DNA from: Auanema rhodensis
Lineage: Eukaryota; Animalia; Nematoda
Assembly (NCBI GenBank): GCA_964057225.1
Contig: OZ059896.1
Coordinates: 18,538,001-18,602,000, forward strand
DNA length: 64,000 bases
Direction of reading: 5' to 3'
Made by a program: the position numbers and the translations under genes
Part shown: positions 1 through 64,000 of the stretch, piece after piece
Position numbering within the stretch: position 1 is the stretch's first letter
How the letters are laid out: every line of letters starts with the position of its first letter
The notes under the pieces: generated by a model
Database searches by the model: none
What the model saw: only the letters and a program-made list of their open reading frames with translations
What the model was told of the DNA's origin: nothing

Positions 1-3000
1 TCATTCAATTTTTCGAAAATTTACCAATGTAGTCAAGATGATTCTCTGAAAGTATTCCCAAATTTAGAAAAAATGAAAACAGGCAAACAAATTTTCACTG
101 TGTCAAAGATAAACATCAGTACTTTTGCTAGCAATACTCGTGATTGTTTCGCACTCTGGACCGGAAATTGTAATATAGCGATCATTTACTCTATATAGGT
201 ATACGATTCATTTGCTCCATATATATTTATATTTTTTTATTCTGTATTGGTCAATAATAAGTGGTTCACTATCACCACAGATAAGATATCTTTTTATTAT
301 GAAAATGGGGACTTCTTGGAGAATGGCAATGAAATAAATATTATTTTAAAAATATTCAGGAATGATCATCGAGAGTTTCCATATTTTTATAGAGAACTTG
401 TTTACATTTAACAGTATGTTCACAAAACTGTAAGCTGGACGGCCGGTTCAATGTTTTTTGATGTTTTTTTATTTTTATCATTCAATTTTTCGAAAATTTA
501 CCAATGTAGTCAAGATGATTCTCTGGATGTATTCCCAAATTTAGAAAAAATGAAAGCAGGCAAACTAATTTTTACTGTGTCAAAGAAAAATATCAGTATT
601 TTTGCTAGCAATACTCGTGATTGTTTCGCACTCTGGACCGGCAATTGTAACATAACGATCATTTGCTCTATATATGTTTATATTTTTTTATTTTGTTTTA
701 GTCAATAATAAGCGGTTCACTATCACCACAGATAAGATATGTTTTCTTTATGAAAATGGGGAATTCTTGGAGAATGGCAATGAAAGTAATATTATTTTGA
801 AGATATTCAGGAATGATCATCGAGAGTTTCCATCTTTTTATAGAGAACTTGTTTACATTCAACAGTATGTTCACAAAACTGTTAGCTGGACGGCCGGTTC
901 AATGTTTTTTGATGTTTTTTCATTTTTATCATTCAATTTTTTGAAAATTTATCAATGTAGTCAAGATGATTCTCTGGAAGTAATCCCGAATTGAGAAAAA
1001 ATGAAAACAGGCAAACGAATTTTTACTGTGTCAAAGAAAAATATCAGTATTTTTGCTAGCAATACTCGTGATTGTTTCGCACTCTGGACCGGCAATTGTA
1101 ACATAACGATCATTTGCTCTATATATGTTTATATTTTTTTATTTTGTTTTAGTCAATAATAAGCGGTTCACTATCACCACAGATAAGATATGTTTTCTTT
1201 ATGAAAATGGGGAATTCTTGGAGAATGGCAATGAAAGTAATATTATTTTAAAAATATTCAGGAATGATCATCGAGAGTTTCCATCTTTTTATAGAGAACT
1301 TGTTTACATTTAACAGTATGTTCACAAAATTGTTAGCTGGACGGCCAATTCAATTCTTCAGATGTTTTTCTATTTTTATTATAATTTATAGATATTAATC
1401 AATGTAGTCAAGATGATTCGCTGAAAGTATTCCCAAATTTAGAAGAAATGAGAGCAGGCAAACAAATGTTTACTGTGTCAAAGGTAAACATGAGTACTTT
1501 TGCTAGCAATACTCGTGATTGTTTCGCACTCTGGACCGGAAATTGTAATATAGCCATCATTTACTCTATATAGGTATACGATTCATTTGCTCCATATATA
1601 TTTATATTTTTTTATTTCGTTTTGGTCTATAATAAGGGGTTCACTATCACAACAGATGAGATATATTTTTATTATGAAAATAGGGAATTCTTGGAGAATA
1701 GTAATGAAATTAATATTATTTTAAAAATATTGGACGGCCGGTCCAATGTTTTTTGATGTTTTTTTTATTTTTATCATTCAATTTTTCGAAAATTTACCAA
1801 TGTAGTCAAGATGATTCTCTGAAAGTATTCCCAAATTTAGAAAAAATGAAAGCAGGCAAACAAATTTTTACTGTGTCAAAGGTAAACATGAGTACTTTTG
1901 CTAGCAATACTCGTGATTGTTCCGCACTCTGGACCGGAAATTGTAATATAGCGATCATTTACTCTATATAGGTATACGATTCATTTGCTCCATATATATT
2001 TATATTTTTTTATTCTGTATTGGTCAATAATAAGTGGTTCACTATCACCACAGATAAGATATCTTTTTATTATGAAAATGGGGACTTCTTGGAGAATGGC
2101 AATGAAATAAATATTATTTTAAAAATATTCAGGAATGATCATCGAGAGTTTCCATATTTTTATAGAGAACTTGTTTACATTTAACAGTATGTTCACAAAA
2201 CTGTAAGCTGGACGGCCGGTTCCATGTTTTTTGATGTTTTTTTATTTTTATCATTCAATTTTTCGAAAATTTACCAATGTAGTCAAGATGATTCTTTGGA
2301 TGTATTCCCAAATTTAGAAAAAATGAAAGCAGGCAAACTAATTTTTACTGTGTCAAAGAAAAATATCAGTATTTTTGCTAGCAATACTCGTGATTGTTTC
2401 GCACTCTGGACCGGCAATTGTAACATAACGATCATTTGCTCTATATATGTTTATATTTTTTTATTTTGTTTTAGTCAATAATAAGCGGTTCACTATCACC
2501 ACAGATAAGATATGTTTTCTTTATGAAAATGGGGAATTCTTGGAGAATGGCAATGAAAGTAATATTATTTTGAAGATATTCAGGAATGATCATCGAGAGT
2601 TTCCATCTTTTTATAGAGAACTTGTTTACATTCAACAGTATGTTCACAAAACTGTTAGCTGGACGGCCGGTTCAATGTTTTTTGATGTTTTTTCATTTTT
2701 ATCATTCAATTTTTTGAAAATTTATAAATGTAGTCAAGATGATTCTCTGGAAGTAATCCCGAATTGAGAAAAAATGAAAACAGGCAAACGAATTTTTACT
2801 GTGTCAAAGAAAAATATCAGTATTTTTGCTAGCAATACTCGTGATTGTTTCGCACTCTGGACCGGCAATTGTAACATAACGATCATTTGCTCTATATATG
2901 TTTATATTTTTTTATTTTGTTTTAGTCAATAATAAGCGGTTCACTATCACCACAGATAAGATATGTTTTCTTTATGAAAATGGGGAATTCTTGGAGAATG

Positions 3001-6000
3001 GCAATGAAAGTAATATTATTTTAAAAATATTCAGGAATGATCATCGAGAGTTTCCATCTTTTTATAGAGAACTTGTTTACATTTAACAGTATGTTCACAA
3101 AATTGTTAGCTGGACGGCCAATTCAATTCTTCAGATGTTTTTCTATTTTTATTATAATTTATAGATATTAATCAATGTAGTCAAGATGATTCGCTGAAAG
3201 TATTCCCAAATTTAGAAGAAATGAGAGCAGGCAAACAAATGTTTACTGTGTCAAAGGTAAACATGAGTACTTTTGCTAGCAATACTCGTGATTGTTTCGC
3301 ACTCTGGACCGGAAATTGTAATATAGCCATCATTTACTCTATATAGGTATACGATTCATTTGCTCCATATATATTTATATTTTTTTATTTCGTTTTGGTC
3401 TATAATAAGGGGTTCACTATCACAACAGATGAGATATATTTTTATTATGAAAATAGGGAATTCTTGGAGAATAGTAATGAAATTAATATTATTTTAAAAA
3501 TATTGGACGGCCGGTCCAATGTTTTTTGATGTTTTTTTTATTTTTATCATTCAATTTTTCGAAAATTTACCAATGTAGTCAAGATGATTCTCTGAAAGTA
3601 TTCCCAAATTTAGAAAAAATGAAAGCAGGCAAACAAATTTTTACTGTGTCAAAGGTAAACATGAGTACTTTTGCTAGCAATACTCGTGATTGTTCCGCAC
3701 TCTGGACCGGAAATTGTAATATAGCGATCATTTACTCTATATAGGTATACGATTCATTTGCTCCATATATATTTATATTTTTTTATTCTGTATTGGTCAA
3801 TAATAAGTGGTTCACTATCACCACAGATAAGATATCTTTTTATTATGAAAATGGGGACTTCTTGGAGAATGGCAATGAAATAAATATTATTTTAAAAATA
3901 TTCAGGAATGATCATCGAGAGTTTCCATATTTTTATAGAGAACTTGTTTACATTTAACAGTATGTTCACAAAACTGTAAGCTGGACGGCCGGTTCCATGT
4001 TTTTTGATGTTTTTTTATTTTTATCATTCAATTTTTCGAAAATTTACCAATGTAGTCAAGATGATTCTTTGGATGTATTCCCAAATTTAGAAAAAATGAA
4101 AGCAGGCAAACTAATTTTTACTGTGTCAAAGAAAAATATCAGTATTTTTGCTAGCAATACTCGTGATTGTTTCGCACTCTGGACCGGCAATTGTAACATA
4201 ACGATCATTTGCTCTATATATGTTTATATTTTTTTATTTTGTTTTAGTCAATAATAAGCGGTTCACTATCACCACAGATAAGATATGTTTTCTTTATGAA
4301 AATGGGGAATTCTTGGAGAATGGCAATGAAAGTAATATTATTTTGAAGATATTCAGGAATGATCATCGAGAGTTTCCATCTTTTTATAGAGAACTTGTTT
4401 ACATTCAACAGTATGTTCACAAAACTGTTAGCTGGACGGCCGGTTCAATGTTTTTTGATGTTTTTTCATTTTTATCATTCAATTTTTTGAAAATTTATAA
4501 ATGTAGTCAAGATGATTCTCTGGAAGTAATCCCGAATTGAGAAAAAATGAAAACAGGCAAACGAATTTTTACTGTGTCAAAGAAAAATATCAGTATTTTT
4601 GCTAGCAATACTCGTGATTGTTTCGCACTCTGGACCGGCAATTGTAACATAACGATCATTTGCTCTATATATGTTTATATTTTTTTATTTTGTTTTAGTC
4701 AATAATAAGCGGTTCACTATCACCACAGATAAGATATGTTTTCTTTATGAAAATGGGGAATTCTTGGAGAATGGCAATGAAAGTAATATTATTTTAAAAA
4801 TATTCAGGAATGATCATCGAGAGTTTCCATCTTTTTATAGAGAACTTGTTTACATTTAACAGTATGTTCACAAAATTGTTAGCTGGACGGCCAATTCAAT
4901 TCTTCAGATGTTTTTCTATTTTTATTATAATTTATAGATATTAATCAATGTAGTCAAGATGATTCGCTGAAAGTATTCCCAAATTTAGAAGAAATGAGAG
5001 CAGGCAAACAAATGTTTACTGTGTCAAAGGTAAACATGAGTACTTTTGCTAGCAATACTCGTGATTGTTTTCGTACTCTGGACCGGAAATTGTAATATAG
5101 CCATCATTTACTCTATATAGGTATACGATTCATTTGCTCCATATATATTTATATTTTTTTATTTCGTTTTGGTCTATAATAAGGGGTTCACTATCACAAC
5201 AGATGAGATATATTTTTATTATGAAAATAGGGAATTCTTGGAGAATAGTAATGAAATTAATATTATTTTAAAAATATTCAGGATTGATCATCAAGAGTTT
5301 TCATCTTTTTATAGAGAACTTGTTTACATTCAACAGTATGTTCACAAAACTGTAAGCTGGACGGCCGGTCTAATGTTTTTTGATGTTTTTTTTATTTTTA
5401 TCATTCAATTTTTCGAAAATTTACCAATGTAGTCAAGATGATTCTCTGAAAGTATTCCCAAATTTAGAAAAAATGAAAGCAGGCAAACAAATTTTTACTG
5501 TGTCAAAGGTAAACATGAGTACTTTTGCTAGCAATACTCGTGATTGTTTCGCACTCTGGACCGGAAATTGTAATATAGCCATCATTTACTCTATATAGGT
5601 ATACGATTCATTTGCTCCATATATATTTATATTTTTTTATTTCGTTTTGGTCTATGATAAGGGGTTCACTATCACAACAGATGAGATATATTTTTATTAT
5701 GAAAATAGGGAATTCTTGGAGAATAGTAATGAAATTAATATTATTTTGAAAATATTCAGGATTGATCATCAAGAGTTTTCATCTTTTTATAGAGAACTTG
5801 TTTACATTCAACAGTATGTTCACAAAACTGTAAGCTGGACGGCCGGTTCAATGTTTTTCGATGTTTTTTTATTTTTCTCATTCAATTTTTCGAAAATTTA
5901 CCAATGTAGTCAAGATGATTTTCTGAAAGTATTCCCAAATTTAGAAAAAATGAAAACAGGCAAACAAATTTTCACTGTGTCAAAGGTAAACATCAGTACT

Positions 6001-9000
6001 TTTGCTAGCAATACTCGTGATTGTTTCGCACTCTGGACCGGAAATTGTAATATAGCGATCATTTACTCTATATAGGTATACGATTCATTTGCTCCATATA
6101 TATTTATATTTTTTTTTTCTGTATTGGTCAATAATAAGTGGTTCACTATCACCACAGATAAGATATCTTTTTATTATGAAAATGGGGACTTCTTGGAGAA
6201 TGGCAATGAAAGTAATATTATTTTAAAAATATTCAGGAATGATCATCGAGAGTTTCCATATTTTTATAGAGAACTTGTTTACATTTAACAGTATGTTCAC
6301 AAAACTGTAAGCTGGACGGCCGGTTCAATGTTTTTTGATGTTTTTTTATTTTTATCATTCAATTTTTCGAAAATTTACCAATGTAGTCAAGACGATTCTC
6401 TGGATGTATTCCCAAATTTAGAAAAAATGAAAGCAGGCAAACTAATTTTTACTGTGTCAAAGGTAAACATGAGTACTTTTGCTAGCAATACTCGTAATTG
6501 TTTCGCACTCTGGACCGGCACTGTAACATAGCGATCATTTACTCTATATAGGTACACGATTTATTTGCTCCATATAAGTTCGTATTTTTTTATTCTGTTT
6601 TGGTCAATAATAATTGGTTCACTATCACCACAGATAAGATTTGTTTTTATTATGAAAATGGGGAATTCTTGGAGAATAGCAATAAAAGTAATATTATTTT
6701 GAAGATATTCAGGAATGATCATCGAGAGTTTCCATCTTTTTATAGAGAACTTGTTTACATTCAACAGTATGTTTACAAAACTGTTAGCTGGACGGCCGGT
6801 TCAATGTTTTTTGATGTTTTTTCATTTTTATCATTCAATTTTTTGAAAATTTATCAATGTAGTCAAGATGATTCTCTGGAAGTAATCCCGAATTGAGAAG
6901 AAATGAAAACAGGCAAACGAATTTTTACTGTGTCAAAGAAAAATATCAGTATTTTTGCTAGCAATACTCGTGATTGTTTCGCACTCTGGACCGGCAATTG
7001 TAACATAACGATCATTTGCTCTATATATGTTTATATTTTTTTATTTTGTTTTAGTCAATAATAAGCGGTTCACTATCACCACAGATAAGATATGTTTTTA
7101 TTATAAAAATGGGGAATTCTTGGAGAATGGCAATGAAAGTAATATTATTTTTAAAATATTCAGGAATGATCATCGAGAGTTTCCATCTTTTTATAGAGAA
7201 CTTGTTTACATTTAACAGTATGTTCACAAAATTGTTAGCTGGACGGCCAATTCAATTCTTCAGATGTTTTTCTATTTTTATTATAATTTTTAGATATTAA
7301 TCAATGTAGTCAAGATGATTCTTTAAAAGTATTCCCAAAATTAGAAGAAATGAGAGCAGGCAAACAAATGTTCACTGTGTCAAAGGAAAACATCAATACT
7401 TTTGCTAGCAATACTCGTAATTGTTTCGCACTCTGGACCGGCAATTGTAATATAGCGATCATTTACTCTATATAGGTATACGATATATTTTGCTCCATAT
7501 ATGTTTATATTTTTTTATTCTGTTTTGGTCAACAATAAGTGGTTCACTATCACCACAGATAAGATATCTTTTTATTATGAAAATGGGGAATTCTTGGAGA
7601 ATAGTAATGAAATTAATATTATTTTAAAAATATTCAGGATTGATCATCGAGAGTTTTCAGCTTTTTATAGAGAACTTGTTTACATTCAACAGTATGTTCA
7701 CAAAACTGTAAGCTGGACGGCCGGTCCAATGTTTTTTGATGTTTTTTTTATTTTTATCATTCAATTTTTCGAAAATTTACCAATGTAGTCAAGATGATTC
7801 TCTGAAAGTATTCCCAAATTTAGAAGAAATGAGAGCAGGCAAACAAATGTTCACTGTGTCAAAGGAAAACATCAATACTTTTGCTAGCAATACTCGTAAT
7901 TGTTTCGCACTCTGGACCGGCAATTGTAATATAGCCATCATTTACTCTATATAGGTATACGATTCATTTGCTCCATATATATTTATATTTTTTTATTTCG
8001 TTTTGGTCTATAATAAGGGGTTCACTATCACAACAGATGAGATATATTTTTATTATGAAAATAGGGAATTCTTGGAGAATAGTAATGAAATTAATATTAT
8101 TTTAAAAATATTCAGGATTGATCATCGAGAGTTTTCAGCTTTTTATAGAGAACTTGTTTACATTCAACAGTATGTTCACAAAACTGTAAGCTGGACGGCC
8201 GGTTCAATGTTTTTTGATGTTTTTTTATTTTTATCATTTAATTTTTCGAAAATTTACCAATGTAGTCAAGATGATTCTCTGAAAGTATTCCCAAATTTAG
8301 AAAAAATGAAAACAGGCAAACAAATTTTCACTGTGTCAAAGGTAAACATGAGTACTTTTGCTAGCAATACTCGTGATTGTTTCGCACTCTGGACCGGAAA
8401 TTGTAATATAGCGATCATTTACTCTATATAGGTATACGATTCATTTGCTCCATATATATTTATATTTTTTCATTCTGTATTGGTCAATAATAAGTGGTTC
8501 ACTATCACCACAGATAAGATTTGTTTTTATTATGAAAATGAGGAATTCTTGGAGAATAGCAATAAAAGTAATATTATTTTAAAAATATTCAGGAATGATC
8601 ATCGAGAGTTTCCATATTTTTATACAGAACTTGTTTACATTTAACAGTATGTTCACAAAACTGTAAGCTGGACGGCCGGTTCAATGTTTTTTGATGTTTT
8701 TTTATTTTTATCATTCAATTTTTCGAAAATTTACCAATGTAGTCAAGATGATTCTCTGGATGTATTCCCAAATTTAGAAAAAATGAAAGCAGGCAAACTA
8801 ATTTTTACTGTGTCAAAGGTAAACATGAGTACTTTTGCTAGCAATACTCGTAATTGTTTCGCACTCTGGACCGGCACTGTAACATAGCGATCATTTACTC
8901 TATATAGGTATACGATTCATTTGCTCCATATATATTTATATTTTTTTATTTCGTTTTGGTCTATAATAAGGGGTTCACTATCACCACAGATAAGATTTGT

Positions 9001-12000
9001 TTTTATTATGAAAATGGGGAATTGTTGGAGAATAGCAATAAAAGTAATATTATTTTAAAAATATTCAGGAATGATCATCGAGAGTTTCCATATTTTTATA
9101 GAGAACTTGTTTACATTTAACAGTATGTTCACAAAACTGTAAGCTGGACGGCCGGTCCAATGTTTTTTGATGTTTTTTTTATTTTTATCATTCAATTTTT
9201 CGAAAATTTACCAATGTAGTCAAGATGATTCTTTAAAAGTATTCCCAAAATTAGAAGAAATGAGAGCAGGCAAACAAATGTTTACTGTGTCAAAGGAAAA
9301 CATCAATACTTTTGCTAGCAATACTCGTAATTGTTTTGCACTCTGGACCGGCAATTGTAATATAGCGATCATTTACTCTATATAGGTATACGATATATTT
9401 TGCTCCATATATGTTTATATTTTTATATTTTGTTTTGGTCAATAATAAGGGGTTCACTATCACCACAGATAAGATATCTTTTTATTATGAAAATGGGGAA
9501 TTCTTGGAGAATAGTAATGAAATTAATATTATTTTAAAAATATTCAGGATTGATCATCGAGAGTTTCCATCTTTTTATAGTGAACTTGTTTACATTCAAC
9601 AGTATGTTCACAAAACTGTAAGCTGGACGGCCGGTCCAATGTTTTTTGATGTTTTTTTATTTTTATTATTTAATTTTTAAATATTCATGGAGGTAGTCAA
9701 GAGAATTCTCTAGAAGTATTCACAAATTTAAAAGAAATGAAAGCAGGTTAACAAATTTTTACTGTGTCAATGGAAAACATCAGTACTCTTGCTAGCTATA
9801 CTCGTAATTGTTTCGCTTTCTGAACCGGCAATTGTAACATAACGATTAATTTGGTCTATGTATGTTTATATTCTTTATATTGTTTAAGTCAACAATAAGC
9901 GGTTCACTATTACCACAGATAAGATATCTTTTTATTATGAAACTGAGGAATTCTTGGAGAATGGCAATAAAAGTAATATTATTTTAAAAATATTCAGGAA
10001 TGATCATCGAGAGTTTCAATTTTTTTATAGAGAACTTGTTCACATTCAACAGTATGTTCACAAATTCGTAAGCTGAACGGCCGATTCAATTTTTCAGATG
10101 TTTTTTATTTTATTATTTAATTTTCAAATATTTATGAAAGTAGTCGAGAGGATTCTCTGAAAGTGTTCCCAAATTTGAAAAAAAACGAAAGCAGGTTAAC
10201 AAATTTCTACTGTGTCAAAGGAGAACATCAGTACTCTTGCTAGCAATACTCGTAATTGTTTCGCACTCTGGACCGGCACTGTAACATAGCGATCATTTAC
10301 TCTATATAGGTACACGATTTATTTGCTCTATATATGTTTATATTTTTTTATTTTGTTTTAGTCAATAATAAGCGGTTCACTATCACCACAGATAAGATAT
10401 GTTTTGTTTATGAAAATGGGGAATTCTTGGAGAATGGCAATGAAAGTAAAATTTTTTTTTAAATATTCAGGAATGATCATCGAGAGTTTCCATCTTTTTA
10501 TAGAGAACTTGTTTACATTTAACAGTATGTTCACAAAATTGTTAGCTGGACGGCCAATTCAATTCTTCAGATGTTTTTCTATTTTTATTATAATTTTTAG
10601 ATAATAATCAATGTAGTCAAGATGATTCTCTGAAAGTATTCCCAAATTTAGAAAAAATAAAAGCAGGCAAACAAATTTTTACTGTGTCAAAGGTAAACAT
10701 CAGTACTTTTGCTAGCAATACTCGTGATTGTTTCGCACTCTGGACAGGAAATTGTAATATAGCGATCATTTACTCTATATAGGTATACGATTCATTTGCT
10801 CCTTATATATTTATATTTTTTTTATTCTGTATTGGTCAATAATAAGTGTTTCACTATCACCACAGATGAGATATCTTTTTATTATGAAAATGGGGAATTC
10901 TTGGAGAATAGTAATGAAATTAATATTATTTTAAAAATATTCAGGATTGATCATCGAGAGTTTTCATCTTTTTATAGTGAACTTGTTTACATTCAACAGT
11001 ATGTTCACAAAACTGTAAGCTGGACGGCCGGTCCAATGTTTTTTGATGTTTTTTTATTTTTATTATTTAATTTTTAAATATTCATGGAGGTAGTCAAGAG
11101 AATTCTCTAGAAGTATTCACAAATTTAAAAGAAATGAAAGCAGGTTAACAAATTTTTACTGTGTCAATGGAAAACATCAGTACTCTTGCTAGCTATACTC
11201 GTAATTGTTTCGCTTTCTGAACCGGCAATTGTAACATAACGATTAATTTGGTCTATGTATGTTTATATTCTTTATATTGTTTAAGTCAACAATAAGCGGT
11301 TCACTATTACCACAGATAAGATATCTTTTTATTATGAAACTGAGGAATTCTTGGAGAATGGCAATAAAAGTAATATTATTTTAAAAATATTCAGGAATGA
11401 TAATCGAGAGTTTCAATTTTTTTATAGAGAACTTGTTCACATTCAACAGTATGTTCACAAATTCGTAAGCTGAACGGCCGATTCAATTTTTCAGATGTTT
11501 TTTATTTTATTATTTAATTTTCAAATATTTATGAAAGTAGTCGAGAGGATTCTCTGAAAGTGTTCCCAAATTTGAAAAAAACGAAAGCAGGTTAACAAAT
11601 TTCTACTGTGTCAAAGGAGAACATCAGTACTCTTGCTAGCAATACTCGTAATTGTTTCGCACTCTGGACCGGCACTGTAACATAGCGATCATTTACTCTA
11701 TATATGTACACGATTTATTTGCTCTATATATGTTTATATTTTTTTATTTTGTTTTAGTCAATAATAAGCGGTTCACTATCACCACAGATAAGATATGTTT
11801 TGTTTATGAAAATGGGGAATTCTTGGAGAATGGCAATGAAAGTAAAATTTTTTTTTAAATATTCAGGAATGATCATCGAGAGTTTCCATCTTTTTATAGA
11901 GAACTTGTTTACATTCAACAGTATGTTCACAAAATTGTTAGCTGGACGGCCAATTCAATTCTTCAGATGTTTTTCTATTTTTATTATAATTTTTAGATAT

Positions 12001-15000
12001 TAATCAATGTAGTCAAGATGATTCTCTGAAAGTATTCCCAAATTTAGAAAAAATAAAAGCAGGCAAACAAATTTTTACTGTGTCAAAGGTAAACATCAAT
12101 ACTTTTGCTAGCAATACTCGTGATTGTTTCGCACTCTGGACCGGAAGTTGTAATATAGCGATCATTTACTCTATATAGGTATACGATTCATTTGCTCTAT
12201 ATATGTTAATATTTTTTTATTTTGTTTTAGTCAATAATAAGCGGTTCACTATCACCACAGATAAGATATGTTTTGTTTATGAAAATGGGGAATTCTTGGA
12301 GAATGGCAATGAAAGTAATATTATTTTAAAAATATTCAGGAATGATCATCGAGAGTTTCCATCTTTTTATAGAGAACTTGTTTACATTCAACAGTATGTT
12401 CACAAAATTGTTAGCTGGACGGCCAATTCAATTCTTCAGATGTTTTTCTATTTTTATTATAATTTTTAGATAATAATCAATGTAGTCAAGATGATTCTTT
12501 AAAAGTATTCCCAAAATTAGAAGAAATGAGAGCAGGCAAACAAATGTTTACTGTGTCAAAGGAAAACATCAATACTTTTGCTAGCAATACTCGTAATTGT
12601 TTTGCATTCTGGACCGGCAATTGTAATATAGCGATCATTTACTCTATATAGGTATACGATATATTTTGCTCCATATATGTTTATATTTTTTTATTCTGTA
12701 TTGGTCAATAATAAGTGGTTCACTATCACCACAGATGAGATATCTTTTTATTATGAAAATGGGGAATTCTTGGAGAATAGTAATGAAATTAATATTATTT
12801 TAAAAATATTCAGGATTGATCATCGAGAGTTTCCATCTTTTTATAGTGAACTTGTTTACATTCAACAGTATGTTCACAAAACTGTAAGCTGGACGGCCGG
12901 TCCAATGTTTTTTGATGTTTTTTTATTTTTATTATTTAATTTTTAAATATTCATGGAGGTAGTCAAGAGAATTCTCTAGAAGTATTCACAAATTTAAAAG
13001 AAATGAAAGCAGGTTAACAAATTTTTACTGTGTCAATGGAAAACATCAGTACTCTTGCTAGCTATACTCGTAATTGTTTCGCTTTCTGAACCGGCAATTG
13101 TAACATAACGATTAATTTGGTCTATGTATGTTTATATTCTTTATATTGTTTAAGTCAACAATAAGCGGTTCACTATTACCACAGATAAGATATCTTTTTA
13201 TTATGAAACTGAGGAATTCTTGGAGAATGGCAATAAAAGTAATATTATTTTAAAAATATTCAGGAATGATCATCGAGAGTTTCAATTTTTTTATAGAGAA
13301 CTTGTTCACATTCAACAGTATGTTCACAAATTCGTAAGCTGAACGGCCGATTCAATTTTTCAGATGTTTTTTATTTTATTATTTAATTTTCAAATATTTA
13401 TGAAAGTAGTCGAGAGGATTCTCTGAAAGTGTTCCCAAATTTGAAAAAAAACGAAAGCAGGTTAACAAATTTCTACTGTGTCAAAGGAGAACATCAGTAC
13501 TCTTGCTAGCAATACTCGTAATTGTTTCGCACTCTGGACCGGCACTGTAACATAGCGATCATTTACTCTATATAGGTACACGATTTATTTGCTCTATATA
13601 TGTTTATATTTTTTTATTTTGTTTTAGTCAATAATAAGCGGTTCACTATCACCACAGATAAGATATGTTTTGTTTATGAAAATGGGGAATTCTTGGAGAA
13701 TGGCAATGAAAGTAAAATTTTTTTTTAAATATTCAGGAATGATCATCGAGAGTTTCCATCTTTTTATAGAGAACTTGTTTACATTTAACAGTATGTTCAC
13801 AAAATTGTTAGCTGGACGGCCAATTCAATTCTTCAGATGTTTTTCTATTTTTATTATAATTTTTAGATAATAATCAATGTAGTCAAGATGATTCTCTGAA
13901 AGTATTCCCAAATTTAGAAAAAATAAAAGCAGGCAAACAAATTTTTACTGTGTCAAAGGTAAACATCAGTACTTTTGCTAGCAATACTCGTGATTGTTTC
14001 GCACTCTGGACAGGAAATTGTAATATAGCGATCATTTACTCTATATAGGTATACGATTCATTTGCTCCTTATATATTTATATTTTTTTTATTCTGTATTG
14101 GTCAATAATAAGTGTTTCACTATCACCACAGATGAGATATCTTTTTATTATGAAAATGGGGAATTCTTGGAGAATAGTAATGAAATTAATATTATTTTAA
14201 AAATATTCAGGATTGATCATCGAGAGTTTTCATCTTTTTATAGTGAACTTGTTTACATTCAACAGTATGTTCACAAAACTGTAAGCTGGACGGCCGGTCC
14301 AATGTTTTTTGATGTTTTTTTATTTTTATTATTTAATTTTTAAATATTCATGGAGGTAGTCAAGAGAATTCTCTAGAAGTATTCACAAATTTAAAAGAAA
14401 TGAAAGCAGGTTAACAAATTTTTACTGTGTCAATGGAAAACATCAGTACTCTTGCTAGCTATACTCGTAATTGTTTCGCTTTCTGAACCGGCAATTGTAA
14501 CATAACGATTAATTTGGTCTATGTATGTTTATATTCTTTATATTGTTTAAGTCAACAATAAGCGGTTCACTATTACCACAGATAAGATATCTTTTTATTA
14601 TGAAACTGAGGAATTCTTGGAGAATGGCAATAAAAGTAATATTATTTTAAAAATATTCAGGAATGATAATCGAGAGTTTCAATTTTTTTATAGAGAACTT
14701 GTTCACATTCAACAGTATGTTCACAAATTCGTAAGCTGAACGGCCGATTCAATTTTTCAGATGTTTTTTATTTTATTATTTAATTTTCAAATATTTATGA
14801 AAGTAGTCGAGAGGATTCTCTGAAAGTGTTCCCAAATTTGAAAAAAACGAAAGCAGGTTAACAAATTTCTACTGTGTCAAAGGAGAACATCAGTACTCTT
14901 GCTAGCAATACTCGTAATTGTTTCGCACTCTGGACCGGCACTGTAACATAGCGATCATTTACTCTATATATGTACACGATTTATTTGCTCTATATATGTT

Positions 15001-17553
15001 TATATTTTTTTATTTTGTTTTAGTCAATAATAAGCGGTTCACTATCACCACAGATAAGATATGTTTTGTTTATGAAAATGGGGAATTCTTGGAGAATGGC
15101 AATGAAAGTAAAATTTTTTTTTAAATATTCAGGAATGATCATCGAGAGTTTCCATCTTTTTATAGAGAACTTGTTTACATTCAACAGTATGTTCACAAAA
15201 TTGTTAGCTGGACGGCCAATTCAATTCTTCAGATGTTTTTCTATTTTTATTATAATTTTTAGATATTAATCAATGTAGTCAAGATGATTCTCTGAAAGTA
15301 TTCCCAAATTTAGAAAAAATAAAAGCAGGCAAACAAATTTTTACTGTGTCAAAGGTAAACATCAATACTTTTGCTAGCAATACTCGTGATTGTTTCGCAC
15401 TCTGGACCGGAAGTTGTAATATAGCGATCATTTACTCTATATAGGTATACGATTCATTTGCTCTATATATGTTAATATTTTTTTATTTTGTTTTAGTCAA
15501 TAATAAGCGGTTCACTATCACCACAGATAAGATATGTTTTGTTTATGAAAATGGGGAATTCTTGGAGAATGGCAATGAAAGTAATATTATTTTAAAAATA
15601 TTCAGGAATGATCATCGAGAGTTTCCATCTTTTTATAGAGAACTTGTTTACATTCAACAGTATGTTCACAAAATTGTTAGCTGGACGGCCAATTCAATTC
15701 TTCAGATGTTTTTCTATTTTTATTATAATTTTTAGATAATAATCAATGTAGTCAAGATGATTCTTTAAAAGTATTCCCAAAATTAGAAGAAATGAGAGCA
15801 GGCAAACAAATGTTTACTGTGTCAAAGGAAAACATCAATACTTTTGCTAGCAATACTCGTAATTGTTTTGCATTCTGGACCGGCAATTGTAATATAGCGA
15901 TCATTTACTCTATATAGGTATACGATATATTTTGCTCCATATATGTTTATATTTTTTTATTCTGTATTGGTCAATAATAAGTGGTTCACTATCACCACAG
16001 ATGAGATATCTTTTTATTATGAAAATGGGGAATTCTTGGAGAATAGTAATGAAATTAATATTATTTTAAAAATATTCAGGAATGATCATCGAGAGTTTTC
16101 AGCTTTTCATAGAGAACTTATTTACATTCAACAGTATGTTCACAAAACTGTAAGCTGGACGGCCGGTTCAATGTTTTTTGATGTTTTTTTATTTTTTTCA
16201 TTCAATTTTTCGAAAATTTACCAATGTAGTCAAGATGATTCTCTGAAAGTATTCCCAAATTTAGAAAAAATTAAAGCAGGCAAACAAATTTTCACTGTGT
16301 CAAAGGTAAACATCAGTACTTTTGCTAGCAATACTCGTGATTGTTTTGCACTCTGGACCGGAAATTGTAATATAGCGATCATTTACTCTATATAGGTATA
16401 CGATTCATTTGCTCCATATATATTTATATTTTTTTATTTTGTTTTAGTCAATAATAAGTGGTTCACTATCACCACAGATAAGATATGTTTTTATTATGAA
16501 AATGGGGAATTCTTGGAGAATGGCAATGAAAGTAATATTATTTTAAAAATATTCAGGAATGATCATCGAGAGTTTCCATATTTTTATAGAGAACTTGTTT
16601 ACATTTAACAGTATGTTCACAAAACTGTAAGCTGGACGGCCGGTTCAATGTTTTTTGATGTTTTTTTATTTTTTTTATTCAATTTTTCGAAAATTTACCA
16701 ATGTAGTCAAGATGATTCTCTGAAAGTATTCCCAAATTTAGAAAAAATGAAAGCAGGCAAACAAATTTTCACTGTGTCAAAGGTAAACATCAGTACTTTT
16801 GCTAGCAATACTCGTGATTGTTTTGCACTCTGGACCGGAAATTGTAATATAGCGATCATTTACTCTATATAGGTATACGATTCATTTGCTCCATATATAT
16901 TTATATTTTTTTATTCTGTATTGGTCAATAATAAGTGGTTCACTATCACCACAGATAAGATATGTTTTTATTATGAAATTGGGGACTTCTTGGAGAATGG
17001 CAATGAAAGTAATATTATTTTAAAAATATTCAGGAATGATCATCGAGAGTTTCCATATTTTTATAGAGAACTTGTTTACATTTAACAGTATGTTCACAAA
17101 ACTGTAAGCTGGACGGCCGGTTCAATGTTTTTTGATGTTTTTTTATTTTCATCATTCAATTTTTCGAAAATTTACCAATGTAGTCAAGATGATTCTCTGA
17201 AAGTATTCCCAAATTTAGAAAAAATGAAAACAGGCAAACAAATTTTCACTGTGTCAAAGGTAAACATCAATACTTTTGCTAGCAATACTCGTGATTGTTT
17301 TGCACTCTGGACCGGAAATTGTAATATAGCGATCATTTACTCTATATAGGTATACGATTCATTTGCTCCATATATATTTATATTTTTTTATTCTGTATTG
17401 GTCAATAATAATTGGTTCACTATCACCACAGATAAGATATGTTTTTATTATGAAAATGGGGAATTCTTGGAGAATAGCAATAAAAGTAATATTATTTTGA
17501 AGATATTCAGGAATGATCATCGAGAGTTTCCATCTTTTCATAGAGAACTTGTT
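1..17553 (+). repeat. Tandem satellite array, ~477-bp AT-rich monomer (variants ~451 and ~396 bp), ~37-38 copies, runs off the left edge
   Basis: Landmarks such as GCTAGCAATACTCGTGATTGTTTCGCACTCTGGACCGG and GCTGGACGGCCGG recur every ~450-480 bp. The monomer period of 477 is seen at 16648->17125. Near-identical blocks recur at 1773 bp (451/2224/3997), 2356 bp (5647/8003, 6328/8684) and 3266 bp (9411/12677, 10404/13670, 12203/15469). Confidence 0.97.
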
Positions 17554-18130
17554 CCAGAGAATCATCTTGACTACATTGATAATTTTTCAAAAAATTGAAT
17601 GACAAAAATAAAAAAACATCAAAAAACATTGAACCGGCCGTCCAGCTAACAGTTTTGTGAACATACTGTTGAATGTAAACAAGTTCTCTATAAAAAGATG
17701 AAAACTCTCGATTATCATTTCTTTTTTTTTGAAATAATATTACTTTCATTACCATTCTCCAAAAATTTCCCATTTTCATGATAAAACATATCTTATCTGT
17801 GGTGATATTGGACCGCTTATTATTGACTAAAACAAAATAAAAAAATAGATACATATATAGATCAAATGATCGCTATGTTAAAATTGCCGGTCCAGAGTGC
17901 GAACCAATTACGAGTATTGCTAGCAAGAGTACTGATGTATTCCTTCGACACAGTAAAAATTTGTTCGCCTGCTTTCATTTCTTTTAAATTCGGGAATACT
18001 TTTAGAGAATCCTCTTGACTACATTGATAAATATTTAAAAAATTGAATGACAAAAATAAAAAAACATCAAAAAACATTGAATCGGCCGTCCAGCTAACAA
18101 TTTTGTGAACATACTGTTAAATGTAAACAA
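17552..18130 (-). repeat. Inverted segment (~1.2 monomers) of the 477-bp satellite
   Basis: After ...TAGAGAACTTGTT (17553) the sequence reads CCAGAGAATCATCTTGACTACATTG, the reverse complement of satellite CAATGTAGTCAAGATGATTCTCTGG. Minus-strand ORFs 17507..17854 and 17862..18077 translate to the satellite peptides. Confidence 0.95.
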
Positions 18131-18879
18131 AATTTCAAAATTTAATGTCAGTCTAAGTAAATGAACATCATCATGATGAAAAGTATATGGAAAATAAAAT
18201 AAATATATCTAATCATGCTTTGTGAAAATTCTGCATTATTTAACAAATCAAAAATACCTCTTCTGAGAACTTGGTTTCCGTTTCCGAAACTCGAACTCAT
18301 TAGTCAGGTGCGAATTTTAAGAAACACAGATTCGGGCAGTAAAATAATGGTAATGATATAACAACTCTTCCGCACTATATGTTCGAAATGTATGTATATA
18401 TTTTTTCACCTTTTTTGTTATTCGAGCAAAACTGATTGGTTCGATCGATATTTTATGAAGAACGTAAACAGATAAAAAAATTCATTATCAAATTACAAGA
18501 AATCACAGTATGAGTTATACATTGACAAAGAATACAAAAAAAAATAATAAAATAGAGAATGTACCGATTTAAGACTAACATAGTTTCAAAGCAACCGATC
18601 TGGGTTAGTGCAAAAATAAACCCGTATTATATGTATTTCATTTTGTAGGCATGACTGGTTTGGGCTTTGGTCATTTGAATAGCTTGCACATGTTTAGCAT
18701 ATGGTTGTAGTTTTGATATTGAAAAATTAGATATACCGATTCAAATTAATTAAGAAAAATTTGAGTTCTATGTTGCTTCATGATGTGAAATACAGGTATT
18801 CTTCAAGACTTATGTTTTGGACGAAAACTGTAGTGAATCTGTGAAACATATATCGGCCGAAACAATAAGCAAAACTTGA

Positions 18880-18951
18880 AAATTCCGCTTTGAATTAAAC
18901 TTTGGTCGCAGCATTTAGAATTTTAAGTGCTAACCAGTACACCCCTGAACT
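18880..18951 (-). pseudogene. Highly decayed tRNA-Gln-like pseudogene
   Basis: Minus strand AGTTCAGGGGTGTACTGGTTAGCACTTAAAATTCTAAATGCTGCGACCAAAGTTTAATTCAAAGCGGAATTT aligns without gaps to the copy at 21273 and to the eukaryotic tRNA-Gln pattern (GGTGTA..GGTTAGCACT...CTGCGACC..AGTT). Stems are broken. Confidence 0.6.
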
Positions 18952-19284
18952 ACTGCATTCTATTACAAAAAATTGTCACATATTAGATTTTATTCTCTTT
19001 TTTGTTCAAAATAATTGGAAACAATTTTGGAACAATATGATTAAGAGAAGATATTAAAATTTCAACTTTTTTGAAGTTTGAACTCAGCTTATCGCTGTTA
19101 TCCGAGTTTGGTGCTGTTGTAGTGGTCAGATGAAAAAAATCTTTCTTGATTCTCAATAACCAGATTCGAAATTAAAACTCATTTACTCAGGCTTGAATTT
19201 AAAAAAACACAAATTTGGGCAGTAAAATAACGTGAATGTTATAACGATTCTTCCGCACTTTTTATGTTCGATATATATGTATAT

Positions 19285-21083
19285 TAGAGTTGGGAATCGA
19301 CATCGACAAATCGACACGATAGTCGATAATCAGGGTTGAATGAATAATCGATATGAGAATTAATTATCGACAACCGTTTTATTGAAGACGCCTTCTACCG
19401 AAAAACTTACGAAATTCTTTCCTACTAAAAAGGAATGTAATCAGGCCGAATTGAATCGTCTTTTTGCTCTTTATATAGCAACGTCATATGCTCCCGCTTA
19501 TTCACTTGAAAACAAATTTCTTCATGAAATTGTAAAAAGTTTGAACCCATCATATAAAGTTCCGTCAAGGAAAACAGTTCTTAATATTGCCATTAAAATT
19601 TCTCATGGTATGTTGATTATTAGTTTTTTAATTCTTTTGTTCTGGTTTCAGAAACTCATTCAAAAATTAAATATCTGCTCAGAGATTCCGATTTCTTCGC
19701 GATTCCCCCCACAATAAGACCAAGAAAAGATATAACTTGATATGGGATATCATCGATATTAATGGTTCACATTCTGGTAAATCTATACATGAGAAAATCG
19801 CTGGTTCTCTTGGGGAAGATTTATTAAAAAAAGTTATATGTTGTGTCACCGACGGTGCTACAAATGTTAAGAAAGCGTGCGATCTTCTACTGAAAAAATA
19901 GTAAGGTTTGGATCAAATTTAATTAACTGTTTCTTTTTTCAGTCTTCATTGTTTTCCGCATATTCCAAACTTGGTTCTTCAACAAGTATTTAAGAAGAAA
20001 CCTATTCATTCTCTTCCGGAAAAAATGTGCATGTTTGCAAAAAAAATCAAAAGGAGTTCTCGATTACGGGAAAAAATTAAAAATTCTGAATGCTCTGAAC
20101 AAATCGTACGTGATTGTTCTATTAAATGGAATAGCAGTTATAAGATGATAATTCATTTTATTAAAATGGTAAGCGTTTTTCGTATTGTGTACTTTATTGA
20201 AATTGATGTTTTTTTGAATGTTGTGTACTTTCCTTGCATTTTGAGGAAGAAGGAGAAGGATTATTTCATGAAGCTGAGATTGAATTTTTGAAATTTGTTG
20301 GGACCGTTCTTAAAATTTTTGAAGAAGGAACTCTTATTTCTTCGAAAGCTAAAGAAACATCTGTATTTATTTTTGGATCTTGTAAACTAATAGAAAAACA
20401 GCTGGAAAGGTGAATATAAAACATTAGTTTTTATAAATGTTTCAATTCGAACATTTAGGTTGAGTGGCACGGTGCAATCTAATATTCAATCTACTTTTTT
20501 GGGAGATATCCTATCATCATATAAACTACTACGGAAAGAAGATGACTCAAAATGAAAAGTTCTTGAAAATGGGAGCTTTTTTTGACCCGAGACTGGTGTT
20601 CTCAAATATCTGCAAGGAGGAAGAATGGAAGCTGATTGAACAAGATGTTACAGAGGAACTTTACTAAAACGCTAATAATGATGAGATTGTAGATGTTTCT
20701 AACATCTCTGAAGGCTTGTTCAGTGTAGTGCAAATAGAACCACTGAAAGCTAATGACATCATTTTATCTGAATTAGCTGAGTATCGTGGACTCCTACTAA
20801 CAACTAGACCATCTTCCTCAACAGATATCATTGATTGGTGGTTCAGCGAACAATATTTAACTCATTTATTCAACATGAGTAAAAAATTCAATACGATACC
20901 AAGTTCTTTGGTAGATTCAGAGCGACTTTTTAGGTATTGGTAAAGAGACATACGAGTGTGTTTCAAATTATTTTTTCTAGTAGAGTAGGTGTGTTTACAA
21001 GCAATAAAAGAAGAAACCGTATGCAAGCTAAAAAAATTCGAAAATTCATTTTTGCAAGTGAGAAGAAAAGTTGCAAGTGAGAA
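19285..21083 (+). mobile_element. Truncated hAT-superfamily DNA transposon (left terminus plus transposase relic, no right terminus seen)
   Basis: Begins TAGAGTTGGGAATCGA followed by clustered subterminal ATCGA(C/T) repeats (19296-19371), then the transposase relic. Ends abruptly in the tRNA-Gln-bearing repeat at ~21085. Confidence 0.75.
19382..21080 (+). pseudogene. hAT transposase pseudogene with short spliceosomal introns
   Basis: Motifs in order: LNPSYKVPSRKTV, CVTDGATNVKKA, HCFPH (CxxH), IKWNSSYKM, FFDPR, IIDWW...IPSSLVDSERLF(S) of the C-terminal dimerisation domain. Introns at 19608-19651 (GTATGT..TTTCAG), 19901-19942 (GTAAGG..TTTCAG) and 20934-20980; splicing the last restores SERLFS. 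The first catalytic Asp (DxW) region is missing, and stops and frameshifts are present. Confidence 0.88.
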
Positions 21084-21272
21084 GTTTTTTTCATTTGACC
21101 ATTACAACAGCACCAAACTTGGATAACGGCAATAAGCTGAGTTCAAACTTCAAAGAAATTAAAATCTTCATATCTCCTCTTAATCATATTGTGTCATAAT
21201 TGTTTCCAATCATTTTGAACAAGAGGGAGAATGTAATCTAATATGTGACGATTTTTTTTGATTAAATGTAAT

Positions 21273-21344
21273 GGTTCCGTGGTGTAGGAGTTAGCACTCA
21301 GGACTGTAAAGGCTGCTACCAGAGTTCTAATCGTGGCGGAACTG
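21273..21344 (+). pseudogene. tRNA-Gln-derived pseudogene
   Basis: GGTTCCGTGGTGTAGGAGTTAGCACTCAGGACTGTAAAGGCTGCTACCAGAGTTCTAATCGTGGCGGAACTG: 72 nt, acceptor stem retained, colinear with metazoan tRNA-Gln as I recall it. The anticodon stem is mispaired (CAGGA/GGCTG) and the B box is altered. Confidence 0.8.
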
Positions 21345-21867
21345 TCAAGTTTTGTTTTTTAGTTTGGCCGATTCATGTTTCAGATTTACTACAGTTCTGT
21401 GCAAAACTTCAAGTCCTGAAAAATACCTCTATACCACACTATGAAGCAGCGTAGAACCTATTTTTTTCAATTTCAACTCGACCGGTATATCTATTGTTTC
21501 CATGTTAAATCTACATCCATATGCTAAACATGTGCAAGCTATTCAAATGATCAAAGCCTAAACCAGCCATGCCTATGATTTAAAACACATAATACAGTTT
21601 TATTTTTGCTCTAACCCAGAAAGTTTGCTTTTGCGCTTAAGAGCCACAACTCAATACATTCTCTATTTTAATATTCTTCACTATATTTTGTATTCTTTGT
21701 TAATGTATAACTAATACTGTAATTGCTTGTGATTCAATAATGAATTCTCTTAGATGTTTACGTTCGTCTTAGAATATCGATCGAAACATTCGGTTTTGCC
21801 TAAAAAACACAAAAAGGTAGAAAAACATATTTATATATATATATCCAACATATAAAGTGCGGAAGAG

Positions 21868-22200
21868 TCGTTATATCATTAACATTATTTTAATGCCCAA
21901 ATCTGTGTCTTTTAAAATTAGAACCTGAATAATGAGTTTTAGTTTCGGATATGGTTATTAAAAATCAAAAGAAAGTCTTTTTGTCATTAACATTATTTTA
22001 ATGCCCGAATCTGTGTTTTTTGAGAGTCGAGCCTCAATGATGAGTTTTAGTTTCGGATTTGGTTATTGAAAATCGAAAGAGAGTCGTTTTGTTATTAACT
22101 TTATTTACTACCGAATGTGTGTTTATTAAAAGTCGAGCCTGAGTAATGAGTTTTAATTTTGAATCTGGTTATTGAAAATCAAAAAAGATTTTTTTTGATT
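21868..22200 (+). repeat. Three diverged copies of a ~108-bp tandem subrepeat in the palindrome spacer
   Basis: (C/T)ATTAAC.TTATTT..TGCCC.AATCTGTG...ATGAGTTTTAGTTTCGGAT.TGGTTATT recurs at ~21877, 21985 and 22093. Confidence 0.85.
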
Positions 22201-22781
22201 TGACCATTACAACAGCACCATACTTGGATAACAGCGATAATCTGAGTTCAAACTTCAAAGAACTTGAAAACTTCATATCTCCTCTTAATCATATTATATG
22301 TTTTTCTACCTTTTTGAGTTATTCGGGCAAAACCGAATGTTTCGATCAATATTTTAAGACGAACGTAAACATATGAGAGGATTCATTATCGAATTGCAAG
22401 AAATTACAGTATTAGTTATACATTAACAAAGAATACAAAATATAGTGAAAAATATTAAAATAGAGAATGTATTGAGTTGTGGCTCTTAAGCGCAAAAGCA
22501 AACTTTCTGGGTTAGAGCAAAAATAATACTGTATTATGTGTTTTAAATCATAGGCATGGCTGGTTTAGGTTTTGATCATTTGAATAGCTTGCACATGTTT
22601 AGAATATGGTTGTAGATTTAACATTGAAACAATAGATATACCGGTTGAAATGAAATGGAAAAAAATAGGTTCTACGCTGCTTCATAGTGTGGTAAAGAGG
22701 TATTTTTCAGGACTTGAAGTTTTGCACAGAACTGTAGTAAATCTGAAACATGAATCGGCCAAACTAAAAAACAAAACTTGA

Positions 22782-22853
22782 CAGTTCCGCCACGATTAGA
22801 ACTCTGGTAGCAGCCTTTACAGTCCTGAGTGCTAACTCCTACACCACGGAACC
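22782..22853 (-). pseudogene. tRNA-Gln-derived pseudogene (mirror of 21273-21344)
   Basis: Reverse complement of 21273-21344. Confidence 0.8.
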
Positions 22854-23042
22854 ATTACATTTAATCAAAAAAAATCGTCGCATATTAGATTACATTCTCT
22901 TTCTTGTTCAAAATGATTGGAAACAATTATGAAACAATATGATTAAGAGGAGATATGAAGATTTTAATTTCTTTGAAGTTTGAACTCAGCTTATTGCCGT
23001 TATCCAAGTTTGGTGCTGTTGTAATGGTCAAATGAAAAAAAC

Positions 23043-24896
23043 TTCTCACTTGCAACTTTTCTTCTCACTTGCAAAAATGAATTTTCGAATTTTTTTAGCT
23101 TGCATACGGTTTCTTCTTTTATTGCTTGTAAACACACCTATTCTACTAGAAAAAATAATTTGAAACACACTCGTATGTCTCTTTACCAATACCTAAAAAG
23201 TCGCTCTGAATCTACCAAAGAACTTGGTATCGTATTGAATTTTTTACTCATGTTGAATAAATGAGTTAAATATTGTTCGCTGAACCACCAATCAATGATA
23301 TCTGTTGAGGAAGATGGTCTAGTTGTTAGTAGGAGTCCACGATACTCAGCTAATTCAGATAAAATGATGTCATTAGCTTTCAGTGGTTCTATTTGCACTA
23401 CACTGAACAAGCCTTCAGAGATGTTAGAAACATCTACAATCTCATCATTATTAGCGTTTTAGTAAAGTTCCTCTGTAACATCTTGTTCAATCAGCTTCCA
23501 TTCTTCCTCCTTGCAGATATTTGAGAACACCAGTCTCGGGTCAAAAAAAGCTCCCATTCTTCCTCCTTGCAGATATTTGAGAACACCAGTCTCGGGTCAA
23601 AAAAAGCTCCCATTTTCAAGAACTTTTCATTTTGAGTCATCTTCTTTCCGTAGTAGTTTATATGATGATAGGATATCTCCCAAAAAGTAGATTGAATATT
23701 AGATTGCACCGTGCCACTCAACCTAAATGTTCGAATTGAAACATTTATAAAAACTAATGTTTTATATTCACCTTTCCAGCTGTTTTTCTATTAGTTTACA
23801 AGATCCAAAAATAAATACAGATGTTTCTTTAGCTTTCGAAGAAATGAGAGTTCCTTCTTCAAAAATTTTAAGAACGGTCCCAACAAATTTCAAAAATTCA
23901 ATCTCAGCTTCATGAAATAATCCTTCTCCTTCTTCCTCAAAATGCAAGGAAAGTACACAACATTCAAAAAAACATCAATTTCAATAAAGTACACAATACG
24001 AAAAACGCTTACCATTTTAATAAAATGAATTATCATCTTATAACTGCTATTCCATTTAATAGAACAATCACGTACGATTTGTTCAGAGCATTCAGAATTT
24101 TTAATTTTTTCCCGTAATCGAGAACTCCTTTTGATTTTTTTTGCAAACATGCACATTTTTTCCGGAAGAGAATGAATAGGTTTCTTCTTAAATACTTGTT
24201 GAAGAACCAAGTTTGGAATATGCGGAAAACAATGAAGACTGAAAAAAGAAACAGTTAATTAAATTTGATCCAAACCTTACTATTTTTTCAGTAGAAGATC
24301 GCACGCTTTCTTAACATTTGTAGCACCGTCGGTGACACAACATATAACTTTTTTTAATAAATCTTCCCCAAGAGAACCAGCGATTTTCTCATGTATAGAT
24401 TTACCAGAATGTGAACCATTAATATCGATGATATCCCATATCAAGTTATATCTTTTCTTGGTCTTATTGTGGGGGGAATCGCGAAGAAATCGGAATCTCT
24501 GAGCAGATATTTAATTTTTGAATGAGTTTCTGAAACCAGAACAAAAGAATTAAAAAACTAATAATCAACATACCATGAGAAATTTTAATGGCAATATTAA
24601 GAACTGTTTTCCTTGACGGAACTTTATATGATGGGTTCAAACTTTTTACAATTTCATGAAGAAATTTGTTTTCAAGTGAATAAGCGGGAGCATATGACGT
24701 TGCTATATAAAGAGCAAAAAGACGATTCAATTCGGCCTGATTACATTCCTTTTTAGTAGGAAAGAATTTCGTAAGTTTTTCGGTAGAAGGCGTCTTCAAT
24801 AAAACGGTTGTCGATAATTAATTCTCATATCGATTATTCATTCAACCCTGATTATCGACTATCGTGTCGATTTGTCGATGTCGATTCCCAACTCTA
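23043..24896 (-). mobile_element. Mirror copy of the truncated hAT transposon
   Basis: Ends ...TCGATTCCCAACTCTA at 24896, the reverse complement of the terminus at 19285. Confidence 0.75.
23046..24799 (-). pseudogene. hAT transposase pseudogene (mirror copy, with 56-bp internal duplication)
   Basis: Same motifs and introns as 19382-21080; most ORF fragments are identical. Confidence 0.88.
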
Positions 24897-25229
24897 ATAT
24901 ACATATATATCGAACATAAAAAGTGCGGAAGAATCGTTATAACATTCACGTTATTTTACTGCCCAAATTTGTGTTTTTTTAAATTCAAGCCTGAGTAAAT
25001 GAGTTTTAATTTCGAATCTGGTTATTGAGAATCAAGAAAGATTTTTTTCATCTGACCACTACAACAGCACCAAACTCGGATAACAGCGATAAGCTGAGTT
25101 CAAACTTCAAAAAAGTTGAAATTTTAATATCTTCTCTTAATCATATTGTTCCAAAATTGTTTCCAATTATTTTGAACAAAAAAGAGAATAAAATCTAATA
25201 TGTGACAATTTTTTGTAATAGAATGCAGT

Positions 25230-25301
25230 AGTTCAGGGGTGTACTGGTTAGCACTTAAAATTCTAAATGCTGCGACCAAAGTTTAATTCAAAGCGGAATT
25301 T
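25230..25301 (+). pseudogene. Highly decayed tRNA-Gln-like pseudogene (mirror of 18880-18951)
   Basis: Reverse complement of 18880-18951. Confidence 0.6.
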
Positions 25302-26049
25302 TCAAGTTTTGCTTATTGTTTCGGCCGATATATGTTTCACAGATTCACTACAGTTTTCGTCCAAAACATAAGTCTTGAAGAATACCTGTATTTCACATCA
25401 TGAAGCAACATAGAACTCAAATTTTTCTTAATTAATTTGAATCGGTATATCTAATTTTTCAATATCAAAACTACAACCATATGCTAAACATGTGCAAGCT
25501 ATTCAAATGACCAAAGCCCAAACCAGTCATGCCTACAAAATGAAATACATATAATACGGGTTTATTTTTGCACTAACCCAGATCGGTTGCTTTGAAACTA
25601 TGTTAGTCTTAAATCGGTACATTCTCTATTTTATTATTTTTTTTTGTATTCTTTGTCAATGTATAACTCATACTGTGATTTCTTGTAATTTGATAATGAA
25701 TTTTTTTATCTGTTTACGTTCTTCATAAAATATCGATCGAACCAATCAGTTTTGCTCGAATAACAAAGAAGGTGAAAAAATATATACATACATTTCGAAC
25801 ATATAGTGCGGAAGAGTTGTTATATCATTACCATTATTTTACTGCCCGAATCTGTGTTTCTTAAAATTCGCACCTGACTAATGAGTTCGAGTTTCGGAAA
25901 CGGAAACCAAGTTCTCAGAAGAGGTATTTTTGATTTGTTAAATAATGCAGAATTTTCACAAAGCATGATTAGATATATTTATTTTATTTTCCATATACTT
26001 TTCATCATGATGATGTTCATTTACTTAGACTGACATTAAATTTTGAAAT

Positions 26050-26240
26050 TTTGTTTACATTTAACAGTATGTTCACAAAATTGTTAGCTGGACGGCCGAT
26101 TCAATGTTTTTTGATGTTTTTTTATTTTTGTCATTCAATTTTTTAAATATTTATCAATGTATTCAAGAAGATTCTCTAAAAGTATTCCCGAATTTAAAAG
26201 AAATGAAAGCAGGCGAACAAATTTTTACTGAGTCAAAGGA
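26050..26240 (+). repeat. Fragment of the 477-bp satellite at the outer end of the right arm
   Basis: TTGTTTACATTTAACAGTATGTTCACAAAATTGTTAGCTGGACGGCCG...; ORF 26104 begins with the satellite peptide. Confidence 0.9.
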
Positions 26241-26948
26241 AAAAAAAAACAATGAATATTTAGAAAATTATCAAACAGCAGTGAACAAGTTGAATTTCAT
26301 TCACAAACAAGATGGAGATAATTATTCTGGTTAGAACTTCTAAAGTTATTATCATTTTATCAAGATTCGAGTCTGATAGCTTCATTTCTGTTAACAACAA
26401 AAAAAAGTGAAAGTTCAACAGTTGTAGGTTCATGTGTCATAATAGACACAAGAGTTTTGCTTTGTGTATCTGAATATGTTACTCTCGTTTTAGGTGTTAG
26501 TGAAACTTTCAAGTTAGAAGCTGATCAAAAGTTAATTAAGCATTAATTACTAGATTGCGTATGTCCGTGAAAAGTTTAACAATGCTTTTAGCTGTAAAGA
26601 TTCATTTTTGTACAAAAATGAGGATCACGAAAATTGTAGTCACTATTTCAATTCATTATTTGAGAGTATGTTAGTGACAGAACCGTGAAGATTATCAGTC
26701 CACGACGGCGAAAGCAGTTTCAATAGTTACAATACGGTATTTTCAAGAGAAAGCCAATAGAAAAAATGTTTTTATAGTTCCTATTTCAAAGATGCACTAT
26801 TGATTCGCTGTGATATACATAGGATAGATAATTCGAAATATGTTCTGAAGGACGACGTGTGAGACTTTGAAACAGTTGTTATAACATTGTGGGGCAAGAA
26901 AAAAACAATATAACGTTTTGAATAAAAATAAGTAAAAGTCTTTCATAA

Positions 26949-27180
26949 AAACGGGAACCAAGTTCTCAAAAGAGGTATTTTCGATTCGTTAAATAAAGCA
27001 GAATTTTCACAAATCATAATCACATATATTTATTCTTTAAACAACGTGAGGCTTTAATTTTGGTTTCCTTATACTTTTCATTATGATGATGTTCATTTAC
27101 TTAGACTCACATCAAAGTTTGAAATTTTGTTTAAATTTAACAGTATGTTCACAAAATTGTTAGCTGGACGGCCGATTCCA
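26949..27180 (+). repeat. Diverged second copy of the 'leader + satellite start' module (paralogue of ~25898-26105)
   Basis: ACGGGAACCAAGTTCTCAAAAGAGGTATTTT...TTCATTTACTTAGACT...AACAGTATGTTCACAAAATTGTTAGCTGGACGGCCGATTC matches 25900-26102 with substitutions and an insertion. Confidence 0.85.
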
Positions 27181-30100
27181 TTTTTTTGGTATTCTTCGGA
27201 TCCGAAGTCCGCCGCCTTATCCATTAGACCACAAGGCCGTGTAAATCTTATGTAAATTAGACAATTTGTATAACCCAACCCAGTAACTCACTAAAATGTA
27301 GTTGATTTTTTTTTATCGATTCTAGGTCTGAAAAAATAAAAATATGAAATAATACTTTTATTTTAGTACCTTATGAGAAAACCTTTGGGAAATTTTTGAT
27401 ACTTTCTCACTCTGAATAGGAACATTTTCGAGAATATTATCACTGCATTTGTTTTACTGCTAGTATTTTTTTCAATTGTATGAGATAATACAGAACAAAA
27501 CATGTAAACTATCAGGTAATGATTGTTTTAAAACAAAAAATAACGACCCTGGTAGGACTCGAACCTACAATCTTCGGATCCGAAGTCCGACGCCTTATCC
27601 ATTAGGCCACAAGGCCATGTAAATCGCATTCAAATTAGACAATTTGTATAACCCAACCCAGTAACTCACTAAAATGTAGTTGATTTTTTTTTATCGATTC
27701 TAGGTCTGAAAAAATAATAATATGAAATAATACTTTTATTTTAGTACCTTATGAGAAAACCTTTGGGAAATTTTTGATACTTTCTCACTCTGAATAGGAA
27801 CATTTTCGAGAATATTATCACTGCATTTGTTTCACTGCTAGTATTTTTTTCAATTGTATGAGATAATACAGAACAAAACATGTAAACTATCAGGTAATGA
27901 TTTTTTTAAAACAAAAAATAACGACCCTGGCAGGACTCGAACCTACAATCTTCGGATCCGAAGTCCGACGCCTTATCCATTAGGCCACAAAGCCATCTAA
28001 ATCGCATTCAAATTAGACAACTTGTATAACCCAACCCAGTAACTCACTAACATGTAGTTGATTTTTTTTTATCGATTCTAGGTCTGAAAAAATAATAATA
28101 TTAAATAATACTTTTATTTTAGTACCTTATGAGAAAACCTTCGGGAAATTTTTGATATTTTCTCACTCTGTATAGGAACATTCTCGAGAATAATATCACT
28201 GCATTCGTTTTACTGCTAGTATTTTTTTTAATTGTATGAGATAATACAGAATAAAACATGTAAACTATCAGGTAATGATTTTTTTAAAACAAAAAATAAC
28301 GACCCTGGCAGGACTCGAATCTACAATCTTCGGATCCGAAGTCCGACGCCTTATCCATTAGGCCACAAGGCCATGTAAATCGCATTCAATTTAGACAATT
28401 TGTATAACCCAACCCAGTAACTCACTAAAATGTAGTTGATTTTTTTATCGATTCTAGGTTTGAAAAAATAATAATATGAAATAATACTTTTATTTTAGTA
28501 CCTTATGAGAAAACCTTTGGGAAATTTTTGATACTTTCTCACTCTGAATAGGAACATTTTCGAGAATATTATCACTGCATTTGTTTTACTGCTAGTATTT
28601 TTTTCAATTGTATGAGATAATACAGAACAAAACATGTAAACTATCAGGTAATGATTTTTTTAAAACAAAAAATAACGACCCTGGCAGGACTCGAACCTAC
28701 AATCTTCGGATCCGAAGTCCGACGCCTTATCCATTAGGCCACAAGGCCATGTAAATCGCATTCTAATTAGACAATTTGTATAACCCAACCCAGTAACTCA
28801 CTAAAATGTAGTTGATTTTTTTTTATCGATTCTAGGTCTGAAAAAATAATAATATGAAATAATACTTTTATTTTAGTACCTTATGAGAAAACCTTTGGGA
28901 AATTTTTGATACTTTCTCACTCTGAATAGGAACATATTCGAGAATATTATCACTGCATTTGTTTTACTGCTAGTATTTTTTTCAATTGTATGAGATAATA
29001 TAGAATAAAACATGTAAACTATTAGGTAATGATTGTTTTGAAACAAAAAATAACGACCCTGGCAGGACTCGAACCTACAATCTTCGGATCCGAAGTCCGA
29101 CGCCTTATCCATTAGGCCACAAGGCCATTTAAATCGCATTCAAATTAGAAAATTTGTATAACCCAACCCAGTAACTCACTAAAATGTAGTTGATTTTTTT
29201 TTATCGATTCTAGGTCTGAAAAAATAATAATATGAAATAATACTTTTATTTTAGTACCTTATGAGAAAACCTTCGGAAAATTTTTGATATTTTCTCACTC
29301 TGTATAGGAACATTCTCGAGAATATTATCACTACATTTGTTTTACTGCTAGTATTTTTTTCAATTGTATGAGATAATACAGAATAAAACATGTAAACTAT
29401 CAGGTAATGATTTTTTTAAAACAAAAAATAACGACCCTGGCAGGACTCGAACCTACAATCTTCGGATCCGAAGTCCGACGCCTTATCCATTAGGCCACAA
29501 GGCCATGTAAATCGCATTCTAATTAGACAATTTGTATAACCCAACCCAGTAACTCACTAAAATGTAGTTGATTTTTTTTTATCGATTCTAGGTCTGAAAA
29601 AATAATAATATGAAATAATACTTTTATTTTAGTACCTTATGAGAAAACCTTTGGGAAATTTTTGATACTTTCTCACTCTGAATAGGAACATATTCGAGAA
29701 TATTATCACTGCATTTGTTTTACTGCTAGTATTTTTTTCAATTGTATGAGATAATATAGAATAAAACATGTAAACTATTAGGTAATGATTGTTTTGAAAC
29801 AAAAAATAACGACCCTGGCAGGACTCGAACCTACAATCTTCGGATCCGAAGTCCGACGCCTTATCCATTAGGCCACAAGGCCATTTAAATCGCATTCAAA
29901 TTAGAAAATTTGTATAACCCAACCCAGTAACTCACTAAAATGTAGTTGATTTTTTTTTATCGATTCTAGGTCTGAAAAAATAATAATATGAAATAATACT
30001 TTTATTTTAGTACCTTATGAGAAAACCTTCGGAAAATTTTTGATATTTTCTCACTCTGTATAGGAACATTCTCGAGAATATTATCACTACATTTGTTTTA

Positions 30101-30937
30101 CTGCTAGTATTTTTTTCAATTGTATGAGATAATACAGAATAAAACATGTAAACTATCAGGTAATGATTTTTTTGAAACAAAAAATAACGACCCTGGTAGG
30201 ACTCGAACCTACAATCTTCGGATCCGAAGTCCGACGCCTTATCCATTAGGCCACAAGGCCATCTAAATCGCATTCAAATTAGACAATTTGTATAACCCAA
30301 CCCAGTAACTCACTAAAATGTAGTTGATTTTTTTTATCGATTCTAGGTCTGAAAAAATAATAATATGAAATAATACTTTTATTTTAGTACCTTATGAGAA
30401 AACCTTTGGGAAATTTTTGATATTTTCTCACTCTGAATAGGAACATTTTCGAGAATATTATCACTGCATTTGTTTTACTGCTAGTATTTTTTTCAATTGT
30501 ATGAGATAATATAGAATAAAACATGTAAACTATCAGGTAATGATTGTTTTAAAACAAAAAATAACGACCCTGGTAGGACTCGAACCTACAATCTTCGGAT
30601 CCGAAGTCCGACGCCTTATCCATTAGGCCACAAGGCCATGTAAATCGCATTCAAATTAGACAATTTGTATAACCCAACCCAGTAACTCACTAAAATGTAG
30701 TTGATTTTTTTTTATCGATTCTAGGTCTGAAAAAATAATAATATGAAATAATACTTTTATTTTAGTACCTTATGAGAAAACCTTCGGAAAATTTTTGATA
30801 TTTTCTCACTCTGTATAGGAACATTCTCGAGAATATTATCACTACATTTGTTTTACTGCTAGTATTTTTTTCAATTGTATGAGATAATACAGCATAAAAC
30901 ATGTAAACTATCAGGTAATGATTTTTTTGAAACAAAA

Positions 30938-30986
30938 ATCCGAAGTCCGCCTCCAAAAGACACCTTATCCATTAGGCTACAAGGCC
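30938..30986 (-). pseudogene. Rearranged tRNA-Arg 5' half (also at 32794-32842 and 33519-33567)
   Basis: Minus strand GGCCTTGTAGCCTAATGGATAAGGTGT-CTTTTGGAGG-CGGACTTCGGAT then directly the T-run: ~10-nt insertion, with T arm and 3' acceptor strand deleted. Confidence 0.9.
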
Positions 30987-33900
30987 ATGTAAATCTTATG
31001 TAAATTAGACAATTTGTATAACCCAACCCAGTAACTCACTAGAATAAAGTTCATTATTTCTATCGACTTTGGGTCTAAAAAAATAATAATATAAAATAGT
31101 ACTTTTATTTTAGTAACTTATGAGAAAACCTTCGGGAAATTTTTGATATTTTCTCACTCTGAATAGGAACATTCTCGAGAATATTATCACTGCATTTGTT
31201 TTAATGCTAGTATTTTTTTCAATTGTATGAGATAATACAGAATAAAACATGTAAACTATCAGGTAATGATTTTTTTAAAACAAAAAATAACGACCCTGGC
31301 AGGACTCGAACCTACAATCTTCGGATCCGAAGTCCGACGCCTTATCCATTAGGCCACAAAGCCATCTAAATCGCATTCAAATTAGACAATTTGTATAACC
31401 CAACCCAGTAACTCACTAAAATGTAGTTGATTTTTTTTATCGATTCTAGGTCTGAAAAAATAATAATATGAAATAATACTTTTATTTTAGTACCTTATGA
31501 GAAAACCTTCGGGAAATTTTTGATATTTTCTCACTCTGAATAGGAACATTTTCGAGAATATTATCACTGCATTTGTTTTATTGCTAGTATGTTTTTCAAT
31601 TGTATGAGATAATACAGAATAAAACATGTAAACTATCAGGTAATGATTTTTTTAAAACAAAAAATAACGACCCTGGCAGGACTCGAACCTACAATCTTCG
31701 GATCCGAAGTCCGACGCCTTATCCATTAGGCCACAAGGCCTAGTAAATCGCATTCTAATTAGACAATTTGTATAACCCAACCCAGTAACTCACTAAAATG
31801 TAGTTGAATTTTTTTATCGATTCTAGGTCTGAAAAAATAATAATATGAAATAATATTTTTATTTTGGTACCTTATGAGAAAACCTTCGGGAAATTTTTGA
31901 TACTTTCTCACTCTGAATAGGAACATTTTCGAGAATATTATCACTGCATTTGTTTTACTGCTAGTATTTTTTTTAATTGTATGAGATAATACAGAATAAA
32001 ACATGTAAACTATCAGGTAATGATTTTTTTGAAACAAAAAATAACGACCCTGGCAGGACTCGAACCTACAATCTTCGGATCCGAAGTCCGACGCCTTATC
32101 CATTAGGCCACAAGGCCATGTAAATCGCATTCAAATTAGACAATTTGTATAACCCAACCCAGTAACTCATTAAAATGTAGTTGATTTTTTTATCGATTCT
32201 AGGTCTGAAAAAATAATAATATGAAATAGTACTTTTATTTTAGTACCTTATGAGAAAACCTTCGGAAATTTTTTGATATTTTCTCACTCTGAATAGGAAC
32301 ATTCTCGAGAATATTATCACTGCATTTGTTTTAATGCTAGTATTTTTTCCAATTGTATGAGATAATACAGAATAAAACATGTAAACTATCAGGTAATGAT
32401 TTTTTTAAAACAGAAAATAACGACCCTGGCAGGACTCGAACCTACAATCTTCGGATCCGAAGTCCGACGCCTTATCCATTAGGCCACAAGGCCATGTAAA
32501 TCGCATTCAAATTAGACAATTTGTATAACCCAACCCAGTAACTCACTAAAATGTAGTTGATTTTTTTTTATCGATTCTAGGTCTGAAAAAATAATAATAT
32601 GAAATAATACTTTTATTTTAGTACCTTATGAGAAAACTTTCGGGAAATTTTTGATATTTTCTCACTCTGAATAGGAACATTTTCGAGAATATTATCACTG
32701 CATTTGTTTTATTGCTAGTATGTTTTTCAATTGTATGAGATAATACAGAATAAAACATGTAAACTATCAGGTAATGATTTTTTTGAAACAAAAATCCGAA
32801 GTCCGCCTCCAAAAGACACCTTATCCATTAGGCTACAAGGCCATGTAAATCTTATGTAAATTAGACAATTTGTATAACCCAACCCAGTAACTCACTAGAA
32901 TAAAGTTCATTATTTCTATCGACTTTGGGTCTAAAAAAATAATAATATAAAATAGTACTTTTATTTTAGTAACTTATGAGAAAACCTTCGGGAAATTTTT
33001 GATATTTTCTCACTCTGAATAGGAACATTCTCGAGAATATTATCACTGCATTTGTTTTAATGCTAGTATTTTTTTCAATTGTATGAGATAATACAGAATA
33101 AAACATGTAAACTATCAGGTAATGATTTTTTTAAAACAAAAAATAACGACCCTGGCAGGACTCGAACCTACAATCTTCGGATCCGAAGTCCGACGCCTTA
33201 TCCATTAGGCCACAAAGCCATCTAAATCGCATTCAAATTAGACAATTTGTATAACCCAACCCAGTAACTCACTAAAATGTAGTTGATTTTTTTTATCGAT
33301 TCTAGGTCTGAAAAAATAATAATATGAAATAATACTTTTATTTTAGTACCTTATGAGAAAACCTTCGGGAAATTTTTGATATTTTCTCACTCTGAATAGG
33401 AACATTTTCGAGAATATTATCACTGCATTTGTTTTATTGCTAGTATGTTTTTCAATTGTATGAGATAATACAGAATAAAACATGTAAACTATCAGGTAAT
33501 GATTTTTTTGAAACAAAAATCCGAAGTCCGCCTCCAAAAGACACCTTATCCATTAGGCTACAAGGCCATGTAAATCTTATGTAAATTAGACAATTTGTAT
33601 AACCCAACCCAGTAACTCACTAGAATAAAGTTCATTATTTCTATCGACTTTGGGTCTAAAAAAATAATAATATAAAATAGTACTTTTATTTTAGTAACTT
33701 ATGAGAAAACCTTCGGGAAATTTTTGATATTTTCTCACTCTGAATAGGAACATTCTCGAGAATATTATCACTGCATTTGTTTTAATGCTAGTATTTTTTT
33801 CAATTGTATGAGATAATACAGAATAAAACATGTAAACTATCAGGTAATGATTTTTTTAAAACAAAAAATAACGACCCTGGCAGGACTCGAACCTACAATC

Positions 33901-35755
33901 TTCGGATCCGAAGTCCGACGCCTTATCCATTAGGCCACAAAGCCATCTAAATCGCATTCAAATTAGACAATTTGTATAACCCAACCCAGTAACTCACTAA
34001 AATGTAGTTGATTTTTTTTATCGATTCTAGGTCTGAAAAAATAATAATATGAAATAATACTTTTATTTTAGTACCTTATGAGAAAACCTTCGGGAAATTT
34101 TTGATATTTTCTCACTCTGAATAGGAACATTTTCGAGAATATTATCACTGCATTTGTTTTATTGCTAGTATGTTTTTCAATTGTATGAGATAATACAGAA
34201 TAAAACATGTAAACTATCAGGTAATGATTTTTTTAAAACAAAAAATAACGACCCTGGCAGGACTCGAACCTACAATCTTCGGATCCGAAGTCCGACGCCT
34301 TATCCATTAGGCCACAAGGCCTAGTAAATCGCATTCTAATTAGACAATTTGTATAACCCAACCCAGTAACTCACTAAAATGTAGTTGATTTTTTTTATCG
34401 ATTCTAGGTCTGAAAAAATAATAATATGAAATAATATTTTTATTTTGGTACCTTATGAGAAAACCTTCGGGAAATTTTTGATACTTTCTCACTCTGAATA
34501 GGAACATTTTCGAGAATATTATCACTGCATTTGTTTTACTGCTAGTATTTTTTTTAATTGTATGAGATAATACAGAATAAAACATGTAAACTATCAGGTA
34601 ATGATTTTTTTGAAACAAAAAATAACGACCCTGGCAGGACTCGAACCTACAATCTTCGGATCCGAAGTCCGACGCCTTATCCATTAGGCCACAAGGCCAT
34701 GTAAATCGCATTCAAATTAGACAATTTGTATAACCCAACCCAGTAACTCATTAAAATGTAGTTGATTTTTTTATCGATTCTAGGTCTGAAAAAATAATAA
34801 TATGAAATAGTACTTTTATTTTAGTACCTTATGAGAAAACCTTCGGAAATTTTTTGATATTTTCTCACTCTGAATAGGAACATTCTCGAGAATATTATCA
34901 CTGCATTTGTTTTAATGCTAGTATTTTTTCCAATTGTATGAGATAATACAGAATAAAACATGTAAACTATCAGGTAATGATTTTTTTAAAACAGAAAATA
35001 ACGACCCTGGCAGGACTCGAACCTACAATCTTCGGATCCGAAGTCCGACGCCTTATCCATTAGGCCACAAGGCCATCTAAATCGCATTCAAATTAGACAA
35101 TTTGTATAACCCAACCCAGTAACTCACTAAAATGTAGTTGATTTTTTTCATCGATTCTAGGTCTGAAAAAATAATAATATGAAATAATACTTTTATTTTA
35201 GTACCTTATGAGAAAACTTTCGGGAAATTTTTGATATTTTCTCACTCTGAATAGGAACATTTTCGAGAATATTATCACTGCATTTGTTTTATTGCTAGTA
35301 TGTTTTTCAATTGTATGAGATAATACAGAATAAAACATGTAAACTATCAGGTAATGATTTTTTTAAAACAAAAAATAACGACCCTGGCAGGACTCGAACC
35401 TACAATCTTCGGATCCGAAGTCCGACGCCTTATCCATTAGGCCACAAGGCCATGTAAATCGCATTCTAATTAGACAATTTGTATAACCCAACCCAGTAAC
35501 TCACTAAAATGTAGTTGATTTTTTTTATCGATTCTAGGTCTGAAAAAATAATAATATGAAATATTATTTTTATTTTAGTACCTTATGAGAAAACCTTCGG
35601 GAAATTTTTGATACTTTCTCACTCTGAATAGGAACATTTTCGAGAATATTATCACTGCATTTGTTTTACTGCTAGTATTTTTTTCAATTGTATGAGATAA
35701 TACAGAATAAAACATGTAAACTATCAGGTAATGATTTTTTTGAAACAAAAAATAA

Positions 35756-35828
35756 CGACCCTGGCAGGACTCGAACCTACAATCTTCGGATCCGAAGTCC
35801 GACGCCTTATCCATTAGGCCACAAGGCC
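35756..35828 (-). tRNA. tRNA-Arg(TCG), representative minus-strand copy
   Basis: 73-nt cloverleaf identical to 38621-38693. Confidence 0.95.
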
Positions 35829-37499
35829 ATGTAAATCGCATTCAAATTAGACAATTTGTATAACCCAACCCAGTAACTCATTAAAATGTAGTTGATTTTT
35901 TTTATCGATTCTAGGTCTGAAAAAATAATAATATGAAATAATACTTTTATTTTAGTACCTTATGAGAAAACCTTTGGGAAATTTTTGATACTTTCTCACT
36001 CTGAATAGGAACATTCTCGAGAATATTATCACAGCATTTGTTTTACTGCTAGTATTTTTTTCAATTGTATGAGATAATACAGAATTAAACATGTAAACTA
36101 TCAGGTAATGATTTTTTTAAAACAGAAAATAACGACCCTGGCAGGACTCGAACCTACAATCTTCGGATCCGAAGTCCGACGCCTTATCCATTAGGCCACA
36201 AGGCCATGTAAATCGCATTCTAATTAGACAATTTGTATAACCCAACCCAGTAACTCACTAAAATGTAGTTGATTTTTTTTATCGATTCTAGGTCTGAAAA
36301 AATAATAATATGAAATATTATTTTTATTTTAGTACCTTATGAGAAAACCTTCGGGAAATTTTTGATACTTTCTCACTCTGAATAGGAACATTTTCGAGAA
36401 TATTATCACTGCATTTGTTTTACTGCTAGTATTTTTTTCAATTGTATGAGATAATACAGAATAAAACATGTAAACTATCAGGTAATGATTTTTTTGAAAC
36501 AAAAAATAACGACCCTGGCAGGACTCGAACCTACAATCTTCGGATCCGAAGTCCGACGCCTTATCCATTAGGCCACAAGGCCATGTAAATCGCATTCAAA
36601 TTAGACAATTTGTATAACCCAACCCAGTAACTCATTAAAATGTAGTTGATTTTTTTTATCGATTCTAGGTCTGAAAAAATAATAATATGAAATAGTACTT
36701 TTATTTTAGTACCTTATGAGAAAACCTTCGGAAATTTTTTGATATTTTCTCACTCTGAATAGGAACATTCTCGAGAATATTATCACTGCATTTGTTTTAC
36801 TGCTAGTATTTTTTTCAATTGTATGAGATAATACAGAATAAAACATGTAAACTATCAGGTAATGATTTTTTTAAAACAGAAAATAACGACCCTGGCCGGA
36901 CTCGAACCTATACAAATTGTCTAATTTGAATGCGATTTAGATGGCCTTGTGGCCTAATGGATAAGGCGTCGGACTTCGGATCCAAAGATTGTAGGTTCGA
37001 GTCCTACCAGGGTCGTTACTTTTTGTTTTAAAAAAATCATTACCTGATAGTTTACATGTTTTATTCTGTATTATCTCATACAATTGAAAAAAATACTAGC
37101 AATAAAACAAATGCAGTGATAATATTCTCGAAAATGTTCCTATTCAGAGTGAGAAAATATCAAAAATTTCCCGAAGGTTTTTTCATAAGGTACTAAAATA
37201 AAAGTATTATTTCATATTATTATTTTTTCAGACCTAGAATCGATAAAAAAATCAACTACATTTTAGTGAGTTACTGGGTTGGGTTATACAAATTGTCTAA
37301 ATTGAATGCGATTTAGATGGCCTTGTGGCCTAATGAATAAGGCATTGGACTTCGGATCCGAAGATTGTAGGTTCGAGTCCTGCCAGGGTCGTTATTTTTT
37401 GTTTCAAAACAATCAATACCTGATAGTTTACATGTTTTATTCTGTATTATCTCATACAATTGAAAAAAATACTAGCAATAAAACAAATGCAGTGATAAT

Positions 37500-37607
37500 A
37501 TAAAACATGTAAACTATCAGGTAATGATTTTTTTGAAACAAAAAATAACGACCCTGGCAGGACACGAACCTACAATCTTCGGATCCGAAGTCCGACGCCT
37601 TATCCAT
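37500..37607 (-). repeat. Local ~108-bp inverted insert of tRNA 3' part + trailer (second copy 38339-38446)
   Basis: ATAAAACATGTAAACTATCAGG...CGACCCTGGCAGGACACGAACC...CCTTATCCAT replaces ~20 bp of spacer inside a plus-strand unit. Confidence 0.92.
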
Positions 37608-38620
37608 CAGAGTGAGAAAATATCAAAAATTTCCCGAAGGTTTTCTCATAAGGTACTAAAATAAAAGTATTATTTTATATTATTATTTTTTCAGACCTAG
37701 AATCGATAAAAAAATCAACTTCATTTTAGTGAGTTACTGGGTTGGGTTATACAAATTGTCTAATTTGAATGCGATTTAGATGGCCTTGTGGCCTAATGGA
37801 TAAGGCGTCGGACTTCGGATCCAAAGATTGTAGGTTCGAGTCCTACCAGGGTCGTTACTTTTTGTTTTAAAAAAATCATTACCTGATAGTTTACATGTTT
37901 TATTCTGTATTATCTCATACAATTGAAAAAAATACTAGCAATAAAACAAATGCAGTGATAATATTCTCGAAAATGTTCCTATTCAGAGTGAGAAAATATC
38001 AAAAATTTCCCGAAGGTTTTCTCATAAGGTACTAAAATAAAAGTATTATTTCATATTATTATTTTTTCAGACCTAGAATCGATAAAAAAATCAACTACAT
38101 TTTAGTGAGTTACTGGGTTGGGTTATACAAATTGTCTAATTTGAATGCGATTTAGATGGCCTTGTGGCCTAATGAATAAGGCATTGGACTTCGGATCCGA
38201 AGATTGTAGGTTCGAGTCCTGCCAGGGTCGTTATTTTTTGTTTCAAAACAATCAATACCTGATAGTTTACATGTTTTATTCTGTATTATCTCATACAATT
38301 GAAAAAAATACTAGCAATAAAACAAATGCAGTGATAATATAAAACATGTAAACTATCAGGTAATGATTTTTTTGAAACAAAAAATAACGACCCTGGCAGG
38401 ACACGAACCTACAATCTTCGGATCCGAAGTCCGACGCCTTATCCATCAGAGTGAGAAAATATCAAAAATTTCCCGAAGGTTTTCTCATAAGGTACTAAAA
38501 TAAAAGTATTATTTTATATTATTATTTTTTCAGACCTAGAATCGATAAAAAAATCAACTTCATTTTAGTGAGTTACTGGGTTGGGTTATACAAATTGTCT
38601 AATTTGAATGCGATTTACAT

Positions 38621-38693
38621 GGCCTTGTGGCCTAATGGATAAGGCGTCGGACTTCGGATCCGAAGATTGTAGGTTCGAGTCCTGCCAGGGTCG
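38621..38693 (+). tRNA. tRNA-Arg(TCG), representative copy
   Basis: GGCCTTG TG GCCT AATGGATA AGGC G TCGGA CT-TCG-GA TCCGA AGATT GTAGG TTCGAGT CCTGC CAGGGTC G: all four stems pair, A box TGGCCTAATGG, B box GTTCGAGTC, no intron, followed by a TTATTTTTT Pol III terminator. Confidence 0.97.
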
Positions 38694-39129
38694 TTATTTT
38701 TTGTTTCAAAAAAATCATTACCTGATAGTTTACATGTTTTATTCTGTATTATCTCATACAATTGAAAAAAATACTAGCAGTAAAACAAATGCAGTGATAT
38801 TTATCTCGAGAATGTTTCTATTCAGAGTGAGAAAATATCAAAAATTTTCCGAAGGTTTTCTCATAAGGTACTAAAATAAAAGTATTATTTCATATTATTA
38901 TTTTTTCAGACCTAGAATCGATAAAAAAATCAACTACATTTTAGTGAGTTACTGGGTTGGGTTATACAAATTGTCTAATTTGAATGCGATTTACATGGCC
39001 TTGTGGCCTAATGGATAAGGCGTCGGACTTCGGATCCGAAGATTGTAGGTTCGAGTCCTGCCAGGGTCGTTATTTTTTGTTTCAAAAAAATCATTACCTG
39101 ATAGTTTACATGTTTCATTCTGTATTATC

Positions 39130-39487
39130 CGTTCCGTTATGCTCCCGCGTCGATCTTACAGACCAATGGAGTCTACAAGATGAGCGTGGTAGTATTCCAG
39201 ATGTAGCGGTTAAACATGGAGCATAAGGATAAACATAAGACTCGAGAAAGATTGGTTTATTATATCTACGTGATTACAATAAGATACATATAACTAAGTA
39301 AAGGTTAAACTAATAGAGAACAGAGAGAGAACGACCAACCATCCATGATCGTCCCTGAGGCAAAGCTGAAGTGTTGTAATATGGAAAAGGGCGGGTCGTC
39401 TTCTCTCAGTCTCGCATTCTCTGACTCTAACCCGCCTGCTACAGCTTCGTCATATGAATGTAATGCATTGATCATTCGAATGGAACG
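39130..39487 (-). repeat. 3' LTR (358 bp)
   Basis: CGTTCCGTT...AATGGAACG; three substitutions found relative to 50258-50615. Minus-strand TATATA (39287-39292) and AATAAA (39256-39261). Confidence 0.97.
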
Positions 39488-39489
39488 TG

Positions 39490-39498
39490 CCCTTTTTC
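39490..39498 (-). promoter_or_regulatory. Putative polypurine tract
   Basis: Minus strand GAAAAAGGG-CA immediately precedes the 3' LTR; short. Confidence 0.55.
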
Positions 39499-40030
39499 GA
39501 GTTTATGTCGCGTCCTCGCGACAATCAAAAGTTTTGACTTGAACAACTGTAGCAGAAGGGTTAATGTGTGTATTAAAGTACATGAAAATATACTTATAAA
39601 ATAATAATAAAAAAGTTTTTAAGTATAACGCTCTAACAAGTGTAGACAAAAAGTTAACTATTTTTTTGCTAGAGCTCGGTTGTTTGTTTCAATTTGTGTG
39701 AGTTTAGAAAAAAAAAGAAAAGTTTTGCGTAATACCAAATAACTTCCAAATTGAGTCATTGATTACTCAAGTGAAGACTGTTGCTCAGATATTGTTGCAA
39801 ACTATGTCTTTCATTTTTCATCTCATCTAGTATGGGGAAGTTAGTTGAAATTAGGAAGGTTCGAACTATATGATAAAGAATTATCTTCTCACATTTCCCG
39901 TGTTCATTATGCTCTAGTTTACTTTTTGACTTAAGAGTGACTTGTTTTAGAGGACTCGTTACAAAATTTGTGTTCTAGTATTACTTTAAAGAAAGTTATT
40001 ACAAAACAATTTACAATAAAATCTCATGAG

Positions 40031-42667
40031 TTAATGGTTTTTTCTTGATGGTAGCCAATTTGTATCCGAAAGGTCTTCTGGTTCGTCATAAGAGTCTTCA
40101 TCGTTGTTGTTTCCGTTGATAACCTCTATGATTTCAATATCGCTGTCATCGTCTGAGCTGTCTGTACGTGTACTGGGCTTATGTGCGATTCCGTCATCTG
40201 TTTCTCGATTAAATAATTTGAGATTGTCCTTGTGAACGTCTTGGATCTTTCCGAAAAGGTTTTTGATTTGAACCATGTTTCCCTTCACATTAATAACTTC
40301 AAATGGTCCATCATAAGCTTTCCGAAGCTTTTGTCCTGGCTTGTGCATTTTCACAGCTAACATAACGCAGTCTCCTTCTTGTATATCTCTTTCGTGAGTG
40401 CGTAATCGAGCATCATGTTTCTTTTTTGCTAATTCTTGATGCTTTTCCAAATTTTCTTGAATGATTGTTTTCTGTTTGCTTCGGATTTTCTCAATATTTT
40501 CAATCTCCTTTGAAATTTCCTTTGGTTCAGTTGTTTCGGGGTATAAATCTTTATCCAATCTCAAACGGCTTTCTTTCCCGAATAGTACAACGTATGGTGA
40601 TATTCCTGTGGTTGCATGCGTTGTGGTGTCCAATGCAAAGGTAATTTTTGGCAAAAACATGTCCCAATCAGTGACATCTTCGTTGAGATAATGTGTGAGT
40701 TCTTCTTCTAACGTTCTATGAAGTCTTTCTACTTGTCCATTGGAATTCTTCTGATGTGGGAGTGTTGATTCATGTTTGATACCGAGTTTTTCGCACATGT
40801 CTTCAAATTTCCTTGATAGGAAGTTGGAACCGCGGTCTGTTATTAAGCGATTCGGTGGTCCATAGACATATACAAAGTTTCTGAGGAATCTATCAATGAC
40901 AACTTCACTAACAATTGTTGGTATGGCGATAGTTGTAGCCCATTTGGAGAAAGAGTCTTGTATTGTGAGGACATAGCTGTTGTTCCTTTTTGATGTTGGG
41001 AATGGTCCCATGATATCCATATGTATTCTCTCAAATGGTTTTGTTGGTATGTTAAATTGACCCATTGGTTGTACGGTCATAGCATGAGGATCTTTCTTTC
41101 GTTGTGCACATTTGATGCACTGTTTTACGTATTTTGCTATGTCGTTCTGCATGTTAGTCCAGGAAAATCTTCGTAATATGGCTTCTTTTGTTTTGTTGAT
41201 TCCTTGATGCGCCCCGATTGTTGGGTCTTCATGAAATTCTTCAATGATTTTGTTAATTATATCACTATCCGATGGCAATATTAACGCTGGATGAGGTCTT
41301 TTGACGCTTGGTTTTGTGTAGAGTAAGTTGTTTATAACACAATAACGATCATTTTGAATCATATTTTTCTTCGTTCTGTATTCAATCTCAGCTATTGTTC
41401 TCTTGATCCAAGGAGTATTTTGTTGGATTGAGCTGAATTCTGGTAACTTCACAACATTTACTTGTTGTGTCTCAATTTTCTCTTTCGAATTCGTCTTTTG
41501 TTTCTTGTTCGACGTCTTTGGATCGTTAGCTTCATCTCCAATGTATCTAGAGAGTGCGTCACAGACTTTGTTTAATCTGCCTTCTCGATATTTGATCTCA
41601 ATATCGTATTCCTGTATGACCAATTGGAACTTTGCTAGTCTTCCAAATAGGTCTCTTCTAGTTAGTAAGCTTGTCAATGAGCGATGATCGGTGATGCAAA
41701 TTGAATGTGATCCAAGTATGTATGTTCGAAACTGTGCTAGAGCGTAAACTAAGCCTAAGGCTTCTATCTCTATGGGAGCATAGTTACGTTCTGCTTTTAC
41801 TAATTTCCTACTTGCGAAAGCAATTGGATGTAAGTTCTTGAATGGTTCGTTTGGATCTTCGGGCTGCAGTAATACTGCGCCTATGGCGATGTTGCTGCCA
41901 TCACTTTCAATGATGAAAGTTCGGTCTGATCGTGGTGGTTTCAGTACCGGTGCTTCGATTAGTCGTTCCTTTAGCTTATCTAGTGAACGTTGACATTCGC
42001 TAGTCCAATTGAAGTCTGCGTCTAGCTTAGTAAGGTCATACAGCGGACTTGCTATATGTGCAAAATCTTTAATAAATTTTCTAAAGAATCCGACCATTCC
42101 TAAGAATGCTCTTACTCCTGTGGGTGTTTGAGGAGCAGGGTAATCGCGGATGGCGGAAACTTTCTGTTGATCGGGCTTAACTCCGTCTCTTCCGACAATG
42201 AGTCCGAGAAATTTCACTTCTGGTCTTGCAAATGAACATTTCTTGAGTTTAATCTTAAATCCTAGTCTTTCTACAGCGAGTAATACTTCTTTGATGTCTT
42301 TGAGGTGTTGTTCTGCGCTGTCTGATATGACTAGTAAATCGTCCAAATAGACAAATAGTCGGCATTTACATTTACTTTGGAGATATCTCACGGCTGTTTG
42401 AAAGGTATGTGGCGCACCACATAATCCCATAGGCATTCTCCTGTATTGATAAGTCCCACTATTGGTGGTAAAGAATGTGAGTGGTCTATCCTTCTTCGAT
42501 AATGGTATTTGGAAAAAGCCAGAAACAAGATCAAAATTAGAAAAGTATTGTGATCCAGCCGCTAAGTCAATGATATCAGAGATGTTAGGAATCACATATG
42601 TTTGTTTTCTTGTAACGTTATTTAAGGCTCGGAAATCCGTAACGAAACGGAATGTTTCGTCTTTTTT
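40031..42667 (-). CDS. Pol C-terminal part: reverse transcriptase, RNase H, integrase (third segment of the single frame)
   Basis: KKDETFRFVTDFRALN, FDLVSGFFQI, MPMGLCGAP, YLDD (42338-42349). RNase H IIESDGS..IGAVL, IEALGL, TDHRSL. Integrase zinc finger H..H..CIKC, HMDIMGP / ITDRGSNF / VERLHRTL (DDE), GPF motif, acidic tail. Confidence 0.96.
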   Translation of the reverse strand, partial: KKDETFRFVTDFRALNNVTRKQTYVIPNISDIIDLAAGSQYFSNFDLVSGFFQIPLSKKDRPLTFFTTNSGTYQYRRMPMGLCGAPHTFQTAVRYLQSKCKCRLFVYLDDLLVISDSAEQHLKDIKEVLLAVERLGFKIKLKKCSFARPEVKFLGLIVGRDGVKPDQQKVSAIRDYPAPQTPTGVRAFLGMVGFFRKFIKDFAHIASPLYDLTKLDADFNWTSECQRSLDKLKERLIEAPVLKPPRSDRTFIIESDGSNIAIGAVLLQPEDPNEPFKNLHPIAFASRKLVKAERNYAPIEIEALGLVYALAQFRTYILGSHSICITDHRSLTSLLTRRDLFGRLAKFQLVIQEYDIEIKYREGRLNKVCDALSRYIGDEANDPKTSNKKQKTNSKEKIETQQVNVVKLPEFSSIQQNTPWIKRTIAEIEYRTKKNMIQNDRYCVINNLLYTKPSVKRPHPALILPSDSDIINKIIEEFHEDPTIGAHQGINKTKEAILRRFSWTNMQNDIAKYVKQCIKCAQRKKDPHAMTVQPMGQFNIPTKPFERIHMDIMGPFPTSKRNNSYVLTIQDSFSKWATTIAIPTIVSEVVIDRFLRNFVYVYGPPNRLITDRGSNFLSRKFEDMCEKLGIKHESTLPHQKNSNGQVERLHRTLEEELTHYLNEDVTDWDMFLPKITFALDTTTHATTGISPYVVLFGKESRLRLDKDLYPETTEPKEISKEIENIEKIRSKQKTIIQENLEKHQELAKKKHDARLRTHERDIQEGDCVMLAVKMHKPGQKLRKAYDGPFEVINVKGNMVQIKNLFGKIQDVHKDNLKLFNRETDDGIAHKPSTRTDSSDDDSDIEIIEVINGNNNDEDSYDEPEDLSDTNWLPSRKNH

Positions 42668-45568
42668 CTAAACGAGAACGACAGGGCTGTTGAACAAAGA
42701 TGTCGATCGTTCTATTATCCCTTGCTCGAGCATTTCTTGGAATTGTCTTTCTACCTCTTCCTGTTTCCCGAGAGGTATACGTGAAATTCGTGGCTTTGGC
42801 ATATCCATATCCGTTCGTAGTGGTATCTTGTGTTCTACTGGTCCTTTGAACAATCCTATCTTTTTATCTTCATTGAGGAATGCCTTCTTACGTTGACGAA
42901 TGATGTTTCGTAGTTCGTCTTTTTGTCGTTGCGTGAGATCAGCCTCTTTTAGGTCAAGTTCTTTCATGAAATCACCAGGGAAGTGAGGTAATTTGCCTTC
43001 CCAGTCTGCTTCTGGTGGAATATAGTCGTACTGTTGTTCTGTTGAGAAGATTTCATAGTCCGGTATAGATCCTATTTCGGCTTCTGCAATTACAGTGCCG
43101 GCCGGTATTTCTATGAATTCTTTAGAATTGTTCCGGAATTGGATATTGATGGAGTTAACATCGCGAAATGCTGTGTCGTATCGAGGTGAGAGAGGTTTAT
43201 TGTCGTTTGGTTTAATCATAGCGATTAAGTCTTCTCCGATTGGGTTCTCTAATTGGACTTGGAAATTAAAAACTTGTCGTGGAAGTAGACTCCGCGGTTC
43301 CAAGGTTATCAAATTAACAGTTTTTGATATCCTGTTAATATCCCCGTTAATTCCGCTAGCCAAAGGTACTACATGATTTCCAATTTCCAGTGTTCTTTTG
43401 TATGGTCTTAGTTTCATGCCAATGTTTTGACAGTCAAGTGTTTTCATGAAATCTAATCCAATCAACGCTGGCGATGGACAGTCTTTGTCGTCTGATATGA
43501 AGAATGTATGGTCGATTTCGTAACCGGCTATTTCGACGGTTAAGTCGATAGTACCAATGAATACAAATTCTGATCCGTTCGCTGTTGTTGCTCTTAATGT
43601 ATTCTTCTTAACAAAGTCATTCAAAGCTAAGTAGTGTAGTGTCGATATTCTTATGTAACTGACGGACAAACCTGAGTCCCATAAAGTTAGGATCAGTCTA
43701 TCGTTAACAGTCATCCATAGAAGTGGTAGTGCTTGATCTTTCTTTTTGGAAATCGAGCAAACTAATGGTAGTGCAATTGGTATGAATGTGAGCATTGATG
43801 GATAGTATTGTTTCATTATGTGTCTTGGAATCGGTTGGTCCGGATGACTAACTAATTCCAAAGTTTCTTCGTATGTTGGTAGATCACTGTCGTGATCTTT
43901 GAGTGCAATATGCATAACTGGTATGCCTACTGGTTTGAAGAAATAGATCTTTACAATGAAACCTATCACAAAGAGTATGATGGTAAATAATGTAATTGCA
44001 CCGATCGTTATTAGTGTTCGCTCAATCGTTCCTGCAATTGTATCGATGAATGACTTCCATGTGCTCTTGGTGAATTCTTGAGCTTTCGATATGTAGTCGC
44101 TACTTTTCTTTAGTACACTGAATGTAGCTGATATCTTTGGATCATTGTGAATTGTGTGAAGAACGTGATTCTGACGAATCGATGCTAAACTCGCACCGTA
44201 AGCTATGGCTGTGGTCATTGAGTATACACGAGACGATAAATTAGTGTATAAGTGAGCTCCGGTGAATTTTAATGGTGTTATTTTTTCGTGATGAAGTCCG
44301 TCCCACATTGATACAAGACTGACGTCTGCAGTCCCATTAATTCCTTTCCATTCACCTTCGCTAGACCAGATATCTGTTGGTACGTGATCACAGCTTATTT
44401 CTTTACCATGAGGTAAAAGATCCTTGGATCCGGGTGCTGCAAACAGTAACTGTCCGTCTTGTGTCCAGACTGGGGTTTCGAGATAGCATGTGCCATTTAC
44501 GGTGTGATTGTGATAAATGGTTTTCTCTAGCACTGTAGGGCATACATGTATATGCAAAATTTCATTGCCTACAAACCGTGCGGCTATATCTTCTCTTCCC
44601 AGTATTGTTCGCATTGCGATTGTTGGTTCAATTTGTAGAATTGATTTCCATAATTCCAGATACCGATTTTGTATCTCGCAAATCGATTCGTATGATTCTT
44701 CAAAATGTTTCTGCAATTCCTCTTGGATCATTGTAGTAGCATACTGTAAATGATCTTGGGCTATTTTGTTCGATATATTTTGACGAAACTCTTGTACCGA
44801 GTCAATTTTCGTTGCTATGTATCTCGCATTTGCTTCCACTAAATTTGAGGTTTCTACTGATGGTGTTGAGGAAGATCGGTTTTTTCGAATCAATGTTGGA
44901 GAGGCTTCGGTTGTCTCTTGTATTTTTGGAATCTGTGCGTCTTTGTATATGGCATAGCTTCTTGTTGTTGTTGGCGAACGAGCGGTTGATGTTGTTGTGC
45001 GTGCTGTTGTCGCAGCGGTCGTGTGAGGCGCCGTTGTTGATGGCTGTTGCCTCCATGATGGTGCTCTTGTGGTGGTTGTTGCATTTGTGTGAGGATTGTT
45101 CGTTATATGCGGCTGTATTGTGGTAACTGATTGGATTGTTCCCTTCTGTTCGATCAAAGGTTGGACTGGTGTCACAACCGCGCCGCTAGCCGCGCCGCCT
45201 GCAGCGACGCTAGCCGCGCCGCCTGCCGCGACGCTGGATGTCCGCGTTGCGATTTGCCGAAAATTTGTTTCATTTTCCTCTGCCATTAAGATTTGAAGTT
45301 GTTCTTGTGTTATCCTACTTGATGTATAAGGTGTTTTTACATTATTGAGCAGGGGTAAAAATATTTCCAATAATAATTTCTTTGAAAGATTGCTGGGCTT
45401 GATCAGCTTAGGGTGTGGACCGATCGGTATTCCATAATTATTCTTCCTGTCATAAAATAGTTTATCTGTATTTGGCATGAATTGTCGTGATGCTGGCAAT
45501 TTTATAAATTTTCTGTCATCAATAAATGCTGCAGTTTTATTCCATCGTACTGTTGTGAGGGTTTTTAG
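42668..45568 (-). CDS. Env C-terminal half (mucin-like tract, gB/chuvirus-G-like core, TM) fused in frame to aspartic protease and RT N-terminus
   Basis: Thr-rich tract; HLQY...ICEIQ...LWKSILQIEPT..MRTILGREDIAARFVGNEILHIHVC...TCYLETPV matches the herpes gB domain III/IV pattern (QLQF..WC..Q..LW....INP....GR.V.AR.LGDV...C...CYSRP). TM LITIGAITLFTIILFVIGFIV (~43940-44014); protease LWDSG (43670-43684) and LIGLDFM; ends SPVVLV-TAG. Confidence 0.88.
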   Translation of the reverse strand, partial: LKTLTTVRWNKTAAFIDDRKFIKLPASRQFMPNTDKLFYDRKNNYGIPIGPHPKLIKPSNLSKKLLLEIFLPLLNNVKTPYTSSRITQEQLQILMAEENETNFRQIATRTSSVAAGGAASVAAGGAASGAVVTPVQPLIEQKGTIQSVTTIQPHITNNPHTNATTTTRAPSWRQQPSTTAPHTTAATTARTTTSTARSPTTTRSYAIYKDAQIPKIQETTEASPTLIRKNRSSSTPSVETSNLVEANARYIATKIDSVQEFRQNISNKIAQDHLQYATTMIQEELQKHFEESYESICEIQNRYLELWKSILQIEPTIAMRTILGREDIAARFVGNEILHIHVCPTVLEKTIYHNHTVNGTCYLETPVWTQDGQLLFAAPGSKDLLPHGKEISCDHVPTDIWSSEGEWKGINGTADVSLVSMWDGLHHEKITPLKFTGAHLYTNLSSRVYSMTTAIAYGASLASIRQNHVLHTIHNDPKISATFSVLKKSSDYISKAQEFTKSTWKSFIDTIAGTIERTLITIGAITLFTIILFVIGFIVKIYFFKPVGIPVMHIALKDHDSDLPTYEETLELVSHPDQPIPRHIMKQYYPSMLTFIPIALPLVCSISKKKDQALPLLWMTVNDRLILTLWDSGLSVSYIRISTLHYLALNDFVKKNTLRATTANGSEFVFIGTIDLTVEIAGYEIDHTFFISDDKDCPSPALIGLDFMKTLDCQNIGMKLRPYKRTLEIGNHVVPLASGINGDINRISKTVNLITLEPRSLLPRQVFNFQVQLENPIGEDLIAMIKPNDNKPLSPRYDTAFRDVNSINIQFRNNSKEFIEIPAGTVIAEAEIGSIPDYEIFSTEQQYDYIPPEADWEGKLPHFPGDFMKELDLKEADLTQRQKDELRNIIRQRKKAFLNEDKKIGLFKGPVEHKIPLRTDMDMPKPRISRIPLGKQEEVERQFQEMLEQGIIERSTSLFNSPVVLV

Positions 45569-48500
45569 TTATCTTAGTAAATTGATCGTTGCCTTAATGA
45601 ATTCGCTTTTCTTCTCTTCCTCGTCAGTTAGTATACGTTTCCTTATTGGTGGCATTTGTATGAACGTTTGTAGGACTTCTTGTCGTGATGGAACTGTCAG
45701 TCCTTCTTCAATTATAACTGGTGTATTGGTTAAATTGAGAGCTATGCTTTCAATTCGTTCGCGATATGAACCTTCTTTCTTCCTTATGATTTCATCGAAT
45801 TCGATTACTGTCAAACGATCTGATATTTGTTCGAGAAGCTGTTCAGATGTTAAGTATGATATTGCTGCCTTTGTAGTAATGGCTAATTCTCTTTGTGCTA
45901 TATAATATAGCAGAGCTTCTTCTTTATCACTGAAATCGTATTGTTTGAGAAAATGTCGAACAGAATGTTCATTTATTTGAATTCTGAAGAAAAATTCGAA
46001 TTTTTCTTTATGTGATGTTATCCATGCCTTTAGAGAGTATGTTGGATCTACTAAACGTCTTCCTTTGATTATAGGAATAATTGAAGTAATACCGGGATTA
46101 CTCATTAATGGTCTTAGGAAAGAATATGGACAGACGTGAAGCAATACTGTTTCATAATCTTCAACTTCGTTGATCCGATCTTGATCCAGTGGGAAAGAAC
46201 ATCCTTCGGTGACTGCACGTTTTGGTCTTTTAAACGGCAGCTTTTTGAACTCTCTTTCAATAAGGGTGGTTATATTGTTGTCGTTTGGAAATTTAGAAAG
46301 AATGATATAATTTCCTGATGTCGTATGGAACGCTAGCTGCCTGAAGCAAGAAGAAATAGGTTTCGGAGTTGGTTTGCTCGAAAGAATAAGTGCCGATTGT
46401 GTACTAGGGATTAAAATAGTATCTTGACTAATGATAGCGTCATATGTATGCATATCGATGTAATTACAACGTGAAGCAGTGGTTTGTGGGTCCCATATTA
46501 TTATTGATGTACTTGATTCACAATTACCATGATGTGCATTGCATCCTTCCGTGTTTAATATTAAGTTTGACAATATTGTATCGTCAGGCATACGGGTCAT
46601 GACTCCGCGCTCTAATATTAGACGTGACCGCTCCTCGCACGCGTCGCGGTTGAACGCGCGCGCTGGGTCATAGGAGGGCTCCGGAGTTGCTTGGGTGATA
46701 CTATCAATGCGTTGCAGTTCCATGTTATTCCACTTGCGATCGCGGATCGCCTGTCTGCATTCGCGCTCTCCTATAGGCTGTATTCTATTTATTGTTCTGT
46801 TCGTATCGCGGAGGAATAGCAGGTCTCGTACGCATAACTTGTGTACTTCCTCTGAACAACGCCACGCATCCCATTCGTGTGCTGTGTGATTTCTTGTGTA
46901 CAGATGACCTTCTGTACGTAGCACATGGTTTTTCTCTGTTAATCTGCATTTTCTGATTGTTGGTGGCATAAGTAATGCGCCTCCTGTTGCTCTTGTACAG
47001 ATTTGATATGTAGATGCACAGTGCAAGAATATTGCTGCTGTTATTGCCATGATAACTGTGAGCGTCAAAGGCGAAAGGGTGACAGAGTTTATTCTTGTTG
47101 AGCTTCTATCTCTTCCTCTTGAGTTGTCTCTTGGATTTTTGAATTGAACTCTTCTTTGTCCGTTGTTGTTATTGAATCTACCTCGTTGGTTGTTATGACG
47201 AAAATTATAATTTCTTTGATGCCAATCAGAACTCGATTGCCTATTATCTTGTTCGTTATAATTTGTACGGCGATTATTATTAGCGAAAGAACCGTAACGG
47301 TTTCGATTATTATTGAAATTAGAAAAGTTTTTATTTTTTTGATAATTTTGATTATTTTGATAATTTTGATTATTTCTTATCATTTGGTTATCGCGTTGAT
47401 AATTGCGATTAAATGTTTGGCTATCTCGTCTCTCATCATTACGCGCAAAGGGTGCTAGTGCTTTGTTCACAGCGTTGACCAACATCGATTGCGTGTCTGT
47501 TGTTTGGTTCACTATCGATTCCTCCCAGCGAGCTGCTTCAATCGCTTCTGTGAAGGATTTTGGCTTTGCTCGGATCACAGCTGGTTTTAGAGAATTTTTA
47601 AGTCCTCTGAGGAATGTTGATCTCAGTATTTGATCTTTATGTGGGTCATCAGATGCAAATGCACTCAATGCCATTGTTCTTAATGCTTGGGCGTATGCAT
47701 CAATTGTCAATTCCCCTTGCGTGGTGTTTTGAAGGTTAATAAGTGCAGGGTCTTGGTTATATTCAGGGCAGAGCTTCGATGTTAGTGCTCTAATCAGATC
47801 ATTCCACGAACCAGTTGTTTTAAGTTGTTCAGGAACTTGTCTGTAAGCTTCTTCTGCTGCTTCATTTTTGAGAAGCAAAGGAAGAAGTGCTAACCTTTCA
47901 GGGATAATAAGGCCAATGGCATTAGCAAACAAGTTGAATTTACCCGTAAAATCACGGAAGTTACGACTGCCGTCGTAAGTTGGACAGTAAGGCGAAAGTA
48001 AGGCTTGCGCGATTGTTGTTTTCCCTGCCCCAGGTAGTGAGGAAACAGCTTCCGTCATGATGTTATTCGTACGGGTAGATGGTATTTTGATCGTTCTACC
48101 TGTTATTGGTGGGGTCTCCAAAATAGGGGTTGTTTGCGTGGATGGAATAGGTCTATTGGGTGCCTTAGGAAGTGAGTCTGTTGTTGTTAAGATGGGAGTA
48201 GAAGTTTGATGAATACTGGTATTTGGTGCAGGTGGTTGAATTGGTGAGATATTAATGTTAGGGACTGATGAATATCTGCTTTTGCGCTTGGTGTTGAAAG
48301 TTTTATCTTTAGGCGAAAGGTTAAAAAGATCAGTAACAATGTTTCTAAGAGAACTAAGCCCACCCGCGCTAGAAGTTTTTGAAAATAAAGGGGAATCGGT
48401 TGGTTCGGTTAGTGAGAGAGAGAGAGAAGCGTCGCTGATGTTTTGATTTTTCTTATTTTTATTAGAATTAGAGGAGCGTACCTTTTTAGGAGTGATCGGT

Positions 48501-48751
48501 GTTTGTTCCTCCACAATGATTGATAGTTCTTCTTCTATAGTAGGTACGTAGTCCGGGTCGCCTAGTTGTTCAGTAGGTGAGACAGAATCAGTAGTAGGAA
48601 TAAGGAAATTATCCGGCTTCTTGTCGACTTTCTGCTCCTCTTCTAATATAGCGACGTCTTGAGCTCGAGCTCGACTTCTGGTAAAGGGAGCTGAGTCTTG
48701 GGAATCGAAATGCGTACTTATAGGTACGGCTGAATGGAATCTCTTAGCCAC
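45569..48751 (-). CDS. Gag (capsid + N/Q/R-rich region) fused via internal signal peptide to Env N-terminal half
   Basis: Ty3-type capsid motifs YDGS..F..F, WNDLIRAL, QGELTIDAY, FLRGL, FTEAIEAA. No CCHC knuckle. Hydrophobic VTLSPLTLTVIMAITAAIFLHCAST (47009-47083), then a Cys-rich ectodomain with N-x-S/T sequons and furin site KRPKR (46217-46231). The track start is GTG; the first ATG is at 48058. Confidence 0.87.
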   Translation of the reverse strand: MAKRFHSAVPISTHFDSQDSAPFTRSRARAQDVAILEEEQKVDKKPDNFLIPTTDSVSPTEQLGDPDYVPTIEEELSIIVEEQTPITPKKVRSSNSNKNKKNQNISDASLSLSLTEPTDSPLFSKTSSAGGLSSLRNIVTDLFNLSPKDKTFNTKRKSRYSSVPNINISPIQPPAPNTSIHQTSTPILTTTDSLPKAPNRPIPSTQTTPILETPPITGRTIKIPSTRTNNIMTEAVSSLPGAGKTTIAQALLSPYCPTYDGSRNFRDFTGKFNLFANAIGLIIPERLALLPLLLKNEAAEEAYRQVPEQLKTTGSWNDLIRALTSKLCPEYNQDPALINLQNTTQGELTIDAYAQALRTMALSAFASDDPHKDQILRSTFLRGLKNSLKPAVIRAKPKSFTEAIEAARWEESIVNQTTDTQSMLVNAVNKALAPFARNDERRDSQTFNRNYQRDNQMIRNNQNYQNNQNYQKNKNFSNFNNNRNRYGSFANNNRRTNYNEQDNRQSSSDWHQRNYNFRHNNQRGRFNNNNGQRRVQFKNPRDNSRGRDRSSTRINSVTLSPLTLTVIMAITAAIFLHCASTYQICTRATGGALLMPPTIRKCRLTEKNHVLRTEGHLYTRNHTAHEWDAWRCSEEVHKLCVRDLLFLRDTNRTINRIQPIGERECRQAIRDRKWNNMELQRIDSITQATPEPSYDPARAFNRDACEERSRLILERGVMTRMPDDTILSNLILNTEGCNAHHGNCESSTSIIIWDPQTTASRCNYIDMHTYDAIISQDTILIPSTQSALILSSKPTPKPISSCFRQLAFHTTSGNYIILSKFPNDNNITTLIEREFKKLPFKRPKRAVTEGCSFPLDQDRINEVEDYETVLLHVCPYSFLRPLMSNPGITSIIPIIKGRRLVDPTYSLKAWITSHKEKFEFFFRIQINEHSVRHFLKQYDFSDKEEALLYYIAQRELAITTKAAISYLTSEQLLEQISDRLTVIEFDEIIRKKEGSYRERIESIALNLTNTPVIIEEGLTVPSRQEVLQTFIQMPPIRKRILTDEEEKKSEFIKATINLLR

Positions 48752-50244
48752 CTTGCTAGAACTCTTGGTTTGAAAAAACCTTGAGTGCTTGGTAACGTGT
48801 GGGATGTTGAGACGTTAAAGAATGCGGTGAATAAGGATGAGGATGTAGGCAAAATGAGAAAGGCTTTGGAGAGCGACCGGTGTCGTATCGACAACTTGTG
48901 AGAATGAGGTCGATGCCTTGGCCAATGGCGATGGATCCGCCTTCTACTGTGTGATATCGGGACTCTGGTGCTCTCCGTATTTTCTCTGTAGTTGACAATC
49001 TGATTCACAAAACATCTGGGGTGACCAAGCTGTTATTTTACAAAACGTTTAGTGTAATTCGTAATATTCGTTCAATTACAGCACATTTTACTGATTTGTA
49101 TGCAACCATTTTCCTCATGCTAACTAAACTTATGTTTTGTTACACTAGTTTCTCGACCATGTGGTGTGTCATCTTGCAACAAAACTTATGGTGTAATTCG
49201 TAACATGCTTTTGATAAAAGAGCAGTTTAACAATAAATGTGCACCAATTTCTCTTTTGTGACCAAAAATAATTTTTGTTTCTTTACAATCTGGTTTTCAA
49301 ATACATTTGGTGTAGCTCGCATGTTTCGTTGTAACAAAAGTCATGGGATTCGTAATATTAGTTTTACAAAAGAGCGTTTCGCAATGATGAATGTAGGTAT
49401 TTCGTGATCAGAAATCGAATTTTTAAATAAAAGCAGAGTTAAATGGCTAAATATTACAAGAACTAGTATTAAAGTTGGAATAAGGTTCAATGCGTGAGTC
49501 TTATGCTTCTGAACAACAATAACGGTATGAGGAAGGTGACATTCAGTAAGGGGAGAAAATCCAAACCGATATGCTTTAGCCAACACGACCTGTGTTAATC
49601 ATGATTCAAATTCGAGATAACATTTTTCAACAGGATTTTTCGGACTATAGCGATCTATGAATTAACAATCCTCCCTTTTTGGTGAGGTTTCCCGTGTAAT
49701 TTTTTTCATGCGTACTGATTATAAATTTAGGATGTTAGAAGCAAAATTTGTCTGAACGAAATCGTAACGCAAAATAAAATAGTCCTGATCGCAAAACAAA
49801 CTTCATCCACGAAATATAAAGATATAACCGAAGTTATTCTTTCCTTGAAGCCAAAATTAATCCTTAAAAAGGAGAAGGCGTGGGAAATACAAATTAACAA
49901 TTACTTTAGGTGAATTTGTTCACTAATTCAGCCTAAAGCCCTCATCAAGCTTCAAGGTTGGGTAACAGAGCATTTCAGATGTTATAAGCAAGGATACGAA
50001 ATTTAAAGGTTCAGACGAATGAATTTTTGTGAACAAACGGGAAAATAATAATCTCGAAACGTATAATCCTTCTTTAAAAAAAAAGGATTCCTTGCCTCTG
50101 TTCCCATTTAACGTTGTTGGCCCCTCCGTATTGTGTTAAGACATAGAGTAGATGGTATGAGAAAAAGAGAGATGAAAGAAATTTGAAGATGAATTAACAA
50201 CACAAACATTAAAGAGAAGGAAAAAAAAATTGTGATAAGTTCGA

Positions 50245-50257
50245 GGTGGAACCTCCA
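50245..50257 (-). promoter_or_regulatory. Primer binding site for tRNA-Gln
   Basis: Minus strand TGGAGGTTCCACC directly abuts the 5' LTR. It is complementary to GGTGGAACCT-CCA, the 3' end of metazoan tRNA-Gln (13 nt). Confidence 0.9.
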
Positions 50258-50615
50258 CGTTCCGTTATGCTCCCGCGTCGATCTTACAGACCAATGGAGT
50301 CTACAAGATGAGCGTGGTAGTATTCCAGATGTAGCGGTTAAACATGGAGCATGAGGATAAACATAAGACTCGAGAAAGATTGGTTTATTATATCTACGTG
50401 ATTACAAAAAGATACATATAACTAAGTAAAGGTTAAACTAATAGAGAACAGAGAGAGAACGACCAACCATCCATGATCGTCCCTGAGGCAAAGCTGAAGT
50501 GTTGTAATATGGAAAAGGGCGGGTCGTCTTCTCTCAGTCTCGCATTCTCTGACTCTAACCCACCTGCTACAGCTTCGTCATATGAATGTAATGCATTGAT
50601 CATTCGAATGGAACG
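50258..50615 (-). repeat. 5' LTR (358 bp)
   Basis: Direct repeat of 39130-39487, adjacent to the PBS. Confidence 0.97.
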
Positions 50616-53600
50616 ATACTAGCAGTAAAACAAATGCAGTGATAATATTCTCGAAAATGTTCCTATTCAGAGTGAGAAAGTATCAAAAATTTCCCGAAGG
50701 TTTTCTCATAAGGTACTAAAATAAAATTATTATTTCATATTATTATTTTTTCAGACCTAGAATCGATAAAAAATATCAACTACATTTTAGTGAGTTACTG
50801 GGTTGGGTTATACAAATTGTCTAATTAGAATGCGATTTACATGGCCTTGTGGCCTAATGGATAAGGCGTCGGACTTCGGATCCGAAGATTGTAGGTTCGA
50901 GTCCTGCCAGGGTCGTTATTTTTTGTTTCAAAACAATCAATACCTGATAGTTTACATGTTTTATTCTGTATTATCTCATACAATTGAAAAAAATACTAGC
51001 AATAAAACAAATGCAGTGATAATATTCTCGAAAATGTTCCTATACAGAGTGAGAAAATATCTACAATTTCCCGAAGGTTTTCTCATAAGGTACTAAAATA
51101 AAAGTATTATTTCATATTATTATTTTTTCAGACCTAGAATCGATAAAAAAAATCAACTACATTTTAGTGAGTTACTGGGTTGGGTTATACAAATTGTCTA
51201 ATTTGAATGCGATTTAGATGGCCTTGTGGCCTAATGGATAAGGCGTCGGACTTCGGATCCGAAGATTGTAGGTTCGAGTCCTACCAGGGTCGTTATTTTT
51301 TGTTTTAAAAAAATCATTACCTGATAGTTTACATGTTTTATTCTATATTATCTCATACAATTGAAAAAAATACTAGCAGTAAAACAAATGCAGTGATATT
51401 ATTCTCGAGAATGTTCCTATTCAGAGTGAGAAAATATCAAAAATTTTCCGAAGGTTTTCTCATAAGGTACTAAAATAAAAGTATTATTTCATATTATTAT
51501 TTTTTCAGACCTAGAATCGATAAAAATATCAACTACATTTTAGTGAGTTACTGGGTTGGGTTATACAAATTGTCTAATTTGAATGCGATTTACATGGCCT
51601 TGTGGCCTAATGGATAAGGCGTCGGATTTCGGATCCGAAGATTGTAGGTTCGAGTCCTGCCAGGGTTGTTATTTTTTGTTTCAAAACAATCATTACCTGA
51701 TAGTTTACATGTTTTATTCTGTATTATCTCATACAATTGAAAAAAATACTAGCAGTAAAACAAATGCAGTGATAATATTCTCGAAAATGTTCCTATTCAG
51801 AGTGAGAAAGTATCAAAAATTTCCCGAAAGTTTTCTCATAAGGTACTAAAATAAAAGTATTATTTCATATTATTATTTTTTCAGACCTAGAATCGATAAA
51901 AAAAATCAACTACATTTTAGTGAGTTACTGGGTTGGGTTATACAAATTGTCTAATTTGAATGCGATTTAGATGGCCTTGTGGCCTAATGGATAAGGCGTC
52001 GGACTTCGGATCCGAAGATTGTAGGTTCGAGTCCTACCAGGGTCGTTATTTTTTGTTTTAAAAAAATCATTACCTGATAGTTAACATGTTTTATTCTGTA
52101 TTATCTCATACAATTGAAAAAAATACTAGCAGTAAAACAAATGCAGTGATATTATTCTCGAGAATGTTCCTATTCAGAGTGAGAAAATATCAAAAATTTT
52201 CCGAAGGTTTTCTCATAAGGTACTAAAATAAAAGTATTATTTCATATTATTATTTTTTCAGACCTAGAATCGATAAAAATATCAACTACATTTTAGTGAG
52301 TTACTGGGTTGGGTTATACAAATTGTCTAATTTGAATGCGATTTACATGGCCTTGTGGCCTAATGGATAAGGCGTCGGATTTCGGATCCGAAGATTGTAG
52401 GTTCGAGTCCTGCCAGGGTTGTTATTTTTTGTTTCAAAACAATCATTACCTGATAGTTTACATGTTTTATTCTGTATTATCTCATACAATTGAAAAAAAT
52501 ACTAGCAGTAAAACAAATGCAGTGATAATATTCTCGAAAATGTTCCTATTCAGAGTGAGAAAGTATCAAAAATTTCCCGAAAGTTTTCTCATAAGGTACT
52601 AAAATAAAAATATTATTTCATATTATTATTTTTTCAGACCTAGAATCGATAAAAAATATCAACTACATTTTAGTGAGTTACTGGGTTGGGTTATACAAAT
52701 TGTCTAATTTGAATGCGATTTAGATGGCCTTGTGGCCTAATGGATAAGGCGTCGGACTTCGGATCCGAAGATTGTAGGTTCGAGTCCTACCAGGGTCGTT
52801 ATTTTTTGTTTTAAAAAAATCATTACCTGATAGTTAACATGTTTTATTCTGTATTATCTCATACAATTGAAAAAAATACTAGCAGTAAAACAAATGCAGT
52901 GATATTATTCTCGAGAATGTTCCTATTCAGAGTGAGAAAATATCAAAAATTTTCCGAAGGTTTTCTCATAAGGTACTAAAATAAAAGTATTATTTCATAT
53001 TATTATTTTTTCAGACCTAGAATCGATAAAAATATCAACTACATTTTAGTGAGTTACTGGGTTGGGTTATACAAATTGTCTAATTTGAATGCGATTTACA
53101 TGGCCTTGTGGCCTAATGGATAAGGCGTCGGATTTCGGATCCGAAGATTGTAGGTTCGAGTCCTGCCAGGGTTGTTATTTTTTGTTTCAAAACAATCATT
53201 ACCTGATAGTTTACATGTTTTATTCTGTATTATCTCATACAATTGAAAAAAATACTAGCAGTAAAACAAATGCAGTGATCATATTCTCGAAAATGTTCCT
53301 ATTCAGAGTGAGAAAGTATCAAAAATTTCCCGAAAGTTTTCTCATAAGGTACTAAAATAAAAATATTATTTCATATTATTATTTTTTCAGACCTAGAATC
53401 GATAAAAAATATCAACTACATTTTAGTGAGTTACTGGGTTGGGTTATACAAATTGTCTAATTTGAATGCGATTTAGATGGCCTTGTGGCCTAATGGATAA
53501 GGCGTCGGACTTCGGATCCGAAGATTGTAGGTTCGAGTCCTACCAGGGTCGTTATTTTTTGTTTTAAAAAAATCATTACCTGATAGTTAACATGTTTTAT

Positions 53601-56600
53601 TCTGTATTATCTCATACAATTGAAAAAAATACTAGCAGTAAAACAAATGCAGTGATATTATTCTCGAGAATGTTCCTATTCAGAGTGAGAAAATATCAAA
53701 AATTTTCCGAAGGTTTTCTCATAAGGTACTAAAATAAAAGTATTATTTCATATTATTATTTTTTCAGACCTAGAATCGATAAAAAATATCAACTACATTT
53801 TAGTGAGTTACTGGGTTGGGTTATACAAATTGTCTAATTTGAATGCGATTTAGATGGCCTTGTGGCCTAATGGATAAGGCGTCGGATTTCGGATCCGAAG
53901 ATTGTAGGTTCGAGTCCTGCCAGGGTCGTTATTTTTTGTTTCAAAAAAATCATTACCTGATAGTTAACATGTTTTATTCTGTATTATCTCATACAATTGA
54001 AAAAAATACTAGCAGTAAAACAAATGCAGTGATAATATTCTCGAAAATGTTCCTATTCAGAGTGAGAAAGTATCAAAAATTTCCCGAAAGTTTTCTCATA
54101 AGGTACTAAAATAAAAATATTATTTCATATTATTATTTTTTCAGACCTAGAATCGATAAAAAATATCAACTACATTTTAGTGAGTTACTGGGTTGGGTTA
54201 TACAAATTGTCTAATTTGAATGCGATTTAGATGGCCTTGTGGCCTAATGGATAAGGCGTCGGACTTCGGATCCGAAGATTGTAGGTTCGAGTCCTACCAG
54301 GGTCGTTATTTTTTGTTTTAAAAAAATCATTACCTGATAGTTAACATGTTTTATTCTGTATTATCTCATACAATTGAAAAAAATACTAGCAGTAAAACAA
54401 ATGCAGTGATATTATTCTCGAGAATGTTCCTATTCAGAGTGAGAAAATATCAAAAATTTTCCGAAGGTTTTCTCATAAGGTACTAAAATAAAAGTATTAT
54501 TTCATATTATTATTTTTTCAGACCTAGAATCGATAAAAATATCAACTACATTTTAGTGAGTTACTGGGTTGGGTTATACAAATTGTCTAATTTGAATGCG
54601 ATTTACATGGCCTTGTGGCCTAATGGATAAGGCGTCGGATTTCGGATCCGAAGATTGTAGGTTCGAGTCCTGCCAGGGTTGTTATTTTTTGTTTCAAAAC
54701 AATCATTACCTGATAGTTAACATGTTTTATTCTGTATTATCTCATACAATTGAAAAAAATACTAGCAGTAAAACAAATGCAGTGATATTATTCTCGAGAA
54801 TGTTCCTATTCAGAGTGAGAAAATATCAAAAATTTTCCGAAGGTTTTCTCATAAGGTACTAAAATAAAAGTATTATTTCATATTATTATTTTTTCAGACC
54901 TAGAATCGATAAAAAATATCAACTACATTTTAGTGAGTTACTGGGTTGGGTTATACAAATTGTCTAATTTGAATGCGATTTAGATGGCCTTGTGGCCTAA
55001 TGGATAAGGCGTCGGATTTCGGATCCGAAGATTGTAGGTTCGAGTCCTGCCAGGGTCGTTATTTTTTGTTTCAAAAAAATCATTACCTGATAGTTTACAT
55101 GTTTTATTCTGTATTATCTCATACAATTGAAAAAAATACTAGCAGTAAAACAAATGCAGTGATAATATTCTCGAAAATGTTCCTATTCAGAGTGAGAAAG
55201 TATCAAAAATTTCCCGAAAGTTTTCTCATAAGGTACTAAAATAAAAATATTATTTCATATTATTATTTTTTCAGACCTAGAATCGATAAAAAATATCAAC
55301 TACATTTTAGTGAGTTACTGGGTTGGGTTATACAAATTGTCTAATTTGAATGCGATTTAGATGGCCTTGTGGCCTAATGGATAAGGCGTCGGACTTCGGA
55401 TCCGAAGATTGTAGGTTCGAGTCCTGCCAGGGTCGTTATTTTTTGTTTCAAAAAAATCATTACCTGATAGTTTACATGTTTTATTCTGTATTATCTCATA
55501 CAATTGAAAAAAATACTAGCAGTAAAATAAATGCAGTGATAATATTCTCGAAAATGTTCCTATTCAGAGTGAGAAAGTATCAAAAATTTCCCGAAAGTTT
55601 TCTCATAAGGTACTAAAATAAAAGTATTATTTCATATTATTATTTTTTCAGACCTAGAATCGATAAAAAAATCAACTACATTTTAGTGAGTTACTGGGTT
55701 GGGTTATATAAATTGTCTAATTTGAATTCGATTTAGATGGCCTTGTGGCCTAATGGATAAGGCGTAGGATTTCGGATCCGAAGATTGTAGGTTCGAGTCC
55801 TGCCAGGGTCGTTATTTTTTGTTTCAAAAAAAATCATTACCTGATAGTTTACATGTTTTATTCTGTATTATCTCATACAATTGAAAAAAATACTAGCAGT
55901 AAAACAAATGCAGTGATAATATTCTCGAAAATGTTCCTATTCAGAGTGAGAAAGTATCAAAAATTTCCCGAAAGTTTTCTCATAAGGTACTAAAATAAAA
56001 GTATTATTTCATATTATTATTTTTTCAGACCTAGAATCGATAAAAAAATCAACTACATTTTAGTGAGTTACTGGGTTGGGTTATACAAATTGTCTAATTT
56101 GAATGCGATTTAGATGGCCTTGTGGCCTAATGGATAAGGCGTCGGACTTCGGATCCGAAGATTGTAGGTTCGAGTCCTACCAGGGTCGTTATTTTTTGTT
56201 TTAAAAAAATCATTACCTGATAGTTAACATGTTTTATTCTGTATTATCTCATACAATTGAAAAAAATACTAGCAGTAAAACAAATGCAGTGATATTATTC
56301 TCGAGAATGTTCCTATTCAGAGTGAGAAAATATCAAAAATTTTCCGAAGGTTTTCTCATAAGGTACTAAAATAAAAGTATTATTTCATATTATTATTTTT
56401 TCAGACCTAGAATCGATAAAAAAATCAACTACATTTTAGTGAGTTACTGGGTTGGGTTATACAAATTGTCTAATTTGAATGCGATTTACATGGCCTTGTG
56501 GCCTAATGGATAAGGCGTCGGACTTCGGATCCGAAGATTGTAGGTTCGAGTCCTGCCAGGGTCGTTATTTTTTGTTTCAAAAAAATCATTACCTGATAGT

Positions 56601-59600
56601 TTACATGTTTTATTCTGTATTATCTCATACAATTGAAAAAAATACTAGCAGTAAAACAAATGCAGTGATAATATTCTCGAAAATGTTCCTATTCAGAGTG
56701 AGAAAGTATCAAAAATTTCCCGAAAGTTTTCTCATAAGGTACTAAAATAAAAATATTATTTCATATTATTATTTTTTCAGACCTAGAATCGATAAAAAAT
56801 ATCAACTACATTTTAGTGAGTTACTGGGTTGGGTTATACAAATTTGAATGCGATTTAGATGGCCTTGTGGCCTAATGGATAAGGCGTCGGATTTCGGATC
56901 CGAAGATTGTAGGTTCGAGTCCTGCCAGGGTCGTTATTTTTTGTTTCAAAAAAATCATTACCTGATAGTTTACATGTTTTATTCTGTATTATCTCATACA
57001 ATTGAAAAAAATACTAGCAGTAAAACAAATGCAGTGATAATATTCTCGAAAATGTTCCTATTCAGAGTGAGAAAGTATCAAAAATTTCCCGAAAGTTTTC
57101 TCATAAGGTACTAAAATAAAAATATTATTTCATATTATTATTTTTTCAGACCTAGAATCGATAAAAAATATCAACTACATTTTAGTGAGTTACTGGGTTG
57201 GGTTATACAAATTGTCTAATTTGAATGCGATTTAGATGGCCTTGTGGCCTAATGGATAAGGCGTCGGACTTCGGATCCGAAGATTGTAGGTTCGAGTCCT
57301 ACCAGGGTCGTTATTTTTTGTTTTAAAAAAATCATTACCTGATAGTTAACATGTTTTATTCTGTATTATCTCATACAATTGAAAAAAATACTAGCAGTAA
57401 AACAAATGCAGTGATATTATTCTCGAGAATGTTCCTATTCAGAGTGAGAAAATATCAAAAATTTTCCGAAGGTTTTCTCATAAGGTACTAAAACAAAAGT
57501 ATTATTTCATATTATTATTTTTTCAGACCTAGAATCGATAAAAAAATCAACTACATTTTAGTGAGTTACTGGGTTGGGTTATACAAATTGTCTAATTTGA
57601 ATGCGATTTACATGGCCTTGTGGCCTAATGGATAAGGCGTCGGACTTCGGATCCGAAGATTGTAGGTTCGAGTCCTGCCAGGGTCGTTATTTTTTGTTTT
57701 AAAAAAATCATTACCTGATAGTTAACATGTTTTATTCTGTATTATCTCATACAATTGAAAAAAATACTAGCAGTAAAACAAATGCAGTGATATTATTCTC
57801 GAGAATGTTCCTATTCAGAGTGAGAAAATATCAAAAATTTTCCGAAGGTTTTCTCATAAGGTACTAAAATAAAAGTATTATTTCATATTATTATTTTTTC
57901 AGACCTAGAATCGATAAAAAATATCAACTACATTTTAGTGAGTTACTGGGTTGGGTTATACAAATTGTCTAATTTGAATGCGATTTAGATGGCCTTGTGG
58001 CCTAATGGATAAGGCGTCGGATTTCGGATCCGAAGATTGTAGGTTCGAGTCCTGCCAGGGTCGTTATTTTTTGTTTCAAAACAATCAATACCTGATAGTT
58101 TACATGTTTTATTCTGTATTATCTCATACAATTGAAAAAAATACTAGCAATAAAACAAATGCAGTGATAATATTCTCGAAAATGTTTCTATACAGAGTGA
58201 GAAAATATCTACAATTTCCCGAAGGTTTTCTCATAAGGTACTAAAATAAAAGTATTATTTCATATTATTAGTTTTTCAGACCTAGAATCGATAAAAAAAA
58301 TCAACTACATTTTAGTGAGTTACTGGGTTGGGTTATACAAATTGTCTAATTTGAATGCGATTTAGATGGCCTTGTGGCCTAATGGATAAGGCGTCGGACT
58401 TCGGATCCAAAGATTGTAGGTTCGAGTCCTACCAGGGTCGTTATTTTTTGTTTTAAAAAAATCATTACCTGATAGTTTACATGTTTTATTCTGTATTATC
58501 TCATACAATTGAAAAAATACTAGCAGTAAAACAAATGCAGTGATAATATTCTCGAAAATGTTCCTATTCAGAGTGAGAAAGTATCAAAAATTTCCCGAAA
58601 GTTTTCTCATAAGGTACTAAAATAAAAATATTATTTCATATTATTATTTTTTCAGACCTAGAATCGATAAAAAATATCAACTACATTTTAGTGAGTTACT
58701 GGGTTGGGTTATACAAAATGTCTAATTAGAATGCGATTTAGATGGCCTTGTGGCCTAATGGATAAGGCGTCGGACTTCGGATCCGAAGATTGTAGGTTCG
58801 AGTCCTACCAGGGTCGTTATTTTTTGTTTTAAAAAAATCATTACCTGATAGTTTACATGTTTTATTCTGTATTATATCATACAATTGAAAAAAATACTAG
58901 CAGTAAAACAAATGCAGTGATATTATTCTCGAGAATGTTCCTATTCAGAGTGAGAAAATATCAAAAATTTTCCGAAGGTTTTCTCATAAGGTACTAAAAT
59001 AAAAGTATTATTTCATATTATTATTTTTTCAGACCTAGAATCGATAAAAAAATCAACTACATTTTAGTGAGTTACTGGGTTGGGTTATACAAATTGTCTA
59101 ATTTGAATGCGATTTACATGGCCTTGTGGCCTAATGGATAAGGCGTCGGACTTCGGATCCGAAGATTGTAGGTTCGAGTCCTGCCAGGGTCGTTATTTTT
59201 TGTTTCAAAAAAATCATTACCTGATAGTTTACATGTTTTATTCTGTATTATCTCATACAATTGAAAAAAATACTAGCAGTAAAACAAATGCAGTGATAAT
59301 ATTCTCGAAAATGTTCCTATTCAGAGTGAGAAAGTATCAAAAATTTCCCGAAAGATTTCTCATAAGGTACTAAAATAAAAATATTATTTCATATTATAAT
59401 TTTTTCAGACCTAGAATCGATAAAAAATATCAACTACATTTTAGTGAGTTACTGGGTTGGGTTATACAAATTGTCTAATTAGAATGCGATTTACATGGCC
59501 TTGTGGCCTAATGGATAAGGCGTCGGACTTCGGATCCGATGATTGTAGGTTCGAGTCCTGCCAGGGTCGTTATTTTTTGTTTCAAAACAATCATTACCTG

Positions 59601-62600
59601 ATAGTTTACATGTTTTATTCTGTATTATCTCATACAATTGAAAAAAATACTAGCAGTAAAACAAATGCAGTGATATTATTCTCGAGAATGTTCCTATTCA
59701 GAGTGAGAAAATATCAAAAATTTTCCGAAGGTTTTCTCATAAGGTACTAAAATAAAAGTATTATTTCATATTATTATTTTTTCAGACCTAGAATCGATAA
59801 AAAATATCAACTACATTTTAGTGAGTTACTGGGTTGGGTTATACAAAATGTCTAATTAGAATGCGATTTAGATGGCCTTGTGGCCTAATGGATAAGGCGT
59901 CGGACTTCGGATCCGAAGATTGTAGGTTCGAGTCCTACCAGGGTCGTTATTTTTTGTTTTAAAAAAATCATTACCTGATAGTTTACATGTTTTATTCTGT
60001 ATTATATCATACAATTGAAAAAAATACTAGCAGTAAAACAAATGCAGTGATATTATTCTCGAGAATGTTCCTATTCAGAGTGAGAAAATATCAAAAATTT
60101 TCCGAAGGTTTTCTCATAAGGTACTAAAATAAAAGTATTATTTCATATTATTATTTTTTCAGACCTAGAATCGATAAAAAAATCAACTACATTTTAGTGA
60201 GTTACTGGGTTGGGTTATACAAATTGTCTAATTTGAATGCGATTTACATGGCCTTGTGGCCTAATGGATAAGGCGTCGGACTTCGGATCCGAAGATTGTA
60301 GGTTCGAGTCCTGCCAGGGTCGTTATTTTTTGTTTCAAAAAAATCATTACCTGATAGTTTACATGTTTTATTCTGTATTATCTCATACAATTGAAAAAAA
60401 TACTAGCAGTAAAACAAATGCAGTGATAATATTCTCGAAAATGTTCCTATTCAGAGTGAGAAAGTATCAAAAATTTCCCGAAAGATTTCTCATAAGGTAC
60501 TAAAATAAAAATATTATTTCATATTATAATTTTTTCAGACCTAGAATCGATAAAAAATATCAACTACATTTTAGTGAGTTACTGGGTTGGGTTATACAAA
60601 TTGTCTAATTAGAATGCGATTTACATGGCCTTGTGGCCTAATGGATAAGGCGTCGGACTTCGGATCCGATGATTGTAGGTTCGAGTCCTGCCAGGGTCGT
60701 TATTTTTTGTTTCAAAACAATCATTACCTGATAGTTTACATGTTTTATTCTGTATTATCTCATACAATTGAAAAAAATACTAGCAGTAAAACAAATGCAG
60801 TGATATTATTCTCGAGAATGTTCCTATTCAGAGTGAGAAAATATCAAAAATTTTCCGAAGGTTTTCTCATAAGGTACTAAAATAAAAGTATTATTTCATA
60901 TTATTATTTTTTCAGACCTAGAATCGATAAAAAAATCAACTACATTTTAGTGAGTTACTGGGTTGGGTTATACAAATTGTCTAATTTGAATGCGATTTAC
61001 ATGGCCTTGTGGCCTAATGGATAAGGCGTCGGACTTCGGATCCGAAGATTGTAGGTTCGAGTCCTGCCAGGGTCGTTATTTTTTGTTTCAAAACAATCAA
61101 TACCTGATAGTTTACATGTTTTATTCTGTATTATCTCATACAATTGAAAAAAATACTAGCAATAAAACAAATGCAGTGATAATATTCTCGAAAATGTTTC
61201 TATACAGAGTGAGAAAATATCTACAATTTCCCGAAGGTTTTCTCATAAGGTACTAAAATAAAAGTATTATTTCATATTATTATTTTTTCAGACCTAGAAT
61301 CGATAAAAAAAATCAACTACATTTTAGTGAGTTACTGGGTTGGGTTATACAAATTGTCTAATTTGAATGCGATTTAGATGGCCTTGTGGCCTAATGGATA
61401 AGGCGTCGGACTTCGGATCCGAAGATTGTAGGTTCGAGTCCTACCAGGGTCGTTATTTTTTGTTTTAAAAAAATCATTACCTGATAGTTTACATGTTTTA
61501 TTCTGTATTATATCATACAATTGAAAAAAATACTAGCAGTAAAACAAATGCAGTGATATTATTCTCGAGAATGTTCCTATTCAGAGTGAGAAAATATCTA
61601 CAATTTCCCGAAGGTTTTCTCATAAGGTACTAAAATAAAAGTATTATTTCATATTATTATTTTTTCAGACCTAGAATCGATAAAAAAATCAACTACATTT
61701 TAGTGAGTTACTGGGTTGGGTTATACAAATTGTCTAATTTGAATGCGATTTACATGGCCTTGTGGCCTAATGGATAAGGCGTCGGACTTCGGATCCGAAG
61801 ATTGTAGGTTCGAGTCCTGCCAGGGTCGTTATTTTTTGTTTTAAAAAAATCATTACCTGATAGTTAACATGTTTTATTCTGTATTATATCATACAATTGA
61901 AAAAAATACTAGCAGTAAAACAAATGCAGTGATATTATTCTCGAGAATGTTCCTATTCAGAGTGAGAAAATATCAAAAATTTTCCGAAGGTTTTCTCATA
62001 AGGTACTAAAATAAAAGTATTATTTCATATTATTATTTTTTCAGACCAAGAATCGATAAAAAATATCAACTACATTTTAGTGAGTTACTGGGTTGGGTTA
62101 TACAAATTGTCTAATTTGAATGCGATTTAGATGGCCTTGTGGCCTAATGGATAAGGCGTCGGATTTCGGATCCGAAGATTGTAGGTTCGAGTCCTGCCAG
62201 GGTCGTTATTTTTTGTTTCAAAACAATCAATACCTGATAGTTTACATGTTTTATTCTGTATTATCTCATACAATTGAAAAAAATACTAGCAATAAAACAA
62301 ATGCAGTGATAATATTCTCGAAAATGTTTCTATACAGAGTGAGAAAATATCTACAATTTCCCGAAGGTTTTCTCATAAGGTACTAAAATAAAAGTATTAT
62401 TTCATATTATTATTTTTTCAGACCTAGAATCGATAAAAAAAATCAACTACATTTTAGTGAGTTACTGGGTTGGGTTATACAAATTGTCTAATTTGAATGC
62501 GATTTACATGGCCTTGTGGCCTAATGGATAAGGCGTCGGACTTCGGATCCGAAGATTGTAGGTTCGAGTCCTGCCAGGGTCGTTATTTTTTGTTTCAAAA

Positions 62601-64000
62601 CTATCAATACCTGATAGTTTACATGTTTTATTCTGTATTATCTCATACAATTGAAAAAAATACTAGCAGTAAAACAAATGCAGTGATAATATTCTCGAAA
62701 ATGTTCCTATTCAGAGTGAGAAAGTATCAAAAATTTCCCGAAAGTTTTCTCATAAGGTACTAAAATAAAAGTATTATTTCATATTATTATTTTTTCAGAC
62801 CTAGAATCGATAAAAAAAATCAACTACATTTTAGTGAGTTACTGGGTTGGGTTATACAAATTGTCTAATTTGAATGCGATTTAGATGGCCTTGTGGCCTA
62901 ATGGATAAGGCGTCGGACTTCGGATCCAAAGATTGTAGGTTCGAGTCCTACCAGGGTCGTTATTTTTTGTTTTAAAAAAATCATTACCTGATAGTTTACA
63001 TGTTTTATTCTGTATTATCTCATACAATTGAAAAAATACTAGCAGTAAAACAAATGCAGTGATAATATTCTCGAAAATGTTCCTATTCAGAGTGAGAAAG
63101 TATCAAAAATTTCCCGAAAGTTTTCTCATAAGGTACTAAAATAAAAATATTATTTCATATTATTATTTTTTCAGACCTAGAATCGATAAAAAATATCAAC
63201 TACATTTTAGTGAGTTACTGGGTTGGGTTATACAAAATGTCTAATTAGAATGCGATTTAGATGGCCTTGTGGCCTAATGGATAAGGCGTCGGACTTCGGA
63301 TCCGAAGATTGTAGGTTCGAGTCCTACCAGGGTCGTTATTTTTTGTTTTAAAAAAATCATTACCTGATAGTTTACATGTTTTATTCTGTATTATATCATA
63401 CAATTGAAAAAAATACTAGCAGTAAAACAAATGCAGTGATATTATTCTCGAGAATGTTCCTATTCAGAGTGAGAAAATATCAAAAATTTTCCGAAGGTTT
63501 TCTCATAAGGTACTAAAATAAAAGTATTATTTCATATTATTATTTTTTCAGACCTAGAATCGATAAAAAAATCAACTACATTTTAGTGAGTTACTGGGTT
63601 GGGTTATACAAATTGTCTAATTTGAATGCGATTTACATGGCCTTGTGGCCTAATGGATAAGGCGTCGGACTTCGGATCCGAAGATTGTAGGTTCGAGTCC
63701 TGCCAGGGTCGTTATTTTTTGTTTCAAAAAAATCATTACCTGATAGTTTACATGTTTTATTCTGTATTATCTCATACAATTGAAAAAAATACTAGCAGTA
63801 AAACAAATGCAGTGATAATATTCTCGAAAATGTTCCTATTCAGAGTGAGAAAGTATCAAAAATTTCCCGAAAGATTTCTCATAAGGTACTAAAATAAAAA
63901 TATTATTTCATATTATAATTTTTTCAGACCTAGAATCGATAAAAAATATCAACTACATTTTAGTGAGTTACTGGGTTGGGTTATACAAATTGTCTAATTA
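50616..64000 (+). tRNA. tRNA-Arg(TCG) tandem array, plus strand, 35 full-length copies (first 50843, last 63639-63711), continues past the window end
   Basis: 376-377-bp period; dimer (753 bp: 51583/52336/53089) and trimer (1130 bp: 59107/60237, 59457/60587) higher-order blocks. Confidence 0.97.

Follow-up and report, generated by a model that had tools for sequence, protein, structure and literature searches.

A satellite-like array of tRNA-Arg(UCG) genes in likely germline-restricted rhabditid DNA

Tandem tRNA arrays in nematodes

What leads nematodes to discard DNA from their somatic cells is an open question. A screen of 25 rhabditid species saw DNA elimination in 17. In the passages considered here of a preprint on Auanema rhodense (bioRxiv 10.64898/2026.08.27.747507), the germline-only DNA is described as holding tandem tRNA arrays, which are germline-restricted repeats with a tRNA density below 20%. 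The eliminated DNA of this species carries many intact-looking tRNA genes, and just 215 of the 19,554 tRNA genes of A. rhodense are called pseudogenes. The depth of eliminated over retained DNA is given as 29/236, or 0.12, and the somatic X-derived chromosomes retain large repeat blocks. The authors favour a build-up of repeats under weak selection, and speculate that chromosome-specific repeat blocks aid the pairing of homologs. The passages of the preprint on tRNA arrays do not describe unit structure, an allele spectrum, a constraint test or expression; its main text names no anticodon, and the whole text has one word-start match to "arg". The kind of array described below is already known from A. 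rhodense, and the present array is possibly tabulated there. The preprint on elimination in Mesorhabditis does not mention tRNA, and the C. brenneri genome paper holds nothing relevant to such arrays.

Organization of the array

The DNA analysed here is a stretch of 64 kb, referred to as the window. It contains 63 tRNA genes according to both ARAGORN and Rfam, all of them tRNA-Arg(TCG), extending on both strands from 27543 to 63712 as the outermost full genes, with Rfam scores of 57-69 bits where the gathering score is 29. The original prediction of at least 63 such genes, at a period of about 377 bp over about 25 kb and running off the window, was borne out in each respect. The period is 376-378 bp in 54 of the 55 complete units and 369 bp in the remaining one, the array DNA sums to 25,324 bp, and the right block reaches position 64000, with the array continuing past the right window end. 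The tRNA gene density of the array is 18%. Beyond what had been predicted, the genes lie on two strands, 41 plus and 22 minus, with an inversion; seven additional copies are partial or internally deleted; and an LTR retrotransposon occupies 39130-50615, where the array is interrupted.

The left block (27193..36910, minus strand; ARAGORN, Rfam and repeat comparison) holds 22 full genes at a period of about 377 bp. Also on the minus strand are the 5' part of a gene, at the left array edge (27193-27238), three units from which the tRNA is mostly deleted (remnants at 30959-30986, 32815-32842 and 33540-33567) and a 3' tRNA remnant at the inversion joint. This joint (36909..36910) separates the minus-strand from the plus-strand genes and has 2 bp common to both sides. 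The middle block (36909..39129, plus strand) holds 6 full genes, and contains a rearranged unit twice, each time with an inverted 111-bp piece of the unit (37500-37610 and 38339-38449), as well as genes with a changed A box at 37319 and 38158. The right block (50616..64000, plus strand) carries 35 full genes at a period of 376-377 bp, apart from the one unit of 369 bp.

A representative unit (61003..61379, plus strand) consists of a 73-nt tRNA-Arg(TCG) gene of the commonest allele, a terminator-like run of six T, and a spacer of 304 bp with 25% GC. All 77 BLAST matches of the unit to the window fall inside the array, and Tandem Repeats Finder reports no short-period repeat in the array spacers of the window. 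Open reading frames of 100-123 aa across the unit were rejected as genes, being by-products of the repeat.

Most of the window is made up of two tandem arrays, the LTR element and an inverted duplication. The other tandem array, found by a tandem-repeat scan, is a satellite with 451/477-bp periods at 1-17553. In an unspliced list of open reading frames, only those of the LTR element exceed 170 aa. This make-up, rich in repeats and with hardly any host protein genes among the unspliced frames, is that of a germline-restricted repeat block in rhabditids. The left flank of the tRNA array lies at 26250..27192; its positions 26250-27164 are unique within the window by 31-mers and serve as the depth reference, and a Pfam search with two flank reading frames gave no match. 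No elimination boundary lies within the 64-kb window, nor, for the hexamer that we take to be the telomeric one, any tandem telomere repeat, a point counted against germline restriction; the break sites, with new telomeres and an elimination motif, would lie beyond its ends.

The tRNA genes

The TCG anticodon is present in 63 of 63 array genes. By pattern scan, with promoter patterns that we assume to be the canonical ones, the A box is kept in 61 and the B box in 62, and at least five T follow within 20 nt of the 3' end in 60. The three bases directly after the gene are TTA in every copy, and CCA is therefore not encoded. No stem pair is broken in 57 genes; six have a broken pair and two further genes have the A-box change, such that 55 of 63 have every stem pair whole and neither promoter box changed. 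These counts agree with the earlier view that most copies have an intact cloverleaf, A and B boxes and a terminator, and the sequence features are those of a eukaryotic nuclear tRNA-Arg(UCG) gene. The commonest allele accounts for 26 of the 63 genes, and the commonest variants, G64A (18/63) and C32T (10/63), break no stem pair. Minimum-energy folds of three array alleles are non-cloverleaf, with z about -1.8, and are uninformative.

Unit variation and constraint

Among the complete units, 44 of 55 have distinct sequences, with a mean difference of about 11 columns. In the right block, neighbouring units differ by 12.2 columns and units two apart by 10.0. The array contains 13 identical-unit pairs, and its longest exact duplicated blocks are 1,210 bp. 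Given that the tRNA-deleting lesion is present in three copies and the inverted-insert unit in two, broken units have spread together with intact ones. With its distinct units, alternating similarity, copied lesions and duplicated blocks, the array DNA is likely satellite-like.

The tRNA gene varies less than the spacer, which counts against neutrality. Diversity is 0.016 in the gene and 0.031 in the spacer, and 8 variable columns are seen in the tRNA where 14.2 are expected (p=0.046; Fisher p=0.067), although 27 of 232 spacer windows are as conserved as the tRNA gene. Constraint on the gene is weak, at p about 0.05, and the lower variation fits selection better than pure neutrality.

Such constraint might be expected if the array were selected for dosage, providing germ cells, oocytes and early embryos with additional tRNA-Arg(UCG), with elimination lowering the somatic dose. 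The high proportion of intact genes, the T runs of five or more behind 60 of them, variation about half that of the spacer, common variants that leave the stem pairs whole and the scarcity of pseudogenes among A. rhodense tRNA loci all agree with this role. However, the constraint signal is marginal, duplication has spread seven broken copies and eight damaged genes, and an array that is young and homogenised will look intact even when selection is absent. We regard selected dosage as rather unlikely.

Depth in public contigs

Depths were taken from public contigs of three runs (X2, X5 and X7) from two studies, and a contig depth is neither a copy number nor a share of cells. The ratio of unit depth to flank depth is 146-252 in X2, 267 in X7 and 619 in X5; spacer without coverage in X5, possibly a filter effect, was left out of the depth ratios. 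In a further run, X1, the summed unit depths of about 2-5 x 10^5 include contigs that overlap one another, and no copy number was drawn from them.

These ratios bear on whether the assembly has over-expanded a few real genes, an outcome that would have undone the original prediction. The identical-unit pairs, the exact repeats as long as 1.2 kb and an inversion joint (36909/36910) that no public contig crosses among the contig pieces listed would be consistent with over-expansion. However, most units are distinct, variants of the unit turn up repeatedly in public contigs, and across the three runs the unit has about 150-600 times the depth of the flank. The joint of flank and array is bridged once, by one contig found in X1 only, a run that is possibly the source of the window. 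Over-expansion is already disfavoured, and we consider it extremely improbable.

Germline restriction was approached through a separate tRNA-Arg gene, the 5' half of which lies at the end of a 5,071-bp contig with a flank different from that of the array. This dispersed copy has 3 differences from the array gene in the first 44 positions. Its contig has a depth of 51.2 in X5, the run for which a depth is listed, and may itself be multi-copy. In X5 the array flank falls on three contigs with depths of 3.6-4.3 and no differences, and in X7 on two contigs with depths of 3.4-3.5 and again no differences; the pieces in the two runs are 194-394 bp. With this one calibrator in one run, the array flank in X5 has 0.079 of the depth of the dispersed-copy contig, or is about 13-fold shallower. 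If the array had the same depth as the calibrator, the X5 data would correspond to about 49 copies of a 44-mer, of which the window already holds 41. Only some 8 further copies could then be accommodated, although the array runs on; such a fit is tight but possible.

Because it uses one calibrator and contig depths, the germline depth test is suggestive rather than proof. The suggestion made at the outset that the array may be germline-restricted gains from the shallow flank and the A. rhodense precedent, and is held back by the single calibrator and the nature of contig depth. The array could instead be DNA that the soma keeps in the ordinary way, or belong to a haplotype of low frequency, with the depth contrast arising from a multi-copy calibrator or a mixed sample. 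A low-frequency haplotype would give an equally low flank depth, contig depth in one run does not equal copy number, and A. rhodense keeps repeat blocks in its soma. On the other hand, the flank is shallow (3.4-4.3) and free of differences in both X5 and X7, and the X5 depth has little room for an array that continues. Retained DNA or a rare haplotype is unlikely in our estimate.

The differences between the dispersed and array genes also allow for an actively transcribed, germline-only set of tRNA-Arg(UCG) genes with a 5' arm unlike that of the dispersed somatic gene. Programmed elimination would then act as a one-way switch, from a pool of several hundred tRNA genes in germline and embryo to a single gene or a few in the soma, much as oocyte-type 5S genes do for 5S RNA. 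We regard this as rather unlikely.

The inserted LTR element

The gap in the array is a Ty3/gypsy LTR element of about 11.5 kb in gag-env-pol order (39130..50615, minus strand). Its LTRs (39130-39487 and 50258-50615) are 358 bp each with 3 differences. Between them are a primer site and then, in this order, gag, a gB-type env, protease, reverse transcriptase, RNase H and integrase; the one reading frame is interrupted by in-frame stops at 45569-45571 and 42668-42670. Pfam finds Monjiviricetes_fusion (E=5e-13) and Glycoprotein_B (E=5e-9, below its cut-off), the class III fusion-protein domain. The LTR ends read CG...CG, no target-site duplication was found at the element ends, and the unit lacks about 17 bp at the insertion site, which is 60 bp downstream of a tRNA gene. 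The element is young and retrovirus-like.

The best 5 of 120 polymerase matches listed are labelled Heterorhabditis, Caenorhabditis (3) and Auanema, and among the matches listed the polymerase appears closest to those of rhabditid nematodes. It is from these relatives that we infer a rhabditid host. In the sections of PMC13524379 considered here, nematode errantiviruses have GAG-ENV-POL order with an HSV/gB-type env. Like them, the element is Ty3/gypsy and has a class III fusion domain between gag and pol; unlike them, this copy has two stops, CG...CG LTR ends and no target-site duplication. The supplements of PMC13524379 contain no match to its primer-site 12-mer.

The position of the element inside the array, close to a tRNA gene, might suggest that the array yields tRNA fragments or primers that act on such LTR elements. 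However, the primer site matches the 3' end of the array tRNA plus CCA only at its first three bases and at one other, and no 10-mer is common to tRNA and element on either strand. A fragment or primer role is already disfavoured for the inserted element, and very improbable.

The insertion also bears on a structural role. tDNAs are known as chromatin barriers and condensin sites, and dense TFIIIC/Pol III sites might organise germline chromatin as a barrier, for condensin loading or as a landmark for meiotic pairing. Promoter boxes are intact in most copies, and the pairing speculation of the A. rhodense authors on repeat blocks is in the same vein. However, the array has tolerated an inversion, deletions and an 11.5-kb insertion, and a structural role seems quite improbable.

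Proposed origin of the array

In our view the locus is probably a satellite-like, head-to-tail tRNA-Arg(UCG) array in germline-restricted rhabditid DNA, with weak selection on the tRNA. Units of 377 bp, each with one intact-looking gene, would have been amplified by unequal exchange and slippage to a total of perhaps several hundred copies. The setting, with the 451/477-bp satellite and LTRs that differ at 3 of 358 positions, is counted for the satellite reading. Based on the one X5 depth ratio and the A. rhodense precedent, the array DNA would be removed from the soma. Somatic CGA decoding would then fall to the dispersed tRNA-Arg gene or genes, and any predicted Pol III output of the array would be limited to germline cells and the early embryo. 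It is plausible that the copy number exceeds translational need, as originally suggested.

Array and somatic transcripts should be separable by tRNA sequencing, given the 3 differences in 44 positions and the internal alleles of the array, which makes the array suited to a direct test of why such DNA is eliminated. A silent array would be a neat case of satellite DNA made from a functional gene. With an expressed one, elimination would regulate tRNA dosage.

Comparison with known systems

tRNA-derived SINEs, and the satellites that derive from them, consist of a tRNA-like Pol III head, a body and a tail, with interspersed copies. Like SINE-derived satellites, the array has tandem units with a Pol III tRNA head. 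Unlike in SINEs, the head is a whole tRNA that is immediately followed by a terminator-like run of T, and there is no A-rich tail and no target-site duplication per unit. A SINE or SINE-derived satellite was rejected given the complete tRNA, the T run 4 nt behind it and the lack of unit copies elsewhere in the window.

The likeness to Entamoeba that was first proposed is only a loose one. As in the sections of PMC2652664 considered here, tRNA genes are arrayed head to tail, are nearly uniform within the genome and are of unclear function. In Entamoeba, nearly all tRNA genes are arrayed, with up to five genes per unit, whereas here there is one gene per unit and a dispersed copy exists. The spacers of E. 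histolytica and E. dispar carry short tandem repeats, and none are reported in the spacer here.

The likeness to the A. rhodense arrays, so far as the passages considered describe them, is closer. In both, tandem tRNA genes are mostly intact, and the 377-bp unit compares with A. rhodense satellite units of 167-504 nt. The present host, too, is probably a rhabditid. The tRNA density is below 20% there and 18% here. Eliminated DNA in A. rhodense has about an eighth of the retained depth, and the array flank here has about a thirteenth of the depth of the dispersed-copy contig in X5.

The tRNA-Arg(TCG) array

The tandem tRNA-Arg(TCG) array in the window is real. ARAGORN and Rfam each find 63 tRNA genes, every one Arg(TCG), in agreement with the original prediction of at least 63. 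Tandem Repeats Finder, together with BLAST with one unit, places them in three blocks: 22 genes at 27193-36910 on the minus strand, 6 at 36909-39129 on the plus strand, and 35 at 50616-64000, also on the plus strand, where the array runs off the right end of the window as had been claimed. The blocks total 25,324 bp, with a tRNA share of 18%, and also hold 7 partial or deleted copies found by BLAST of the unit. A stem pair is broken in 6 of the 63 genes and the A-box is changed in 2 more, such that 55 are structurally intact by these measures, and 60 have at least 5 T within 20 nt downstream; most copies are therefore intact, as predicted. None of the 63 encodes CCA, and there are 10 alleles, the top two of which account for 40 genes. 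Identity as a tRNA-derived SINE was rejected, given the complete tRNA head and the confinement of all 77 BLAST matches to the unit in the window to the three blocks.

Neighboring repeats

At 27127-27193, the left edge of the array starts 5 bp past a 61-bp stretch related to a 477-bp satellite, and in public contigs this stretch continues elsewhere into other sequence. The second satellite itself (1-17553, plus strand) is built of 451/477-bp units with a GC content near 30%. It shows a higher-order period of 1,773 bp at the left and changes orientation around 17553; BLAST finds no relation between it and the tRNA unit. A 3.9-kb inverted duplication (17940-21830 and 22296-26241, 97.6% identity) has outer ends similar to the 477-bp satellite. 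The decayed ORF fragments inside it have no Pfam match, and we take their motifs to be reminiscent of a hAT-type transposase. It also contains two decayed tRNA-like sequences, at 21273-21344 (plus) and 22782-22853 (minus), which score 22.4 bits with Rfam tRNA (E=0.6), under the gathering score of 29.

Copy number in public sequencing runs

Ten public DNA runs from three studies contain part of 22300-28400, and seven contain at least half its words. The organism is present in these runs, as contigs with zero differences to the left flank of the array (26250-27192) demonstrate; they measure 907 nt in run X1, 915 nt in X2, 194-394 nt in X5 and 230-272 nt in X7. In X1, which is possibly the window's own source, a 139-nt zero-difference contig spans the joint of flank and array, with 49 and 90 letters per side, at a depth of 95 compared to 74 for the flank. 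Unit contigs reach depths of 920 in X7 (flank 3.4-3.5), 2,489 in X5 (flank 4.0), and 2,411 and 3,144 as single contigs in X2 (flank 16.5), where three unit contigs added at one place give 4,164. Although contig depth is not copy number, unit-to-flank ratios of 146-252 (X2), 267 (X7) and 619 (X5) suggest, as a rough figure, several hundred copies. They argue against over-expansion in the assembly, which had been raised as an objection, and the array as an artefact finds little support. The spacer between genes is also present in X9 (over 36698-36910), a run of a third study labelled as another organism.

Probable germline restriction

Contigs of X1, X5 and X7 carry at their loose ends a tRNA-Arg-like 5' half on one common non-array flank. 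The X5 contig, used as a calibrator, is 5,071 nt long with a depth of 51.2, and ends in a half (over 27574-27617) with 3 mismatches to the array gene in 44 letters. Its end falls on the same base as that of the 44-nt contig from the array itself, and in a k-mer graph such a common end would mean that the sequence is shared through the anticodon. The calibrator's tRNA-Arg-like gene is a candidate somatic gene. The flank in X5, with a depth of 3.6-4.3, stands at a ratio of 0.079 to this one calibrator contig in one run, and the flank in X7 is likewise shallow and fragmented.

The accessible text of the A. rhodense preprint (bioRxiv 10.64898/2026.08.27.747507) gives 29-fold coverage for eliminated, germline-restricted DNA against 236-fold for retained, somatic DNA, a ratio of 0.12. 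It counts 19,554 tRNA genes, with 215 called pseudogenes, and places tRNA arrays, at <20% density, among the germline-restricted repeats, whose units measure 167-504 nt; retained repeat blocks also occur. A screen of rhabditid species reports DNA elimination in 17 of 25.

Germline restriction had been offered as one role for the array. The X5 ratio and the A. rhodense precedent speak for it, and the array quite probably lies in germline-restricted DNA. Against this stand the single calibrator, whose possible multi-copy state would distort the ratio; a rare haplotype, which would give the same low flank depth; the repeat blocks that A. rhodense retains; and the finding of no elimination boundary within the 64-kb window. 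Were the array at the calibrator's depth, X5 would hold about 49 copies of a 44-mer, with 41 in the window alone, which is tight but possible.

Array evolution and possible constraint

The unit alignment covers 55 complete units; the other 8 of the 63 border on a deletion, a joint or an edge and were excluded. Forty-four of the 55 are distinct. The number of differing columns is about 11 for two units of the same block, and 12 when one comes from the minus block and the other from the right block. Adjacent units are less alike than units with one unit between them (12.2 versus 10.0 differences; 13.1 versus 8.9), which hints at higher-order structure. Exact duplications extend up to 1,210 bp, one tRNA-deleting lesion is present three times, and a unit with a 111-bp inverted piece is present twice. 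Damaged units have spread by copying together with intact genes, which fits unequal exchange or slippage. The inversion joint lies in the same 1.6 kb (36909-38449) as both inverted 111-bp pieces, a clustering that suggests replication template switching; no contig among the public pieces listed bridges the joint.

Variable columns number 8 of 73 in the tRNA gene and 62 of 304 in the spacer (Fisher p=0.067), with diversity of 0.016 and 0.031. With gap columns removed and base class controlled, the 8 observed in the gene compare to 14.2 expected (p=0.046), but of the 232 overlapping spacer windows of 73 nt, 27 vary equally little. Conservation is somewhat higher in the gene than in the spacer, which is weak evidence of constraint. 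The main rival explanation, that the array is selected for germline or maternal tRNA supply, is rather unlikely, and there is little support for the array as a structural element or as a source of tRNA fragments.

We lean towards a tRNA-gene satellite in DNA discarded by the soma, amplified by recombination. The satellite monomer would have arisen in such DNA from a tRNA gene and 300 bp of its flank, and recombination would have amplified this monomer while selection on the gene was mild at most; later, part of the array would have been inverted and a retroelement inserted. The soma would be served by the dispersed tRNA-Arg gene.

The inserted LTR element

The array is interrupted by a young, envelope-bearing Ty3/gypsy LTR element (39130-50615, minus strand; BLAST, Pfam), whose 358-bp LTRs differ at 3 positions and whose reading frame has two in-frame stops. 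The Pfam domain order is gag, class III fusion protein (Monjiviricetes_fusion, E=5e-13), protease, reverse transcriptase, RNase H and integrase. The best 5 of 120 listed matches to its polymerase are labelled Heterorhabditis, Caenorhabditis and Auanema, an indirect pointer to a host among the rhabditids. No target-site duplication is found at the insertion site, and about 17 bp of the array unit are absent there, so the site was probably altered during or after insertion. The LTR ends are CG...CG, not TG...CA. The primer site directly adjoins the 5' LTR and has no match to the array tRNA, with which the element shares no 10-mers; it may resemble the 3' end of a tRNA-Gln. The accessible supplements of PMC13524379 do not contain its 12-mer; as described in the available part of that source, the GAG-ENV-POL layout is that of nematode errantiviruses, and the element shares it.

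Comparison with known systems

A search that lay mostly outside subscription journals brought up no study on whether a germline-restricted tRNA-Arg array is expressed or what it does. The array-specific sequence differences make its expression testable, which is its main value. The suggested parallel with the tRNA arrays of Entamoeba holds for layout and for nothing beyond it, as judged from the accessible part of PMC2652664. Among known systems, the tRNA arrays in the germline-restricted DNA of A. rhodense come closest, on the available text of the preprint (bioRxiv 10.64898/2026.08.27.747507), and the present array may already be among those tabulated there (tables S3 and S4).

What the first reader, a model, noticed from the sequence alone, without database searches (positions are those of the whole stretch)
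39110..50640. No target-site duplication; ~17 bp of the tRNA unit missing at an insertion just downstream of a tRNA gene
Seen: the intact unit reads TATTATC|TCATACAATTGAAAAAA|ATACTAGC. The element sits between TATTATC (39129) and ATACTAGC (50616), so ~17 bp are lost and nothing is duplicated. The left junction is 60 bp past the tRNA 3' end (39069), the right corresponds to ~77 bp, and the element is antisense to the tRNA. Inference: the simplest route is recombination between two independent insertions at nearly the same offset in different units, which would imply Pol III-gene-directed integration (Ty3 and Dictyostelium TRE elements are precedents). Aberrant integration is the alternative.
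Basis: partly seen in the sequence, partly recalled or inferred. Interest (0 to 1): 0.7.

Follow-up and report, generated by a model that had tools for sequence, protein, structure and literature searches.

The report
Nematode retroelement scar in tRNA array
A broken, envelope-carrying jumping gene of a known roundworm type sits in a run of repeated tRNA genes with 17 bases missing where a short duplication is usual; this is most likely damage from one faulty insertion, and a preference for tRNA genes is only hinted at, by one other copy.

Summary
Observation confirmed. An 11,486-bp LTR element (39130-50615, minus strand) replaces 17 bp of a 377-bp tRNA-Arg repeat unit, with no target-site duplication; 66 other copies of that segment are intact. 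It is a rhabditid-nematode gag-env(gB)-pol Ty3/gypsy element with a tRNA-Gln primer site, two in-frame stops and unusual CG...CG ends.

The units on either side are best-match natural neighbours (18 of 50 true neighbours reach this, 127 of 3371 random pairs). Both LTRs share a base that differs from the contigs of three public runs. The 60-bp offset says little, because 72% of array positions lie in or within 100 bp of a tRNA gene.

Best reading: one insertion whose junction lost target DNA during integration or repair (about 0.6). New lead: of three other flanks seen in public contigs, one (two runs, one study) lies 5 nt upstream of a tRNA 5' end, read by eye. tRNA-gene preference therefore stays open (about 0.25-0.3), but not at the offset proposed. 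The family's normal duplication length could not be read.

The parts
39130..50615 (-). Full-length gag-env(gB)-pol Ty3/gypsy LTR retroelement, 11,486 bp, only copy in the window
50258..50615 (-). 5' LTR, 358 bp, ends CG...CG with an 8-of-9 terminal inverted repeat; carries all 3 LTR-LTR differences as private changes
39130..39487 (-). 3' LTR, 358 bp, ends CG...CG
50245..50257 (-). Primer-binding site abutting the 5' LTR with no gap; last 12 nt identical to the tRNA-Gln end listed for Caenorhabditis gag-env-pol elements
   Evidence: PMC13524379 supplementary file 1 rows
39488..39498 (-). Polypurine tract, separated from the 3' LTR by 2 nt
45569..48814 (-). Open stretch 1: gag (PF03732, PF19259) and the likely first part of env; ends at an in-frame stop (45569-45571)
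42668..45568 (-). Open stretch 2: gB-like fusion glycoprotein (PF24664, PF00606) and aspartic protease; ends at an in-frame stop (42668-42670) at the start of RT
40031..42667 (-). Open stretch 3: RT, RNase H, H2C2 zinc finger, rve integrase, GPF motif
38997..39069 (+). tRNA-Arg(TCG) gene 60 bp before the left junction
38771..39129 (+). Left flanking array unit, 17 bp short; nearest relatives are the units at 56266, 58894, 60024, 63413
50616..50992 (+). Right flanking array unit; nearest relatives include the units at 59270 and 60400, which directly follow 58894 and 60024
27193..64000 (.). Tandem array of 377-bp units with one tRNA-Arg(TCG) gene each (63 genes called; 22 minus, 41 plus); mean unit divergence 3.1%

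Best explanation
One copy of a nematode gag-env-pol LTR retroelement sits in one unit of a tRNA-Arg tandem array, and the 17 missing bases were most likely lost at one junction during or soon after that single integration. Shown: element anatomy, exact CG...CG ends, the 17-bp loss, and the in-register flanking units. Inferred: the integrase joined both cDNA ends to one place in the array, and either the two strand transfers were not concerted or the gapped intermediate was repaired by error-prone end joining. That would remove the short duplication plus adjoining target. If the family makes a 3-bp duplication, the scar reads as a 20-bp deletion over a 2-bp AT microhomology, but the duplication length is unknown. 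The copy then decayed in place (3 LTR differences, 2 stops). The array is likely a large, tolerant target; precise Pol III-directed placement at +60 to +77 is not needed to explain the site.
For: (1) Unit succession: the nearest relatives of the left unit are followed directly by nearest relatives of the right unit. 18 of 50 true neighbour pairs reach this best score against 127 of 3371 non-adjacent pairs; holding the left unit fixed 2 of 57, holding the right unit fixed 8 of 57 (with all 63 units gave 17 of 52 and 115 of 3370). (2) Both LTRs share one base (39476/50604) that differs from every contig laid there in X1, X2 and X9, as expected if one reverse-transcription event made both. (3) Decay is self-consistent: 3/358 LTR differences predict 1.6 stops in 2673 codons, and 2 are seen. 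(4) Both element ends are exact. (5) Small deletions do occur in this array, one 8-bp loss with a 4-bp microhomology. (6) The offset needs no targeting.
Against: The succession statistic was chosen after seeing the data and the flanking units still differ from their best matches at 4 and 6 sites, so the likelihood ratio is only about 3-10. Two daughters of one master copy would also share the rare LTR base. All 3 LTR differences fall on one LTR, which is not significant but would also fit two origins. No other copy could be read at both ends, so the normal duplication is unknown. One other flank is next to a tRNA gene, which raises the prior of repeated insertion into tRNA arrays.
Confidence: 0.6

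Rival explanations
1. One reading: two independent, same-orientation insertions at about +60 and +77 of different units recombined, giving a chimeric element; this would imply tRNA-gene-directed integration.
For: Recombination between copies is a standard cause of missing duplications (recalled). Two same-orientation hits within 17 bp have only a 4.6% chance without targeting, so if true it would imply targeting. One other flank is tRNA-adjacent. At least two subtypes of the family exist in the runs (tables 3 and 8).
Against: Flanking units are in natural succession. Both LTRs share a rare base. No contig showed an insertion at +60 or +78 with an intact other side (tables cut, rare variants dropped). 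The tRNA-adjacent flank is 5 nt upstream of a gene, not 60-77 bp downstream.
Confidence: 0.15
2. This CG...CG family normally integrates without a duplication, or with loss of target, because its integrase handles the two ends differently from TG...CA elements.
For: The ends are non-canonical. The PBS abuts one end and 2 nt separate the PPT from the other. The in-register flanks fit this as well as they fit the best explanation.
Against: The integrase is an ordinary rve DDE enzyme with H2C2 and GPF motifs. The only described CG...CG group, Troyka, makes 3-bp duplications. No second copy was read at both ends.
Confidence: 0.17
3. Assembly mis-join of collapsed copies, or a consensus error at the junction.
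For: Repeat inside a repeat; neither junction was seen in contigs of the runs laid.
Against: No frameshift across 8.8 kb of reading frame; 21 of 59 units have an identical partner; private LTR changes and the natural unit succession are preserved. Public contigs drop rare variants.
Confidence: 0.04
4. The element entered a unit that had already lost this segment, and its duplication later eroded.
For: An ATAC direct repeat brackets most of the lost segment.
Against: No such shortened unit among 66 intact copies or in the contigs laid. The 15-bp loss this would give still leaves 2 bp missing and no duplication.
Confidence: 0.04

Closest known systems
Nematode GAG-ENV-POL Ty3/gypsy elements with HSV/gB-type envelope (PMC13524379, passages and supplementary file 1 rows; Sacco et al. 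2022, seen only as cited there, not held)
   Same: gag-env-pol order, gB-like env, one long frame, tRNA-Gln primer site abutting the LTR, LTR of about 170-425 bp in the Gln-primed rows; RT-RNase H 56-66% identical to Auanema, Caenorhabditis and Diploscapter elements, in a 99-supported clade.
   Different: This copy has two in-frame stops and no duplication. Termini, duplications and insertion sites are not discussed in the PMC13524379 main text, so CG...CG ends and tRNA association are not reported there; Sacco 2022 may report them.
Troyka LTR retrotransposons (Kojima 2025, PMC12440569, parts 1-3 of 5 read)
   Same: 5'-CG...CG-3' LTR termini; LTR length within 100-400 bp; single frame.
   Different: Troyka ends are CGCCA...TGGCG with 3-bp duplications, no envelope, no GPF/Y motif, a CX2CX8-10HX4C knuckle and aquatic hosts. 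Here the ends are CGTTC...GGAACG, env and GPF are present and no knuckle was found.
Pol III-gene-targeting retrotransposons: Ty3, Tca8, Tyl3/Tyl6, DGLT-A, Skipper-2, TRE3/TRE5 (review PMC5911963, passages)
   Same: Ty3/gypsy type; two of four known junctions of this family lie next to tRNA genes, one of them 5 nt upstream, like the upstream-targeting group.
   Different: The examples in the table rows seen are from yeasts and dictyostelids, and the review has no occurrence of nematode, animal or metazoa. No fixed distance is seen here (+60 antisense versus -5 sense). TRE3 is non-LTR and sense to the tRNA.

Membership tests
Nematode GAG-ENV-POL Ty3/gypsy elements | gag-env-protease-RT-RNase H-integrase order between direct LTRs | tested here: met
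Nematode GAG-ENV-POL Ty3/gypsy elements | gB-type (class III) envelope | tested here: met
   PF24664 E 4.8e-13 (above cut-off), PF00606 E 5.2e-9 (below cut-off)
Nematode GAG-ENV-POL Ty3/gypsy elements | RT clusters with rhabditid gB-carrying elements | tested here: met
   11-row clade, SH-aLRT 99, quick tree of 52 rows chosen from 118 usable hits
Nematode GAG-ENV-POL Ty3/gypsy elements | tRNA-Gln primer site next to the 5' LTR (Caenorhabditis members) | tested here: met
Troyka | CG...CG termini | tested here: met
Troyka | CGCCA...TGGCG terminal pentamers | tested here: not met
Troyka | 3-bp target-site duplication | tested here: inconclusive
   none at this copy; no other copy read at both ends
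Troyka | No envelope and no GPF/Y motif | tested here: not met
   env hits; GPF at residue 787 of stretch 3
Troyka | CX2CX8-10HX4C zinc knuckle in Gag | tested here: not met
   no match in stretch 1
Troyka | RT branch outside Gypsy | not tested
   no Troyka sequence was in the tree
Pol III-targeted LTR elements (Ty3, DGLT-A, Skipper-2) | Most copies at a fixed short distance from tRNA genes | tested here: inconclusive
   2 of 4 distinct junctions are tRNA-associated, at different positions; 2 unassigned
Pol III-targeted LTR elements (Ty3, DGLT-A, Skipper-2) | Integrase or RNase H tethered to TFIIIB, TFIIIC or Pol III | not testable with these tools
   needs biochemistry
TRE3-type elements | Non-LTR element, sense to the tRNA, 40-150 bp downstream | tested here: not met
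   LTR element, antisense
DIRS/Ngaro tyrosine-recombinase elements (no duplication; that trait recalled) | Tyrosine recombinase instead of DDE integrase | tested here: not met
   rve integrase, no recombinase hit

The most novel reading that the evidence does not exclude
An envelope-carrying nematode Ty3/gypsy family with Troyka-like CG...CG ends homes to tRNA genes: one copy sits 5 nt upstream of a tRNA gene, Ty3-style, and another inside a tRNA-Arg array. It would be an animal LTR element or endogenous virus targeting Pol III genes, so far described in the papers I could read only for yeasts and social amoebae, and it may cut its target in a non-standard way.
Probability: 0.25. Interest if true: 0.75.

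Novelty: new member of a known kind. Interest (0 to 1): 0.38.

Why it matters
As it stands the scar is a one-off junction defect of a dead copy of a known element type. Two side results matter more. First, CG...CG ends have been offered as a hallmark of Troyka (PMC12440569); here they occur on an env- and GPF-bearing Ty3/gypsy element, and such ends would likely be missed by LTR finders that require TG...CA. Second, if the tRNA-adjacent flank reflects real preference, Pol III-gene targeting by LTR elements would extend to animals and could be tested by counting junctions in one long-read genome.

Tried and rejected
The window's own genome is not held, so the family could not be mapped against tRNA genes.

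Laying public contigs: 6 of 11 listed runs were laid. Neither window junction was seen; this is no evidence either way. No flank at the element's 5' end was shown, so no duplication could be read for another copy; 7 and 5 loose-end rows and 372 and 357 pieces were not shown.

Relatives with flanks: 35 viral-collection and 80 metagenome loci (80 kept of 145) were at most 42% identical; none of the 115 hit the envelope or showed a tRNA-Gln primer site next to an LTR pair. The primer-LTR junction pattern had 0 matches in viral contigs. Rfam found nothing in 1-27500. No external B-box-like motif was found in the unit spacer.

Inferring the duplication length from the five LTR-adjacent flanks (AT next to the end in 3 of 5) was considered and dropped as too few. 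The strand-flip junction overlaps were partly unreadable because of substitutions, so only the BLAST overlaps are cited.

Literature: Sacco et al. 2022 is not held. Searches listed no paper on termini, duplications or tRNA targeting of these nematode elements (listings only); PMC5408684 had no relevant passage. Supplements of the Auanema preprint could not be seen and may bear on how often such elements sit in tRNA arrays. Earlier scan notes held nothing on this genome or sequence.
Full report
What is there. The window holds a tandem array of 377-bp units, each with one tRNA-Arg(TCG) gene; 63 genes are called from 27543 to 63712. An 11,486-bp insertion occupies 39130-50615. It has 358-bp direct LTRs that differ at 3 sites and is the only copy in the window. 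The left flank stops 60 bp after the tRNA end at 39069 and the right flank resumes at +78, so 17 bp are gone and nothing is duplicated; the segment is intact 66 times elsewhere.

What the element is. One reading frame runs on the minus strand from 48814 to 40031, interrupted by two in-frame stops. Pfam gives gag, a gB-like fusion glycoprotein, protease, RT, RNase H and an H2C2/rve integrase in that order. The closest named proteins are from Auanema (58%), Caenorhabditis (43-49%) and Diploscapter (44%) and carry the same envelope domains. In a quick tree of 52 RT-RNase H rows, picked from 118 usable hits, the element falls in an 11-row clade of these proteins with support 99. PMC13524379 (passages) describes GAG-ENV-POL elements with gB-type envelope in nematodes. 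Its table lists a tRNA-Gln primer site abutting the LTR in Caenorhabditis members, and the 12-mer of two rows matches this element exactly. So the host is most likely a rhabditid nematode and the element a member of that clade. Three LTR differences predict 1.6 stops by neutral decay; two are seen.

Unusual ends. The LTRs begin and end with CG, not TG...CA. Contigs that match from the primer site through the first 16 nt of the LTR and then diverge suggest sister families share this end. CG...CG ends with 3-bp duplications are described for Troyka. This element fails the other Troyka features: it has an envelope and a GPF motif, lacks the knuckle, and has different terminal pentamers. My searches listed no report of such ends in nematode elements, but the main paper on them (Sacco 2022) was not available.

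One insertion or two? The array units differ by 3.1% on average and follow partly repeating orders. The unit left of the element is closest to units 56266, 58894, 60024 and 63413; the unit right of it is closest to 35303, 55136, 59270 and 60400. 58894 is followed by 59270 and 60024 by 60400. This best-possible fit is reached by 18 of 50 true neighbour pairs, 127 of 3371 non-adjacent pairs, 2 of 57 with the left unit fixed and 8 of 57 with the right unit fixed (four divergent units left out; with all 63 gave 17 of 52 and 115 of 3370). The statistic is post hoc; I take a likelihood ratio of about 3-10 for a single site. Both LTRs also share one base that differs from every contig laid at that place in three runs, which is what one reverse-transcription event gives, although sister insertions could share it. 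Against: all three LTR differences are private to the 5' LTR. Only two other independent deletions were seen in the array, one with a 4-bp microhomology, so the loss is tied to the junction. I conclude that target DNA was probably lost during integration or its repair. With a 3-bp duplication the scar would be a 20-bp deletion over a 2-bp microhomology, a pattern I recall for polymerase-theta end joining in nematodes; the duplication length is not known.

Is it tRNA targeting? The offset alone cannot show it: 11% of array positions are 50-90 bp downstream of a tRNA gene and 72% are in or within 100 bp of one. Such arrays can be large: a preprint on Auanema rhodense (passages) reports 19,554 tRNA genes, with tRNA arrays among the germline-restricted repeats. 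I cite this as context, not as the source of the window.

Other junctions. Eleven public runs from three studies hold the element; six were laid. Three other flanks appeared at the element's 3' end. The one in X1 and X10 (one study) reads, by eye, as the 5' half of a tRNA gene in register: 7-nt acceptor strand, T8, G10, A14, G18-G19, A21 and 3 of 4 D-stem pairs. The LTR end lies 5 nt upstream of it and in the same sense (table 7, rows at 39130). In X10 only 43 bp of LTR were matched, so a sister family cannot be excluded there. The flank in X3 and X4 is AT-rich and the one in X9 is unassigned. So 2 of 4 distinct junctions are tRNA-associated, but at unlike positions, and contig extension does not sample flanks at random. 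Known targeting elements have fixed windows: DGLT-A 13-33 bp upstream, Tca8 6-30 bp upstream, Skipper-2 8-23 bp downstream, TRE3 40-150 bp downstream and sense (PMC5911963 passages). The upstream flank fits such a window; the window's own insertion fits none well.

What could not be settled. No genome is held. Collection scans gave only distant elements without envelope. Neither window junction was seen in the contigs laid, which is no evidence either way. The family's normal duplication length and its genome-wide placement remain open.

Verdict. Real feature. Single faulty insertion 0.6; family trait 0.17; two-insertion recombinant 0.15; artefact 0.04; prior deletion 0.04. New member of a known kind. 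Interest 0.38, carried by the CG...CG ends and the tRNA-adjacent second junction rather than by the 17-bp scar.

Noticed in passing
window 36810-38770: The tRNA array flips strand at about 36909; two further short inverted pieces (37500-37610, 38339-38449) lie in an 839-bp duplication with 2 differences. BLAST overlaps at flips are 2 and 4 bp. This rearranged zone ends under 700 bp from the element.
   Followed up: partly
window 30866-31213, 32723-33069, 33448-33794: Three copies of one decayed unit (about 83% identical to the others, net 29 bp shorter through the tRNA) that ARAGORN does not call; amplified as part of a higher-order repeat.
   Followed up: partly
window 56642-57010: Array unit with an 8-bp deletion flanked by a 4-bp microhomology, upstream of the tRNA gene.
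   Followed up: yes
window 17940-26241: A 3.9-kb inverted duplication (17940-21830 against 22296-26241, 97.6%) with internal 80% repeats, between the 477-bp satellite and the tRNA array; no ORF of 150 aa and no Rfam hit.
   Followed up: no
window 203-17553: Satellite of 451-477-bp units with higher-order structure and no tRNA or Rfam match; it turns to the opposite strand at about 17552-18130.
   Followed up: no
window 50239-50273 and LTR interior: High-depth contigs share the primer site and first 16 nt of the LTR end, or short inner LTR pieces, then diverge: probably abundant sister families with the same CG end.
   Followed up: no
window 39486-39489 and 50256-50259: Both LTR ends are followed on the inner side by the same two bases (start of the primer site; gap before the purine tract), making an 8-bp inverted repeat. 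This would fit symmetric 2-nt end processing; untested.
   Followed up: no
L054:4638-15445: An unrelated TG...CA gypsy element in a metagenome contig has identical 317-bp LTRs, a 5-bp duplication and an adjoining 250-bp repeat.
   Followed up: no

Follow-up and report, generated by a model that had tools for sequence, protein, structure and literature searches.

The window, namely the whole 64,000-nt stretch of DNA analyzed, carries a tandem array of tRNA-Arg(TCG) genes (27193..64000; 63 genes called, unit of 377 nt) into which a minus-strand element with two flanking LTRs (39130..50615) is inserted. The 5′ LTR (50258..50615, minus strand), which reads CGTTCCATT...AACGGAACG in element orientation, and the 3′ LTR (39130..39487, minus strand) are both 358 nt long and differ by 3 mismatches. 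A tRNA-Gln primer-binding site (50246..50257, minus strand; TGGAGGTTCCAC) directly follows the CG of U5 with no spacer, as the sequence-only reading had stated, and the complement of this site, GTGGAACCTCCA, matches (12/12) the final 12 nt of tRNA-Gln as given in supplement 1 of PMC13524379. A polypurine tract (39488..39498, minus strand; GAAAAAGGG plus CA) lies ahead of the CG of U3.

Three minus-strand segments between the LTRs constitute one reading frame split by two in-frame stops. Segment 1 (45569..48814), which closes at the in-frame stop 45569–45571, encodes Gag (capsid-like at aa 310–440; first Met at 48058) and the N-terminal part of the envelope protein. Segment 2 (42668..45568), which closes at the in-frame stop 42668–42670, encodes the C-terminal part of the envelope protein, a class III (Monjiviricetes/herpes gB-like) fusion protein, as well as a hydrophobic stretch, an aspartyl protease and the start of reverse transcriptase (RT). 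Segment 3 (40031..42667) encodes RT (YLDD), RNase H and an integrase with HHCC and GPF motifs. The capsid profile PF03732 was matched above its cut-off and PF19259 (E = 5e-5) below its curated cut-off, the match to PF24664 (E = 4.8e-13) was located between the Gag and protease matches, and the best match among solved structures was Ty3 Gag-Pol. The Pol order between the two LTRs is PR-RT-RH-IN, the integrase triad (D551-D611-E647 of segment 3, with a spacing of 35) is intact, and the GPF motif is at aa 787 of the same segment. The position of env between gag and pol is colinear with the single long proteins P0126, P0128, P0129, and P0141, and no Gag knuckle of either kind was found in the element. 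With its two in-frame stops the window copy is likely inactive. Programmed read-through at these stops is unlikely: in six relatives the frame is open at the site of the second (RT) stop, with a gap of one codon there, and one relative (P0135) covers the stretch around the first.

The CA-3′ end is regarded as near-invariant for LTR integrases, and the usual LTR is TG...CA. In this element, CG is present at 4/4 LTR ends: read on the plus strand, both LTR copies open with CGTTCCGTT and close with AATGGAACG, and the resulting terminal inverted repeat pairs at 6/6 positions and then at 8/9 over nine positions. Pairing at 8/9 occurred in 89 of 400,000 random 9-mer draws from LTR bases and in 62 of 400,000 draws from whole-element bases. 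The two 358-nt copies thus bear out the sequence-only reading of CG...CG ends with an 8/9 inverted repeat. Its further claim that the terminal C and G differ from the expected array bases also holds: the array base after the left flank is T and that before the right flank is A, the latter being C in a minority of units. Since the array bases at the junctions differ from the terminal bases of the LTRs, the terminal C and G are the element's own. An inward shift of the boundary (GT...AC) was ruled out because C and G are found in both LTR copies, and an outward shift (CA...TG) because the extra bases are absent from the host flanks. Internal dinucleotides do not serve as the true ends either: the nearest TG is not met before base 14, the last CA stops 10 nt short of the LTR end, and neither fits the junctions.

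No target-site duplication of 3–6 nt was found at the boundary of the window site or with that boundary moved by as much as 3 nt in either direction. At the left host junction (39123..39130), 17 nt of the 377-nt tRNA-Arg(TCG) unit are absent relative to the right host junction (50615..50622), the only one observed on the U3 side, and the tandem array around the insertion site is rearranged. The missing duplication and the 17-nt loss are absent from the description in the sequence-only reading. They probably arose secondarily at the left junction: the two ends may have joined without coordination, repair may have deleted bases up to the LTR, or two insertions in the array may have recombined. 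As the window is the only site with both flanks known and has no duplication, the normal product of concerted integration was never observed. The insertion lies between two tRNAs, 60 nt past the one and 227 nt short of the next, so exact targeting of the tRNA start as in Ty3 is not supported. One other host flank resembles what we take to be a tRNA start, on the basis of an A-box pattern, 5 nt from the LTR.

Copies of the element were compared in public contigs of six (X1, X2, X3, X4, X9, and X10) of the 11 sequencing runs that contain it. Contigs of X1 and X10 contain a second host flank and those of X2 and X4 a third, with no match within the 64,000-nt window for the third, and both flanks end exactly before CG at the end equivalent to 39130. 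With the window flank and the two public-contig flanks all stopping at the same CG, the U5 boundary is the same in three insertions. The sequence-only reading had treated copies with TG...CA ends, or with duplications that place the boundary elsewhere, as evidence against it; at the U5 end, it was at CG that the two additional flanks stopped. The X3 contig begins one letter ahead of CG and shows no flank, and the sole LTR contig listed for X9 loses its match 40 nt inside the LTR end. Five runs belonging to three studies (X1, X2, X3, X4, and X10) have CG in contigs that were assembled independently. Scattered differences separate the window copy from the public contigs. Among the contig ends listed for the six runs, none added a host junction on the U3 side (50615) to that of the window. 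In X2 and X3, the match to a diverged, more abundant relative runs from 39477 across the end of U3 and on into the purine tract, and none of its listed substitutions falls on the CG of U3. Three 31-nt contigs of X4 match 50246–50272 without mismatch and diverge beyond it. High-depth short contigs over the primer junction have 1–3 mismatches at positions that are not given, and were left out of the evidence for CG. Read outward, CG|AT is found at 3/4 host junctions, the exception being the left junction of the window, and 0/3 downstream (U5-side) host flanks begin like the primer site.

Searches for DNA around the relatives yielded only distant elements in viral contigs (1 locus, 31% identity) and in metagenome contigs (16 loci, 22–35% identity), and one short match at chance level in genome contigs. 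A 17-nt junction pattern had 3 matches in viral contigs, all of them unrelated outside the pattern. In a self-comparison control, the U5 end was readable in 4/18 distant gypsy loci and was CA in 4/4.

Judged from its sequence, this Ty3/gypsy element has a GAG-ENV-POL layout and falls within the elements of rhabditid nematodes, and its host lineage is most likely a rhabditid nematode. Its Pol shares 43–48% identity with proteins of Caenorhabditis, Diploscapter, and Heterorhabditis, and in a tree built without Troyka sequences and without the named elements of PMC13524379, the window protein and 10 rhabditid proteins formed a clade (SH-aLRT 98.2) within an enclosing nematode clade (100). The Pol order, the Ty3-type capsid, and the D-D(35)-E integrase with GPF are those of Metaviridae. 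The TG...CA ends typical of Metaviridae are not found, and there are described exceptions to them; neither the 4–6-nt duplication of Metaviridae nor the 3-nt duplication of Troyka, nor one of any other length, occurs at the one complete site. The gB-type env, the Pol grouping, and, as in the Caenorhabditis members, the tRNA-Gln primer site are features of nematode GAG-ENV-POL errantiviruses. Such elements, termed ancient errantiviruses with an HSV/gB-type ENV, were described by Chary and Hayashi (eLife 2026, PMC13524379), and the window element resembles them in gag-env-pol order, class III env, abutting tRNA-Gln site, and similar size, and differs in carrying two in-frame stops. Among 30 of the 36 nematode rows in supplement 1 of that study, a Gln site is given in 8 Caenorhabditis rows, and this site abuts the LTR in 6 and overlaps it by 1 nt in 2. 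Its main text has no mention of dinucleotide, TSD, or target site, and terminal bases are not given there.

CG...CG ends are themselves not new, contrary to what the sequence-only reading implied. Kojima (2025, PMC12440569) gives CG...CG as the defining trait of Troyka (Kuafuorterviruses), found in about 600 described LTRs, and the Drosophila errantiviruses gypsy, ZAM, and Idefix also depart from TG...CA, with LTR ends of AGT...AnT (PMC5408687). Troyka elements have CGCCA/TGGCG ends, 3-nt duplications, a CX2CX8–10HX4C knuckle, aquatic hosts, and a position outside Metaviridae, and lack env and GPF/Y (PMC12440569; PMC11673190); their LTRs are 100–400 nt long, their internal part is ≤7.7 kb, and nematodes are not listed among their hosts (PMC12440569). 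The window element shares with Troyka the CG...CG ends, an LTR length (358 nt) within 100–400 nt, and the RP-RT-RH-IN order. In contrast, it has CGTTC/GAACG ends, an env, GPF, no knuckle, and a 10.8-kb internal part, and so differs from Troyka on every distinguishing point that could be tested. The Drosophila errantiviruses are likewise env-carrying Metaviridae without TG...CA LTRs, but apart from their different ends they have env after pol and an integrase without GPY/F (PMC5408687, PMC3601003). According to the LTR_retriever plant survey, non-TGCA LTRs are under-annotated, are mostly copia, and have an invariable first T (10.1101/137141), whereas the first base of this element is C and the change is symmetric. 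The prediction that TG..CA-based finders would miss the family stands for motif-bound tools, but relatives had already been recovered by a self-BLAST pipeline (PMC13524379). In the literature compared, which did not extend to Sacco 2022 or Repbase, gypsy proper was not reported to have CG ends. Sacco et al. in 2022 were reportedly the first to describe nematode GAG-ENV-POL elements. This gene layout and CG ends were each on record from different groups, and it is the pairing of the two, along with the correlate in the integrase loop, that appears to be new.

That correlate lies in the active-site loop. A gap-free alignment to PFV integrase places a Lys codon (40748..40750, minus strand) at the position of PFV Pro214 (E-7), and the loop of the window integrase starts with Lys-Asn in place of Pro-Gln. 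In the foamy-virus intasome, the loop Pro214–Gly218 wedges the DNA end open (PMC3395085, PMC6784120). The proline is retained in 204/212 other integrases and missing in 8/212, one of which is misaligned, while the E-7 residue is Lys or His in the window and in 12/12 rhabditid relatives, as read from protein sequences. Two further changes in the loop, at E-9 and E-8, are private to the window integrase. The proline is also missing in four nematode-branch proteins outside the clade (P0151, P0155, P0164, and P0240); given its absence from these and the 8 others, all represented by proteins only, the loss may be unrelated to CG. The helix of the catalytic Glu, which the sequence-only reading had named for comparison, proved ordinary: His at E+3 is present in 102/212 others and was rejected as a specificity change, and the unusual change is in the preceding loop.

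Taken together, it is likely that this env-carrying Ty3/gypsy element has its own DDE integrase that joins CG-3′ ends, with a specificity acquired independently of Troyka. The lack of the tested Troyka features points to an independent origin of the CG ends; as the tree has no Troyka sequence, the case for independence is built on these features and on grouping with named gypsy-type proteins. We consider it very improbable that the element is a member of Troyka, or has Troyka-derived ends or integrase and gained env. The shared terminal dinucleotides, LTR length, and Pol domain order would fit (PMC12440569), but the ends, GPF, env, internal length, missing knuckle, and listed hosts do not, and the integrase and RT cluster with nematode gypsy-type proteins. 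Still less credible is an artefact of assembly or boundary: the array is rearranged at the site and the window copy differs from public contigs, but CG is in both LTR copies and in contigs of five runs.

Insertion by host recombination without integrase, which would make the terminal bases uninformative on integrase specificity, is known for Tf1 (PMC11042837) and could produce the small deletion without duplication at the window site. The Tf1 route, however, uses primer-site-like flanks or truncates the ends (PMC11042837), whereas here three flanks stop at the exact terminal base, none is primer-site-like, and the triad is intact, and this route is therefore quite improbable. An unlikely account, though less so than these, is that the CG ends are real and limited to a small family, in which a recent A-to-G change at both ends is tolerated by an ordinary integrase with a cost in fidelity and sloppy joining, the loss of the proline being unrelated. 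Altered retroviral ends lead to uncoordinated integration with deletions (PMC2857682), the only fully seen insertion has the 17-nt deletion and no duplication, and the DNA evidence is confined to a single family and its close relatives in the same runs. Against this account are the symmetry of the change at both ends with the 8/9 inverted repeat, the exact terminal base at three separate insertions, and the diverged, more abundant relative in which CG appears to be retained at U3.

An integrase joining CG-3′ at both ends, as the sequence-only reading proposed, is thus better supported at one end than at the other. That the family inserted with CG is supported by three U5 flanks, agreeing internal junctions, and the intact triad; U3 has one host junction and no duplication. 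In the preferred reading of an integrase that joins CG-3′, tRNA-Gln and the purine tract would prime reverse transcription to give DNA with CG termini, in which, compared to the usual TGTT...AACA, the outermost base alone would be changed, with the penultimate C kept and A replaced by G. With the inner neighbours included (CA|CG on the purine-tract side and CG|TG on the primer-site side), the inverted repeat is two bases longer; this would fit trimming of TG off each end ahead of joining, and blunt ends with coincidence as well. The Lys-Asn start of the loop may let the terminal G be used. It is a tentative possibility that the whole rhabditid clade of env-carrying gypsy elements switched from CA to CG and that the switch is written in the integrase as the loss of Pro214 to Lys or His.

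CG...CG has been put forward as a marker of Troyka (PMC12440569), and a true Ty3/gypsy element with CG ends means that CG...CG alone is not diagnostic of that group. Motif-bound annotation would mis-trim or lose such families in nematode genomes. The loop change at the contact with the DNA end provides a concrete, testable tie of integrase sequence to end specificity. If the clade-wide switch is true, the A-to-G change at the reactive end would, together with Troyka, constitute a repeated convergent exit from the CA rule, and these groups would make up a natural series in which the need of integrases for CA could be explored.

The 3' LTR (39130-39487) and 5' LTR (50258-50615) of the minus-strand Ty3/gypsy element are each 358 nt long and differ from each other at 3 positions. 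On the plus strand, both LTRs start with CGTTCCGTT and close with AATGGAACG, which form an inverted repeat that is perfect over the first 6 nt and matches at 8 of 9 nt in total; random 9-mer pairs reached an 8/9 match 89 times in 400,000 when drawn from the LTR and 62 times in 400,000 when drawn from the whole element. TGGAGGTTCCAC directly follows the CG of the U5 end, and its complement is the last 12 nt of tRNA-Gln according to supplement 1 of PMC13524379. At the U3 end, GAAAAAGGG plus CA directly precedes the CG. The insertion lies among tandemly repeated tRNA-Arg(TCG) genes, in an array whose unit measures 377 nt. Continued across the insertion, this array would have T as the base following the left flank and A as the one preceding the right flank; the terminal C and G therefore belong to the element, and the CG...CG ends noticed at both LTRs by the sequence-only reading are real. 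Two features went unmentioned in the sequence-only reading: no target duplication of 3-6 nt was found, whether at the element's boundary itself or with that boundary moved by as much as 3 nt either way, and the array unit at the insertion site is short by 17 nt.

At 36869-38460, next to the insertion, the array flips strand near 36900 and includes two 463-nt units in which a short piece of tRNA and spacer is repeated in inverted orientation; the inverted copies and strand flip are a sign of local rearrangement. A palindrome of ~8.3 kb (17940-26241), with arms of ~3.9 kb that are 97.6% alike and identical over the outer 2.56 kb, lies between the tRNA array and a satellite (200-17550) with a 451/477-nt repeat and no Rfam match at the gathering score.

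At least half of the element's words were present in 11 of 14 listed public sequencing runs, six of which (X1, X2, X3, X4, X9, and X10) were covered by the junction comparison. X1 and X10 share one host flank and X2 and X4 another, both stopping exactly before the CG at the U5 end of the 3' LTR, and a single X1 contig spans the flank, the whole LTR and the purine tract. The U5 boundary is thus identical to the base at three insertion sites, including that of the window; the U3 end is known from one host junction, as no second one was found in the six runs among the matches listed. An X3 contig begins one letter ahead of the CG without a flank, and the match of the X9 LTR contig among those listed ends 40 nt inside the LTR end. 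In X2 and X3, a diverged relative at ~4x the element's depth matches a stretch that starts at 39477, crosses the U3 end and reaches the purine tract; none of its listed substitutions falls on the U3-end CG. When the same self-comparison was applied to 18 distant gypsy loci, the U5 end was readable in four and was CA in all four; the remaining 14 lacked a usable pair. Parts of the LTR (50278-50410 and 39150-39280) are matched at ~90% by short contigs whose depth is much higher, which suggests that the same organisms carry an abundant related repeat or LTR family. The X1/X10 insertion is 5 nt from the apparent 5' end of a tRNA gene, which we take to be tRNA-like from its A-box pattern, so that two of the three known insertion sites are beside tRNA-like genes.

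The element has a single reading frame (48814 to 40031, minus strand) interrupted by two in-frame stops, and this copy is likely inactive. An untranslated leader of 1.4 kb (48815-50245) separates the primer site from the open frame, whose first Met is at 48058; low-complexity stretches of the polyprotein, Ala/Gly/Thr-rich and Asn/Gln-rich, correspond to 45100-45250 and 47300-47400. The closest named proteins (40-61% identity) are from Heterorhabditis, Caenorhabditis, Diploscapter, and Auanema, and several are single Gag-Env-Pol proteins, colinear with the element's three segments and open across its RT stop; compared with the Caenorhabditis relatives, the element has a longer envelope region. 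In a midpoint-rooted tree (IQ-TREE fast mode; RT-RNase H plus integrase core, 613 columns) of 50 hand-picked proteins among 240 stored, comprising most named nematode matches with an integrase core and a sample of others but no Troyka sequence, the element grouped with 10 rhabditid proteins (SH-aLRT 98.2) within a nematode clade (SH-aLRT 100). The GAG-ENV-POL layout in nematodes is described in PMC13524379, and our comparison covers 30 of the 36 nematode rows in its supplement 1. A rhabditid nematode is accordingly the likely host.

CG...CG ends define Troyka, whose LTRs start with CGCCA in 573 of 603 cases and end with TGGCG in 522 (PMC12440569). Troyka elements have 3-nt duplications, a CX2CX8-10HX4C knuckle, no envelope, no GPF/Y motif and aquatic hosts, with no nematode among those listed (PMC12440569). 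The element shares the terminal dinucleotides but fails every other Troyka feature that could be checked; its ends behave as those of Troyka do, yet it is very probably not a member. Drosophila errantiviruses end in AGT...AnT (PMC5408687), seven non-TGCA LTR types of plants retain the first T (10.1101/137141), and the passages covered of PMC11673190 and PMC12859917 say nothing further about nematodes. CG ends were not found reported for any gypsy element or nematode in the literature covered, which excludes Sacco et al. (2022), Brown et al. (1999), and Repbase; an earlier mention is therefore possible.

The best explanation, which we consider probable, is that the gypsy element's own integrase joins CG-3' ends, with a specificity likely independent of Troyka; this would be the most likely route. 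Because both LTRs receive copies of U3 and U5 in every round of reverse transcription, CG at all four ends and at three sites means that DNA with CG ends has been inserted repeatedly. Compared with the general pattern TGTT...AACA (PMC3601003), the element differs only in the outermost base and retains the penultimate C. On each side, the two bases just inside the LTR prolong the inverted repeat, as would be expected if TG were removed from both DNA ends; blunt ends and chance would fit as well. Integrase-independent insertion, in which Tf1 uses flanks like the primer site (PMC11042837), is very improbable, as none of the three known flanks resembles that site. Read outward, CG meets host AT at three of four host junctions; the window's left junction alone departs from this, which suggests that it is secondary. 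Its 17-nt loss may reflect uncoordinated joining, from which retroviral deletions arise (PMC2857682); the same outcome would be seen after a deletion during repair, or if two insertions in the array had recombined.

The integrase has the triad D551, D611, and E647 with the usual 35 spacing, a GPF motif downstream, and no gaps across the active-site loop when aligned with the foamy-virus (PFV) integrase. The helix around the catalytic Glu, singled out by the earlier reading, proved ordinary on comparison. Seven residues ahead of this Glu (E-7), Lys occupies the position of PFV Pro214. In the PFV intasome, Pro214-Gly218 is wedged between the two strands where the DNA ends, stacking on an adenine, and the scissile dinucleotide runs over Pro214 (PMC6784120 and PMC3395085). 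Among 234 of the 240 stored proteins that aligned, 213 lie outside the nematode branch, and 204 of the 212 with the Glu aligned keep Pro at E-7 (one of the eight exceptions is misaligned). The residue is Lys or His in the element and all 12 rhabditid relatives; the nine other nematode-branch proteins have Pro in five and lack it in four. The link between the loop change and CG ends is a correlation within one family.

CG...CG ends are already known from another superfamily and the GAG-ENV-POL layout from nematodes; a true Ty3/gypsy element that combines the two and also has an altered integrase loop appears to be a new variant. More tentatively, a clade-wide switch to CG ends may be encoded in the integrase.

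Follow-up and report, generated by a model that had tools for sequence, protein, structure and literature searches.

A broken GAG-ENV-POL retroelement of the nematode Auanema rhodensis and its probable membrane-spanning polyprotein with a predicted gB-type fusogen

The 64,000-nucleotide stretch of Auanema rhodensis DNA analyzed here (the window) probably contains a Ty3/gypsy LTR element of the GAG-ENV-POL type that inserted recently and has since been broken, and whose intact relatives would make one membrane-spanning polyprotein that includes a predicted gB-type fusogen. A polyprotein crossing the membrane twice is a testable model of how capsid, envelope and enzymes could be packaged without frameshifting or env splicing.

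The coding region is a single minus-strand frame (48814-40031) of 2,928 codons, a count that takes in two internal stops and the final one. Three stop-to-stop ORFs (48814-45569, 45568-42668 and 42667-40031) abut in this frame, and the gaps translate cleanly, with the junction peptides that the original prediction had quoted. That prediction started the first ORF at 48751; the frame itself holds, but 48751 is a GTG codon and ATG first occurs in frame at 48058. Pfam matches run from Retrotrans_gag/Ty3_capsid through Monjiviricetes_fusion/Glycoprotein_B, aspartyl protease, RVT_1, RNase H and H2C2 to rve and, combined with hydropathy, give the order that had been proposed: Gag, signal-like segment, glycoprotein, TM, PR, RT, RH, IN (Table 1). 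LTRs bound the element beyond the ORF limits (50615-50258 and 39487-39130). Paired direct LTRs, a primer-binding site (PBS), a purine-rich tract (PPT), a capsid and gypsy-type PR-RT-RH-IN place it in the Ty3/gypsy group (Metaviridae), and the gene order, the gB-type ectodomain and the signal peptide and TM on its flanks (the flanks by hydropathy only) are those of GAG-ENV-POL errantiviruses.

Table 1. Features of the element and its surroundings in the window
Feature	Coordinates	Strand	Remarks
5' LTR	50258..50615	-	358 bp; begins CGTTCC, ends GGAACG
Primer-binding site, tRNA-Gln type	50245..50257	-	directly adjoins 5' LTR
ATG-free leader	48059..49015	-	957 nt between successive ATGs
Gag	47090..48058	-	capsid 47887-47495; Asn/Gln/Arg-rich tail; Pfam PF03732 and PF19259
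Internal signal-peptide-like hydrophobic segment	47006..47089	-	hydropathy
Env N-half	46217..47005	-	like N-terminal part of gB; ends in furin-type RPKR (46228-46217)
Env insert, predicted helical orphan 'head' (about 320 codons)	45254..46216	-	premature stop 45571-45569
Env insert, Ser/Thr/Pro-rich stalk	44804..45253	-	composition
Env C-half, gB central helix onward	44030..44803	-	PF24664, PF00606
Transmembrane anchor	43913..44029	-	KD19 2.66
Aspartic protease (DSG)	43409..43732	-	Pfam
Reverse transcriptase (YLDD) and RNase H	41606..42781	-	premature stop 42670-42668
Integrase (HHCC, core, weak SH3-like match) and acidic tail	40031..41266	-	Pfam
Purine-rich tract, likely PPT	39488..39502	-	adjoins 3' LTR
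3' LTR	39130..39487	-	pair of 5' LTR
Host tRNA-Arg(TCG) tandem array	27543..63712	.	~377-bp unit, 63 genes, interrupted by element

Gag matches PF03732 (E 6.6e-6) and PF19259 (E 5.3e-5), and a CCHC knuckle is absent from it. The leader holds 252 stop-free codons in the Gag frame (48814-48059). Its ATG-free span of 957 nt compares with 333 nt for the next longest ATG-free gap, and ATG was lacking in about 1 per 5000 base shuffles of the leader.

Ty3/gypsy elements typically have TG...CA ends and a 4-6 bp target duplication, although these features are not strictly defining. Here neither is found: the LTR ends are CG...CG, a target-site duplication is absent, and 17 bp of the array unit are missing at the junction. 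A run contig that extends into the PPT side shows the same LTR boundary. Given these ends and the missing duplication, standard LTR finders may miss the group. The copy lies 59 bp past the end of one tRNA and 226 bp before the next, and one of the three other flanks seen in run contigs resembles a tRNA start, 5 nt away. As the insertion distances differ, fixed-position targeting of tRNA genes is unsupported. The original prediction did not include the LTR ends, the ATG-free leader, the tRNA array or the env insert described below.

A word-based search for homologs of the complete env returned zero among 7,993 candidates. HMMER found 269 relatives, and the nearest among the best 150, which were used, come from Auanema and Caenorhabditis. 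CA-Env-PR-RT-RH-IN occurs in one predicted protein in 4 of 151 relatives (best 150 of 269 used), and two more lack only a detected PR; these long proteins are gene predictions, some of which may be spliced models. The contigs of other copies likewise show the single-frame organization. The best PDB match to a profile built from relatives is Ty3 Gag-Pol (E 2.7e-37). In a quick tree of 50 rows, which did not include the published elements' own sequences, the window RT groups with nematode env-carrying elements. Specifically, RT/RH joins C. brenneri P0153 and C. japonica P0010 (SH-aLRT 95) within a 10-row env-carrying clade (100), the RT being 62% identical to the former and 55% to the latter. 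A metagenome scan with P0033 found no relative; one with RT patterns found 79 loci, 0 with env, and 31 of these served as outgroup rows.

Profile and fold comparisons support the prediction that Env is a gB-type class III fusion protein. The C-half matches Monjiviricetes_fusion (PF24664) with an E value of 4.8e-13 and 48.4 bits, compared to a cut-off of 27. It also matches Glycoprotein_B (PF00606; E 5.2e-9, under that family's own Pfam cut-off), and a profile search with this half recovered gB chains (E 6.5e-11). For the N-half, an AF2 model has pLDDT mostly >90 across residues 31-250, and Foldseek relates its fold to gB (E 1.5e-10); viral glycoproteins match it at E 9.7e-14. The halves were analyzed separately, as single chains, and the likeness to class III fusogens is one of fold only. 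Both halves match by profile and by predicted fold, in agreement with the class III (gB/chuvirus-like) fusogen originally proposed. A compact gB is not what we find, as ~470 codons without gB similarity stand between the halves. Herpesvirus gB and the nyami-, rhabdo- and chuvirus-like G proteins resemble Env in both halves and in the furin-type site between them; Env differs in its low identity to class III fusogens (9-15%), its location in a retroelement polyprotein and the ~470-aa insert at the cleavage loop.

This insert at the furin site comprises a helical domain (the head) and a Ser/Thr/Pro stalk, and the first premature stop falls inside it. The head is 46% identical to that of Auanema P0001 over the first 213 aligned residues and 26% over the next 101. 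Two models predict it to be helical, with pLDDT 80-94 for residues 311-420 of the window model and 76-92 for residues 101-240 of P0055. The stalk is 39% S/T/P, its best 40-mer reaching 62.5%. Insert length varies from 0 to 473 aa among 89 relatives: 57 have <50 aa, and 30 have at least 100 aa, with many unrelated families represented. Of these 30 long inserts, 19 have a furin motif on the N-side and 2 have one on the C-side, and 21 contain an S/T/P-rich stretch, located within the last 40% in 17 of the 21. Release of the insert by furin cuts at both ends does not hold as a family rule, the strict motif being found on both sides in only 2 of 30. We detected no Pfam family in the head or in the inserts of 29 of the 30 long-insert relatives, a scan that left out P0143 (86% identical there to P0150). 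The P0001 insert scored no better than 0.84 in an Atlas feature search, which is chance level; Foldseek found no PDB match to the P0055 model at E 0.001 or better; and in VIA-align the top row covering the head reached Z 4.4, and gB rows were confined to residues 1-78. The head may still have a known fold, being modelled only within longer models.

What the insert does can be read in two ways. It is quite conceivable that it is merely an expanded furin-loop spacer or glycan shield, devoid of any binding role. The wide range of insert lengths, with 57 of 89 relatives below 50 aa, fits this idea, as does the lower conservation of the insert (46%, 26%) compared to the env core (59%). However, its first part is predicted to be an ordered helical domain in both models (pLDDT 80-94; P0055 76-92) and is conserved within several separate families. 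Alternatively, and only tentatively, we suggest a joint scheme. The gB furin loop of nematode Gag-Env-Pol elements may be a cassette slot for an exchangeable folded head on a mucin-like stalk, kept on the anchored half after cleavage to provide attachment from within Env itself, the heads of different lineages being unrelated; the integrase here may join CG-3' rather than CA-3' ends; and a Gag extended N-terminally by 252 residues may arise from the AUG-free leader via non-AUG initiation or splicing. As 57 of the 89 relatives are almost without an insert, the family can do without the head, and the role proposed for it is conjectural. The fusogen gB depends on separate receptor-binding partner proteins. 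If the head binds host cells, a lone gB-type fusogen could choose its target cell without partner glycoproteins.

For the topology of the polyprotein, we relied on Kyte-Doolittle windows. Hydrophobicity is strongest in two segments, 47092-47000 and 44029-43913. Among the relatives examined, the signal segment is kept in 21 of 21 Gag-Env junctions, and one strong TM is present in 29 of 29 Env-PR stretches. Between this TM and PR, 4 of 29 relatives and the window copy (KD 1.52) have another, weak hydrophobic stretch, and a protease-type motif, by a pattern drawn up after seeing the window, precedes the signal segment in 5 of 21. The conservation of both segments is consistent with the signal-in/TM-out layout originally envisaged, from which we infer the topology itself.

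In the model we favor, Gag would be made in the cytosol, the internal signal sequence would pull Env into the ER, and signal peptidase would free Env. The single TM would then stop transfer and bring PR-RT-RH-IN back to the cytosolic side, where they would stay attached to the Env tail until PR releases itself. Gag and Pol would be concentrated on the membrane that holds Env, allowing budding there, at a ratio of ~1:1:1 unless altered by splicing. Cleavage of RPKR by a furin-like protease would leave the helical domain at a newly formed N-terminus of the membrane-anchored half, projecting on the Ser/Thr/Pro stalk, where its most likely role would be in attachment or shielding. The particle would pass between host cells, probably within the germ line or into it from the soma.

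A much less likely scenario is that separate products arise by splicing, which would remove env from the Gag-Pol message or give env a message of its own, the single frame being mere storage. There is precedent in Cer1, which, in the portions of the reports consulted, makes a second protein by cis- and SL1 trans-splicing (PMC10309623, PMC3315495). Moreover, a 1:1:1 ratio would be costly, and the ATG-free leader could lie after a splice acceptor. On the other hand, all relatives examined keep the signal segment and TM in frame where the genes join, and a simple pattern scan of 50615-47900 revealed no TTTCAG-type acceptor. Splicing and a polyprotein could coexist.

Several observations bear on the age and decay of this copy. 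The 358-bp LTRs are 99.2% identical (3 differences). Contigs from 4 of 4 runs differ from the window copy at both stops, indicating that the stops reflect decay of this copy, although other copies may carry the same stops, since contigs drop rare variants. Compared with run contigs, 3 of the 4 listed indels within the frame are in frame, and the 34 listed differences are distributed 13/9/12 by codon position, as in neutral decay. From LTR divergence, 1.6 chance stops are predicted, and two are seen. We regard it as very improbable that the env stop is programmed and leaky, yielding a secreted Env fragment and a rarer full polyprotein. The stop codon is followed by CTA, a context favoring read-through, and lies in the variable insert, outside the gB core domains. 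However, the codon differs in the contigs of all four runs, the matching region is open in Auanema relatives, and two stops are as expected from neutral decay; programmed read-through was rejected. Least probable of all is that an ordinary gag-pol element received env in a single nested insertion or through chimeric assembly: the missing target duplication and 17-bp loss do show some rearrangement or assembly trouble in the array, but the Gag-Env and Env-PR junctions are both covered by contigs from 4 of 4 runs (none of which spans the whole element), relatives share the fusion at 59% env identity, and env has no flanking internal repeats. The bridged junctions and these relatives rule out the nested insertion that the original prediction had named as its possible undoing.

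Nematode, flatworm and bryozoan elements with the GAG-ENV-POL order are already on record (Chary and Hayashi, eLife 2026, PMC13524379, citing Sacco 2022); the original prediction was correct in mentioning gag-env-pol metaviruses from nematodes. According to the consulted portions of that paper, its 'ancient errantiviruses' with HSV/gB-type ENV, from Nematoda, Bryozoa and Platyhelminthes, have in common with our element a Ty3/gypsy pol, env between gag and pol, a gB-type ectodomain between signal peptide and TM, and a similar LTR length. Its Caenorhabditis elements likewise have a tRNA-Gln PBS, and our PBS 12-mer is identical to the Gln PBS of the C. latens and C. tropicalis elements (supplement 1 of PMC13524379). 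The master table contains no Auanema element, though both Auanema genomes gave ENV-POL matches, and in the consulted main text we came across neither a polyprotein nor a frameshift nor a large furin-site insert. The non-canonical nematode endogenous retroviruses of Sacco, Lau, Godinez-Vidal and Kaloshian (2022, J Gen Virol, doi 10.1099/jgv.0.001739) are, from the portion consulted, also metaviruses with a captured RNA-virus glycoprotein and env before pol; the full article may already describe the single ORF, topology or insert. A literature search on the furin-site insert, nematode tRNA-linked insertion and CG ends, covering journals other than subscription ones, found nothing relevant. The ~470-aa env insert, the CG...CG ends without target duplication in a tRNA-Arg array, and the 957-nt ATG-free leader were not found in print. 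Cer1 of C. elegans, as described in the consulted portions of its reports (PMC10309623, PMC3315495), is a nematode Ty3/gypsy element with a PBS adjoining the LTR and without a stop between gag and pol; it differs in lacking env, in its use of tRNA-Pro and in making CERV from a spliced message. Atlas virus, a nematode belpaovirus, is similarly an endogenous element with a captured viral fusogen, in its case, by the partial record consulted, a phlebovirus-like envelope. It belongs to the BEL/Pao lineage and has env last. Env between gag and pol is thus already published, and what this copy adds is a probably unlisted rhabditid family and a clean single-frame case.

Stop-to-stop frames on the minus strand (48814-45569, 45568-42668 and 42667-40031) adjoin in a single phase and combine into 2,928 codons, interrupted by stops at codons 1082 and 2049 and closed by a final stop. 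Pfam domains within this frame run capsid, viral fusion glycoprotein, protease (PR), reverse transcriptase (RT), RNase H (RH) and integrase (IN). These data bear out the original prediction of three ORFs sharing one frame in Gag-Env-Pol order. Its ORF start at 48751 has to be revised, as the codon there is GTG and the first in-frame ATG of the Gag frame lies at 48058.

The envelope had been proposed to be a class III (gB-like) fusogen, with fold and profile comparison to gB as the suggested check. Pfam PF24664 matches env above cut-off (E 4.8e-13) and PF00606 below it (E 5.2e-9); the N-half of env, taken by itself, gave no glycoprotein match in Pfam. A profile built from relatives matches herpesvirus gB chains (E 6.5e-11). 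We folded the N-half using 58 relatives, and the resulting model (mean pLDDT 81.9, pTM 0.51) found gB as its best match in the PDB (E 1.5e-10), where 107 matches reached E 0.001 or less. The TM-scores lie near 0.3; the env insert forms part of the model. Searched against BFVD, the same model matched glycoproteins of negative-strand RNA viruses, herpesviruses and entomopoxviruses (best E 9.7e-14). PF24664, the profile and the N-half fold agree with the proposal, and from the relatives' profile and the predicted fold we conclude that the envelope is class III.

We compared the element interior with contigs from four of 11 matching sequencing runs, the four coming from three studies. Such contigs lose rare variants, and one compared run may be the window's own source. 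In all four runs, the contigs carry a different sequence at both of the window's stop codons, and the Gag-Env and Env-PR junctions are each spanned by single contigs, contrary to the possibility that sibling copies lack env and that it is a one-off nested insertion. Three of the four indels listed for the in-frame region are multiples of three (the comparison has 13 more indel rows besides those listed); the fourth, a 7-nt loss, is a minority variant of one run in the part before the ATG. From the LTR divergence, ∼34 substitutions and 1.6 stops are predicted for the frame counted from its ATG. Among the 40 of 155 differences listed, 34 lie within the frame, at codon positions 13/9/12 (at least 34 in all). 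Judging from these comparisons, both internal stops are decay. Contigs of two runs (X3 and X9) skip 2,515 bp (43056-45572), from within the env insert to beyond the protease; an internally deleted copy is present in both.

The env search returned 269 proteins, and we analyzed the best 150 plus an Auanema protein, P0001; relatives among the 30 looked up include proteins of Auanema sp. JU1783, Caenorhabditis, Aphelenchus and Acrobeloides. In this set of 151, four carry CA-Env-PR-RT-RH-IN in one predicted protein, two more are complete except that no PR was detected, and three have env behind integrase. P0001 is 59% identical in each env half, and as a single predicted protein spans Gag to RT. 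The RT phylogeny suggested earlier was run as a quick 50-row tree of RT/RH, and it groups the window with C. brenneri P0153 and C. japonica P0010 inside an env-carrying clade of 10 rows (support 100). These affinities make a rhabditid nematode near Auanema the probable host. Some relatives (P0011, P0013, P0018, P0128) have two protease-like domains downstream of env.

A signal-like hydrophobic run occurs at the Gag-Env junction in all 21 relatives having capsid then a complete env start, and one strong TM separates env from protease in 29/29 relatives with both, four of which add a weak second hydrophobic stretch shortly before PR. Two membrane crossings would leave Env in the lumen, with Gag and Pol on the cytosolic side; the parts would be cut apart by signal peptidase and the element's own protease, and attachment to the membrane would gather Gag, Env and Pol for budding. 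A protease-like site precedes the signal segment in the window and 5/21 relatives, versus a 5% background, weak evidence because the pattern was chosen after the fact. Splicing, which Cer1 uses (PMC10309623, PMC3315495), could alter the Gag:Env:Pol ratio here.

Upstream of the Gag ATG, 957 nt lack ATG in any frame (next longest such gap, 333). This leader has 252 open codons, with a chance of being stop-free of ∼2.5e-6, and an ATG-free leader arose in ∼1/5000 shuffles, or 4% with the peptide kept fixed, for a region picked after the fact. Annotated Met starts lie 35-62 residues ahead of the capsid match in 10 of 26 capsid matches; 48058 is similar, at 38. A spliced exon, a non-AUG start or loss of an upstream ATG may each account for the leader.

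The element splits an array of tRNA-Arg(TCG) genes, with no target duplication at its flanks there and 17 bp of the repeat unit absent; later deletion, or recombination between two insertions, could explain both. A preprint (10.64898/2026.08.27.747507) reports 19,554 genes for tRNAs in Auanema rhodense, along with tRNA arrays restricted to the germline, so insertion in such an array need not imply targeting, and this copy may lie within DNA eliminated from the soma. The LTR starts CGTTCC and finishes GGAACG. With 2 nt added from the purine-rich tract (PPT) side and another 2 nt from the start of the primer-binding site (PBS), the LTR ends form a perfect 8-bp inverted repeat (50622-50608; 39489-39482 / 50263-50256), the pattern that would result from integrase removing two bases to leave CG ends. 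Other contigs match the LTR end and PBS and diverge beyond, which suggests that this LTR end is common to related families. At the LTR end at 50258, one of three other flanks (a loose end in run X10) resembles a tRNA gene start, 5 nt off (A-box-like, by eye).

Repeat features of the window and LTRs of the element
Feature	Position	Strand	Description
AT-rich satellite	1-17553		period about 450-477 bp; higher-order periods 1.4-1.9 kb
Large palindrome	17940-26241		between satellite and tRNA array; arms 2,694 bp at 99.7% and 1,267 bp at 97.6%
tRNA-Arg(TCG) tandem array	27543-63712	switch near 36900	63 genes, 377-bp unit
Higher-order unit 376+463 within tRNA array	36909-39129		
3' LTR	39487-39130	-	358 bp; 3 differences between both LTRs
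5' LTR	50615-50258	-	358 bp

The best lead from the element is the env insert, ∼470 codons between a furin-type RPKR site and the gB central helix. It shares 46% identity with P0001 over its first part, which is alignable with eight relatives (seven of them Auanema) and predicted to be an ordered helical domain in models of the window and relative P0055; the final 150 residues of the insert are 39% Ser/Thr/Pro. Insert length varies across the 89 relatives that have both env halves: 30 have ≥100 aa and 57 have <50 aa here. The 30 long inserts fall into 15 groups without mutual similarity at E 1e-4 (five of two or more, 10 singletons). Where an S/T/P-rich stretch exists, it is within the last 40% of the insert in 17/21. 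A strict furin motif flanks long inserts on the N-side in 19/30 and on the C-side in 2/30, compared with 2/84 mid-insert windows. This arrangement is consistent with a variable head, carried on a stalk, that remains on the anchored half after cleavage. We hypothesize that the head binds, in an attachment role; a rival reading makes the insert a spacer or shield. No mention of a furin-site insert was found by literature search or in the available main text of PMC13524379.

That paper, by Chary and Hayashi, describes errantiviruses of nematodes, bryozoans and flatworms as having only gB-type env and the order GAG-ENV-POL, and credits Sacco 2022 for the nematode elements, in line with the earlier remark that nematode gag-env-pol metaviruses had been reported. 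This combination is thus already published for nematodes, and our element, which shares both env type and order, joins a known type. The PBS directly adjoins the 5' LTR, and its 12-mer is identical to the tRNA-Gln PBS of the C. latens and C. tropicalis elements (PMC13524379, supplement 1).
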